Assembly: GCA_035221665.1 (NCBI GenBank)
Contig: CM069162.1
Coordinates: 16,182,001-16,246,000, forward strand
Source of the DNA: Okamejei kenojei
Taxonomy: Eukaryota
DNA: 64,000 nucleotides
Reading direction: 5' to 3'
The translations under genes were made by a program, and so were the position numbers. How positions within the stretch are numbered: the first letter of the stretch is position 1; every line of letters starts with the position of its first letter. Below the pieces are notes generated by a model. That model saw nothing but the letters and a program-made list of their open reading frames with translations, did not search any database and was not told the DNA's origin. This document shows, in pieces, positions 1 through 64,000 of this stretch.

Positions 1-897
1 TCCCAGTCCTCTGGTATGCTGTTTTTTCTGGCTTTGTACGCATCATCTTTGTTTACCAACGCTGATTTCCCTTGTTATCCCACGGATGCACTACCTTCCC
101 CGATTTATTCTTTTGTCCAAACTGGGATGAACAATTTTTGCAGTTCATCCACGCAGTCTTTAAATGTTTTCCATTGTATATCCACCGTCAACCCTTTTAG
201 AATTATTGCCAGTCAATCTTGGCCAATTCACGTCTCATACCCTCAAAGTTACCTTTCTTTAAGTTCGGAACCATTGTTTCTGAATTAACAATGTCACTCT
301 CCATCCTAATGAAGAACTCAACCATATTATGGTCACTCTTGCCCAAGGGAGCACGTACAACAAGACTGCTAACTATCCCTTCATCATTACTCAAAACCCA
401 GTCTAAAATAGCCTGCTCTCTCGTTGGTTCCTCTACATGTTGATTTAGATAACTATCCCGCATACATTCCAAAAATCCTCTTCCTCAGCACCCCTGCCAA
501 TTTGATTCACCCAATCTATATGTAGATTGAAGTCACCCATTATAACTGTTTTGCCTTTGTCGCACGCATTTCTAATTTCCTCTTTGATACCATCCCCAAC
601 TTCACTGCTACTGTTAGGTGGCCTGTACACAACACCCACCAGGGTTTTCTGCCCTTTAGTGTTTTGCAGCTCTACCCATACCGATTCCACATCCTCCAAG
701 CTAATGTCCTTCCTTTCCATTGCGGTAATCTCCTCTCTAACCAGCAATGCTCCCCCACCTCCTTTTCCTTTCTCTCTATCCCTCCTGAATATTGAATATC
801 CCTGGATGTTCAATCCCAGCCTACTTCACCCTGGAGCCATGTCTCCGTGATCCCAACTATATCATAATCATTAATATCTATCTGCACGTTAGCTGAG
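1..897 (-). mobile_element. CR1-clade LINE (HER1-like), endonuclease portion; continues off the window
   Basis: ORFs 445..813 and 203..472 have APE motifs (YRPP, MGDFN, SDH). Same 5' truncation point as the other two array copies. Confidence 0.9.
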
Positions 898-1289
898 TAA
901 GATGAAATAGAACAAGTCCAACAACTTTAGGCTGTGCACGCCACACGAAAGAAGAAGTAGAAGGAGTCATAGATGTGGCCTTCAAACCTGCTCCGCCATT
1001 GATCAAGTTCACTGATAATTTACTAGGTCAGCCCTATTTTCAAGCACTATTAATATATCCTTTTAACGACTGAAAAACAAGGAATAATTACTCAATATAG
1101 CTCAAATGCTCTCTGGGAAGAAGAATTCCAAACAGTCACCACCGTCTGAGTGAAGAAAATTGTCATATATCACTCCCAAAATATCTTCTTCTTATTCTGA
1201 GCCAGTGGTGTGTACACCTGAAGTCCTCAATGAGTGAGATAATTTTCCATTCCACAAATCTCCAGTGAAAACAGTTCTTAATAGACAAC

Positions 1290-1660
1290 AGATAATAGAC
1301 AATAGGTGCAGACGTAGGCCGGTTGGCCCTTCTTGCCAGCACCGCCATTCAATGTGATCATGGCTGATAATCCCAAATCAGTACCCCGTTTCTGCCTTCT
1401 CCCCATATCCACTGGCTATTTTTAAGAGCCCTATCTAGCTCTCTCTTGAAAGCATCCAGTGAAACTGCCTCCACCGCCCTCTGAGGCGGAGAATTCCACA
1501 AACTCACCACTCTCAGTGAGAAAAAGTGTTTGCTCATCTCCATTCTAAATGGCTTACTCCTTATTCTTAAACTGTGGCCCCCTGGTTCTGGACTCCCCCA
1601 ACACCGGGAACATGTTTCCTTCCTCTAGCGTGTCCAAACCCTTAACAATCTTATATGTTT
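1290..1660 (-). mobile_element. Old CR1 3'-end fragment, present once per array unit (also about 5050, 6280, 13060, 19860, 23800, 27780)
   Basis: Translates to [12 protein letters not shown]...AFKRELD, followed by a CR1 3' UTR with a (ctattgt)n-like tail. Confidence 0.8.
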
Positions 1661-1804
1661 CAATATGTTTATGTTCCCAACTGAAGAAGGGTTCCGTTCA
1701 GAATCATCACCCAGCCATGTGCTCCAGAGATGATGCATGACCCACAGAGTTGCTCCAGCTTTTTGTCTTGTTGTATGTTCCTTGATAAGATGATAAATGT
1801 AGAC

Positions 1805-1952
1805 AACACTCGAGTTTGAAGAAGGGTCTCGACCCGAAACGTCGCCTATCTCCTTCGCTCCTTAGATGCTGCTGCACCCGTTGAGTTTCTCCAGCTTTTT
1901 GTGTACCCTCGATTCTCCAGCATCTGCAGTTCCTTCTTTAACACTCGAGTTT
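1805..1952 (+). mobile_element. Short Penelope-pLTR-derived repeat with a hammerhead-like core, flanked by the 13-bp direct repeat aacactcgagttt (one copy per array unit)
   Basis: tgaagaagggtc-tc-gacccgaaacgtc core; direct repeats at 1805-1817 and 1940-1952; homologous to the pLTR of the Penelope fragment at 61.6 kb. Confidence 0.7.
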
Positions 1953-2079
1953 CTGTCTAACTGAACACCTGGTAATCTGCAGTCGCAGTTTTTGTAACTT
2001 ACTATGAAGTGGAATTTGCAACACACTGGGTGAAGTTGGGTAAGAAGATTGATATCTATAATGCAAAGCCTATACTTAC

Positions 2080-4349
2080 CAGGAGGTTTGGTAATATCAC
2101 CTAAAAGCAGAAACAAACAATTCAGTTATTTAACATTTGAAACATGTTCAGAGATAACAAATTTCAGTCAATACCTGCCCCATCAGTGAAAGAGTCTTAA
2201 GGAAGAGTCTTAAGTTAGACTTGAAAGCTTTGTAATGGAACTCCTGCTAACCTTGTCGGGCATTGCTTACATGCAGCAATATTTCTCTTCAGACCGCATC
2301 ACATACTCATGTACATCGTGACCTGCTCACACTCCCATCACACTATTCACTGTTCCGCCCATCACTTCACCTTTCTCTTCTTGTCCCATATTTGCATATA
2401 GGTGACAGTTGTCTCTCATCATCGCCATTGGTCCTGAACCCTTCCCATCTGTCGTCGTCACTCCCTCCTCAATAAAATCCCAGGTTTGTGAATTACCAGC
2501 TCCTCCCAAGTCCCAGAATCAGCCTCCAAAATTCATGTCTCGTTTCCCCTGGACCTCCACATGTCTCTCCCACCTCCTGCAATCAGGAATCATACGTGGC
2601 AGAATAATCAAATGACACTTCAGTGAGTCACAATCCTCAGTTGAAGAAGTGCAGCCAGAGGACCAGAGAAACGCAGAAGTCACTCCATTGTACATGAGAG
2701 GTGCAAAGATAATCCCCAAAATGACTGGCCTTTACAATGATTTCACAGATCAAACATAAAGTTGATGAGGGTACTCATGTTGCCTTCTAAAACATATATC
2801 GGAATATAAGATAAGAACCTAAGAATTAGGAGCAGGCTTCAGAGATTTGGCCCTAGGAACCTGTTCCATCATTCATTTAAATAATTGGCAATCTTCTACC
2901 ACAGAATCATTGTTCAACACTATCAATGTATCCTTTAATGTGCAGAAAATTAATCATCTCTTTTGATTGAACCTCCATTGCTCTCTGGAACGGAGGATTC
3001 TATACATTCAACAGCTTATTAGTGAAGAAATGATTCCTGTTTCAGTCCCAAATATCTTCATTCTATTCTGAGACCCGGTGCCTGTAATATGGACTCCTCA
3101 TGGAATGAGATAACTTCCCATTCCACAAATCTCTGGACAAAACAAATCAGGTCTAAAGAGGGTTCCTGACCCGAAACGTCACCATTCCCCGCTCTCCAGA
3201 TATCATGCCTAAGCCACTGAGTTGCTGCAGCGTTTTTTTTTTTTTTTTTTGTAAAACACCGTCTGTAGTTCTTTGTATCCCTAGTCTTTTCAACCTTTCC
3301 TCATGTGGTGAATCGCAATTTCTGTAACCTTTGCAGTGATACTTCCCTCCATGGTAGGCATAATTTATGTTCCTCGATAAGATGATAACTGCAGACAACT
3401 CTCGAGGTTCAGTCTCATCGAAGCCCCCATAATTGGTTGTAGCAGTTTTTTAACTAAATTATTATGAAGCGGACATTAAAACTAATTTGAGGAAGCTCTT
3501 AGAGAGCTTTGAAATTGCTGTATTTTTTGCACTGTTTATAATGTGAGGTCAATACTCACTTGGAGGTGTGGTAACATCACCTAAAAGCAGAAACAAACAA
3601 TGCAGTTAATTACTGGATCATTGGAAACATGTTCTGAATTAATCAATGTCATTCAATACCTGCCCCTTCTGTGGAAGAGTCAGCACACCACACCACACAT
3701 TGGCCTCATCAACCTCTTCAGACCCCAGAGTAGCAGAGAGGAGGCATGCAACCCTTCATCCCAAGGGACAGTCAAGAAAGTTTAATGAATGTTTAAGATT
3801 TGGTCAAATTTATTATAGGAAAGTAAGGAAATCAGCTAATAGAGAGCTAGGAGGAGGTAGTCGAGTAAAGGGTGAGCCGTGATTACAGTCAGAGTTGTCA
3901 TCAGCTCCACTCCTAATTCCGTAACTAATATTAACAAATAAAGTTTTACAATTGCCTCATACTCACAAAAGGAATCGGGGCAGGTGAATCGTATTCTGTA
4001 ATCTTGACATGAGCCATCACGTTGGTTGCTGTTCATACAAAAGAATCCAGTAGAAACGTTGCAACTGTTGAGTAGAATGTAGGGAGGTGTGATAAAGTAG
4101 TTAATAAAACTACTGATGCTCTTTGAATGAAATAATAAAAGTGCAATATTATGGCCGGCTATATTTTGTACCTGGCAATGTTCTCTCCAGTCTGTGAGGC
4201 CGGAATCCCTGACGTTGTCTCCACCTCACAGGCGATTGGATCCGTGCAGATCTGATCGGGATTTTCAGTTCGCAGATTGGGGAATATTTCATAGTCTCCA
4301 ATTCCTGATGGGTCATCACGGTCAAACCACGGAGTTTTGCAATTCCCTA
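2080..4349 (-). CDS. WxxW domain 7: exon A 4172-4349, exon B 3967-4064, micro-exons 3560-3580 and 2080-2100
   Basis: Intact 178/98/21/21-nt exons. Confidence 0.87.
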
Positions 4350-7300
4350 CTGAAGAGCAGAAAGAGAAAGTGGATTCAAAGTTTACATTGGGTCTTACAA
4401 ACCAGAAAGGGTTGTTGTGGAACTGTCAAGTGTCCAGTGACAAGAGTGTTTTATTGTCATACAGTATGTCCCAGATAGAACAATGCAATTGTTACTTGCA
4501 GCAGCAATATAGAAACAAGAAAAATGTTCAGACTCTATGATGGAACTAACATCACACAGGACGTTAATACGGGTACTCTAGTTCCTTCTAAAATGTAGAT
4601 CAGAATTTTAGATGAGAAAGTGAGAATTAGGAGCCGGAGTCATAGATAAAATGGGAAGATGAAAATAGAACAAGTTGCCCAACAACTTAGGCTGTGCACG
4701 CCACACAAAAGAGGAATGTAGGAGTCATAGATGTGGCCTTCAAAACCTGCTCCGCCATTGATCAAGATCACTGATAATTTACTAGGTCAGCCCTATTTTC
4801 TAGCATAAAAAAATCCTTTTTAACATCTGAAAAAAAAGTAATAATTTACTCAATATAGCTCAAATGATCTCTGGGAAGAAGAATTCCAAACAGTCCACCA
4901 CCATGTCTGAGTGAAGAAAACGGTCATATTTCAGTCCCAAAATACTTCTTCTTATTTCTGAGCCAGTGGTGTACACCTGAAGTCTTCAATGAGTGAGATA
5001 ATTTTCCATTCCGCAAATCCTTCAGAGAAAAAAGCAGTTCTCACTATAGACTAAACTGATAATAGACAGTAGGCCGGTTGGCCCTTCTTGACAGCACCGC
5101 CATTTAATGTGATCATGGCCTGATCATCCCAAATCAGTACCCCGTTCCTGCCTTCCCCCATATCCACTGGCTAATTTTTAAGAACCCTATCTAGCCTCTC
5201 TTGAAAGCATCCAGTGAAACTGCCTCCAACCCCTCTGAGGCGGTGAATTCCATAGACACCAATCTCTTCAGTGAGAAAATGTGTTTGTCATCTCCATTCT
5301 AAATGGCTTACTCCTATTCTTAAACTGTGGCCCCCTGGTTCTGGACTCCCCATCTTAAAAAGGGAGTTTCCTTCCTCTAGCGTGTCCAAACCTAAAACAA
5401 TCTTATATGTTTCAATATGATGTTCCCAACCTGAAGAAGGGTCCCCTGCTATTCAGAATTCATCACCCAGTATGTCTTCCAGAGATGATGCATGACCTAC
5501 AGAGTTGACTCCAAGCCTTTTTGTCTCTTTATTTAGAAAACATCTGCAGTTCTTTTATGTTCCCTGGTTATTTGTAATATATCCTTTGTAGAATCACAAT
5601 GTCTGCAACCAAACCAGTGATATAGTGATGTACGTTCTTTCCCAAACTGGAGAGCAATTGCAACAAAAGTTTTCATTGTCCCTCGGTACACGTGACAACA
5701 AATTAAACTAAACTAACTTCTAAACTGATCATACCCCCTTCTTTCAAGCACGAAGTATGTTCCTTGATAAGATGATAAATGTAGACAACACTCTTTGAAG
5801 AAGGGTCTCGACCCGAAACGCCTATCTCCTTTGCTCCTTTAGATGCTGCTGCACCCGCCAATTTGATTTCCCAGATGTTTGGGTTCCCTGATTTTCCATC
5901 TGCAAGTGTGAACCACCTGGTAGCTATCACTGGTGGAATTTCTCAACACACTGGGTGAAGTGGGTAAGAAGATTGATATCTATAATGCAAGGCCTATACT
6001 TACCAGGAGGTTTGGTAATATCACCTTAAAGCAGAAACAAACAATTCAGTTATTTAACATTTTAACAACTGAAAAAAAAGTAATAATTACTCAATATAGC
6101 TCAAATGATCTCTGGGAAGAAGAATTCCAAACAGTCACCACTGTCTGAGTGAAGAAAATGGTCATATTTCAGTCCCAAAATACCTTCTTCTTATTCTGAG
6201 CCAGTGGTGTATACACCTGAAGTCTTCAATGAGTGAGATAATTTTCCATTCCGCAAATCTCCAGAGAAAGCAGTTCTCAATAGACAACTGATAATAGACA
6301 GTAGGCCGGTTGGCCCTTCTTGTCAGCACCGCCATTTAATGTGATCATGGCTGATCATCCCAAATCAGTACCCCGTTCCTGCCTTCTCCCCATATCCACT
6401 GGCTATTTTTAAGAACCCTATCTTGCTCTCTCTTGAAAGCATCCAGTGAAACTGCCTCCACCGCCCTCTGAGGCGGAGAATTCCATAGACACCACTCTCA
6501 GTGAGAAAAAAAGTGTTTGCTCATCTCCATTCTAAATGGCTTACTCCTTATTCTTAAACTGTGGCCCCCTGGTTCTGGACTCCCCCAACATCGGGAACAT
6601 GTTTCTTCCTCTAGTGTCCAAACCCTTAACAATCTTATTTGTTTCAATATGTTTATGTTCCCAACTGAAGAAGGGTTCCGTTCAGAATCATCACCCCAGC
6701 CATGTGCTCCAGAGATGATGCATGACCCACAGAGTTGCTCCAGCTTTTTCTCTTATTTTAAACCAGCATCTGCAGTTCTTTGTATCCCTGGTTATTTAAA
6801 TATATCCTTACTGTATGTAGCAAATCACAATGTCTGCAACCAAACCAGTGATTATAGTGATGTATTGTCTTTCCCCAGACTGAGAGCATGCAACAAAAGT
6901 TTTTCATTGTTCGGTACACGTGACAACAAAGTAAACTAAACCTAAACTAATCTACTCCCCTTCATATTCAAGCACGAAAGTATGTTCCTTGATAAGATGA
7001 TAAATTGTAGACAACACTCGAGTTTGAAGAAGGGTGTCTCGACCCGAAACGTCGCCTATCTCCTGCTCCTTAGATGCTGCTGCACCCGCTGAGTTTCTCC
7101 AGATGTTTGTGTACCCTCGATTCTCCAGCATCTGCAGTTCCTTCTTTAACACTCGAGTTTCTGTCTCACTGAACACCTGGTAATCTGCAGTCACAGTTTT
7201 TGTAACTTACTATGAAGTGGAATTTACAACACACTGGGTGAAGTTGGGTAAGAAGATTGATATCTATAATGCAAGGCCTATACTTACCAGGAGGTTTGGT

Positions 7301-10300
7301 AATATCACCTGAAAGCAGAAACAAACAATTCAGTTATTTAACATTTGAAACATGTTCAGAGATAACAAATTTCAGTCAATACCTGCCCCATCAGTGAAAG
7401 AGTCTTAAGGAAGAGTCTTAAGTTAGACTTGAAAGCTTTGTAATGGAACTCCTGCTAACCTTGTCGGGCATTGCTTACATGCAGCAATATTTATCTTCAG
7501 ACCGCATCACATACTCATGTACATCGTGACCTGCTCCCACTCCCTTCACACTATTCACTGTTCCGCCCATCACTTCACCTTTCTCTTCTTGTCCCATATT
7601 TCCTGCTATTGGTGACAGTTGTCTCTCATCATCGCCATTGGTCCTGAACCCTTCCCATCTGTCGTCGTCACTCCCCTCCTCAATAAAATCCCAGGTTTGT
7701 GAATTACCAGCTCCTCCCAAGTCCCAGAATCAGCCTCCAAAATTCATGTCTCGTTTCCCCTGGACCTCCACATGTCTCTCCCACCTCCTGCAATCAGGAA
7801 TCATACGTGGCAGAATAATCAAATGACACTTCAGTGAGTCACAATCCTCAGTTGAAGAAGTGCAGCCAGAGGACCAGAGAAACGCAGGTCACTCCATTGT
7901 ACATGAGAGGGGCAAAGATAATCCCAAAAATGACTGGCCTTTACAATGATTTCACAGATCAAACATAAAGTTGATGAGGGTACTCATGTCGCCTTCTAAA
8001 ACATATATCGGCATATAAGATAAGAACCTAAGAATTAGGAGCAGGCTTCAGAGATTTGGCCCTAGGAACCTGCTCCATCATTCATTTAATTAATTGGCAA
8101 TCTTCTACCACAGATTCATTGTTCAACACTATCAACGTATCCTTTAATGTGCAGAAAATTAATCATCTCTTCTGATTGAACCTCCATTGCTCTCTGGAAC
8201 GGAGGATTCTATACATTCAACAGCTTATTAGTGAAGAAATGAGTCCTGTTTCAGTCCCAAATATCTTCATTCTATTCTGAGACACCGGTGCCTGTAATAT
8301 GGAGTCCTCATGGAACGAGATAACTTCCCATTCCACAAATCTCTGGACAAAACAAATCATGTCTAAAGAGGGGTCCTGACCCGAAACGTCACCATTCCCC
8401 GCTCTCCAGATATCATGCCTAAGCCACTGAGTTGCTCCAGCATTTTGTTTCTTTTTTTGTAAAACACCGTCTGTAGTTCTTTGTATCCCTAGTCTTTTCA
8501 ACCTTTCCTCATGTGGTGAATCGCAATTTCTGTAACCTTTCCAGTGATACTTCCCTCCATGGTAGGCATAATTTATGTTCCTCGATAAGTTGATAACTGC
8601 AGACAACTCTCGAGGTTCAGTCTCATCGAAGCCCCCATAATTGGTTGTAGCAGTTTTTTAACTTAATTATTATGAAGCGGACATTAAAAACTAATTTGAG
8701 GAAGCTCTTAGAGAGCTTTGAAATTGCTGTATTTGTTGCACTGTTTATAATGTGAGGCCAATACTCACTTGGAGGTGTGGTAACATCACCTAAAAGCAGA
8801 AACAAACAATGCAGTTAATTACTGGATCATTGGAAACATGTTCTGAACTAATCAATGTCATTCAATACCTGCCCCTTCTGTGGAAGAGTCAGCACACCAC
8901 ACCACACATTGGCCTCATCAACCTCTTCAGACCCCAGAGTAGCAGAGAGGAGGCATGCAACGCTTCATCCCAAGGGACAGTCAAGAAAGTTTAATGAATG
9001 TTTAAGATTGGGTCAAATTTATTATAGGAAAGTAAGGAAATCAGCTAATAGAGAGCTAGGAAGAGGTAGCCGAGTAAAGGGTGAGCTGTGATTACAGTCA
9101 GAGTTGTCATCAGCTCCACTCCTAATTCCGTAACTAATATTAACAAATAAAGTTTTACAATTGCCTCATACTCACAAAAGGAATTGGGGCAGGTGAATCG
9201 TATTCTGTAATCTTGACATGAGCCATCACGTTGGTTGCTGTTCATACAAAAGAATCCAGTAGAAACGTTGCAACTGTTGAGTAGAATGTAGGGAGGTGTG
9301 ATAAAGTAGTTGATAAAACTACTGATGCTCTTTGAATGAAATAATAAAAGTGCAATATTATGGCCGGCTATGTTTTGTACCTGGCAATGTTCTCTCCAGT
9401 CTGTGAGGCCGGAATCCCTGACGTTGTCTCCACCTCACAGGCGAGTGGATCCGTGCAGATCTGACCGGGATTTTCAGTTCGCAGATTGGGGAATACTTCA
9501 TAGTCTCCAATTCCTGATGGGTTATCACGGTCAAACCACGGAGTTTTGCAATTCCCTACTGAAGAGCAGAAAGAGAAAGTAGATTCAAAGTTTACATTGG
9601 TGCTTACAAACCAGAAAGGGTTGTTGTGGAACTGTCAAGTGTCCAGTGACAAGAGTGTTTTATTGTCATACAGTATGTCCCAGATAGAACAATGCAATTG
9701 TTACTTGCAGCAGCAATATAGAAACAAGAAAAATGTTCAGACTCTATGATGGAACTAACATCACACAGTTAATACGGGTACTCTAGTTCCTTCTAAAATG
9801 TAGATCAGAATTTTAGATGAGAAAGTGAGAATTAGGTGCAGGAACATAATCAAACGGAAGATAGAAACATAGAAACATAGAAATTATGCAGGAGTAGGCC
9901 ATTCGGCCTTCGAGCCTGCACCGCCATTCAATATGATTCATGGCTGATCATCCACTCAGTATCCCGTACCTGCCTTCTCTCCATACCCTCTGATCCCCTT
10001 AGCCACCAGGGCCACATCTAAACTCCCTCTTAAATATAGCAATGAACTGGCCTCAACTACCCTCTGTGGCAGAGAGTTCCAGAGACTCACCACTCTCTGT
10101 GTGAAAAAAGTCTTTCTCATCTCGGTCTTAAATGGATTTCCCCCTTATCCTTAAGCTGTGACCCTTGTCCTGGACTTCCCCAACATCGGGAACAATCTTC
10201 CTGCATCTAGCCTGTCCAACCCCTTAAGAATTTTGTAAGTTTCTATAAGATCCCCTCTCAATCTCCTAAATTCTAGAGAGTATAAACCGAGTTTATCCAG

Positions 10301-13300
10301 TCTTTCTTCATAAGACAGTCCTGCCATCCCAGGAATCAGTCTGGTGAACCTTCTCTGCACCCCCTCTATGGCAATAATGTCCTTCCTCAGATTTGGAGAC
10401 CAAAACTGTATGCAATACTCCAGGTGTGGTCTCACCAAGACCCTGTACAACTGAAGTAGAACCTCCCTGCTCCTATACTCAAATCCTTTTGCTATGAAAA
10501 CTAACATACCATTCGCTTTTTTCACTGCCTGCTGCACCTGCATGCTTACTTTCAATGACTGGTGTACCATGACACCCAGGTCTCGCTGCATCTCCCCTTT
10601 TTCCTAATCGGCCACCATTTAGATAATAGTCTGCTTTCCTGTTTTTGCAAAAGTGGATAACCTCACATGTATCCACATTATACTGCATCTGCCAAACATT
10701 TGCCCACTCACCCAGCCTATCCAAGTCACCTTGCTGTCTCCTAGCATCCTCCTCACAGCTAACACTGCCCCCCTTAGTGTCATCCGCAAACTTGGAGATA
10801 TTGCCTTCAATTCCCTCATCCAGATCATTAATATATATTGTAAATAGCTGGGGTTCCAGCACTGAGCCCTGCGGTACCCCCACTAGTCACTGCCTGCCAT
10901 TGTGAAAAGGACCCGTTTACTCCTACTCTTGGCGTCCTGTTTGCCAGCCAGTTCTCTATCCACATCAATACTGAACCCCTAATGCTGTATGCTTTAAGTT
11001 TGTATACTAATCTCTTATGTGGGACCTTGTCGAAAGCCTTCTGGAAGTCCAGATATACCACATCCACTGGTTCTCCCTTATCCACGCTATAGTTACATTC
11101 TCGAAAAATTCGATTCATCAGACATGATTTACCTTTCATAAATCCATGCTGACTTTGTCCAATGATTTCACCACTTTCCAAATGTGCTGTTATCCCATCT
11201 TTAATAACTGACTCTTAGCAGTTTCCCCACTACCGATGTTAGACTAACTGGTCTGTAATTCCCGTTTTCTCTCTCCCTCCCATCTTAAAAAGAGGGGTTA
11301 CGTTTGCTACCCGCCAGTCCTCAGGAACTACTCCAGAATCTAAAGAGTTTTGAAAGATTATCACTAATGCATCCACTATTTCCTGAGCTACTTCCTTAAG
11401 TACTCTGGGATGCAGCCTATCTGGCCCTGGGAATTTATCGGCCTTTAACCTATTCAATTTATCCAACACCACTTCCCGACTAACCTGGATTGCACTCAAT
11501 TCCTCCTTTGACCCGCGGTCCCCTGCTATTTCCGGCAGATTATTTATGTCTTCCTTAGTGAAGACGGAACCAAAGTAGTTACTCAATTGGTCCGCCATAT
11601 CCTTGTTCCCCATGATCAACTCACCTGTTTCTGACTGCAAGGGACCTACATTTATTTTAACTAATCTCTTTCTCTTCACATATCTATAAAAACTTTTGCA
11701 GTCAGTTTTTATGTTCCCTGCCAGTTTTCTTTCATAATCTATTTTTCCTTTCCTAATTAAGCCCTTTGTCCTCCTCTGCTGGTCTCTGAATTTCTCCCAG
11801 TCCTCTGGTATGCTGTTTTTTCTGGCTTTGCTTTGTTACCAACCCTGATTTCCCTTGTTATCCACGGATGCACTACCTTCCCCGATTTATTCTTTTGCCA
11901 AACTGGGATGAACAATTTTTGTAGTTCATCCATGCAGTCTTTAAATGTTTTCCATTGTATATCCACCGTCAACCCTTTTAGAATTAATTGCCAGTCAATC
12001 TTGGCCAATTCACGTCTCATACCCTCAAAGTTACCTTTCTTTAAGTTCAGAACCATTGTTTCTGAATTAACAATGTCACTCTCCATCCTAATGAAGAACT
12101 CAACCATATTATGGTCACTCTTGCCCAAGGGAGCACGTACAACAAGACTGCTAACTATCCCTTCATCATTACTCAAAACCCAGTCTAAAATAGCCTGCTC
12201 TCTCGTTGGTTCCTCTACATGTTGATTTAGATAACTATCCCGCATACATTCCAAAAATCCTCTTCCTCAGCACCCCTGCCAATTTGATTAACCCAATCTA
12301 TATGTAGATTAAAGTCACCCATTATAACTGTTCTGCCTTTGTCGCATGCATTTGTAATTTCCTGTTTGATACCATCCCCAACTTCACTGCTACTGTTAGG
12401 TGGCCTGTACACAACACCCACCAGGGTTTTCTGCCCCTTAGTGTTTTGCAGCTCTACCCATACCGATTCCACATCCTCCAAGCTAATGTCCTTCCTTTCC
12501 ATTGCGGTAATCTCCTCTCTAACCAGCAATGCTCCCCACCTCCTTTTCCTTTCTCTCTATCCCTCCTGAATATTGAATATCCCTGGATGTTCAATCCCAG
12601 CCTACTTCACCCTGGAGCCATGTCTCCGTGATCCCAACTATATCATAATCATTAATATCTATCTGCACGTTAGCTGAGTAAGATGAAATAGAACGTCCAA
12701 CAACTTTAGGCTGTGCACGCCACACGAAAGAAGAAAAAGGAGTCATAGATGTGGCCTTCAAACCTGCTCCGCCATTGATCAAGTTCACTGATAATTTACT
12801 AGGTCAGCCCTATTTTTGAGCACTATTAATATATCCTTTTAACGACTGAAAAACAAGGAATAATTACTCAATATAGCTCAAATGCTCTCTGGGAAGAAGA
12901 ATTCCAAACAGTCACCACCGTCTGAGTGAAGAAAATTGTCATATATCAGTCCCAAAATATCTTCTTCTTATTCTGAGCCAGTGGTGTGTACACCTGAAGT
13001 CCTCAATGAGTGAGATAATTTTCCATTCCACAAATCTCCAGAGAAAACAGTTCTTAATAGACAACAGATAATAGACAATAGGTGCAGAAGTAGGCCGGTT
13101 GGCCCTTCTTGCCAGCACCGCCATTCAATGTGATCATGGCTGATCATCCCAAATCAGTACCCCGTTTCTGCCTTCTCCCCATATCCACTGGCTATTTTTA
13201 AGAGCCCTATCTAGCTCTCTCTTGAAAGCATCCAGTGAAACTGCCTCCACCGCCCTCTGAGGCGGAGAATTCCATAGACACCACTCTCAGTGAGAAAATG

Positions 13301-16300
13301 TGTTTGCTCATCTCCATTCTAAATGGCTTACTCCCTATTCTTAAACTGTGGCCCCCTGGTTCTGGACTCCCCCAACATCGGGAACATGTTTCCTTCCTCT
13401 AGCGTGTCCAAACCCTTAACAATCTTATATGTTTCAATATGTTTATGTTCCCAACTGATGAAGGGTTCCGTTCAGAATCATCACCCAGCCATGTGCTCCA
13501 GAGATGATGCATGACCCACAGAGTTGCTCCAGCTTCTTGTCTCTTATTTTATAAACCAGCATCTGCAGTTCTTTGTATCCCTGGTTATTTAAATATATCC
13601 TTACTGTATGTAGCAAATCACAATGTCTGCAACCAAACCAGTGATATAGTGATGTATTGTCTTTCCCCAGACTGGAGAGCATGCAACAAAAGTTTTTCAT
13701 TAATCCCTCGGTACACGTGACAACAAAGTAAACTAAACTAAACTAAACTAATCTACTCCCCTTCACTTCAAGCACGAAGTATGTTCCTTGATAAGATGAT
13801 AAATGTAGACAACACTCGAGTTTGAAGAAGGGTCTCGACCCGAAACGTCGCCTATCTCCTTTGCTCCTTAGATGCTGCTGCACCCGCTGAGTTTCTCCAG
13901 ATGTTTGTGTACCCTCGATTCTCCAGCATCTGCAGTTCCTTCTTTAACACTCGAGTTTCTGTCTCACTGAACACCTGGTAATCTGCAGTCGCAGTTTTTG
14001 TAACTTACTATGAAGTGGAATTTACAACACACTGGGTGAAGTTGGGTAAGAAGATTGATATCTATAATGCAAGGCCTATACTTACCAGGAGGTTTGGTAA
14101 TATCACCTAAAAGCAGAAACAAACAATTCAGTTATTTAACATTTGAAACATGTTCAGAGATAACAAATTTCAGTCAATACCTGCCCCATCAGTGAAAGAG
14201 TCTTAAGGAAGAGTCTTAAGTTAGACTTGAAAGCTTTGTAATGGAACTCCTGCTAACCTTGTCGGGCATTGCTTACATGCAGCAATATTTATCTTCAGAC
14301 CGCATCACATACTCATGTACATCGTGACCTGCTCCACTCCCTTCACCTATTCACTGTTCCGCCCATCACTTCACCTTTCTCTTCTTGTCCCATATTTCCT
14401 GCTATTGGTGACAGTTGTCTCTCATCATCGCCATTGGTCCTGAACCCTTCCCATCTGTCGTCGTCACTCCCTCCTCAATAAAATCCCAGATTTGTGAATT
14501 ACCAGCTCCTCCCAAGTCCCAGAATCAGCCTCCAAAATTCATGTCTCGTTTCCCCTGGACCTCCACATGTCTCTCCCACCTCCTGCAATCAGGAATCATA
14601 CGTGGCAGAATAATCAAATGACACTTCAGTGAGTCACAATCCTCAGTTGAAGAAGTGCAGCCAGAGGACCAGAGAAACGCAGAAGTCACTCCATTGTACA
14701 TGAGAGGGGCAAAGATAATCCCAAAAATGACTGGCCTTTACAATGATTTCACAGATCAAACATAAAGTTGATGAGGGTACTCATGTTGCCTTCTAAAACA
14801 TATATCGGAATATAAGATAAGAACCTAAGAATTAGGAGCAGGCTTCAGAGATTTGGCCCTAGGAACCTGCTCCATCATTCATTTAATTAATTGGCAATCT
14901 TTTACCACAGATTCATTGTTCAACACTATCAACGTATCCTTTAATGTGCAGAAAATTAATCATCTCTTCTGATTGAACCTCCATTGCTCTCTGGAACGGA
15001 GGATTCTATACATTCAACAGCTTATTAGTGAAGAAATGAGTCCTGTTTCAGTCCCAAATATCTTCATTCTATTCTGAGACACCGGTGCCTGTAATATGGA
15101 GTCCTCATGGAATGAGATAACTTCCCATTCCACAAATCTCTGGACAAAGCAAATCAGGTCCAAAGAGGGGTCCTGACCCGAAACTTCACCATTCCCCGCT
15201 CTCCAGATATCATGCCTAAGCCACTGAGTTGCTCCAGCATTTTGTTTCTTTTTTTGTAAAACACCGTCTGTAGTTCTTTGTATCCCTAGTCTTTTCAACC
15301 TTCCCTCATGTGGTGAATCACAATTTCTGTGATACTTCATGGTAGGCATAATTTATGTTCCTCGATAAGATGATAACTGCAGACAACTCTCGAGGTTCAG
15401 TCTCATCGAAGCCCCCATAATTGGTTGTAGCAGTTTTTTAACTTAATTATTATGAAGCGGACATTAAAACTAATTTGAGGAAGCTCTTAGAGAGCTTTGA
15501 AATTGCTGTATTTGTTGCACTGTTTATAATGTGAGGCCAATACTCACTTGGAGGTGTGGTAACATCACCTAAAAGCAGAAACAAACAATGCAGTTAATTA
15601 CTGGATCATTGGAAACATGTTCTGAATTAATCAATGTCATTCAATACCTGCCCCTTCTGTGGAAGAGTCAGCACACCACACCACACATTGGCCTCATCAA
15701 CCTCTTCAGACCCCAGAGTAGCAGAGAGGAGGCATGCAAACCTTCATCCCAAGGGACAGTCAAGAAAGTTTAATGAATGTTTAAGATTGGGTCAAATTTA
15801 TTATAGGAAAGTAAGGAAATCAGCTAATAGAGAGCTAGGAAGAGGTAGCCGAGTAAAGGGTGAGCTGTGATTACAGTCAGAGTTGTCATCAGCTCCACTC
15901 CTAATTCCGTAACTAATATTAACAAATAAAGTTTTACAATTGCCTCATACTCACAAAAGGAATCGGGGCAGGTGAATCGTATTCTGTAATCTTGACATGA
16001 GCCATCACGTTGGTTGCTGTTCATACAAAAGAATCCAGTAGAAACGTTGCAACTGTTGAGTAGAATGTAGGGAGGTGTGATAAAGTAGTTGATAAAACTA
16101 CTGATGCTCTTTGAATGAAATAATAAAAGTGCAATATTATGGCGGCTATATTTTGTACCTGGCAATGTTCTCTCCAGTCTGTGAGGCCGGAATCCCTGAC
16201 GTTGTCTCCACCTCACAGGCGAGTGGATCCGTGCAGATCTGATCGGGATTTTCAGTTCGCAGATTGGGGAATATTTCATAGTCTCCAATTCCTGATGGGT

Positions 16301-19300
16301 TATCACGGTCAAAACCACGGAGTTTTGCAATTCCCTACTGAAGAGCAGAAAGAGAAAGTAGATTCAAAGTTTACATTGGTGCTTACAAACCAGAAAGGGT
16401 TGTTGTGTAACTGTCAAGTGTCCAGTGACAAGAGTGTTTTATTGTCATACAGTATGTCCCAGATAGAACAATGCAATTGTTACTTGCAGCAGCAATATAG
16501 AAACAAGAAAAATGTTCAGACTCTATGATGGAACTAACATCACGTTAATACGGGTACTCTAGTTCCTTCTAAAATGTAGATCAGAATTTTAGATGAGAAA
16601 GTGAAAATTAGGAGCCGGAGACATAGATCAAACGGAAGATAGAAACATAGAAACATAGAAATTAGGTGCAGGAGTAGGCCATTCGGCCCTTCGAGCCTGC
16701 ACCGCCGTTCAATATGATCATGGCTGATCATCCACTCAGTATCCTGTACCTGCCTTCTCTCCATACCCTCTGATCCCCTTAGCCACAAGGGCCACATCAA
16801 ACTCTCTCTTAAATATAGCAATGAACTGGCCTCAACTACCCTCTGTGGCAGAGAGTTCCAGAGACTCACCACTCTCTGTGTGAAAAAAGTCTTTCTCATC
16901 TCGGTCTTAAAGGATTTCCCCCTTATCCTTAAGCTGTGCCCCCTTGTCCTGGACTTCCCCAACATCGGGAACAATCTTCCTGCATCTAGCCTGTCCAACC
17001 CCTTAAGAATTTTGTAAGTTTCTGTAAGATCCCCTCTCAATCTCCTAAATTCTAGAGAGTATAAACTGAGTCTATCCAGTCTTTCTTCATAAGACAGTCC
17101 TGCCATCCCAGGAATCAGTCTGGTGAACCTTCTCTGCACTCACTCTGTGGCAATAATGTCCTTCCTCAAATTTGGAGACCAAAACTGTATGCAATACTCC
17201 AGGTGTGGTCTCACCAAGACCCTGTACAACTGAAGTAGAACCTCCCTGCTCCTATACTCAAATCCTTTTGCTATGAAAGCTAACATACCATTCGCGTTTT
17301 TCAATGCCTGCTGTACCTGCATGCCTACTTTCAATGACTGGTGTACCATGACACCCAGGTCTCGCTGTATCTCCCCTTTTCCTAATCGGCCACCATTTAG
17401 ATAATAGTCTGCTTTCCTGTTTTTGCCACCAAAGTGGATAACCTCACATGTATCCACATTATACTGCATCTGCCAAACATTTGCCCACTCACCCAGCCTA
17501 TCCAAGTCACCTTGCTGTCTCCTAGCATCCTCCTCACAGCTAACACTGCCCCCCAGCTTAGTGTCATCCGCAAACTTGGAGATATTGCCTTCAATTTCCT
17601 CATCCAGATCATTAATATATATTGTAAATAGCTGGGGTTCCAGCACTGAGCCCTGCGGTACCCCCACTAGTCACTGCCTGCCATTGTGAAAAGGACCCGT
17701 TTACTCCTACTCTTGGCGTCCTGTTTGCCAGCCAGTTCTCTATCCACATCAATACTCAACCCCTAATGCCGTATGCTTTAAGTTTGTATACTAATCTCTT
17801 ATGTGGGACCTTGTCAAAAGCCTTCTGGAAGTCCAGATATACCACATCCACTGGTTCTCCCTTATCCACGCTACTAGTTACATTGTCGAAAAATTCGTCA
17901 GACATGATTTACCTTTCATAAATCCATGCTGACTTTGTCCAATGATTTCACCACTTTCCAAATGTGCTGCTATCCCATCTTTAGTAACTAGCAGTTTCCC
18001 CACTATCGATGTTAGACTAACTGGTCTGTAATTCCCCGTTTTCTCTCTCCCTTCTTAAAAAGAGGGGTTACATTTGCTACCCGCCAATCCTCAGGAACTA
18101 CTCCAGAATCTAAAGAGTTTTGAAAGATTATCACTAATGCATCCACTATTTCCTGAGCTACTTCCTTAAGTGCTCTGGGCTGCAGCCTATCTGGCCCTAC
18201 GGATTAATCGGCCTTTAATCTATTCAATTTACCCAACACCACTTCCCGACTAACCTGGATTTCACTCAATTCCTCCTTTGACCCGCGGTCCCCTGCTGTT
18301 TCCGGCAGATTATTTATGTCTTCCTTAGTGAAGACAGAACCAAAGTAGTTATTCAATTGGTCCGCCATATCCTTGTTCCCCATGATCAACTCACCTGTTT
18401 CTGACTGCAAGGGACCTCCATTTATTTTAACTAATCTCTTTCTCTTCACATATCTATAAAAACTTTTGCAGTCAGTTTTTATGTTCCCTGCCAGTTTTCT
18501 TTCATAATCTATTTTTCCTTTCCTAATTAAGCCCTTTGTCCTCCTCTGCTGGTCTCTGAATTTCTCCCAGTCCTCTGGTATGCTGTTTTTTCTGGCTACT
18601 TTGTACGCATCATCCTTTGCTTTGATACCAACCCTGATTTCCCTTGTTATCCATGGATGCACTACCTTCCCCGATTTATTCTTTTGTCAAACTGGGATGA
18701 ACAATTTTTGTAGTTCATCTACGCAGTCTTTAAATGTCTTCCATTGTATATCCACCGTCAACCCTTTTAGAATTAATTGCCAGTCAATCTTGGCCAATTC
18801 ACGTCTCATACCCTCAAAGTTACCTTTCTTTAAGTTCGGAACCATTGTTTCTGAATTAACAATGTCACTCTCCATCCTAATGAAGAACTCAACCATATTA
18901 TGGTCACTCTTGCCCAAGGGAGCACGTACAACAAGACTGCTAACTATCCCCTCCTCATTACTCAAAATCCAGTCTAAAATAGCCTGCTCTCTCGTTGGTT
19001 CCTCTACATGTTGATTTAGATAACTATCCCGCATACATTCCAAAAATCCTCTTCCTCAGCACCCCTGTCAATTTGATTCACCCAATCTATATGTAGATTG
19101 AAGTCACCCATTATAACTGTTTTGCCTTTGTCGCACGCATTTCTAATTTCCTGTTTGATACCATCCCCAACTTCACTGCTACTGTTAGGTGGCCTGTACA
19201 CAACACCCACCAGCGTTTTCTGCACCTTAGTGTTTTGCAGCTCTACCCATACCGATTCCACATCCTCCAAGCTAATGTCCTTCCTTTCCATTGCGTTAAT

Positions 19301-22300
19301 CTCCTCTCTAACCAGCAATGCTACCCCACCTCCTTTTCCTTTCTCTCTATCCCTCCTGAATAATGAATATCCCTGGATGTTCAATCCCAGCCTACGTCAC
19401 CCTGGAGCCACGTCTCCGTGATCCCAACTATATCATAATCATTAATAGCTATCTGCACGTTAGCTGAGAAAGATGAAATAGAACAAGTTGTCCAACAACT
19501 TTAGGCTGTGCACGCCACACGAAAGAAGAAGTAAAGGAGTCATAGATGTGGCCTTCAAACCTGCTCCGCCATTGATCAAGTTCAGTGATAATTTACTAGG
19601 TCAGCCCTATTTTCGAGCACTATTAATATATCCTTTTAACAACTGGAAGAAAAAGTAATAATTACTCAATATAGCTCAAATGCTCTCTGGGAAGAAGAAT
19701 TCCAAACAGTCACCACCATCTGAATGAAGAAAATTGTCATATTTCAGTCCCAAAATACCTTCTTCTTATTCTGAGCCAGTGGTGTGTACACCTGAAGTCT
19801 TCAATGAGTGAGATAATTTTCCATTTCACAAATCTCCAGAGAAAACAGTTCTCAATAGACAACTGATAAGAGACAGTAGGCCGGTTGGCCCTTCTTGTCA
19901 GCACCGGCATTCAATGTGATCATGGCTGATCATCCCAAATCAGTACCCCGTTCCTGCCTTTTCCCCAAATCCACTGGCTAATTTAAGAGCCCTATCTAGT
20001 TCTCTCTTGAAAGCATCCAGTGAAACTGCCTCCACCGCCCTCTGAGGCGGAGAATTCCACAGACTCACCACTCTCAGTGAGAAAAAGTGTTTGCTCATCT
20101 CCATTCTAAATGGCTTACTCCTTATTCTTAAACTGTGGCCCCCTGGTTCTGGACTCCCCAAACATCGGGAACATGTTTCCTTCCTCTAGCGTGTCCAAAC
20201 CCTTAACAATCTTATATGTTTCAATATGTTTATGTTCGCAACTGAAGAAGGGTTCCGTTCAGAATCATCACCCAGCCATGTGCTTCAGAGATGATGCATG
20301 ACCCACAGAGTTGCTCCAGCTTTTTGTCTCTTATTTTAGAAACCAGCATCTGCAGTTCTTTGTATCCCTGGTTATTTAAATATATCCTTACTGTATGTAG
20401 CAAATCACAATGTCTGCAACCAAACCAGTGATATAGTGATGTATTGTCTTTCCCCAGACTGGAGAGCATGCAACAAAAGTTTTTCATTGTCCTTCGGTAC
20501 AACAAAGTAAACTAAACTAAACTAATCTACTCCCCTTCATTTCAAGCACGAAGTATGTTCTTTGACAAGATGATAAATGTAGACAACACTCGAGTTTGAA
20601 GAAGGGTCTCCACCCGAAACGTCGCCTATCTCCTTTGCTCCTTAGATGCTGCTGCACCCGCTGAGTTTCTCCAGCTTTTTGTGTACCCTCGATTCTCCAG
20701 CATCTGCAGTTCCTTCTTTAACACTCGAGTTTCAGTCTCACTGTACACCTGGTAATCTGCTGTCGCAGTTTTTTTAACTTACTATGAATTGGAATTTACA
20801 ACACACTGGGTGAAGTTGGGTAAGAAGATTGATATCTATAATGCAAGGCCCATACTTACCAGGAGGTTTGGTTATATCACCTAAAAGCAGAAACAAACAA
20901 TTCAGTTATTTAACATTTGAAACATGTTCAGAGATAACAAATTTCAGTCAATACCTGCCCCATCAGTGAAAGAGTCTTAAGGAAGAGTCTTAAGTTAGAC
21001 TTGAAAGCTTTGTAATGGAACTCCTGCTAACCTTGTCGGGCATTGCTTACATGCAGCAATATTTCTCTTCAGACCGCATCACATACTCATGTACATCATG
21101 ACCTGCTCACACTCCCATCACACTATTCACTGTTCCGCCCATCACTTCACCTTTCCCTTCTTGTCCCATATTTGCTGCTATTGGTGACAGTTGTCTCTCA
21201 TCATCGCCATTGGTCCTGAACCCTTCCCATCTGTCGTCGTCACTCCCTCCTCAATAAAATCCCAGATTTGTGAATTACCAGCTCCTCCCAAGTCCCAGAA
21301 TCAGCCTCCATAATTCATGTCTCGTTTCCCCTGGACCTCCACATGTCTCTCCCACCTCCTGCAATCAGGAATCATAGGTGGCAGAATAATCAAATGACAC
21401 TTAAATGAGTCACAATCCTCAGTTGAAGAAGTGCAGCCAGAGGACCAGAGAAACGCAGAAGTCACTCCATTGTACATGAGAGGGGCAAAGAAAATCCCAA
21501 AAATGACTGGCCTTTACAATGATTTCACAGATCAAACATAAAGTTGATGAGGGTACTCATGTCGCCTTCTAAAACATATATCGGCATATAAGATAAGAAC
21601 CTAAGAATTAGGAGCAGGCTTCAGAGATTTGGCCCTAGGAACCTGCTCCATCATTCATTTAATTAATTGGCAATCTTTTACCACAGATTCATTGTTCAAC
21701 ACTATCAACGTATCCTTTAATGTGCAGAAAATTAATAATCTCTTCTGATTGAACCTCCATTGCTCTCTGGAACGGAGGATTCTATACATTCAACAGCTTA
21801 TTAGTGAAGAAATGAGTCCTGTTTCAGTCCCAAATATCTTCATTCTATTCTGAGACACCGGTGCCTGTAATATGGAGTCCTCATGGAACGAGATAACTTC
21901 CCATTCCACAAATCTCTGGACAAAACATATCATGTCTAAAGAGGGGTCCTGACCCGAAACGTCACCATTCCCCGCTCTCCTGATATCATGCCTAAGCCAC
22001 TGAGTTGCTCCAGCATTTTGTTTCTTTTTTTGTAAAACACCGTCTGTAACTCTTTGTATCCCTAGTCTTTTCAACCTTCCCTCATGTGGTGAATCACAAT
22101 TTCTGTGACACTTCATGGTAGGCATAATTTATGTTCTTCGATAAGATGATAACTGCAGACAACTCTCGAGGTTCAGTCTCATCGAAGCCCCCATAATTGG
22201 TTGTAGCAGTTTTTTAACTTAATTATTATGAAGCGGACATTAAAACTAATTTGAGGAAGCTCTTAGAGAGCTTTGAAATTGCTGTATTTGTTGCACTGTT

Positions 22301-25300
22301 TATAATGTGAGGCCAATACTCACTTGGAGGTGTGGTAACATCACCTAAAAGCAGAAACAAACAATGCAGTTAATTACTGGATCATTGGAAACATGTTCTG
22401 AACTAATCAATGTCATTCAATACCTGCCCCTTCTGTGGAAGAGTCAGCACACCACACCACACATTGGCCTCATCAACCTCTTCAGACCCCAGAGTAGCAG
22501 AGAGGAGGCATGCGACCCTTCATCCCAAGGGACAGTCAAGAAAGTTTAATGAATGTTTAAGATTGGGTCAAATTTATTATAGGAAAGTAAGGAAATCAGC
22601 TAATAGAGAGCTAGGAAGAGGTAGCCGAGTAAAGGGTGAGCTGTGATTACAGTCAGAGTTGTCATCAGCTCCACTCCTAATTCCGTAACTAATATTAACA
22701 AATAAAGTTTTACAATTGCCTCATACTCACAAAAGGAATCGGGGCAGGTGAATCGTATTCTGTAATCTTGACATGAGCCATCACGTTGGTTGCTGTTCAT
22801 ACAAAAGAATCCAGTAGAAACGTTGCAACTGTTGAGTAGAATGTAGGGAGGTGTGATAAAGTAGTTGATAAAACTACTGATGCTCTTTGAATGAAATAAT
22901 AAAAGTGCAATATTATGGCCGGCTATATTTTGTACCTGGCAATGTTCTCTCCAGTCTGTGAGGCCGGAATCCCTGACGTTGTCTCCACCTCACAGGCGAG
23001 TGGATCCGTGCAGATCTGATCGGGATTTTCAGTTCGCAGATTGGGGAATATTTCATAGTCTCCAATTCCTGATGGGTTATCACGGTCAAACCACGGAGTT
23101 TTGCAATTCCCTACTGAAGAGCAGAAAGAGAAAGTAGATTCAAAGTTTACATTGGGTCTTACAAACCAGAAAGGGTTGTTGTGGAACTGTCAAGTGTCCA
23201 GTGACAAGAGTGTTTTATTGTCATACAGTATGTCCCAGATAGAACAATGCAATTGTTACTTGCAGCAGCAATATAGAAACAAGAAAAATGTTCAGACTCT
23301 ATGATGGAACTAACATCACACAGGACGTTAATACGGGTACTCTAGTTCCTTCTAAAATGTAGATCAGAATTTTAGATGAGAAAGTGAGAATTAGGAGCCG
23401 GAGTCATAGATCAAATGGAAGATGAAATAGAACAAGTTGCCCAACAACTTTAGGCTGTGCACGCCACACAAAAGAAAAAGTAGGAGTCATAGATGTGGCC
23501 TTCAAAACCTGCTCCGCCATTGATCAAGATCACTGATAATTTACTAGGTCAGCCCTATTTTCTAGCAATATAAATATATCCTTTTAACGACTGAAAAACA
23601 AGTAATAATTACTCAATATAGCTCAAATGATCTCTGGGAAGAAGAATTCCAAACAGTCACCACTGTCTGAGTGAAGAAAATGGTCATATTTCAGTCCCAA
23701 AATACCTTCTTCTTATTCTGAGCCAGTGGTGTATACACCTGAAGTCTTCAATGAGTGAGATAATTTTCCATTCCGCAAATCTCCAGAGAAAAACAGTTCT
23801 CAATAGACAACTGATAATAGACAGTAGGCCGGTTGGCCCTTCTTGTCAGCACCGCCATTTAATGTGATCATGGCTGATCATCCCAAATCAGTACCCCGTT
23901 CCTGCCTTCTCCCCATATCCACTGGCTATTTTTAAGAACCCTATCTAGCTCTCTCTTGAAAGCATCCAGTGAAACTGCCTCCACCGCCCTCTGAGGCGGA
24001 GAATTCCATAGACACCACTCTCAGTGAGAAAATGTGTTTGCTCATCTCCATTCTAAATGGCTTACTCCTTATTCTTAAACTGTGGCCCCCTGGTTCTGGA
24101 CTCCCCCAACATCGGGAACATGTTTCCTTCCTCTAGCGTGTCCAAACCCTTAACAATCTTATATGTTTCAATATGTTTATGTTCCCAACTGAAGAAGGGT
24201 TCCGTTCAGAATCATCACCCAGCCATGTGCTCCAGAGATGATGCATGACCTACAGAGTTGCTCCAGCTTTTTGTCTCTTATTTTAGAAACCAGCATCTGC
24301 AGTTCTTTGTATCCCTGGTTATTTAAATATATCCTTACTGTATGTAGCAAATCACAATGTCTGCAACCAAACCAGTGATATAGTGATGTATTGTCTTTCC
24401 CCAGACTGGAGAGCATGCAACAAAAGTTTTTCATTGTCCCTCGGTACACGTGACAACAAAGTAAACTAAACTAAACTAAACTAATCTACTCCCCTTCATT
24501 TCAAGCACGAAGTATGTTCCTTGATAAGATGATAAATGTAGACAACACTCGAGTTTGAAGAAGGGTCTCCACCCGAACGTCGCCTATCTCCTTTGCTCCT
24601 TAGATGCTGCTGCACCCGCTGAGTTTCTCCAGATGTTTGTGTACCCTCGATTTTCCAGCATCTGCAGTTCCTTCTTTAACACTCGAGTTTCTGTCTCACT
24701 GAACACCTGGTAATCTGCAGTCGCAGTTTTTGTAACTTACTATGAAGTGGAATTTACAACACACTGGGTGAAGTTGGGTAAGAAGATTGATATCTATAAT
24801 GCGAGGCCTATACTTACCAGGAGGTTTGGTAATATCACCTAAAAGCAGAAACAAACAATTCAGTTATTTAACATCTGAAACATGTTCAGAGATAACAAAT
24901 TTCAGTCAATACCTGCCCCATCAGTGAAAGAGTCTTAAGGAAGAGTCTTAAGTTAGACTTGAAAGCGTTGTAATGGTACTCCTGCTAACCTTGTCGGGCA
25001 TTGCTTACATGCAGCAATATTTCTCTTCAGACTGCATCACATACTCATGTACATCGTGACCTGCTCACACTCCCTTCACCCTATTCACTGTTCCGCCCAT
25101 CACTTCACCTTTCTCTTCTTGTCCCATATTTCCTGCTATTGGTGACAGTTGTCTCTCATCATCGCCATTGGTCCTGAACCCTTCCCATCTGTCGTCGTCA
25201 CTCCCTCCTCAATAAAATCCCAGGTTTGTGAATTACCAGCTCCTCCCAAGTCCCAGAATCAGCCTCCAAAATTCATGTCTCGTTTCCCCTGGACCTCCAC

Positions 25301-28300
25301 ATGTCTCTCCCACCTCCTGCAATCAGGAATCATACGTGGCAGAATAATCAAATGACACTTAAGTGAGTCACAATCCTCAGTTGAAGAAGTGCAGCCAGAG
25401 GACCAGAGAAACGCAGGTCACTCCATTGTACATGAGAGGGGCAAAGATAATCCCAAAAATGACTGGCCTTTACAATGATTTCACAGATCAAACATAAAGT
25501 TGATGAGGGTACTCATGTTGCCTTCTAAAACATATATCGGAATATAAGATAAGAACCTAAGAATTAGGAGCAGGCTTCAGAGATTTGGCCCTAGGAACCT
25601 GCTCCATCATTCATTTAATTAATTGGCAATCTTCTACCACAGATTCATTGTTCAACACTATCAACGTATCCTTTAATGTGCAGAAAATTAATCATCTCTT
25701 CTGATTGAACCTCCATTGCTCTCTGGAACGGACGTTTCTATACATTTCAACAGCTTATTAGTGAAGAAATGAGTCCTGTTTCAGTCCCAAATATCTTCAT
25801 TCTATTTCTGAGACACCGGTGCCTGTAATATGGAGTCCTCATGGAATGAGATAACTTCCCATTCCACAAATCTCTGGACAAAACAATTCAGGTCTAAAGA
25901 GGGATCCTGACCCGAAACGTCACCATTCCCCGCTCTCCAGATATCATGCCTAAGCCACTGAGTTGCTCCAGCATTTTGTTTCTTTTTTTGTAAAACACCG
26001 TCTGTAGTTCTTTGTATCCCTAGTCTTTTCAACCTTTCCTCATGTGGTGAATCGCAATTTCTGTAACCTTTCCAGTGATACTTCCCTCCATGGTAGGCAT
26101 AATTTATGTTCCTCGATAAGATGATAACTGCAGACAACTCCCGGGGTTCAGTCTCATCAAAGCCCCCATAATTGGTTGTAGCAGTTTTTTAACTTAATTA
26201 TTATGAAGCGGACATTAAAAACTAATTTGAGGAAGCTCTTAGAGAGCTTTGAAATTGCTGTATTTGTTGCACTGTTTGTAATGTGAGGCCAATACTCACT
26301 TGGAGGTGTGGTAACATCACCTAAAAGCAGAAACAAATAATACAATTAATTACTGGATCATTGGAAACATGTTCTGAATTAATCAATGTCATTCAATACC
26401 TGCCCCTTCTGTGGAAGAGTCAGCACACCACACCACACATTGGCCTCATCAACCTCTTCAGACCCCAGAGTAGCAGAGAGGAAGCATGCAACGCTTCATC
26501 CCAAGGGACAGTCAAGAAAGTTTAATGAATGTTTAAGATTGGGTCAAATTTATTATAGGAAAGTAAGGAAATCAGCTAATAGAGAGATAGGAAGAGGTAG
26601 CCGAGTAAAGGGTGAGCTGTGATTACAGTCAGAGTTGTCATCAGCTCCACTCCTAATTCCGTAACTAATATTAACAAATAAAGTTTTACAATTGCCTCAT
26701 ACTCACAAAAGGAATCGGGGCAGGTGAATCGTATTCTGTAATCTTGACATGAGCCATCACGTTGGTTGCTGTTCATACAAAAGAATCCAGTAGAAACGTT
26801 GCAACTGTTGAGTAGAATGTAGGGAGGTGTGATAAAGTAGTTGATAAAACTACTGATGCTCTTTGAATGAAATAATAAAAGTGCAATATTATGGCCGGCT
26901 ATGTTTTGTACCTGGCAATGTTCTCTCCAGTCTGTGAGGCCGGAATCCCTGACGTTGTCTCCACCTCACAGGCGAGTGGATCCATGCAGATCTGACCGGG
27001 GTTTTCAGTTCGCAGATTGGGGAATATTTCATAATCTCCAATTCCTGATGGGTTATCACGGTCAAACCACAGAGTTTTGCAAATCCCTACTGAAGAGCAG
27101 AAAGAGAAAGTAGATTCAAAGTTTACATTGGGTCTTACAAACCAGAAAGGGTTGTTGTGGAACTGTCAAGTGTCCAGTGACAAGAGTATTTTATTGTCAT
27201 ACAGTATGTCCCAGATAGAACAATGCAATTGTTACTTGCAGCAGCAATATAGAAACAAGAAAAATGTTCAGACTCTATGATGGAACTAACATCACACAGG
27301 ACGTTAATACGGGTACTCTAGTTCCTTCTAAAATGTAGATCAGAATTTTAGATGAGAAAGTGAGAATTAGGAGCCGGAGTCATAGATCAAATGGAAGATG
27401 AAATAGAACAAGTTGCCCAACAACTTTAGGCTGTGCACGCCACACAAAAGAAAAAAGTAGGAGTCATAGATGTGGCCTTCAAAACCTGCTCCGCCATTGA
27501 TCAAGATCACTGATAATTTACTAGGTCAGCCCTATTTTCTAGCAATATAAATATATCCTTTTAACGACTGAAAAACAAGTAATAATTACTCAATATAGCT
27601 CAAATGATCTCTGGGAAGAAGAATTCCAAACAGTCACCACTGTCTGAGTGAAGAAAATGGTCATATTTCAGTCCCAAAATACCTTCTTCTTATTCTGAGC
27701 CAGTGGTGTATACACCTGAAGTCTTCAATGAGTGAGATAATTTTCCATTCCGCAAATCTCCAGAGAAAACAGTTCTCAATAGACAACTGATAATAGACAG
27801 TAGGCCGGTTGGCCCTTCTTGTCAGCACCGCCATTTAATGTGATCATGGCTGATCATCCCAAATCAGTACCCCGTTCCTGCCTTCTCCCCATATCCACTG
27901 GCTATTTTTAAGAACCCTATCTAGCTCTCTCTTGAAAGCATCCAGTGAAACTGCCTCCACCGCCCTCTGAGGCGGAGAATTCCATAGACACCACTCTCAG
28001 TGAGAAAATGTGTTTGCTCATCTCCATTCTAAATGGCTTACTCCTTATTCTTAAACTGTGGCCCCCTGGTTCTGGACTCCCCCAACATCGGGAACATGTT
28101 TCCTTCCTCTAGCGTGTCCAAACCCTTAACAATCTTATATGTTTCAATATGTTTATGTTCCCAACTGAAGAAGGGTTCCGTTCAGAATCATCACCCAGCC
28201 ATGTGCTCCAGAGATGATGCATGACCTACAGAGTTGCTCCAGCTTTTTGTCTCTTATTTTAGAAACCAGCATCTGCAGTTCTTTGTATCCCTGGTTATTT

Positions 28301-31300
28301 AAATATATCCTTACTGTATGTAGCAAATCACAATGTCTGCAACCAAACCAGTGATATAGTGATGTATTGTCTTTCCCCAGACTGGAGAGCATGCAACAAA
28401 AGTTTTTCATTGTCCCTCGGTACACGTGACAACAAAGTAAACTAAACTAAACTAAACTAATCTACTCCCCTTCATTTCAAGCACGAAGTATGTTCCTTGA
28501 TAAGATGATAAATGTAGACAACACTCGAGTTTGAAGAAGGGTCTCGACCCGAAACGTCGCCTATCTCCTTTGCTCCTTAGATGCTGCTGCACCCGCTGAG
28601 TTTCTCCAGATGTTTGTGTACCCTCGATTTTCCAGCATCTGCAGTTCCTTCTTTAACACTCGAGTTTCTGTCTCACTGAACACCTGGTAATCTGCAGTCG
28701 CAGTTTTTGTAACTTACTATGAAGTGGAATTTACAACACACTGGGTGAAGTTGGGTAAGAAGATTGATATCTATAATGCGAGGCCTATACTTACCAGGAG
28801 GTTTGGTAATATCACCTAAAAGCAGAAACAAACAATTCAGTTATTTAACATTTGAAACATGTTCAGAGATAACAAATTTCAGTCAATACCTGCCCCATCA
28901 GTGAAAGAGTCTTAAGGAAGAGTCTTAAGTTTGACTTGAAAGCGTTGTAATGGAACTCCTGCTAACCTTGTCGGGCATTGCTTACATGCAGCAATATTTC
29001 TCTTCAGACCGCATCACATACTCATGTACATCGTGACCTGCTCCCACTCCCTTCACCCTATTCACTGTTCCGCCTATCACTTCACCTTTCTCTTCTTGTC
29101 CCATATTTCCTGCTATTGGTGACAGTTGTCTCTCATCATCGCCATTGGTCCTGAACCCTTCCCATCTGTCGTCGTCACTCCCTCCTCAATAAAATCCCAG
29201 GTTTGTGAATTACCAGCTCCTCCCAAGTCCCAGAATCAGCCTCCAAAATTCATGTCTCGTTTCCCCTGGACCTCCACATGTCTCTCCCACCTCCTGCAAT
29301 CAGGAATCATACGTGGCAGAATAATCAAATGACACTTCAGTGAGTCACAATCCTCAGTTGAAGAAGTGCAGCCAGAGGACCAGAGAAACGCAGAAGTCAC
29401 TCCATTGTACATGAGAGGGGCAAAGATAATCCCCAAAATGACTGGCCTTTACAATGATTTCACAGATCAAACATAAAGTTGATGAGGGTACTCATGTTGC
29501 CTTCTAAAAACATATATCGGAATATAAGATAAGAACCTAAGAATTAGGAGCAGGCTTCAGAGATTTGGCCCTAGGAACCTGCTCCATCATTCATTTAATT
29601 AATTGGCAATCTTCTACCACAGATTCATTGTTCAACACTATCAACGTATCCTTTAATGTGCAGAAAATTAATCATCTCTTCTGATTGAACCTCCATTGCT
29701 CTCTGGAACGGAGGATTCTATACATTCAACAGCTTATTAGTGAAGAAATGAGTCCTGTTTCAGTCCCAAATATCTTCATTCTATTCTGAGACACCGGTGC
29801 CTGTAATATGGAGTCCTCATGGAATGAGATAACTTCCCATTCCACAAATCTCTGGACAAAACAATTCAGGTCTAAAGAGGGATCCTGACCCGAAACATCA
29901 CCATTCCCCGCTCTCCAGATATCATGCCTAAGCCACTGAGTTGCTCCAGCATTTTGTTTCTTTTTTTGTAAAACACCGTCTGTAGTTCTTTGTATCCCTA
30001 GTCTTTTCAACCTTTCCTCATGTGGTGAATCGCAATTTCTGTAACCTTTCAAGTGATACTTCCCTCCATGGTAGGCATAATTTATGTTCCTCGATAAGAT
30101 GATAACTGCAGACAACTCCCGAGGTTCAGTCTCATCGAAGCCCCCATAATTGGTTGTAGCAGTTTTTTAACTTAATTATTATGAAGCGGACATTAAAACT
30201 AATTTGAGGAAGCTCTTAGAGAGCTTTGAAATTGCTGTATTTGTTGCACTGTTTGTAATGTGAGGCCAATACTCACTTGGAGGTGTGGTAACATCACCTA
30301 AAAGCAGAAACAAATAATACAATTAATTACTGGATCATTGGAAACATGTTCTGAATTAATCAATGTCATTCAATACCTGCCCCTTCCGTGGAAGAGTCAG
30401 CACACCACACCACACATTGGCCTCATCAACCTCTTCAGACCCCAGAGTAGCAGAGAGGAAGCATGCAACGCTTCATCCCAAGGGACAGTCAAGAAAGTTT
30501 AATGAATGTTTAAGATTGGGTCAAATTTATTATAGGAAAGTAAGGAAATCAGCTAATAGAGAGATAGGAAGAGGTAGCCGAGTAAAGGGTGAGCTGTGAT
30601 TACAGTCAGAGTTGTCATCAGCTCCACTCCTAATTCCGTAACTAATATTAACAAATAAAGTTTTACAATTGCCTCATACTCACAAAAGGAATCGGGGCAG
30701 GTGAATCGTATTCTGTAATCTTGACATGAGCCATCACGTTGGTTGCTGTTCATACAAAAGAATCCAGTAGAAACGTTGCAACTGTTGAGTAGAATGTAGG
30801 GAGGTGTGATAAAGTTGTTGATAAAACTACTGATGCTCTTTGAATGAAATAATAAAAGGCTATATATTGTACCTGGCAATGTTCTCTCCAGTCAGTGAGG
30901 CCGGAACCCCTGACGTTGTCTCCACCTCACAGGCGAGTGGATCCGTGCAGATCTGATCGGGATTTTCAGTTCGCAGATTGGGGAATATTTCATAATCTCC
31001 AATTCCTGATGGGTCATCACGGTCAAACCACGGAGTTTTGCAACACCCTACTGAGGAGAAGAAAGAGAGAGTAGATTGAAAGTGAACATTGGGTCGGTTA
31101 AACCTGAAAGCTATATAATGGAACTGCTGCCATCTATGTTGGGCATAACTTGCATGTACCAATATTTCCCTGCAGAATGCATCACACACTCTTGTACATG
31201 AGACCCAGCTCCAGATCCCTTCAGCTAATTCCCTGTTCTGCCCATCACATCACTTTCCTCTTCTTGAGCCACATTTTCTGATATTGGTGACTGTTTCCTC

Positions 31301-34300
31301 TCACCACTGCCAATGGTCTTGACCGCTTCGTATCACCACTATCTCATCAATAAAACACGACTTTCTAAATTCCCAGCTCATCTCAAGTCCCATGATGTCT
31401 CAGTGCCTCTGAAATTCATGTCTAGTTTTCCTGTTCTCATCATGTCAATCTCACCTCCTGCAATCAGGAATCTTGCCTGGCAGAATAATTAAATGAGTGA
31501 TTCACCATCCTCGGGTGAACATGTGCTGCTAGAGGACTGGAGAAACACAAATGTTAAGCCCCTGTCCTACTTAGGCAATTTTTCAGGTGACTGCCGGCGA
31601 CAGTCACAGTCGTAGCGGGACAGCGAAATTACAAGCTACCACCCAGTTGACGACAAGCTACGTCAATCCGCGACACAATTCCTCGCGACTTGAGACGTCC
31701 ACCTACGACGACACCTGCGACAACCTACAACAACCTTCAACCCCACAGGCTACAACCAACGACACCTGAAGTCAACCCTCCAACTGCGACAAGCTACGAC
31801 AAGCTACGACCCTGTCGGAAGCAAATTAAGACTTCTCTTGACGCCGGTACTGTCGCTGGTTGACGTAGGATGACGTAGGTTGTCGCTAATGGAAATCACC
31901 GAGGTCATCACCCGGCGACAACCAGCAACACCTACAGTCATCCTGGAGACAACCTATGACAACCTATGACAGCACCTATGACAGGAGAAGACAGGCAACG
32001 TCAGGCAATGTCAAGCCCACTGTCGAAGAAAGGTTTTGAACATTTCAAAATCTAGCGGCGACAAGAAATAAGTAACGACACTTGAGGAGATCGCTCACGA
32101 CAATACAGGCATCATCCCGTGACACGCTGCGACCATGTGGCGACAGCCTATTTTTCGGCTGTTGCCGGAAAAATCGCCTAAGTGGGGCAGGCCCTTTACT
32201 CCTTTGTTCAAGAAAGGGGCAAAGATGAAGCCAAAGCGACAGGCTTACTTGATGAACTAAAAGATCACATGTGAGGTTGATAAGGGTACTGATGAGTGTA
32301 CTTAAGAATACAGAAACATAGAAACGAAGAAAATACGTTCAGGAGTAGGCCATTTGGCCTTTCGTGCCAGCACCGCCATTCAATATGATCATGGCTGATC
32401 ATCCAAAATCGGTACCCCGTTCCTGCATTCTCCCATTATCCGTTGATTCCGTTAGCCCTAAGAGTTATATCTAACTCTCTCTTGAAAACATCATAAGATA
32501 AGAATGTAAGAATTCGGAGCAGATTTCAAAGATGAGGCCCTTTGCAATCTCTCCACCATTCATCAATTTCATTGGCAATCTCCGACCAGCCCCACTTTCC
32601 AGCTGTCGCTACATGTTCTGCTCTGTGTAGAAAATGAACAATCTTTCAGAATGCTCTCTGCAATGGTAAAATCTAATCATAATCATAATAATCATAATAA
32701 TATTTTATTAGTAAAGTATTTTTTGCAACATACGATGAACTTGATTTGCCATACAGTCATACCAATAAGAAGCAAAACACAAAATGCATTTTAACATAAA
32801 CATCCACAACAAAACATTGTAATAACATAAACAACAATGACTCCTCCACATTCCTTAGTGTGATGGAAGGCGAAAAAAACGTTCAATCTCTTCCCTTCTT
32901 TGTTCTCCTGCAGTCGGGGGCATCGAGCCTACCATTGACAGGGCGACCTTGGCTCCCGTAGCTGGCGGTCGGGCCCTCCGCGTCGGGGCATTCAAGCTCC
33001 CGCCTCAGGGGGGATCTTAGATCACACTGGGCAATCGGACCCCGGGTCGGGGCTGGTCGAACCTCCTGCGACTCTGGAGCTTCCCAACATCAGTCTCTAC
33101 CCGAGACTGCGAGCTCCGCGATGTTGAAATCTGCAGGCCAGGGTTAGAGCATCGATCCCAGGCCAGGGATCGCAGGCTCCAATTGTAAGTCAATGGCACT
33201 GCAGTGGGGTCAAGGTTAGTCTCGAGCAAGGCCACCAGCTCCAAGATTTTAGGCCGCAGAGCGACCAGAGATACGATCCGGAAAAAAATCGCATCTCTGG
33301 CAAGGGAAGAGGTTGACAAAAGTTTCCCCCGGCCACCCACCCCCCCCCACCCCCCACATAAAACAAACCAAAGAAACATTAACACATATTTTTAAAACAC
33401 ACGAAAAACACCAAAAAAGACGAAAAGACAGACAGACCGTTGGCGAGGCTGCCATCGCTGACGGCGACATCTGAGTGAAGAATTTAGACGTATTTCAATC
33501 CCAAATTATCTTCATCTTATTCTGAGCCTGTGGTGCCTGTACCTGGAGTCCTTAGGGACTGAGATCACTTTCCATTCCACAGATCTCTAGGCAAAACAGT
33601 TCTAGCCTGAAGAAGGGTTCAGATCTGAAAAATCACCGATCCATGTTCTCCAGAGATGAGGCCTAACCCGCACCTCACCAGCACTTTGTGTCTTATTTTG
33701 TAAACCAGCATCTGCGGGTCTACGTATCCCTGGTCTATTCAATCTCTCCTCATGTTGCAAAAATGCAATTTCTGCAATCTTTCCAGTGAATCTGTTGCAT
33801 TTCCTCCGAAACATGCACACATGAAATGATAACTATTTCAAATCTTAAGGTTCAGTCTCACTGAAGCTCCCATAGTCCGATGCAGCAGTTTTCTAGCTTG
33901 ATTATTATGAAACGAACATTAACACATACTGGTTGAAGCTCGAAAGAGCTTTCATATTGCTGTCAATGTCAATGTTGCCATATTTATAATCGGAGTGATA
34001 TACTCACCAGGAGGTTTGGTAACATCACCTAAAAGCAGAAACAAACAATTCAGTTATAATTTGAGATATGTTCAGAATTAATTAACGTCATCTAATATTT
34101 GCCCCTTTTATGGAAGAGTCTGCACACCTCGTCAACCACTTCAGACACTACAGTGGCAGAGAGGAGGCAAGTCACCCTCCATCCCAAGGGACTGTTAAAG
34201 GAGGAGGAATGTTTAAGGTCAGGATGCATTTATTATTAGAAATTAAGAAAATCACCAAATATAGGGATAGGAAGAAGATGGCCGAGTAATAGGTGAGCTG

Positions 34301-36189
34301 CAATTATGTCATTGTCAGTATCTTCTTCTGTAGCTAATATTAACAAAAGAAGTTTTACAATTGCCCCATACTCACAAAAAGAATCAGGGCAGGTGAATCG
34401 TATTCTGTAATCTTGACAGGCGAGATCAAGTTGGTTGCTGTTCACACAAAAGAACCCAGTAGAAGCATTGCAACTGTTGATCAGAATGTAGAGAGGCGAG
34501 ATAAAGTAGTTGTTAAAACCATTGCTGCTCTTTGAATAAAATAATAGAAGTGCAATAATATGGCCGACTATATTTTGTACCTGACGAAGTTCTCTCCAGT
34601 CTGTGAGGCCGGAACCCCTTTTGTGGTTTCTACCTCACAGGCAATTGGTTTAGTGCAGATGCGACCGGGACTTTCCTTTTGCAGATCGGCGAGGAGTTCA
34701 TAATCTCCATCTCCTGATGGGTCATCACGGTCAAACCACTCAGTTTTGCAACAGACTGCTTCTGAAGAGACAAAGGAAAAAGTAAATTAAATTTAAACAT
34801 TTGATCTGATTGACCTGAAAGCTTTGAACGGAACAGCTGCAGACGTTGACAGGCATAGCTTACAACGTAGCAAAATTTCCCTTCAAATGCATCACAAACT
34901 CTTGTACAAGAAAACTGGCTCCAACCCCCTCTACCCATTTACCTTTTCTGCCCATCACTTTATTTTTCTTGCCCACTTTATGTTTCCTCTCACCTTCCTA
35001 ACTGGTCCAGACACAATCATATCTGTCGTCATCAATCAACTCCATGTGAAGTAAATTACCAGCTCATGTTAGGTCCCAGTTTGTGCCTGTAGGGGCCCTT
35101 TGAACTATTTCATATTGGATCAGCCCGATCGACGGTTTGTAAAACCGGTTAACAATCAAAATTGATCACTTGAATTGATTAATATATAGGACACACTTGT
35201 TGCAGCTTTATGCAGCTTTGATGTTGGAGTGAAAATTTGCTCTATTTAGAATGGAATTGATATACTCACTGTGAAATCCAGTAACATAATCTAAAAGCAA
35301 ACAATTGTTGTAATTATAATTTGAATGGTTCTCAGAATTAATTTTAAAAAGTTTGTAAATGTTACAATGCAAGCGGAAATACTTACTGTTGGTGCAGAGT
35401 TTAACAATAGTTATAAATACCTAGGATCAAACAAAGATATTAGTAAAGCTACATCTCGATATAGCTGTCGTAAAAAAATGCAAGTGAGAGTACCCAAGTT
35501 TCGCAATAATAATCTGTTGCAATTTTGTAATCTCTTTCAGATATCTTGAGAATATCACCTGTAATAATTTAATAAATTAGAATTGATATACGTCCAAAAA
35601 AGTGACCTGGGATATAATTACCCATCCCAGTCATTGTTGAATAAAAGTTACTCTACTGTAGGCTCGTGGTACTGCACCCTGCCTTTGTCCTCGACATTTT
35701 ATTGTCATGCAGTGTAGAGTCATACAAAAAGAGGCACTTTGGCTCACCATATCCACACCAACCATCAAATATCTAACTCTACTCATCCCATTTACCACCA
35801 CTTGGTCCATGTGCCTTAATGATTCAACTGTCCATTTAGATACTTCTGAATTGTTGTAAGTGCCTCTGCCTCCACCACCATCTCAGGCAGTGCATTCCAG
35901 TTTTCAACTATGCTCTTGTGAGAAGAGTTCTTCCTGACATCCCCTGCAACAAGGGTCTTGACCCGAAACGTCACCCATTCCTTCCCTCCAGAGATGCTGC
36001 CTGTCCCGCTGAGTTACTCCAGCATTTTGTGTCTATCCCCTATAAACGTCTTGACTAAAATCAAAAACTTTGGGGAAAGGTTTCCTCCTTGTAAATAGTT
36101 TCTGAAGAAACCGTAGATGGAAAATGAACGTTTTACCTTTGTCTCTCTTGACTGAACATTGATAAACTTACCAAAAATGCTTTAACCAT
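2080..36189 (-). CDS. Multi-exon gene for a putative secreted protein built of tandem WxxW/CysD-like (mucin/CILP-type) domains; 3' end probably lies beyond the left edge of the window
   Basis: Canonical GT-AG exons join in frame. Leader: 36172-36189, 35387-35420, 35270-35290. Then repeated exon A (178/181 nt, phase 1-2), exon B (98 nt, phase 2-1) and 21-nt micro-exons (phase 1-1). Spliced unit: [106 protein letters not shown] (318 nt, 106 aa). The W-F-D-x-D-x-P-S-G-x-G-D-Y-E, G-F-x-C-x-N and C-x-D-Y-x-(I/V)-R-F-x-C motifs are typical of Mucin2_WxxW domains. Confidence 0.88.
7288..9558 (-). CDS. WxxW domain 6: exon A 9381-9558, exon B 9176-9273, micro-exons 8769-8789 and 7288-7308 (extra micro-exon copy at 6004-6024)
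   Basis: Intact 178/98/21/21-nt exons. Confidence 0.87.
9861..12678 (-). mobile_element. 5'-truncated CR1-clade LINE (ORF2 APE + RT, frameshifted)
   Basis: RT motifs [22 protein letters not shown] and KFADDT; CR1 C-terminus RPHLEYC...[13 protein letters not shown]; 3' tail (ctatgttt)n. Confidence 0.95.
14086..16337 (-). CDS. WxxW domain 5: exon A 16159-16337 (179 nt, +1 frameshift), exon B 15955-16052, micro-exons 15548-15568 and 14086-14106
   Basis: Same exon structure, but exon A reads tggTTTTgac versus tggTTTgac in all other copies (extra base at about 16311-16314). Confidence 0.75.
16639..19467 (-). mobile_element. 5'-truncated CR1-clade LINE (ORF2 APE + RT, frameshifted)
   Basis: As above (ORFs 16540..17139, 17140..17667, 18204..18662, 19016..19384); identical junctions to the 9.9-12.7 kb copy. 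Confidence 0.95.
20860..23113 (-). CDS. WxxW domain 4: exon A 22936-23113, exon B 22731-22828, micro-exons 22324-22344 and 20860-20880
   Basis: Intact 178/98/21/21-nt exons with GT-AG boundaries. Confidence 0.87.
24818..27089 (-). CDS. WxxW domain 3: exon A 26912-27089, exon B 26707-26804, micro-exons 26300-26320 and 24818-24838
   Basis: Intact 178/98/21/21-nt exons; variant [14 protein letters not shown]...PGQICMDP. Confidence 0.87.
28795..31050 (-). CDS. WxxW domain 2: exon A 30873-31050, exon B 30684-30781, micro-exons 30277-30297 and 28795-28815
   Basis: [60 protein letters not shown]; partly visible in ORF 30860..31189; canonical splice sites. Confidence 0.88.
31557..32195. mobile_element. 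Non-autonomous PIF/Harbinger-type MITE
   Basis: TIRs agcccctgtcctacttaggc / gcctaagtggggcaggccct; TTA target duplication at 31554-31556 and 32196-32198; internal cgac-rich subrepeats; the homologous intron site is empty in the array units. Confidence 0.8.
32310..32492 (-). mobile_element. CR1 3'-UTR fragment
   Basis: agaaacatagaaac tail plus a 3' UTR matching the CR1 copies. Confidence 0.75.
32678..33470 (-). mobile_element. Unclassified ~800-bp interspersed repeat (retroposon-like, simple-repeat tail); family copies at 46695-48390 and 62923-63755
   Basis: Shared blocks cacattcc..tgtgatggaaggc, gaaaaaaatcgcatctc and ccccccacataaaacaa, with (cataat)n or (aatac)n ends; no coding motif recognised. 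Confidence 0.6.
34008..34761 (-). CDS. WxxW domain 1 (divergent): exon A 34581-34761, exon B 34376-34473, micro-exon 34008-34028
   Basis: Spliced translation [99 protein letters not shown]; all boundaries GT-AG. Confidence 0.88.
35270..35290 (-). CDS. 21-nt leader micro-exon (N-YVTGFH)
   Basis: tttgcttttag|attatgttactggatttcaca|gtgagt; same length, phase and acceptor context as the linker micro-exons. Confidence 0.65.
35387..35420 (-). CDS. Leader exon 2 ([11 protein letters not shown]), hydrophobic core of the putative signal peptide
   Basis: tttgtttgatcctag|gtatttataactattgttaaactctgcaccaaca|gtaagt; 34 nt, phase 0 to 1. Confidence 0.55.
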
Positions 36190-36201
36190 TCTGTTCAAAT
36201 T
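36172..36201 (-). CDS. First coding exon (ATG at 36189, MVKAFL) of the WxxW-repeat gene
   Basis: ttttcttttccag|aatttgaacagaATGgttaaagcatttttg|gtaagt gives a strong acceptor and donor; phase 0 matches the next exon. Confidence 0.6.
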
Positions 36202-36909
36202 CTGGAAAAGAAAACTTACAATTATGACCCAAGAAATGCAAACAAACCATAAAATGCATTAAGAAAAATATCTACGTAAAATGTGTAACCTGCAGTAATA
36301 ACTTGTAACAATATGCAACATTTTAATACAGCTCCTGCTGGCCAATAATAAGCTCACGCATCATATTTCCCCTCAGTGAAATGTTTTCCTTACCTTGAAT
36401 ATTTACAAAACATAATTCTGTGCAATTTCTCAATAGAATGAAACACTTTTGATCAGCCCCTCATAATAACAGATAGGTTTTAAACTATCTTGTTTCCCAC
36501 TGCACCATCTCCTGGGTCAATAGGAGCCATCACGTGGAGATGATTACATGGACCTACTATTCCAGACCCAACTTCGCCAAGCATTTGTGCATTCAGATTC
36601 TGAGGAGTTCTTACCTATTACATTCAGCCCAGATATTTGATTGTGCACTTCTCTGGCAAAACTGTTTTGGAGTCGTAGAGTTATACCGCATGGAAACAGG
36701 CCCAACCTGTCCATGTGGACCAAGGTGTCTATCTGAGCTTATTTTTGATGCCTGAACCTGGCCCATATCCCTCCAAACTTTTCCTATCTATGTATCTGTC
36801 CAAAGGTGTTTCTTCAGATACACAGCAATAAAATCAATGAAGCAAGGTCGGCTGTCATCATTTTTTTGCAAGTAAGTTGGAAAGGATGCAGATGTGATGC
36901 ACCACAATG

Positions 36910-37215
36910 TTACCTGGACTTCCAGGCTTAAGTTATAGGGAAAGGTTGGATAGGCTGGGACTTTTTTCTTTGGAATGTAAGAGGCTGATTGAGATGTAGA
37001 AGACCATGAGGGTCATGGATAATGTGAATGCTCACGATTATTTCCCAGGGTTGAGGATACTAAATCTAGAGGACATAGGCTTCAGATAAAATGGGAGAGA
37101 TTTAAGAGCAATCTCAGGGGCAACTTGTTCATTCAAAGGGAAGTCTGCACCTAGAATAAGGTGCCAAAGAAAGAAATAGAACAGATATAATTACGACTTT
37201 TAAAAGACACTAGAC
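36910..37215 (+). mobile_element. Degenerate CR1 RT C-terminal fragment
   Basis: Translates to LSYRERLDRLGLFSLE...RGH-like CR1 motifs. Confidence 0.65.
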
Positions 37216-38754
37216 CAGTGGGACCCATTGAAAGAGTTAGTTATTAAAAGATTGTTGTCATATTTAAGCTTTCCTGTTGTAAAAAGCCAATTGTATTGCA
37301 TGATGGGATTTGGAAGAAACTGAAATGCATGGGGTCCCTTGCTGTAAATAGGTTATTTTAAATTCTTGTTGCTATAATAAAAAAGAATCAGGTTTGAAGT
37401 CTTTGATACCTGTGTTACACTTTGAAGTTATGTGGAATGTGTGTTTTTGGATCATGACTTGAGAAAAATTTGGTATTTGTTATAAATGTTTAAAGAGCTT
37501 TGTGTTTGAAACAGTAATTATGTATGTCCTTTTAAGAAATGGTAATTGTTTTGGGGCTTTAACATCGATCACCTCGAAGCAGCAGTTTAACAGCATTTTT
37601 TCACTGATAAGGATTCCACTGAGGATTCCGATAGGCACACTCAGATTCTTCAGATTTGGAGTATTGAAATAAAATACTTTTCTTGCATTGCTAACTTTTG
37701 TGGTTCTAAATACTGAGTTTTGTGCAGGTCTATTGTGGAATTTATTTCATTGTGGAATTTATTTTGATGTTCAAATTTTGTGTTGTGAGAATTTAATTGT
37801 TTTGTGTGAAATTTTTGCCCAAAATGAATCACAAGGCATGAAAGAGCTAATTGCTATTACATTGCTCGCTGAGATACTTCACAAGATCATGTGGCTTGTA
37901 TTTCTCTCAGACAGGCTTTCTCCAGTGGAACAGAGAGATAGGACTTTTGCCTTCCATCACAGTCAGGAGGTGTTTGGAGATTCACTGTGCTGGATGTTGT
38001 GTGGAACTGTGTGTTTTGTTTTTGCTGTTATGACTGCAGGGAACGAAAAATTGCTCAAACTTTTGGTTGTTTGAATGACAATAAAGGAATTCAGCAGAGA
38101 CTTTATATGGCCATCCATTGGGGGCAACAAGGAACCAGAATACTCTGAAGGCTGTTCACTCTCATCACATGACAATGGAAATGACTAATTATATTTTATC
38201 GTTAACCAGGGCATTGAAGGATGTACAATAGAACCACTACATCTAAAATTGAACTGGTACTTGTGTAATAATCAGGAATTGGATGAGGAAAAGACTGGAC
38301 ATTCGGTGGGAAAGGCATTACCAGGTCCTTCTAACAACCCGTACCGCAGAAAAGGTGGAGGGGAGACATGCGTGGGTTCACTTTCACCACTGTAAGATTG
38401 TCAGTATGGTGCCTAAAAGATAAAACATTAACTTCTTTCTTTTAAGAAATCCCTTTCTAGGATAGATTGCGATGGACACCTATCTTGGGATATTGATAGC
38501 CATCAGATCTGCGAGAAACCGAGTATGCCGATGTAATGCAATGTGATGGCGATGGTGGCATTGGCAGATGGGACCCGTAGGTATGGGGGGACCTTTGTAT
38601 GATAATTAAAGGGTGGTACACAACCCCATTTAAACCAGGGTGGAAGGTGAATGAAACTAAGGCAGGGAAAATACCACAGTTGAGAATAATAAGCGATCCT
38701 CGTATACCTTTAAATACCTCATGTCATTGTAACTACCCAGAGAAAGGGGTATAT

Positions 38755-40610
38755 TTGGAAATATAAATCATTACTCAACGCAAACTATATGCCTTTATTA
38801 ACTAAATTAAACGGGTTGATTAAATTCTGGAAAACACTGCCAATGTCCTTATTAGGCAGAATAAATGCTATAAAAATGATCTTTTTACCACAAATATTGT
38901 ACCTATTTCAATCAATACCAATATATTTACCAAAATAATTCTTTAAAAAACTAGACTCTGATATTACAAACTTCATATGGAACTATAAATCACATAGAAT
39001 TCAAAGAAAACATTTGTGTAAATCTAAAGAATCAGGGGGTCTGACACTCCCTAATTTGTTGTACTAATATTGGGCAGTGAATATTAAAAATATAATTTAC
39101 TGGTTGGACAGTTCTGCCCAACAAGTAGATTGGATAAGAATGGAGAAAGAGGATTGTTCCCCTTACAATATAGGAGCGATTCTTCTTTCCCCGATAAAAC
39201 TGAACAATATAATATATAAGAAGAATCCAATTATTCACAGTATAATACGAATTGGAAACAAATAAAATTAACTTTAAAATTAAGAAATGTATCACTTCTT
39301 TCCCGAATAGCTAACAATCCCGCATTCAAACCAACTATTATTGAAAAAACGTTTATCCATTGGGAAAGAATAGGAATTAAAATGATTGGAGATATGTATG
39401 AAATGCAAAAACTTTTATCATTCCAACAATTACAACCAAAATATAGCATGACAAGTAACTAATATTTCAAATATCTTCAAATTCAAGATTATTTGAAAAA
39501 ATATATACAAGGATATCAAACTCTAACCTCAGATGTATTAGAGGAAGGAATGAATAGAAAGGCAGAATCAAGCAATCTAATATCATATTTATATAATATA
39601 ATTTTAAATATAAAAACACCAATGACAGAGGCAATTAGAAGGGACTGGGAACAAGAGTTATTGATAAAAATTCCAAACTACAGATGGGAAAAAAATCTAT
39701 TATATGTACATAAATGTTCGATTAATGTAAGGCATAACCTAATTCAATTTAAAATTTTACACAGATTATATTACTCGAAAACCAGATTGAATAAAATATT
39801 TCCAATTGTCTCTCATATTTGTGATACATGTGTAACTCAAAATGCGACTATAGCACATTCCTTTGTCTCTTGTACAAAACTTCATACATTTTTGAATTAA
39901 ATCTTTGGACCTTTTAAAAAACTATTCAACACAAAATTGAACCCCAATACAGAACTGATTATCTTTGGATCAATGGAAGAGGGACGTAAATTAACTGCGT
40001 TCCAAGAAGCTCTCTTTAATTATGGTTTAATAACAGCAAAAAAACTTATACTCAAATTCTGGAAAAACGCAACCACGCCAACGTTCAAAATGTGGATTTC
40101 AAATATGTCGGAAACGCTACATCTTGAAGAAATGAGATCCCTCCTACTAGGCAAAGTAGACCAATTTTTAAAGATTTGGTCTCCTTTTATCGACTTCTTA
40201 CAAGCATGTGGTGCAACATAACATAACTAGAAATTAAATGGTTCAGAACCGGGTGACGGATTGGGAAAAGATACGAAATAGGTATATCTCTCCTAATTTA
40301 TTTTCTTTCTACTTTCTCTTTTTCTTTCAATCTTCTTAGCTTCTTATCTCTGCTCTCTGTCTCTTTCGCTATCTGCTTCTACTCGCTTGTCTATCTATCT
40401 CGACATCCTTTATTTCCCTTTTTCTTTCACTGCTCTTTTATTAAAATTAAAAATAAGAAGTTGTACAAGAAAGGTGATGTGTATGTATGTATGTATTAGG
40501 TACTTAGGTACCACACTACTGTACTTACTTCTAACAAAATTTAAAAAAATAAATAAATACAAATTAAAAATAAAAATAAATAAATAAATCTTCAACGTCT
40601 AAAAACAAAA
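38755..40610 (+). mobile_element. 5'-truncated L1-clade LINE inserted into the env remnant
   Basis: ORF2 C-terminal motifs SLLGRINAIKM, FIWN, KESGGLTLP and QFKILHRLY; CCHC knuckle CDTC...HSFVSC; A-rich tail; 14-bp TSD agaaaggggtatat at 38741-38754 and 40611-40624. Confidence 0.92.
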
Positions 40611-40614
40611 AGAA

Positions 40615-41112
40615 AGGGGTATATGTGGGAAACAGCTCATGCACTATAATCTCTCCTCAGGGACCACCACGATCAGTAAATGGAGCATATTTTGTGTGTG
40701 GGTTACGGGCATATCCATGGCTGCCAGGGATGCCACTGGGAGACGACAGCTCTTGAGACAGGAAATGGGGAAAGAGCGACCACTGGAACGGGTGCTGCTA
40801 TATAGCCTATGTAGTTCCCTATATGAGGGTGGTCCACAATCTTACAGACGCGAATGCTGCACTTATATCCCTGATGAATGTTCTAACATTACAGATTTAG
40901 CAGCACATATTATTGCAGAAATAAAGAAGATTACAGAGGTAGGGGAGGAAATGCATAACTTTAATAACGGTGGAGAATGGTGGCCATTTAGCATGTTTGG
41001 AAGAATATGGGGAATGATAATACATTATGGATCTGTTGTACTGCTGATCATCATATTAATCTATGCACTGAAATGTCTGAAGCCTCTACTAAGTACTAAC
41101 CAAGGACTATAA
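40615..41112 (+). pseudogene. env: Retroviral Env remnant (end of SU plus deleted TM subunit)
   Basis: One frame gives GAYFVCGLRAYPWLP and, after a stop or shift, WNGCCYIAYVVP. ORF 40639..41112 ends ECCTYIPD...NIT...WWPFSMFGRIW followed by hydrophobic GSVVLLIIILIYAL. This matches the tail of the CX6CC motif, Trp-rich membrane-proximal region and TM anchor of gamma/epsilon-type Env. Confidence 0.8.
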
Positions 41113-41479
41113 TTGTTATCCGATTCTGATAAAAAGGAAGGAATGAAAGAGTTAGTTATTAATTGATTGTTGTCATATTTAAGCTTTCCTGGTGTAAAAA
41201 GCCAATTGTATTGCATGATGGGATTTGGAGAAAAATCATGTCACGTTTTTTTTTTTACGTAAGTTGAATAGTTCTCAGCTCCTTTTTTTAATGTAAGTTG
41301 AATAGGTTAATCAGATAAGAAGGGGCCAGAGGATGCTATTGGGATGACTGGCTTTTGGCAAAGAGTGAAAAACAACTCCATATTTGGAGGTGGCTGATGG
41401 TTTCTGGTACATTAACTCATGCAATTGCTATTAAGTCTCAAGGTATATTAACACTGGTGTTCTGGTATTTCTTTGTGTG

Positions 41480-41612
41480 TGCTCCCACTTGGGCAACCTA
41501 ATCCGCGAGTTAAGAAGAGTGTCTTCGACCTTCAAGCTCTCGGGCACTTGCATGCAAAGCCTCGAGCTGAATCGCCATCCGCATTGAAACCGCGAGCTGG
41601 ATCAACCGACCG

Positions 41613-41688
<76 letters not shown>

Positions 41689-42330
41689 TATCCACACACA
41701 CACAAACATATCGCAAAGGCGGGGGCCAGGGGAGCGCTGTCTGAAATTCACACCCGCGATGAAGAGGAAGGTAAAGTGGCTGCACAGTAACGGTAAGTCC
41801 TTTAGAGAGCGCGGGGGGAGGGGGAGAGAAGGGGAGAGAGGGGGAGAGAGGGGGAGAGAAGGGGAGAGAAGGGGGGAGGAGGAGGGGAGAAGGAGTGGAG
41901 ATACTTTTAAGAATTTTGATAAAGTTTAGCGGGCATTTTACCTACCGGTCGGTTTTCCTTTGTCCTAAAAATTCCAATGAGACAATCAAAATGCCCAGTC
42001 AGCGAGCATTGCCTACTGGAGATTGCCAGGAGATTGCCTACTGCTGCCCTCGAATGCCTGTAGCTAAATAGCGACCCCACTCCACCGCACTACGAGTCAA
42101 AAAGAACCAAGCCGACCAAATGTTACCCGTGGAAAATGTTTCAACATGCTGAAAATTTTTCAGCGACCTAGCTAAGGCCACAAGTATTCGGAACCCTCAA
42201 GCATGAAGGAGGGTTCCAGTGACCTCGTAGGACCTCCTAGGACCACGGGTCGACCATGCTGCAAGTTTGAAGGTCGAAGACACTCTTCTAAACTCGCAGA
42301 TTAGGTCACCACAGCGGGATAGCCCCTTTA
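41480..42330. mobile_element. Harbinger-type MITE (degenerate) containing a (CA)n microsatellite (about 41612-41703) and a purine tract
   Basis: Inverted ends tcccacttgggcaacctaatccgcgagtt / aactcgcagattaggtcacc..gggatagcccct+TTA. Confidence 0.6.
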
Positions 42331-42356
42331 GTGTAAAACAACCAGAACTGTGGAGA

Positions 42357-43564
42357 CATCAGTGGAGACACAAGGAACTGTAGATGCTGGAATCTTGCTG
42401 GAATCTGCTGGAGGAACTCAGTGGGTGAGACAGCCTCTGTGAAGGCATATGGATAGACAATATTTTGGGTTGGAACTCATTTTCAAGATTGATTCATTCA
42501 ATCTAAAGAAGGGTCTCAACTCTGAACGTCATCTGCCTGTTTCCCACTACAGTTGCTCTCAACCCATCAGTGTCAGTTCCTGATTTCCTCTCACTGGCAC
42601 ATATGTAAAAAATTCTGATAGTCCTTAGTGTAATCAAAGCAATTTGTAATTTCCAGAACTACAATCAATCAAGTTTACATGGGGAACAAGCCGGCAATGG
42701 CAGTCGTGCTTACCATGAAGGGTGAGCACTGCAGAAAGTGCCCCTGACGCAGCCAGAAGCCGCTGATACAGTGAATACTCTTGGTGAGTTATTTTGGGCA
42801 GGGGATGGGGATGGTGCTTCTGACATCTCCAAGGGTGTCAGGGTTTATGGGGAGAAGGCTGGAGAATGGGGTTAGGAGGGGGAGATAGATCAGCCACGAA
42901 TGAATGATGGAGGAGACTTGATGGGCAGAATGGCCCAATTCTGCTCCTATTACTTATGACCTTATGACATGCATAAAATCTGACTTCACAGAACATAACC
43001 CTTACGTAAGTGGGGGAATACCTGCATTACTCTGAGAGCAGGTCAGCAGCTGGATATCCTGAGGTGAGTTACCTACATAACAGCCTAAGGCCTTTCAATA
43101 TCTGCAGATGACGAGAGGAGTATAATGAATACTCTCCACTTGCCAGGACATATGCTGCTCACACAACCTTATTTTCAGTCTGGGATTGTGCAGCCTTCTG
43201 GAGTCAATATTTTACAACAACAGGTAACTTGACTTCTCCAGATTGTAGTTCGGGAAATTACAAATTGCTTTAATTACACTAAGGACTAAGTACAGAATTT
43301 TTTACATAAGTGCCCGTGAGAGGAAACCAGGAACTGACACTAGTTTGAGAGCAACTTAACAGGTCAGGCAACAACTGTGGAGGGAAATAGGCAGATGACA
43401 TTCAGGGATGAGACTGATTGAATCAACCTTGAAAACAAGTTCCAACACGAAATATTGCCTGTCCATATGCCTCCACAGATGTTGCCTCACCCACTGAATT
43501 CCGCCAGCAGTTTGATATTTTGCTGAAGATTCCAGCATCTGCAGATCCTTGTATTTCCACTGAT
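42357..43564. repeat. Diverged inverted duplication (arms about 42357-42667 and 43241-43564)
   Basis: For example, gtccttagtgtaatcaaagcaatttgtaatttcc is the near reverse complement of ggaaattacaaattgctttaattacactaaggac; unique sequence and a Penelope-derived repeat are both mirrored. Confidence 0.8.
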
Positions 43565-43570
43565 ACTAGT

Positions 43571-43884
43571 TAGAAACATAGAAACATAAAAAATAGGTGC
43601 AGGAGTAGGCCATTCGGCCCTTCGAGCCTGCACCGCCATTCAATATGATCATGGCTGAACATCCAACTCAGTATCCTGTACCTGCCTTCTCTCCATACCC
43701 CCTGATCCCTTTAGCCATAAGGGCCACATCTAACTCCCTCTTAAATATAGCCAATGAACTGGCCTCAACTACCTTCTGTGGCAGAGAATTCCAGAGACTC
43801 ACCACTCTCTGTGTGAAAAATGTTTTCCTCATCTCGGTCCTAAAGGAATTCCCCCTTATCCTTAGACTATGACCCCTTGTTCTG
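43571..43884 (-). mobile_element. Young CR1 3' fragment
   Basis: [10 protein letters not shown]...[13 protein letters not shown] plus 3' UTR and (ctatgttt)n tail. Confidence 0.9.
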
Positions 43885-45388
43885 TTTCTAATTGTTTTAC
43901 ACAAGCTTCCTGTCAGAAGAAGCGTCTCGACCCAAAACATTGCCCATTTCTTCTATCCAGAGATGCTGCCCGTCCCGCTGAGTTACTCCAGCATTTTGTG
44001 TCTATCTTCGGTGTAAACTAGCATCTGCAGTTCCTTCCTTCAACTTGACTTTTCAGTCTGTATCAGTTGTGCATCTGTGATATTGGCTCAGCTTATTTAT
44101 ATTTTTCTTTCTTTTTATTTCTCTGTGAGTGGCAAACATAACCAGAAACATGGTATTGTTCAACTGATGGATTTATTGCTCTTCGACATGTTTAACCTCA
44201 TTAGTTTGCAGGGCATTGCTGCCTTTAGTAAAATAATTAATGTGGCAGAACAGGACAGAGCTGGAATCAACTCCTGGTCGTGTTTTACAAATTAAGTTTT
44301 GTACCATTGAACTGAGTGGAATATAATTTGAAGTGATTTAAATGCAGAACAAGAGAAGAAAATAATCCTAATGGAATTTCAACTGACATCTGTTTATTGC
44401 AACTGCAATTACACACCTGAGGTCCATGTGAGCATAAGTGATTGGTAACAAAGCTACTGTGGACACGTGGTGATGCTTTTGCACTGTAACCCACTCATTG
44501 CTCTATCTAGGTCCCTCTCCAAGCCACTGGGAGCAGATTACCTGCTCAATCGTTGCATTCTTTCTCGAGGAAGTAACATTGTCCAGTGGTGGGAACTGTG
44601 CCTCTTGTGTTGTGCAGTTGTATTTTGAAAGGTTAGCTGTCAAGATTGCAGTTGTGAGGCTGACTGCTGGATACTGTACAATAGAGTCATAGTTGTACAG
44701 CACAGAAATGGGCTGGGTTCGGAAAGGCTGGGCTTGTTTTCCCTGGAGCGACGGAGGCTGATGAATGCCTTGATAGAAGTATATGAGATAATGAATGGTG
44801 TAGATTAGGTAGATAGTCAGAATATTTTCCCATGGTAGGGATATCAAAAGATTGCAGTTGTGAGGCTGACTGCTGGATACTGTACAATAGAGTCATAGTT
44901 GTACAGCACAGAAATGGTGAGCTTTTGCCCACTATTTATAAATGTTGGCCTTTTGGCCCATGTACTTTAATCCCATTTGCCTGCATTAGGATCGTATCCT
45001 TCAAAGCATTACTCCAATCCAAGCAATTCAGGTGAATGCCTCTTAAATGCAATGATTGTATCTGATTTTACCATCTCCTCTGGCAGGGAGTTCCAGATAT
45101 CAACCAATCCCCATTTAAAAAACCTACCACTCAAATCCCTTTAAAACGTCTTCCTTTCACCTTAAATCTTTGTTACTTAAGTCATAAGGTCATTAGTGAT
45201 AGGAGCAGAACTAGGCTATTCGGCCTATCAAGTCTACTCCCCCGTTCTATCATGGCTAATCTATCTCTCCATTCTAACCCCATTCTCCTGCCTTCTCCCC
45301 ATAATCCTGCCTTCTCCCCATAATCTCTTACACCAGTACTAATCAAGAATCTATTTATCTCTTCCTGAACAATATCCATTGACTTGAC

Positions 45389-45872
45389 TAGAATGTTGCC
45401 AGGGTTCCAGCAACTATGTTACAGAGAAAGGTTGAACAAGTTAGGTCTTTATTCTTTGGAGCGCAGAAGGTTAAGGGGGGACTTGATTGAGGTATTTAAA
45501 ATGATGAAAGGGATAGACAGAGTTGACGTGGATAAGCTTTTCCCATTGAGGGTAGGGAAGATTCAAACAAGAGGACATGACATGAGAATTAAGGGACAGA
45601 AGTTTAGGGGTAACGTGAGGGGGAACTTCTTTACTCAGAGGGTGGTGGCTGTGTGGAATGAGCTTCCAGCAGAGGTGGTGGAGGCAGGATCGATTTTAAC
45701 ATTTAAAAGTAAAGTGGATAGGTATATGGACGTGAAGGGAATGGAGGGGTATGGTCTGAGTGCAGGTAGATGGGACTAGGGGAAAACAAATGGTCGGCAC
45801 GGACTGGAAGGGCCGAGAGGGCCTGTCTCCGTGCTGAAATTGTTATATGGTTATATGGTTATATGGTTATAT
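45389..45872 (+). mobile_element. CR1 3' fragment of a second subfamily, nested in an older minus-strand CR1 fragment
   Basis: ORF 45384..45779 LYSLERRRLRGDL...FFTQRVVAVWNELP; (tatatggt)n tail; flanking gacttgac duplication. Confidence 0.88.
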
Positions 45873-46302
45873 GACTTGACCTCCACAGTCTTTTGTGGCA
45901 AAGAATTCCACAGATTCACCACCCTCTGATGAAAGCTTGCTTTTGATATCCCTACCATGGGAAAATATTCTGACTATCTACCTAATCTACACCATTCATT
46001 ATCTCATATACTTCTATCAAGGCATTCATCAGCCTCCGTCGCTCCAGCGAAAACAAGCCCAGCCTTTCCGAACCCTCCCCATAACTAAATACATCCAATC
46101 CAAGTAACATTCAGGTGAATCTTGTTTGCATTCTCTTCAGTGCAATCACATCCTTCATATAGTATGGTGACCAGAAATGTTCACAATACCCTTAAGTGCA
46201 GCCGAAACAGAGTTTATTAAAGTTGCAACATTGCAACTCTTACATTCTGTGTCCTAATCTATGAAGTGAAAAATGTCATATGCCATCTTCATCTGTGTTC
46301 CA

Positions 46303-46441
46303 GGGGTGGGAGATTGCAATCTTCACGTGGTCCGCCCTGTTTCAACGAATGCAATCAACCTGGTGTGCACATTCAAATAAGATCAAATAGAACAAGTTGT
46401 CCGACAACTTTAGGCTGTGCACGCCATACACAAGAAGAAGC
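46303..46441 (+). mobile_element. ~138-bp short retroposon with an (AAG)n tail; second copy at 62411-62547
   Basis: TSD tctgtgttcca at 46292-46302 and 46442-46452; both full copies start GGGGTG; its 3' half is also present once in each array unit. Confidence 0.75.
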
Positions 46442-47091
46442 TCTGTGTTCCACTTTCACGGGACTATGGCCTCGGGCTCCTAGGTTTTCTTCTGTTATTC
46501 AACATTTCTCAGTGCCCTACTGTTTGTTTGAACCTTATTTGATTTCCTAAGAATGCATCACCCTACATTTGTCAGGATTTACCACATCAATAATTTTCAT
46601 GTAGTCTGCAAACGTATTATTCATATCTCCAATATTAGTACCCAACTCTTTAATATATATCACAAACATGAAAGGTCTACACCATCGGGTGGCACCAACA
46701 ATGTCTGCTGCTTCCTTCTTTGTTGTTTGATAGTGTGTGTTAAATGTATGTTGTTTTGTGATCTTTAGCTTGTTTTATGTGTGGGGTAGGGGGGGAGTTG
46801 GGGGAAACTATTTCCAATCTCTTACCTCGACGGAGATGTGATTTTTTTTCCGTATCGTATCTCTGTCCGCACTGTGGCCTAACATCGACGAGTTGGCGGC
46901 CTTTGCTAGAGACCGACTTCGAGAGCTCCACCAAGGGAGTCTGTGGACTTAACATCACGGAGCCCGCAATCCCCGTCGGGAATCATCTTTCAGGCTCCAA
47001 CCATGGGTGTCTGTGGACTTTAACATCGTGGAGTTTGCGGTCTCTGGTTAGAGACCGACTTCGGGAACTCCAAGCTGCAGGAGCTCTGACT

Positions 47092-48156
47092 GCCCCGACA
47101 CTGGGGCTTCGATCGCCCCGACACTGGGGCTTCGATCGCCCCGACACTGGGGCTTCGATCGCCCCGACACTGGGGCTTCGATCGCCCCGACACTGGGGCT
47201 TCGATCCCTCCGACACTGGGGCTTCGATCCCTCCGACACTGGGGCTTCGATCCCTCCGACACTGGGGCTTCGATCGCCCCGACACTGGGGCTTCGATCGC
47301 CCCGACACTGGGGCTTCGATCGCTCCGACACTGGGGCTTCGATCGCCCCGACACTGGGGCTTCGATCGCTCCGACACTGGGGCTTCGATCGCCCCGACAC
47401 TGGGGCTTCGATCCCTCAGACACTGGGGCTTCGATCGCCCCGACACTGGGGCTTCGATCGCCCCGACACTGGGGCTTCGATCGCCCCGACACTGGGGCTT
47501 CGATCGCCCCGACACTGGGGCTTCGATCCCTCCGACACTGGGGCTTCGATCGCCCCGAGACTGGGGCTTCGATCCCTCCGACACTGGGGCTTCGATCGCC
47601 CCGACACTGGGGCTTCGATCGCCCCGACACTGGGGCTTCGATCCCTCAGACACTGGGGCTTCGATCCCTCAGACACTGGGGCTTCGATCCCTCAGACACT
47701 GGGGCTTCGATCGCCCCGACACTGGGGCTTCGATCGCCCCGACACTGGGGCTTCGATCGCCCCGACACTGGGGCTTCGATCGCCCCGACACTGGGGCTTC
47801 GATCGCCCCGACACTGGGGCTTCGATCGCCCCGACACTGGGGCTTCGATCGCTCCGACACTGGGGCTTCGATCGCCCCGACACTGGGGCTTCGATCGCCC
47901 CGACACTGGGGCTTCGATCGCCCCGACACTGGGGCTTCGATCGCCCCGACACTGGGGCTTCGATCCCTCAGACACTGGGGCTTCGATCGCCCCGACACTG
48001 GGGCTTCGATCCCTCAGACACTGGGGCTTCGATCGCTCAGACACTGGGGCTTCGATCGCCCCGACACTGGGGCTTCGATCCCTCAGACACTGGGGCTTCG
48101 ATCGCCCCGACACTGGGGCTTCGATCGCCCCGACACTGGGGCTTCGATCGCCCCGA
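47092..48156. repeat. 23-bp GC-rich minisatellite (ccccgacactggggcttcgatcg), about 46 copies
   Basis: Direct tandem repetition with variants cgatccctc and cgctcc; embedded in the ~800-bp interspersed repeat. Confidence 0.97.
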
Positions 48157-50257
48157 CTGCAGATGGTTCGACTGCCTGGACCACGGGAGCATAAAAGAGG
48201 AGGAAGATTGGACTTTATTGCCTTCCATCACAGTGAGGAATGTGGGGAAGCCACTGTGGTGAATATATATGTTGATTTTTATGTAGTTGTGTGACTTGTT
48301 GCTTTTTTTTTAGTATGGCTGTATGGTGATTCAAATTTCATTGTACCTTAATTGGTACATGTGGCAATAAATTGATCTTGACACCTTGAAACCATTCCCT
48401 GTTGTATACCACTAGTCACATACTTCCAATCAGAAAAAACATCCTTCCACCACAACCCTCTCTATATCAACAATCACCTTGGATCCCATGTGACGTAACA
48501 TCCTGGACAAGCTTACCATGTGAGACCTTGTCATGTGCCTGCAATAGAGATACCAGCAAACCCAATAATGCTGCTTGTAAACATCATAATATAAGATCGT
48601 GACGTTAGTGGCTCTTTCCAAATACAGGCACCTTGCATTTTACATATGCATGATTTACGCATTCATAGAATAATGCCTGTCTAATTACTACCAAAGTTTA
48701 ATTTATGTATTTCTACTTTTGGAACAACACACTCAAATTTATGCCTGGCAACGTAGCTGTGTGCAATGCCTGGTAAATGTTTGATTTTTGCGCTTTTTGA
48801 TGTACACGCTGCTTTTCAAACACGAAACCCCCGAAATAAGTTCAAGCTGCAAGTAGGATAGAAATTTCTTAAATGTGGTGTTTTCAGTTTTTATAAAAAT
48901 AGTTGTAACTACAAAGTTTGAATTAGTTCCATCCATCATGAGATGTTTATGCCGAGGTGGGATTTAAAAAAACAAAATATTCATTTGCATTCTGTGAAAG
49001 ACCTCTTCCTTTCAATCTGAAGAATGAACCACCTCTCTCCTAAAATGTTCCCAACATTCAGGCATTTAATACTGGTTGCTAATTCCGTTAATTTCCTGGG
49101 TTTAAATCCTGGAACTCCCTCCCGCCCACAACACTGCGGGAACACCATCACTGTGAGGTCTGCACTGATTCAAGGTGGCAGCTCACCAACACCTTTACAA
49201 AAACAATTCGGATGAGCAATAACTGCTGGCAAAAAAAGTTAGAAAAAATAAGGACTCCTATCTGGCGGCCCGTAAATTCCTACATATAGTCTCCATGCAT
49301 CTCTTTAGTCGTTAATATTTAACAAATTGAGAATACAGACACCCGACATGAGGAGTGAAAGGAGTAGACCACCTCACAAACAACCAACCCATCTGCCTCA
49401 TTTATGAATGAATCTGTGCTTTCCACATTGGCCTCACTAGTTGCTCCAGACTCTCCAATAGGTAGTTGGAGGGAAAGCAAATTATCTTCCATCCTGAGTT
49501 ACTGAGTTAGAAGAAAGGGAAGAATGAAAGAACATTTCTCAAATAGGATATTCTTAAACGCCAAGCTTGACAACATTGTTTCTCCTCTTACCCAGTCTTC
49601 CCTATCCACTCCCGTATTACTTTATGGGGCTTAGTCAACAACTCTTGTATCTTATTTAAAAATAATGTTTAAGACCTTACCTGCGAGAGTCAGCTATGGA
49701 AAGGATAACATGACAGCACCACTGTGTGACAACTGTCAGCACCCTGTTACTCATTTTATATATTCAGGCAACCAATAGCTGGAAATGGGTGGTGTTCAAA
49801 AATACATAATTATGTAAATATTTCACCTTAAATTTCATAATCATTGAAGTAGCAGGAAACTGTTTGTCAGTCAGATGTTACAATCTGCACTGAACTCCAC
49901 ATTTTCTCTCTGACAGTTAATTTATTTAGAAAATAATGCAGGAGAAAGTAACAAATGGAACAAGCAAATGTAATATTTAGGCACAATGATGATAAACTTT
50001 GCAAAGAAACTCTGATACACGTAGAACAAGGATGTGGTGGTTTTTAATGTCGAGCAACAAAATAATCACAATAGATTTTGACAGAACACTGTTCTAAGCA
50101 TCTCAGAGGAGAGCACACCAGAGTCATACAGCATGGAAAAAGACTCTTCGCCCCATAGAGGCCATACTGACTATCAAATACCCATTCACACTAAATCTTT
50201 ATTTGTCCCATTTTCCTACTAATTACTCCAGATTCTACTACGCAATGTACAGTGGTC

Positions 50258-50592
50258 AATGCTAGATGCAGGAAAAATGTTCCCAATGTGGGGGTCCAGA
50301 ACCCACGGTCATAGTTTAAGAATAAAGGGCAAGCCATTTAGGACTGAGATGAGGAAAAACATTTTCACCCAGAGAGTTGTGAATATGTGGAAATCCCTGC
50401 AGTGGAGGCCAATTCACTGGATGTATTCAAGAGAGAGGTAGATATGGCTCTTAGGGCTAATGGAATAAGGGGTGCTGGGTGGAAAGCAGGAACGGGGTAC
50501 TGATTTTGAATGATCAACCATGATCATATTGAATTACGGTGTTTGCTCGAAGGGCCGAATGGCCTACTCCTGCACCTATTTTCTTTGTTTCC
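50258..50592 (+). mobile_element. CR1 3' fragment inserted in a probable tRNA-derived SINE (about 50120-50745, minus strand)
   Basis: GHSLRIKGKPFRTEMRKNIFTQRVV plus CR1 3' UTR; flanking acagggagaacatgcaaact and gtgaggcagcagctctac blocks resemble V-SINE/HE1-type SINEs. Confidence 0.7.
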
Positions 50593-51137
50593 AATTAACC
50601 TACCAACCCTCGCATTTTGTGATGTAGGAGGAATCCAGAGCACCCTTATGGAGTCACAGGGAGAACATGCAAACTTCACATAGCCAGCACCCAAACTTCA
50701 CGTAAACCTGGGCATCTGGAACTGTGAGGCAGCAGCTCTACTACGTGTTATTGTAGGTATTCTTTGAAAGGTCAGATACATTAAGTGTGCTTTCATTATT
50801 TTTAAGTTTGTTTTTCAAATGTTGATTCTTGCAATTCCTTCAGCAAAGTTACAGTGGCAAACATATTTCTGGGAGAAGCTTCTTAATTACGAGCAAGTAT
50901 TTACCCAGGCATTCGCCCACAGGCAAATTAAATTCACATCAACCTCACCACATCAAAGCAAATGCATTGTTTGAGAAATTGGACAACCTTCAAATGGATG
51001 AAATGCTTTGGCAACCCCAACTGGAATTATTGCACAAATTAATAGGCCATCTAACCTTATTGTAAGAGTAACTAGAAAGTGCATTAAGCTAGATGTGAAC
51101 TTCTGCTCTGTAGAAAAAAAGTCTCCTAGTCAGAAGG

Positions 51138-52482
51138 TGTAAATAAGCAATTCACAAACTCTTAAAGTGTGCAACATCTTTTAATGATAGCACAGGGTAT
51201 TACATACATCTTCAAGCACTGGCTACATTCTTCTACTGAACTGTACCCAGGGAGGGGAAGGTGTTATGATTGATGTTAACTAGTACTGAGGTAACTATAT
51301 TAGTGGTTGCATATATAAACCATCTACATCCTTCCCTTTAGAAAATCAAAACAGATTGTTGTCACAACAACAGAATTAAACAGCAGAATTAAACAAAATC
51401 GCCATAACAAACAGGTGGCTTACTAATCCGGCCCGAGCGCGTACGGATGTCTCCCCCTTCCCCCGAAAGAGCAGAAGAAACAAGAGGACACGAGGCAGCT
51501 GGGAAACCAGGGGAAGGCAGTGGGGTGGGAGAAACAGGAGAGTGAGAACTGCGACCGGCAACAGGTGACCTGCGTAGAGGGGAACCAGGCGCTCGATATG
51601 CGGATCGAGGCATGCAGGGAACACTGGCTGGGATGGCAGCCGGCTGCTGGTATGAGAGTGGCGGGCATAGGGCCCCGGGGCTGCGGCTTCGGCTCATTAA
51701 CCGCAAGCAGGTGTTGTCGGCTTCTTCGGTAGATGGTTCCCTCTATGGAGGAGGGTAAACACATTTGAATCCTTGGGAGAATTAATTGGATCTGCATTAT
51801 AGGATTCAGCTATGTTGGGCTGTGAGCCGTAACAGTCATCAGATTGCCTCAGCATGTTTAGACTGAGTCTGGAAATCAGCACCTGTCTCCCACTGGAACG
51901 ACAGGAACGACAGGCCGCAGAGTAATGATTCCGTTTTTTACAAAAGTTACAGGCCTTACCATAGGCGGGGCACGTTGACAGTCTGTGGTGCATGTAGTTA
52001 CAGTTTGGGCACCTTTTTGGGGGCACTTCACCAGGACCTGGGTTGGCACGCGGCAGAAAAGCATTGTTTTCCATCCGAGGCTGTGGTCTCCTAAACCCAG
52101 CCAGGTTGACAGATTTATTGCCCGAGTCCTGGTGGTCATCTGGCAAATATAATGACCTCAGACAATCTGCAGGCATGCATGGCTTTTTCCAACATTAGAT
52201 CCGGATCCCTTAGAAGCTCACATCGCAGCTTCTGGTCTCCAATTGGAGGCGTGTGTTCGTATCCCACTTCTGACACCATGTAAATAAGCAATTCACAAAC
52301 TCTTAAAGTGTGCAACATCTTTTAATGATAGCACAGGGTATTACATACATCATCAAGCACTGGCTACATTCTTCTACTGAACTGTACCCAGGGAGGGGAA
52401 GGCATTATGATTGATGTTAACTAGGCGGGATTAATGGTACTGAGGTAACTATATTATTGGTTGCATATATAAACCATCTACA
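51138..52482 (-). mobile_element. Internally deleted Gypsy (Mag-like) LTR retrotransposon, 1345 bp
   Basis: LTRs 51138-51328 and 52279-52482 (TGT...ACA); 5-bp TSD gaagg; PBS tggtgtcagaagtgggat (tRNA-Leu-like); PPT aaaggggaagga; Gag double zinc knuckle CPNC...H...CPAYGKACNFCKKRNHYSAAC; pol C-terminal RTRSGRISKPP. Confidence 0.92.
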
Positions 52483-53295
52483 GAAGGCATTGAATTGAAA
52501 TTTTAATACAGTCACTTGCGCACATTGAGTAAGTACTGTTCTATCAGAAGTGCTGTCTTTTAGATACAAATGCGCTCTCTGCCTCTCATATGAATGCAAG
52601 AGGTACAATTACATTATTTTAAAGAGTGGGGTTCTGGTGTAATCACGATTCATCAATCAACATTACTACACATGTCCCATACGTATGGTCTGATTTTCAT
52701 TCATATTCTCACTGTTGTTCATGGTCAGTCACTATAAGGCCCAGTTCCCATGGCTGCCACAGAGGGGATTCTTTCATTCTGGTGCATCCTCTTGTATTCC
52801 TGGTTGTCAGAGGAGCAAATAGCACAGGAAAAGACGCCTGGCATCGCCAAGCTACTCAGTTAGAAGGAGCACACAGAATCTGTCCCGGTAAATCACTGGA
52901 GGGTGGAACCGCAGATCTGTTCCATCCATGCGGACATAACTGGGGTCAGGACAACATGGTTCATAGCAGGAGACATCATTGTGTGCAGAGGATTCTATCT
53001 CTCTGCCCCCACAGGAAATAATGGCACCATGGGTCAACAAGGATATAGATCAAACAGGACTAGCGTAGATAGGTGTGGGCATGAACGAATTGGGCTGAAG
53101 TGCCTGTTTCCATGTTGCATGACTCTATGTGTGAACAGCCTGCTCTTCTCATGGAGGAAAGAAATGCCACTCACATTGTATCTTGCTGGAATTGAATGGA
53201 ATGTAATAATTATTGTTACATGTCACAGGGGACAGTGAAATTATTTACATGCACACTCAAGGCATTTAACTAGAGAATGCTGCTAGCAGTGTCAT

Positions 53296-53580
53296 ATAGA
53301 AACATAGAAAATAGGCGCAGGAGTGGGCCATTTGGCCCTTCGGGCCAGCACCACCATTCAATATGATCATGGCTGATCATCCAAAATAAGTACCCTGTTC
53401 CTGCTATTTCACCATATTCCATGAATCCTTTAGCCATTCGAGCTAAATCTCATGTGAATACATCCAGTGAATTGGCCTCCACTACCTTCTGTGACACAGA
53501 ATTCCACAGATTCACAACTCTCTGGGTGAAAAAGTTTTTCCTTCATCTCAGTCCTAAATGGCCTACCCCTTATTCTTAAC
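53296..53580 (-). mobile_element. CR1 3' fragment
   Basis: catatagaaacatagaaa tail plus CR1 3' end. Confidence 0.8.
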
Positions 53581-55149
53581 TTGAGCAATAAAACAGATTG
53601 CTGGACGAACTCAACTACTCAGGCAACACCTGTGGAGGAAAATGGACACACAATGTTTCACTTGGAGTTTTTTTGGGTGTAACGAAGGGTTCTGACCCAA
53701 AATGAGGTCTGTCCAGGACTATGAAATCTAATTTCTATGTACCATTCTTTTGTCCATCTGTGAGTCTGGGTTGTGAAGACACAATTCAGGTAATTCTAGT
53801 GCAAGTCAAACGGCGCCTGAGTTGGCAGCTTACGGGTGAGTATTGCTCAACACCATCTTCCATCGGTGCTGATGATTGAGAGTTGACTGAAGGGCAGCAA
53901 TCATCAGCTGTTTTGTTATTCTTTTGTGATATAGCCTGGGACTGGATGTCAAGTATCCTGACAGGCTTTGGGAGGATGCTAGTAGCTAGAGACAGACAGA
54001 GCGAAATGCTGGAGCCAGGAGAACAAATGAGCGCAGTGAAACCGGTCACGTCATTGACATCTGGTGGGAGCGAAAGATGAAGGTAACTTCACGGCTAAGT
54101 CTGTACGGCCTTGGGAAAATAAGGTGCCTGGAACAGACATATTGCAAAATAACTATAATGAGAAGGAGATATGAACAAGCACCATAATTAATAACTCCCT
54201 AGCCTGATAAGGAATAAAGATGTGTCTGGTTTATTCAGCCCATGGGGGAGCGACAACTTGAAATGATTGACTGTAAAGCCATGAGAGCCCTGTGTTAGAA
54301 CAAAGGTTTCCTTTTGAAGATGGTAGGAAAAGTAGTATAAAGAAGGGTGGTTCAAGACATCGGGAGCGACAACCCAGGAACAACCATCCGAAGAAGGAGG
54401 GACCTGAGTTTGAAGCTCAGAGAAGACTACCCCCCTACCAACAGAGTGAATCTGACTAATTCATTCATACAGGTAATTTCTGAGTCCAAGTCATGAGTTT
54501 TGTGATTTAGTTTAAGAAGTGATGTTGAAATAGTGAAGTAAATGAGAAGTTTTTAAAGTCAATTGTTTGTATGCATGATTAAATTTATGTGAGTGTTAAT
54601 AGTAAGATTAAACGAGAACTTACCAAGTTCGAAGGTTGATCTTTATTTTATGAGGAGTCGCGGTGAGGGATTTCGTGAAGACCCCGCCAGCACGCATGCG
54701 CGACATTCTTCAAAGCAGCGGTGTGGAATCACAGAACGCACCATGACTGGAAATTGTAAGATTAAGATCGTAGAACATACCAGGTGACCTTATGATAGAG
54801 GGTGGGAGCGGAGGGCACGAAATCCCTCACCGCGACTCCTCATAAAATAAAGATCAACCTTCGAACTTGGTAAGTTCGCGTTTAATCTTACTATTTTACT
54901 TCGGAGTCACGTGAGTGACTTCGTGAAGATTTCAAAGCTCTGTGATTTCACGCCCTGGACATCGTCCATGCTATTACACTGCCGCAATCAGATGGAGGAA
55001 GGTAGTTAATGCATTCCAGACTGAACAGGTTGAAAAATAATGCACAGTCATTAACACAAATAAGAACAAAGCAAAAAACCCCTAATTCGGGGACGTCGCC
55101 GGGCCAACCAGCGGCTTATTGTAGAACCGCTGGAAGGTTGTTTCACTGG

Positions 55150-56055
55150 CCCAGCCCGCGGTGGCGAGGATGTGGTCCATGGGCACCTCCATGGCCCTCG
55201 CCAGTGATGTGGATACAGCCCTGGTAGAGTGAGATTTAAAAAATGTTAGTACCAATTCCTGCTGTACCCAACACTGCCCTGAGGCACCTTACTATAGTCT
55301 GCACAGTCACCCGGTGATGTCGAGAGTTGCGGCTGACGAGGAGCCCCTGCTCCATCTTCCGGATGGTTCCTGTAGTGCGGATGTAGAGGCGGAGATGGGT
55401 GACTATGCAGAGGGTGGCATCAGTGGGGTACGCCCAAAACTCCAACTGCAGCCCACGATCCCCAGGTCTGTGCTGCTTCAATAGGTCCTGGACAAAGAAA
55501 TTCACCTTTGCAGGGGTGGAGACCATGCTATCCAGCCGCAGCTTTTGTAATGCCTGGACTCGTTGAGCTGTAGGCAGTGCCATCAGCATCACCACTTTGA
55601 AGGTGAGCTTATTGAGTGGGAACTCTCATAGGAGACCAGCTCCTCGGTAGGGTCAGAACGATCCCTACGTCCCAGGTGATGTTGTATCTGGGCCGTGGAG
55701 GGTTGGTGTTAAACACTCCCCTCATGAATTTAGACACCAGGTGGATGGAGCCTATACCGATGTCTAGGTATGAGGTCAATGCACTCCTGGCGCTGTTGAG
55801 GGCACTGGAGCTAAGGCCCGCATCGTAATGAAGGCCCGCTAGGAATTCCAGGACATCAGGGATTGTTGCCGAGTTGTAGGTCGTGTTGGTACGGGAGCGT
55901 AATGTCTCCCACTTCCTGACCTGGGTGAGGTACTGCCTCCTGGTTGATGCTCGGCAGGACGCTGAGATGAGGTCCATGGCTCTTGGTGATATGCCGGCCT
56001 TGACAAGCGGCCTCTTTAGAGCCTGCAGGCCAACATGTTTAGGTGACCAAGGCAC
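55150..56055 (-). pseudogene. DIRS tyrosine recombinase (frameshifted)
   Basis: ASTRRQY...VLEFL...NSARSAL...FMRGVFNTNPPRPRY..WDV (SAM-like domain); LMALPTAQRVQAL; SHSTR-like motif following GIGTNIF. Confidence 0.85.
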
Positions 56056-56079
56056 AGGTGACTGTCCCCCGTAATGGGT

Positions 56080-57748
56080 TTAGTAATCATGTGGGATATT
56101 TACCAAACTGAATCCATGGAAGATTTGGAGGGCCTTCGGGTACCATGGCTGTGTAGGCCAGTCAGGTATGATCAAATGCCAGTTGCAGAATCCATTTGAA
56201 TTTTCTGCAATACCCGACTGATGAGGCTGAATTGGGGAAATACGTAGTAAAACCATTATCCCCTCCCCAATGGAGAGAAAAACATCCATAGCTCCCCCAG
56301 GGTCTGGGTCCCAAGACACATATGGCGGTATCTGATGGTTCAACCTGGCCGTAAAGAGGTCAATATCTGGCGTGCCAAAGTGAGCTATCATTTCAGCAAA
56401 TTTGGGGAATTCAACATCTACTCGATGTTATCATTGAACACTCATGACCTGGTATCCGTCACCGTAGTGAACTTCCCGGGTAAATAGGTCGCTGTGATCC
56501 AAATATTTCTCTTAATGCACCAGTCCAGATTGTACTTTCCAATTCGTCCCAAGATAACGACCTGATACCACCCATATGAAAGATGTAAGCCACCACCGTA
56601 GTGTTGTCTGTTTGGAGGCGGACATATAAGTGCCGTGAATTAGGACAGTAAGCCCGCAATCCCTGGAAAACCCCTAACATCTCCAGATGAGTTATCCCTG
56701 GTGTCTGGAGGAGGGGCGGAGACTCGTGAGGGTCCCATCTGCCACCACAACTGGACACGGTATCAGTTGTACCCCAACCTTGTGCGCTTGCGTCAGTCTG
56801 TAGCACGACGGATGGGTTGCTAACAATGAAGGGTCTGTAACACTCACTAATAATGTAAATCCACCATTGTAGCTCAGCTCTAGCCGGATTTGGCAACCGT
56901 ATTGGTCTATCAAAGTGCCCAGCATTTGCTTGTAATGCTGCTATCTTTACTCTTTGTATTTTTTTTGTAATGTAACGGTCCGAATTTGCGCAGCTGAGAA
57001 CGTAGCTACCAGGTTCCCAATTTCTTTTGCCATTTGTCGGATAGTCGGTACCCTGGCGCAAGCAAGGCTGTAGCACGCTTCTTGTATGTCTAAAGCTGTG
57101 TTGGTCGGGATTGTGATCATCAGTAAATTTGTGTCAATGGTGAACCCAGGTAATCCATAACTTGAGAGGGGTTCAGGGTGGATTTGTCTGGATGGGTTAC
57201 AAACACTAACGTCTCGAATAAAAATTTGGTCGCTGGAACGGCCAGTGTAGCCAATTGGTGGGTCTGTCCCACGCTAAGGATATCGTCTAAATATGCCATG
57301 ACGATAGAATTGTTATTGGATGAGTGCCAATATGGTTTTTACTAATTTGGTAAATAGTCTGGGCTGTGGGTAACCCATTGGGTAAGGCTTTGTATTGCCA
57401 TAACTGTCCCTTCCAGACAAAGTTCAGGAACTTCCTGTGAGATTTTGTGATGGGGACTATATAGGATGCATCTTTTAAATTGATGCAAACCATAAAGCAT
57501 CCCGTATAGGTAGCTGCTCAGCTGTTTCAAAGGTAACCATGTGAAGATGGGATATGGTACAAAAAAGTGTTCAACAGGGTTAGGTCTATGATAATCCGAC
57601 TCCTCCCCATCTTTTTTGGTTTTCGTAAAGATGTCAGACACAACTCAAGGGGTTTGTGTGTCGTTTTGCCAATCACCCCCTTTGCTGCCAGCCGTAAGAT
57701 TTCAGCATGTCCCTCCTTTATCTCAATCTGAGCGAGCGTAAAATGCAC
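56080..57748 (-). pseudogene. DIRS RT / RNase H / DAM-like methyltransferase region (frameshifted)
   Basis: KPKK..RIIIDL, INLKDASY...YKALPNGL, (A)YLDDI near 57285-57300, LQTDASAQGWG...ITHLEM...LQTDNTTVVAYI, FGTPDIDLFTARLN...PDWPTQPWYP. Confidence 0.88.
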
Positions 57749-60700
57749 CGAGGTTCATGCTGTGTAGGGGGAAGTTTACCATCAATAAAGCTATGACATA
57801 ACCGTGAACACTTTGTGGGATAACGTGGCTGTGGTGATTGCACCCCAAGCACCACGAAATGCTCGCAACCGACCCCCGACTTGTGCGGGTAGAAGTGCTA
57901 CTGCCTTAGAGGAACCAGGCCCCTTACCTCCATGGTTAACGGTGGTCTTGGCGTTTTGGGGGAACGTTGCTGTGGTGTCGTGGCGGTGGCCCCCTAGTCT
58001 GATATGGGTGAAGTTTAGCCGGTGGAGGTTTCATAAAGCCCGCAGGCTTGGCCTCCTCGTCGAGTTTTGTGACTTGCTTGGAGAGATCTTCCCCAAACAG
58101 CTGATGAGGTGGTGGAGTGGTGGAGGAACGGCACAACCCTGCAAATTACGGGCTGAGTGTCGGCCGGATGGATCTCTTACGAAGGCAGTTAATTTTGAAC
58201 TGCGCATTGCAGAGAAGTGCCAGGGCATCCTGCGGCTCGCTGGGCACACTTAAAGTGATGCAGTTGTCGGGCGGTTTGAATGCGTCCATGGTGTCAGTGA
58301 CTACCTGACCCAGGGATTGGTGTGTGGGCAGATAGTCAATGGTTCCCGCCAGTTTGGGGTGCAGCGGCTCCCCATTGTGGGTAGCTGTGGCAATTTTTCC
58401 CCCCACGACATCCAGTAGGTCCGCACCTAGGACTGGCTCTGCGGCCTCCGGCATCCCTGGTTCGTCATCGTAGTCAGCATCCAGCAACTTCTGGTACGTC
58501 TGGCTGGAGAAGGCGATATGCTGGGCGGTCTCCTGGCATGGCTTGTGGAGGCCCGAGACTCCCGTTCATCCCGGTCCATATCCCGTTGGACTAGTTGCTC
58601 CACCAAGAGCTCCAACCTGGCAATGCGACCGTCCCCACTACTCGCGGCGGACAAGCCGACTTCCCCAGGCTCTGCAATTTCTCTGGGGCTTCTACCAGCG
58701 GACCACTCCTCCATAAGATGCAGACTAGGGTCCGAAGGCAGGTTGTCGTGGGCTACCGCTCCTGCAGGCCCATACGACTCCCGCACGGACCTTCCGCTAG
58801 TCGGCCTTCGAGCGGACTGTGGCGGTCCACCTGCCTGGTAGGAAGGCAGTGGAGATGAGTCGGCGCCGGTCCCCGGTACCTGGCTCCCCGAAGTCCGTGC
58901 AGGCTTACCTCCACTATCGCCCAATGTTCTGCGTGGAGGTGCATGGTCGGCAGCTGCCAGAGCTAAGCTTAACCGACCGTCTACTGCTGCCACCAACGCC
59001 CTTGACCGCAGCCTGATGAGGTGTTATGCCGGCAGCACCTGCTCCTGCAGGGCTGCTCGATGCAGCAGTAGTCCTGCCAGACTGCCCTACGGCAGATATC
59101 CCTGGCAGTTGTACGTGGCGGAATGCGGCTGCTGGGCTCCCCTGTAGCGCAGCCGTTCCCCGGACCGGTCCCCGTGGGTCTACTGTAACTCGGGGTGAGG
59201 TCGCTGGCGACGGGCGAAGCTCCTTTCCACGTACCTGTCTGTACCCCCCCCCCCCCCCCCCCCCGCTTCCTGGGGGATGGGGGCACGAAGTCTGGGTCGG
59301 CAGGATCCAGTTCCGGTGCGGGAAGCCCTTCAGGTGGTAAGTTGGGCGCTGGAGTAACGGGAGCGCCCGACTTCCGCATTCTTCACCCCCGACCTTCCCG
59401 ATGCTGCCGGCGGGTCGCGCAGCTCCGGGGGAAAAATGGCCTCTGGCCTGTCGGTGACCCGCGGCTCTTGGGAAGTCTGCCTTCCTTCCCGTTCCTCCTG
59501 CAACCAACAAAGGTTAGTATACTTACTTTTGCCGGTCTTGTTGAAAGAACTGGTGGAGAAAGCGCATTTCCCCCCCCCCCAGCTTGTCGATGCAAATGCG
59601 CGCGACGATATGTCGCGCATGCGTGCTGGCGGGGTCTTCACGAAGTCACTCACGTGACTCCAAAGTAAAATACAGATTAAGTTATACTAAACTAAACTAA
59701 ACCTTGGTTTAGAGCCTTTTGTTTGACAGGTCAGTTGATAACCTATAGAAGTAATAGGGTCAACAGTGAGCATTGCATGGCTGGGTAATTGAAGGTGAAA
59801 TTTTTTTTTAAACTTTTATTTGGATCTGTTCAGTTTTAGTTTGTTGTCAGGTATATTGTGAAAAGGTACAGTGAAAAGCTTTTGTTGTGTGCTAACCAGT
59901 CAGCAGAAAGATAATACATGATTACAATCGAGTCAGTGTACTTATATTTCTTTAGTTACGTGACGAATTTTACAATTACCTGCTATTACCACTTTATAAT
60001 TACCTGCTATTACCTCTTTATCACCTTACCATCTAACACTTCAATGTCATGAAACCCGGCCTGACAGCAAGGAAGTTGAAGATGACAAAAGCATTTGTGT
60101 TTTTTCTATTACTTATAGAATTGGGGAGAAAAAACTGCACAAAGATTTTTTGTTATGCCAGCGTGGTTTAAGAATTAAACAATGTCAGTCTTGCGTGCAA
60201 TGAAAAAATAAAATAAACACAGGTTGAAAATCTGAATGAAAACTCAAAATGAAGGAAAAACTCAGCAGGTCAGGCAGCACAAGTGAAAAGAGAAATTGTT
60301 ACATTTTTAGATCTGGAACCCTTCATCAGAATTCATTGAGTGCAGTACTGGGCCCTAACTCCATTTTGCACATAGGAAACAAATATTTAAGAAACAGGAA
60401 AATGCCAGCCATGAATATATTGTTCTGTGTTCATTTGGTGTGCCTGTTTTTTTATCGGCTGACCTTGTGCTCTGATGTATTTTCATGTCATATTACGGTA
60501 TTCCTATCACACTGGAAAACGGGCAAATCAAATATGGAGTATGAGGTCAGGAGAAAGTGGACAGCAGACCAATGGAATTCTTCAACATCAACAATTTTCC
60601 ATGAGATTGCACTCTGAAGGAAGTGAGGTGATTTGTTTGTTGCATATCAGTGAATGGATGAAAGGTCTCCTTCTGTTCCCATCATTATGGGGTTCTTCAG

Positions 60701-61234
60701 CCTCTGCACATTTTACAAGTAAAGGGTCAGGGGAAATATCATGGAAGCTTAAATAGCTCATTATCCCACTTTCCCCCTCCCATGAGGTTATGTGATTAGG
60801 TGGTGTGCAAGGTTCCATTATATTTACTTGGAATGGACCTGACCTTGAGATATTCCAATTATCTAGTTACGATGCACAACATATAAACACTCAATCGGGT
60901 AGGACATTGTCTTTTAGTTACCAATGATAAACTAAGTATGGAATGATTCACCAGTTATGCAACAAAATATAGGTGTGCAGACAGTTATGCAACAAAATAT
61001 AGGTGTGATTATAAGGCAGTTTGAGCTTTAGGGAAGTAAGAATCTCTGTTATGTAATACACTTTGTTGCAGAGTAAAAGTGTTTAGTCCATGAGCACACT
61101 GTATCTGAAAATTTCTGAAAAAAATCACTGTGAAGAATATTAGGGTGAAAATGTTTCTTAGCGGAAAAAATGCAAAATGGTAACTCATCTAACAAACATT
61201 TTTAGTAAACTGATCTTCCTGTTGTGGTCACAAG

Positions 61235-61545
61235 GTCATAAATGATACGAGCAGAATTAGGCAATTCGACCCATCTAGTTCACTCCGCCATTCAATCATG
61301 GCTGATCTATCTCTCCCCCCTAACCCCATTCTCCTGCCTTCTCCCCATAACCCCGATCCCCTGACTAATTAAGAATCTTTCTATCTCTGCTTTAAAAATA
61401 TCCATTGACAACCTCTACAGCCTTCTGTGGCAAAGATTTTCACAGTTTCACCACCCTCTGACTAAAGAAATTCCTTCACATCTCCTTCTTTAATTCTGAG
61501 GCTATGATCTCTAGTCCTAGACTCTCCCACTAGCGGAAACATCCT
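61235..61545 (-). mobile_element. CR1 3' fragment
   Basis: Matches the 45180-45380 CR1 3' UTR subfamily. Confidence 0.7.
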
Positions 61546-61607
61546 GGTTCTGGAATGATGCCTCGACTTAGGTTTTCTGAGTTCTGTGATAGCTCAGTGA
61601 TTTCCAC

Positions 61608-62890
61608 AGGAAGGAACTGCAGATGCTGGTTTAAACCAAAGATAGACACAAAATGCTGGAGTAATTTAACGGGACAGGCAGCACCTCTGGAGAAAAGGAA
61701 TGGGTGATGTTTCGGGTCTAGACTCTTCTTCAGACAGACGTCAGGGGGGGAGGGAGATAGATAAAAGGTGCGAAAACAGGGCAAAGAGAATGGAGATCAA
61801 GGAAAATGTAGAATCGATCATTGTTAGCTGGGAAGAGGTAACAACAAAGCAAACAGAGATAAAATGTAGTCGGAGACAGACTGGTCAGGGAACTGGAAGG
61901 GGGAGCGATGGAGAGAGCGGGAAAGCAAGGGTTACTTGAAGTTAGTGAAGTCAATGTTCATACCGCTGGGTTGTAAGCTTCCCAAGCAAAATATGAGGTC
62001 TGTTCCTCCAATTTGCGCTGGGCTTCACTCTGACAATGGAGGAGGCCCAGGACAGAAAGAACAGTGTGGAAATAGGAAGGGCAGTTAAAGTGTCCAGCAA
62101 CCGGGAGATCAGGTAGGTTCAGGTGGACTGAGCAGAGGTGTTCAACGAAACAATTGCTGAGCCTGCGCTTGGTCTCGCCGATATACAGGAGTCCACACCT
62201 GGAACAGCGGATACAGTAGATGAGGTTGGAGGAGGTGCAAGTGAACCTCTGCCTCACCTGAAAAGACTGTCAGGTTCCTTGGACAGAGTAGAGGCTGAAG
62301 GTATAGGGACCGGTGTTGCATCTCCTGCGGTTGCAAGGGAAAATACATGGGGAGAGGTGGTTTGGGTGGGAACGGACTTGTTGACCAGGGAGTTGCGGAC
62401 GGAACGGTCTGGGGTGAAAGATTGCAACCTTCACGTGGTCCGCCCTGTTTCGACTAATGCAATCAACTCGACGTTCACAAACAGAAGATCAAATAGACCA
62501 AGTTGTCCTACAACTTTAGGCTGTGCACGCCACACGTAAGAAGAAGATGCGGGAACGGTCTCTGCGGAAAGCGGAAAGGGGTGGAGATGGGAAGATGTGG
62601 CTAATGGAGGGATCCTGTTGGAGGTGGCAAAAACGTTGTAGGATTATGTGCTGTATGCGACGGTTGATGGGGTGGAAGGTGAGGGCTAGGGGGACTCTGT
62701 ACCTGTTACGAATGGGGGGAGGGGGAGCAAGAGCGGAGCTGCGGGATATTGTGGAGACTCTAGTGAGGAGCTTGTCTACGATGGCAGAAGGGAACCCCCA
62801 TTCCCTCCAGAGATGCTGCCTGTCCCGGTGAGTTACTCCAGCTTTTTGTGTCTATCTTTGGTTTAAACCAGCATCTGCAGTTCCTTCCTG
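61608..62890 (-). mobile_element. Penelope-like element 3' fragment (GIY-YIG endonuclease) with a pLTR and an inverted partial pLTR
   Basis: ORF 61958..62257 FTCTSSNLIYCIRCSRCGLLYIGETKRRL...EH...HFN; pLTR 61608-61735; reverse-complement copy at about 62797-62890. Confidence 0.9.
61702..61735 (-). ncRNA. Minimal type I hammerhead ribozyme-like motif in the Penelope pLTR
   Basis: CUGAAGA-agagtc-ta-gaccc-GAAAC-AUC; stem II is imperfect in this copy. Confidence 0.5.
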
Positions 62891-64000
62891 CACATATCCA
62901 TGTTCATGTGACATCCCAGTCAATACAATACAATACAATTTATTTGTTGTCATTTGAACCTCATTGAGGTTTGGTTTCTGCAGTCATACAAACAAGGAGA
63001 AGAACCAAGACACAACACAATTTACACAAACATCCATCACAGCGAATCTCCTCCTCACTGTGATGGAAGGCAAAGTCTTATCTTTCCCCTGCACTTCCCA
63101 TTCTCCTCCCGATGTCAAAGTCAAAGCCCCCGGCGGGCGATGGTAAATAAGTCCCGCGGCCGTTAAGACCGCGTCGGGCAATGCAAGTCCCCGCTCCGGG
63201 ACTAGATGTTGCAGCCCCCGGCAGGTGCTAGCAAATCCCGCGGCCATTAAAGCCACGCCGGGTGATGTAAGGCCCCGCTCCAGGTCATTTTCAACCCCGG
63301 AACTGGGGCGGGAGAAGTTGCCGTTGCAGGAGCTCTGAAAAGTGGTCTCCCACTAGGGACCTGCGAGCTCCGGGTGTTACCATCCACCGGACCTGCAGCT
63401 GGAGCCTCCGAATCTCCGGGGTCGGCCCGCAGCAGCGCGCCACCACAGCTCCTCCCGTTCCGAACTCGACCAGCCCCACGATGGTAAGTAAGTCCGCAGG
63501 CTCCGCGACTGGAGCCCCAGGCAGTTCCGGTTGGAGGCCGCTACACGGTGCTAGGCCCCAAGGACAACGGAGACCCAACAGAGAAAAGGTAAGGTCCTCC
63601 GTACAGGGAAAATATTTTAAAAGTTCCCCCCCACCCCCCATCCCCCCACATACCCAGTTAAAAAAACCCACTAAAACTACACTCAAACGAGACAATAAAA
63701 TTAAAAAAGACAGACGGACTGCAGAGGCCCCTGCGACATGGGTCGTGCCACCCACCCCCATCAAGCAGCATCTATGGAGGCAAAGGGATGACATTTCAGG
63801 TTGAGACTGTGCATCAGGACTATGAATTCTCTTTAAGGTATGGCACTGAAGAAAATCTCATCGATGGGAGTTCAATGAGTCCCTTTCTCACTGTCTCCTT
63901 CCATTATTTCCATCGTAAGATGTAGACAAGCTATGGAAAAGTAGTGGAGTAATCTAAATTAAACATAGAAAACTGAAGGAAAGCCAATTTAAATGCGATG

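Follow-up and report, generated by a model that had tools for sequence, protein, structure and literature searches.

The window analyzed here, a 64,000-nucleotide stretch of Okamejei kenojei DNA, contains 31 exons on the minus strand between positions 36201 and 2080, all 31 of which are bounded by an AG acceptor and a GT donor (Table 1). The exon phases are compatible: A exons are phase 1-2, B exons are phase 2-1, and C and D exons are phase 1-1. Between E3 and the window edge there are only seven A+B units, joined by 21-nt Pro/Thr microexon linkers, with one linker exon in unit 1, two in units 2-5 and 7, and a possible third in unit 6. The exons splice into 442 stop-free codons up to unit 5. 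A first-pass annotation had proposed a gene here with at least seven Cys-rich domains in frame. The seven units are present, and the N-terminus and linkers that it read are borne out by the spliced exon translation, but only four domains are in frame as assembled, unit 5 being frameshifted. A long PTS exon is absent, as had been noted, the linkers in the window having only 7-21 residues. No neighboring host gene was recognized within the 64-kb window. A 23-nt AG..GT candidate exon after each D exon was rejected, since its use would disrupt the reading frame and homologs have no match at that point.

Table 1 Exons and LINE copies in the window (A and B, CysD exons; C and D, Pro/Thr linker microexons).
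Feature	Position	Strand	Size	Description	Evidence
E1	36172..36201	-	30 nt	12-nt leader, ATG 36189, first 6 codons of putative signal peptide	Start as in skate P0022, sawfish P0008
E2	35387..35420	-	34 nt	Hydrophobic core of putative signal peptide	11/11 residues identical in P0022
E3	35270..35290	-	21 nt	Microexon, phase 1-1	Residues match P0022
A1	34581..34761	-	181 nt	N-terminal two-thirds of CysD 1	Splice sites, PF13330
B1	34376..34473	-	98 nt	C-terminal third of CysD 1	Splice sites, PF13330
C1	34008..34028	-	21 nt	Sole linker of unit 1	Splice sites
A2	30873..31050	-	178 nt		Splice sites, PF13330
B2	30684..30781	-	98 nt		Splice sites, PF13330
C2	30277..30297	-	21 nt	Linker	Splice sites
D2	28795..28815	-	21 nt	Linker, duplicate of C type	Splice sites
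A3	26912..27089	-	178 nt		Splice sites
B3	26707..26804	-	98 nt		Splice sites
C3	26300..26320	-	21 nt	Linker	Splice sites
D3	24818..24838	-	21 nt	Linker	Splice sites
A4	22936..23113	-	178 nt		Splice sites
B4	22731..22828	-	98 nt		Splice sites
C4	22324..22344	-	21 nt	Linker	Splice sites
D4	20860..20880	-	21 nt	Linker	Splice sites
LINE 1	16655..19470	-		Endonuclease and reverse transcriptase fragments, broken frames, intron D4-A5	
A5	16159..16337	-	179 nt	Extra T in T run, frameshift as assembled	Splice sites, unit comparison
B5	15955..16052	-	98 nt		Splice sites
C5	15548..15568	-	21 nt	Linker	Splice sites
D5	14086..14106	-	21 nt	Linker	Splice sites
LINE 2	9877..12680	-		Identical intron site (D5-A6), 95.9% identical to first copy	
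A6	9381..9558	-	178 nt		Splice sites
B6	9176..9273	-	98 nt		Splice sites
C6	8769..8789	-	21 nt	Linker	Splice sites
D6	7288..7308	-	21 nt	Linker	Splice sites
D6b	6004..6024	-	21 nt	Extra linker copy, weak AAG acceptor, frame kept if used or skipped	
A7	4172..4349	-	178 nt		Splice sites, PF13330
B7	3967..4064	-	98 nt		Splice sites
C7	3560..3580	-	21 nt	Linker	Splice sites
D7	2080..2100	-	21 nt	Linker, final exon in window	Splice sites
Intron after D7	1..1768	-		Third LINE copy from about 899, cut by window edge	

The predicted N-terminus is hydrophobic, with a best 8-residue hydropathy of 3.26 compared to 2.89-3.39 in six relatives, hydropathy being the sole criterion for the putative signal peptide. 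Relatives share this hydrophobic start. A Lys shortens the hydrophobic core of the putative signal peptide. The splice acceptor of E1 requires a further exon 5' of it, for which a donor-like site near 36394 is a candidate. VWD, C8 and TIL domains matched none of 145 stop-free segments of at least 45 aa on the minus strand from 36.2 to 64 kb, a scan that left out shorter exons, the plus strand and most of a 23-bp minisatellite. This agrees with the earlier reading of a secreted protein free of VWD/C8/TIL: the product is probably secreted and consists of CysD domains only.

All five exon translations tested matched PF13330 with 29-40 bits (gathering cut-off 22.4). Thus, the proposed membership in the WxxW family stands, but the literal motif does not, as the first Trp is replaced by Lys in all six in-frame units. 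This Trp is lacking from 104/104 elasmobranch and 16/16 carp and loach domains and present in 38/53 spiny-rayed fish domains, indicating that a literal WxxW does not define the fish family. Cysteines at domain positions 3, 34, 68, 78 and 87 are shared by 6/6 in-frame units and 16/16 carp and loach domains. Each unit has eight cysteines (nine in units 1-2), and two additional cysteines are conserved per domain, as in other cartilaginous fishes. The acidic residues Asp11, Asp18 and Glu20, candidate calcium ligands, are 98-100% conserved in all groups; no residue list of CysD calcium ligands was found in the literature. The MUC2 CysD domain binds two Ca ions (PMC7599080), contains ten cysteines, paired in five intramolecular disulfides, and forms non-covalent dimers (PMC3195396). 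A complex prediction for two copies of one P0022 domain (residues 26-118) scored 0.02, a value that we take neither for nor against dimerization. The predicted model of P0022, a relative with 91% identity, has a block-mean pLDDT of 77-93 over the domain, and the best 8 rows of a Foldseek search with it were mucin CysD-containing chains (TM about 0.7, single-domain targets). Judged on this relative, the skate domains are predicted to share the CysD beta-sandwich fold.

The A-to-A periods of units 1 to 7 are 3711, 3961, 3976, 6776, 6779 and 5209 nt. The 4-kb repeat described previously is a tandem exon-intron unit whose period varies from 3.7 to 6.8 kb, some units having been duplicated together with a LINE. 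This element of ~2.8 kb lies at the equivalent intron site in three units, and the third copy, in the intron after D7, indicates that one further unit or more, beginning with the eighth, lies beyond the left window edge. Units differ by 0.4-2.6% over A..C, with units 4 and 5 99.6% identical, and also differ structurally in LINE presence, 16-17-nt deletions and the extra linker. Since the A+B module is flanked by phase 1 and the 21-nt linkers are symmetric, gain or loss of a unit leaves the frame intact. Unequal crossing-over, an established mechanism, would have amplified the ~4-kb unit, and the LINE would have inserted once and then been duplicated with it. Judging from relatives, the gene would extend beyond the left window edge, where further units would be followed by about 10 linkerless domains and then by a conserved last domain, for a total of about 17 or more domains. 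The claim that the copy number of the 4-kb unit sets the domain count thus applies to the N-terminal block and not to the linkerless run of the relatives. A ray and skate N-terminal domain block with microexon linkers, amplified in this skate as a whole exon-intron unit, seems to be unreported. The dN/dS of unit 1 compared to units 2, 3, 4, 6 and 7 is 0.49-0.57, with a one-sided p of about 0.04-0.05 in two pairs, the pairs not being independent. Among the young units 2, 3, 4, 6 and 7 there are too few changes and no signal of purifying selection (11 non-synonymous and 2 synonymous variant codons, for a site ratio of 210:62).

Exon A5 (16337-16159) has a +1 frameshift, an extra T within a T run, with which the assembled frame stops at codon 452 after four in-frame domains. 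This is most likely an assembly or sequencing error: unit 5 carries four private 1-bp indels and only seven private substitutions, an excess resembling consensus error, and A5 is otherwise identical to A4. We regard it as improbable that the frameshift is genuine and the amplified block is drifting, yielding a 451-residue four-domain product or nonsense-mediated decay unless A5 and B5 are skipped. The missing purifying signal among the young units would suit such drift, as would the neutral indel background, since small private indels at 0.75-0.83 per kb (hand-counted) predict 1.2-1.3 coding events, and one frameshift can thus not distinguish error from relaxed selection. However, all 31 splice sites are intact, and skipping of A5 and B5 gives 675 stop-free codons, such that the gene could remain functional. 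Appreciably less probable again is that the array is wholly or partly an assembly artefact, made from a smaller number of units whose haplotype copies were expanded or mixed. The near-identity of units 4 and 5 and the 1-bp indels, which suggest noisy long reads, speak for this, but the sequence and structural differences among units, the LINE copies that are only 95.9% identical, and a similar block of near-identical linkered domains in Mobula speak against it.

We characterized the relatives of the gene via database searches and domain trees. Of 33 candidates, 26 matched; all 26 contain PF13330 and none has VWD/C8/TIL listed, which are also absent among the 120 listed of 294 matches in another search. 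Three of the matched candidates, from elasmobranchs, are named si:dkey-205h13.2. Identity to skate database proteins is 91% for unit 1 with Amblyraja radiata P0022 and 93% for unit 4 with Leucoraja erinacea P0004. Together with the splice signals, the HMM matches and the dN/dS of ~0.5 between unit 1 and the others, this argues that the annotated gene is real. P0022, a 163-aa model named 'CILP1-like', shares the N-terminus and corresponds to E1-B1, but continues past the B1 donor and ends within the intron. P0004 (1037 aa) begins mid-domain, without the N-terminus, and opens with linkered domains; it differs in having single linkers and then 10 linkerless domains absent from the window. The suspected mis-annotation therefore applies to the closest skate database models, which are truncated or misnamed, and Table 1 supplies a complete 5' exon map. 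The C-terminus, where gel-forming mucins carry a cystine knot, lies beyond the window; complete relatives terminate right after the last CysD, and the last domains of sharks and rays cluster (0.998; 100/94 in a second tree). In a domain tree of 96 rows and 88 columns, with mucin CysD domains not among the rows, both window domains tested fall within a chondrichthyan clade (100/98), nested among shark si:dkey-205h13.2 domains. This clade lies inside a jawed-vertebrate CysD-only clade (96/83) with Danio aesculapii and carp si:dkey-205h13.2, which excludes CILP, CEMIP and invertebrates. On sequence grounds, we assign the skate gene with high confidence to the fish 'Mucin-5AC'/si:dkey-205h13.2 family; from the 88-column domain trees and database names, it is probably the ortholog of si:dkey-205h13.2. 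The gene is hence neither hidden, a skate member being already in Table 1 of PMC11765562, nor lineage-specific, as the published family is found from sharks through lizards. In fishes its domain number ranges from 2 to 27, the A. radiata record XP_032903886 being given 27 (Ma et al. 2025, PMC11765562). That record was not among the 80 matches listed in our search of 1061-3378-residue proteins.

Like fish Mucin-5AC, the skate gene has a hydrophobic N-terminus followed by tandem CysD domains only, no VWD, a variable domain number, the five core cysteines and the corresponding tree placement (PMC11765562). It differs in the Pro/Thr linkers from 21-nt microexons between N-terminal domains, in the near-identical units amplified with their introns and in the two extra cysteines per domain. 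Oikosin 1 of Oikopleura, with 13 CysD, is likewise a secreted tandem CysD chain with a proposed structural role in the mucous house (PMC3195396); the invertebrate CysD-only proteins compared (Saccoglossus, Patella, Clavelina and amphioxus, Oikosin 1 not among them) fall outside the vertebrate clade. MUC2, MUC5AC and MUC5B (PDB 6TM6, 8OER, 8OV0) share the domain family, the fold and the acidic D-x-D..GD-x-E stretch. However, gel-forming mucins are defined by N-terminal VWD-C8-TIL units (PMC4948705), which, like a long PTS region, were not found for the skate gene within the window; it has 8-9 cysteines per unit rather than 10, a replaced first Trp and each domain split over two exons. CILP and CEMIP each contain one PF13330 domain with the first Trp kept, within large multi-domain proteins on separate branches (38-44% and 40-51% identity, respectively); in CILP this is followed by TSP1/Ig and CILP-specific domains, whereas the skate gene has seven tandem domains.

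Taken together, we consider it likely that the window covers the 5' part of a fish 'Mucin-5AC' (si:dkey-205h13.2) member in the skate, a CysD chain and component of the lateral-line cupula gel. In zebrafish, si:dkey-205h13.2 is expressed in neuromast support cells, larval expression being described as confined to neuromasts. In mutants the cupula does not reach its full length (38.2 compared to 47.4 µm) and startle is slower; the protein was not visible in the cupula itself, and zebrafish is the only species studied (PMC11765562). This cupula role, and not the mucus or matrix cross-linking first suggested, is the only tested function in the family. By analogy, a cupula role of the gene in the skate is reasonably likely. 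Lateral-line support cells would secrete the protein as a structural part of the gel, in which the disulfide-stabilized, probably Ca-binding CysD domains may act as many weak non-covalent stickers per chain, judging from mucin CysD biochemistry, spaced by Thr/Pro linkers that would be O-glycosylated. No expression data for the gene in any cartilaginous fish were found in the literature.

The family is present in sharks, rays, a chimaera, ray-finned fishes, coelacanth, amphibians and lizards, and CysD-only relatives occur also in snakes. Lizards and snakes have no lateral line, so the function can shift. A less probable but serious reading keeps the gene and its architecture and places its main job in the skate in another secreted gel, such as electrosensory ampullary jelly, skin or gill mucus or egg jelly, where it would serve as a multivalent cross-linker, much as in the first-pass idea. 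Besides its persistence in squamates, elasmobranch members have up to 18-21 domains, compared to 4-6 typical in bony fishes, and Oikosin 1 is a major structural part of the tunicate mucous house (PMC3195396). Mouse gut mucus reportedly becomes stronger with a 12-copy CYS transgene (PMC4431476), and proteinase K abolishes the viscosity of ampullary gel, whose structural proteins have yet to be identified (PMC8379299). Against this stand the neuromast-exclusive zebrafish expression and, weakly, a shark skin-mucus proteome whose text and supplement contain no '205h13', 'mucin-5AC' or 'WxxW' term (name search only). A paddlefish lateral-line-enriched gene list (2/3 'mucin' rows covered) has no 'WxxW', 'MUC5' or 'CILP' terms either, and equally fails to support a cupula role there. 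It is highly improbable that the exons come from within a conventional gel-forming mucin, or from a CILP. Such a reading could draw on the CysD domain and its fold, which these proteins have in common, on database names including 'mucin-5AC', 'mucin-2-like' and 'CILP1-like', and on the acceptor of E1 with reading open upstream of the ATG. However, VWD/C8/TIL are missing from the upstream segments scanned (0/145), from the matches (0/26) and among the 120 listed of 294, relatives begin at the same N-terminus, and CILP lies outside the clade.

With a family known and a tested role in zebrafish, the cupula-gel reading does not describe a new kind of protein. The locus indicates that duplicating a phase-symmetric exon-intron unit is how the family changes its domain number, with the LINE marking the copying history. 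If expressed in skate neuromasts or ampullae, the gene would be a candidate scaffold protein of the little-known elasmobranch sensory gels, and its copy number could be related to cupula mechanics. It may be viewed as the natural parallel to poly-CysD constructs engineered to stiffen mucus.

Linkers occur in 6/6 multi-domain batoid models and 0/7 shark models. As one joint reading, which we hold to be doubtful, batoids rebuilt mucin-like spacers within a VWD-free CysD chain via 21-nt microexons, and the frame-safe 4-kb exon-intron cassette of skates serves as a dial whose copy number sets the valency and mesh of a sensory gel, namely that of the cupula and perhaps also electrosensory ampullary jelly. 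In its boldest form, read-through of the B donor to a nearby AATAAA would yield shorter isoforms with a hydrophobic tail that anchors the gel at the cell surface. In 7/7 units, which are homologous copies and not independent, the frame stays open for 43-46 codons beyond exon B, and an AATAAA lies 4 or 24 nt from where the stop codon starts. As 9-13% of control positions also have 43 open codons and the C and D donors likewise read through for 32-72 codons in most units, this tail was rejected as a real terminal exon and kept as a lead only. Among the batoid models, sawfish linkers lengthen in 7-residue steps, and a stingray model contains a PTS-like stretch of ~340 residues.

The hidden gene proposed by the first-pass annotation is real and was mostly well read, but it belongs to an already published family whose function has been tested. 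Self-comparison of the window revealed a tandem array that runs from ~31 kb to the left window edge; the first copy of the unit, at 33.5-35 kb, is more diverged. All 31 mapped exons have AG..GT ends on the minus strand. Three small exons encode the N-terminus and are followed by seven CysD units, each domain being encoded by an A and a B exon; splicing returned the N-terminus and the linkers as originally read. The seven domains that had been expected to splice in frame are present as units, but the spliced reading frame is stop-free only for 442 codons, up to unit 5. Similarly, the proposed 4-kb repeat exists as a tandem unit, but with periods of 3711, 3961, 3976, 6776, 6779 and 5209 nt, the long ones containing a ~2.8-kb LINE at one intron site (RT and endonuclease matches). 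The Mucin2_WxxW profile PF13330 was matched above the cut-off by 5/5 exon translations tested, with A exons aligning to positions 2-57 of the profile and B exons to 59-88. In keeping with the reported lack of a mucin head, such domains were found in none of the 145 minus-strand segments upstream of the gene. A strong donor-like site lies ~190 nt upstream of the first exon (E1), and is a candidate for the end of a 5' non-coding exon.

Features of the CysD gene and of its surroundings, in window positions
Feature	Position	Strand	Details
Exon A		minus	178 nt (unit 1, 181 nt); phase 1-2
Exon B		minus	98 nt; phase 2-1
Linker exons		minus	21 nt, phase 1; one to three per unit
Donor-like site	36394	minus	
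Extra cysteine, unit 1	34750-34753		start of A1
Extra cysteine, unit 2	31040-31043 region		start of A2
Read-through region after exon B	34238-34375	minus	
Equivalent region in the introns following B2-B7	e.g. 30555-30683	minus	
LINE copy	16655-19470		shared intron site
LINE copy	9877-12680		shared intron site
LINE copy	1-899		shared intron site; cut by window edge
Minisatellite	47092-48157		
Degenerate element	55200-59500	minus	
169-codon frame	40603-41112	plus	
Fragments of another LINE	39463-40221	plus	

We characterized the relatedness of the gene via sequence and structure comparisons. An exon A1 query gave 26 matches among 33 candidates; all 26 contain PF13330, and VWD, C8 or TIL is listed for none of them. 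Shark and ray proteins headed the matches, three of which carry the name si:dkey-205h13.2, that of the CysD-only fish 'Mucin-5AC' family. The closest relatives are skate models: Amblyraja radiata P0022 (91% to unit 1) shares the N-terminus, and Leucoraja erinacea P0004 is 93% identical to unit 4, which makes a skate the most likely source of the window. A profile search returned 294 matches, and the 120 matches listed include bichir, gar, bowfin, sturgeon, teleosts and coelacanth, as well as salamanders, a caecilian, squamates and invertebrate CysD-rich proteins. A tree of 96 domains (IQ-TREE; up to three domains per named protein, unnamed matches left out) placed units 1 and 4 within a chondrichthyan clade (support 100/98), nested in a jawed-vertebrate clade (96/83) together with si:dkey-205h13.2 from Danio aesculapii and carp. 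This clade excludes CILP, CEMIP and invertebrates, and CILP identity was rejected on this basis. Since the tree rests on 88 alignment columns and leaves out mucin CysD, it supports family membership, not strict orthology. The AlphaFold model of the relative P0022 agrees with a CysD fold, its top eight Foldseek hits being mucin CysD-containing chains, and mucins made up 8/8 matches in a PDB sequence search. On sequence grounds, the window gene is a member of the fish 'Mucin-5AC'/si:dkey-205h13.2 family, and the suggestion that it is lineage-specific does not survive the profile search and domain tree, which place relatives across jawed vertebrates. A gel-forming mucin, as defined in PMC4948705, is ruled out by the lack of a VWD head and PTS in the window.

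Exon A5 contains one extra T within a T run near 16.31 kb, which brings the assembled frame to a stop at codon 452. Alignments of ~2.8 kb across units 3-7 show four private 1-bp indels in unit 5 against seven private substitutions, the fewest substitutions of the five units. Together with the identity of A5 to A4 apart from the extra T, this pattern suggests a consensus error. The alternative is drift: small private indels, counted by hand from the unit alignments, occur at 0.75-0.83 per kb in the non-coding background, giving 1.2-1.3 expected coding hits, and thus the indel count alone does not separate error from drift. Even with a real frameshift, skipping A5 and B5 would preserve the frame (675 codons). 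Comparison of unit 1 with units 2, 3, 4, 6 and 7 gave dN/dS of 0.49-0.57, and exon divergence in the unit 1 comparisons (0.17) was lower than intron divergence (0.22-0.24; constraint tests, one-sided p 0.02-0.05). Among the young units, unit 5 left out, a purifying signal was absent (variant codons: 11 non-synonymous, 2 synonymous).

The two complete LINE copies share 95.9% identity, which is most simply explained by a single insertion that was later duplicated along with the unit. The copies can be used to trace the order in which units were duplicated. Segments of the units differ in their identity patterns, suggesting that the units are mosaic.

Short Pro/Thr/Ala linkers separate the N-terminal domains in 6/6 multi-domain ray and skate models, and are found in 0/7 shark models (P0001, P0002, P0003, P0010, P0011, P0024 and P0104; P0018 was set aside because it departs from the domain pattern). 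Linkerless domains follow the linkered ones in four of the six ray and skate models; Mobula has a terminal one only. A microexon origin of the linkers is demonstrated for the window only; the 14- and 28-residue gaps in sawfish are consistent with 7-residue steps, and one stingray model includes a stretch of ~340 residues with 57% Thr/Ser/Pro. Linkered batoid domains cluster together weakly (0.80) and by species, a pattern that recent amplification would produce; support is firm (0.998) for a clade of shark and ray terminal domains. From the linkerless and terminal-domain pattern of the relatives, the gene is predicted to continue left of the window into at least one further linkered unit, ~10 linkerless domains and a final domain that would group with the terminal domains of P0004 and P0003, directly followed by a stop. 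A goby and squamates likewise have Pro/Thr spacers, indicating that the trait arose more than once, and one search found no literature report of the batoid linkers. The window gene is a modest batoid variation on the published CysD-only family. That rays and skates rebuilt spacers with microexons, the 4-kb cassette acting as a copy-number dial for the valency and mesh of a sensory gel, we consider rather improbable. The expected mis-annotation is supported for relatives only: P0022 tracks exons E1 to B1 and then continues into the intron (79 aa at 84%), and P0004 begins mid-domain. Two Hypanus sabinus models (P0014 and P0019), one carrying an N-terminus plus PTS-like stretch and the other a terminal domain, lie on a contig of equal length and are possibly a single gene split in two.

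The literal WxxW motif does not hold in this gene. Lys occupies the first Trp position in 6/6 in-frame units, and Trp is missing there in 104/104 elasmobranch domains; thus the consensus C-mannosylation site is absent. Cysteines at domain positions 40 and 60 are present in all window units, invariant in elasmobranchs and almost missing from bony-fish and squamate members. They align with mucin CysD cysteines and probably form one disulfide retained in cartilaginous fishes. An additional, adjacent cysteine brings units 1 and 2 to nine each, versus eight elsewhere; it is also seen in P0022 and could form an inter-domain or inter-chain disulfide.

PMC11765562 describes fish 'Mucin-5AC', formerly si:dkey-205h13.2, as having 2-27 CysD domains without VWD or PTS, with family records that include a 27-domain A. 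radiata protein and a 19-domain catshark protein. It reports zebrafish expression in neuromast support cells, mutants with a cupula of 38.2 versus 47.4 um and a slower startle, and no direct detection of the protein in the cupula. The gene serves as a support-cell marker in PMC7806267, and a full-text search for its id found no literature match beyond these two papers. Beyond the observed gene structure and family, secretion, tissue and self-association can be proposed by analogy with zebrafish and mucins. Support cells would secrete a disulfide-stabilised chain of perhaps at least 17 CysD beads, glycosylated linkers would hold the N-terminal beads apart, and many weak CysD contacts, probably calcium-supported, would bind the chain into the cupula gel. 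Squamates retain CysD-only relatives (P0031-P0034, P0116, P0137, P0175, P0193), some with long Pro/Thr spacers. Lizards and snakes have no lateral line, which argues against a simple transfer of cupula function. Literature searches found no elasmobranch expression data for the gene. A name search of a paddlefish lateral-line list (PMC5429088) gave no WxxW term, and term searches restricted to names did not find the family in a shark skin-mucus proteome (PMC10707392). According to PMC8379299, ampullary gel viscosity depends on proteins not yet identified, and thus ampullary tissue remains a candidate site.

Reading through the B donors yields a hydrophobic stretch of 43-46 open codons, with AATAAA shortly beyond the stop, and the A. 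radiata database model ends in the region after B1. These tails could reflect intronic polyadenylation that yields a membrane-tailed isoform, or they could be chance, a frame open this far being seen at 9-13% of control positions.

Other elements were observed in the window. The minisatellite is a GC-rich 23-bp repeat (46 copies, 95% matches) that adjoins a repeat element and has long open frames on both strands. The degenerate element, which resembles a DIRS-type retrotransposon, has a tyrosine-recombinase N-terminal domain match just below the Pfam cut-off (PF02899) and RT/RNase H-like fragments. The 169-codon frame, which has no Pfam match, resembles a retroviral envelope transmembrane fragment: it has a Cys-Cys motif and is hydrophobic near the C-terminus. 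The fragments of another LINE include a weak zf-RVT match below the cut-off.
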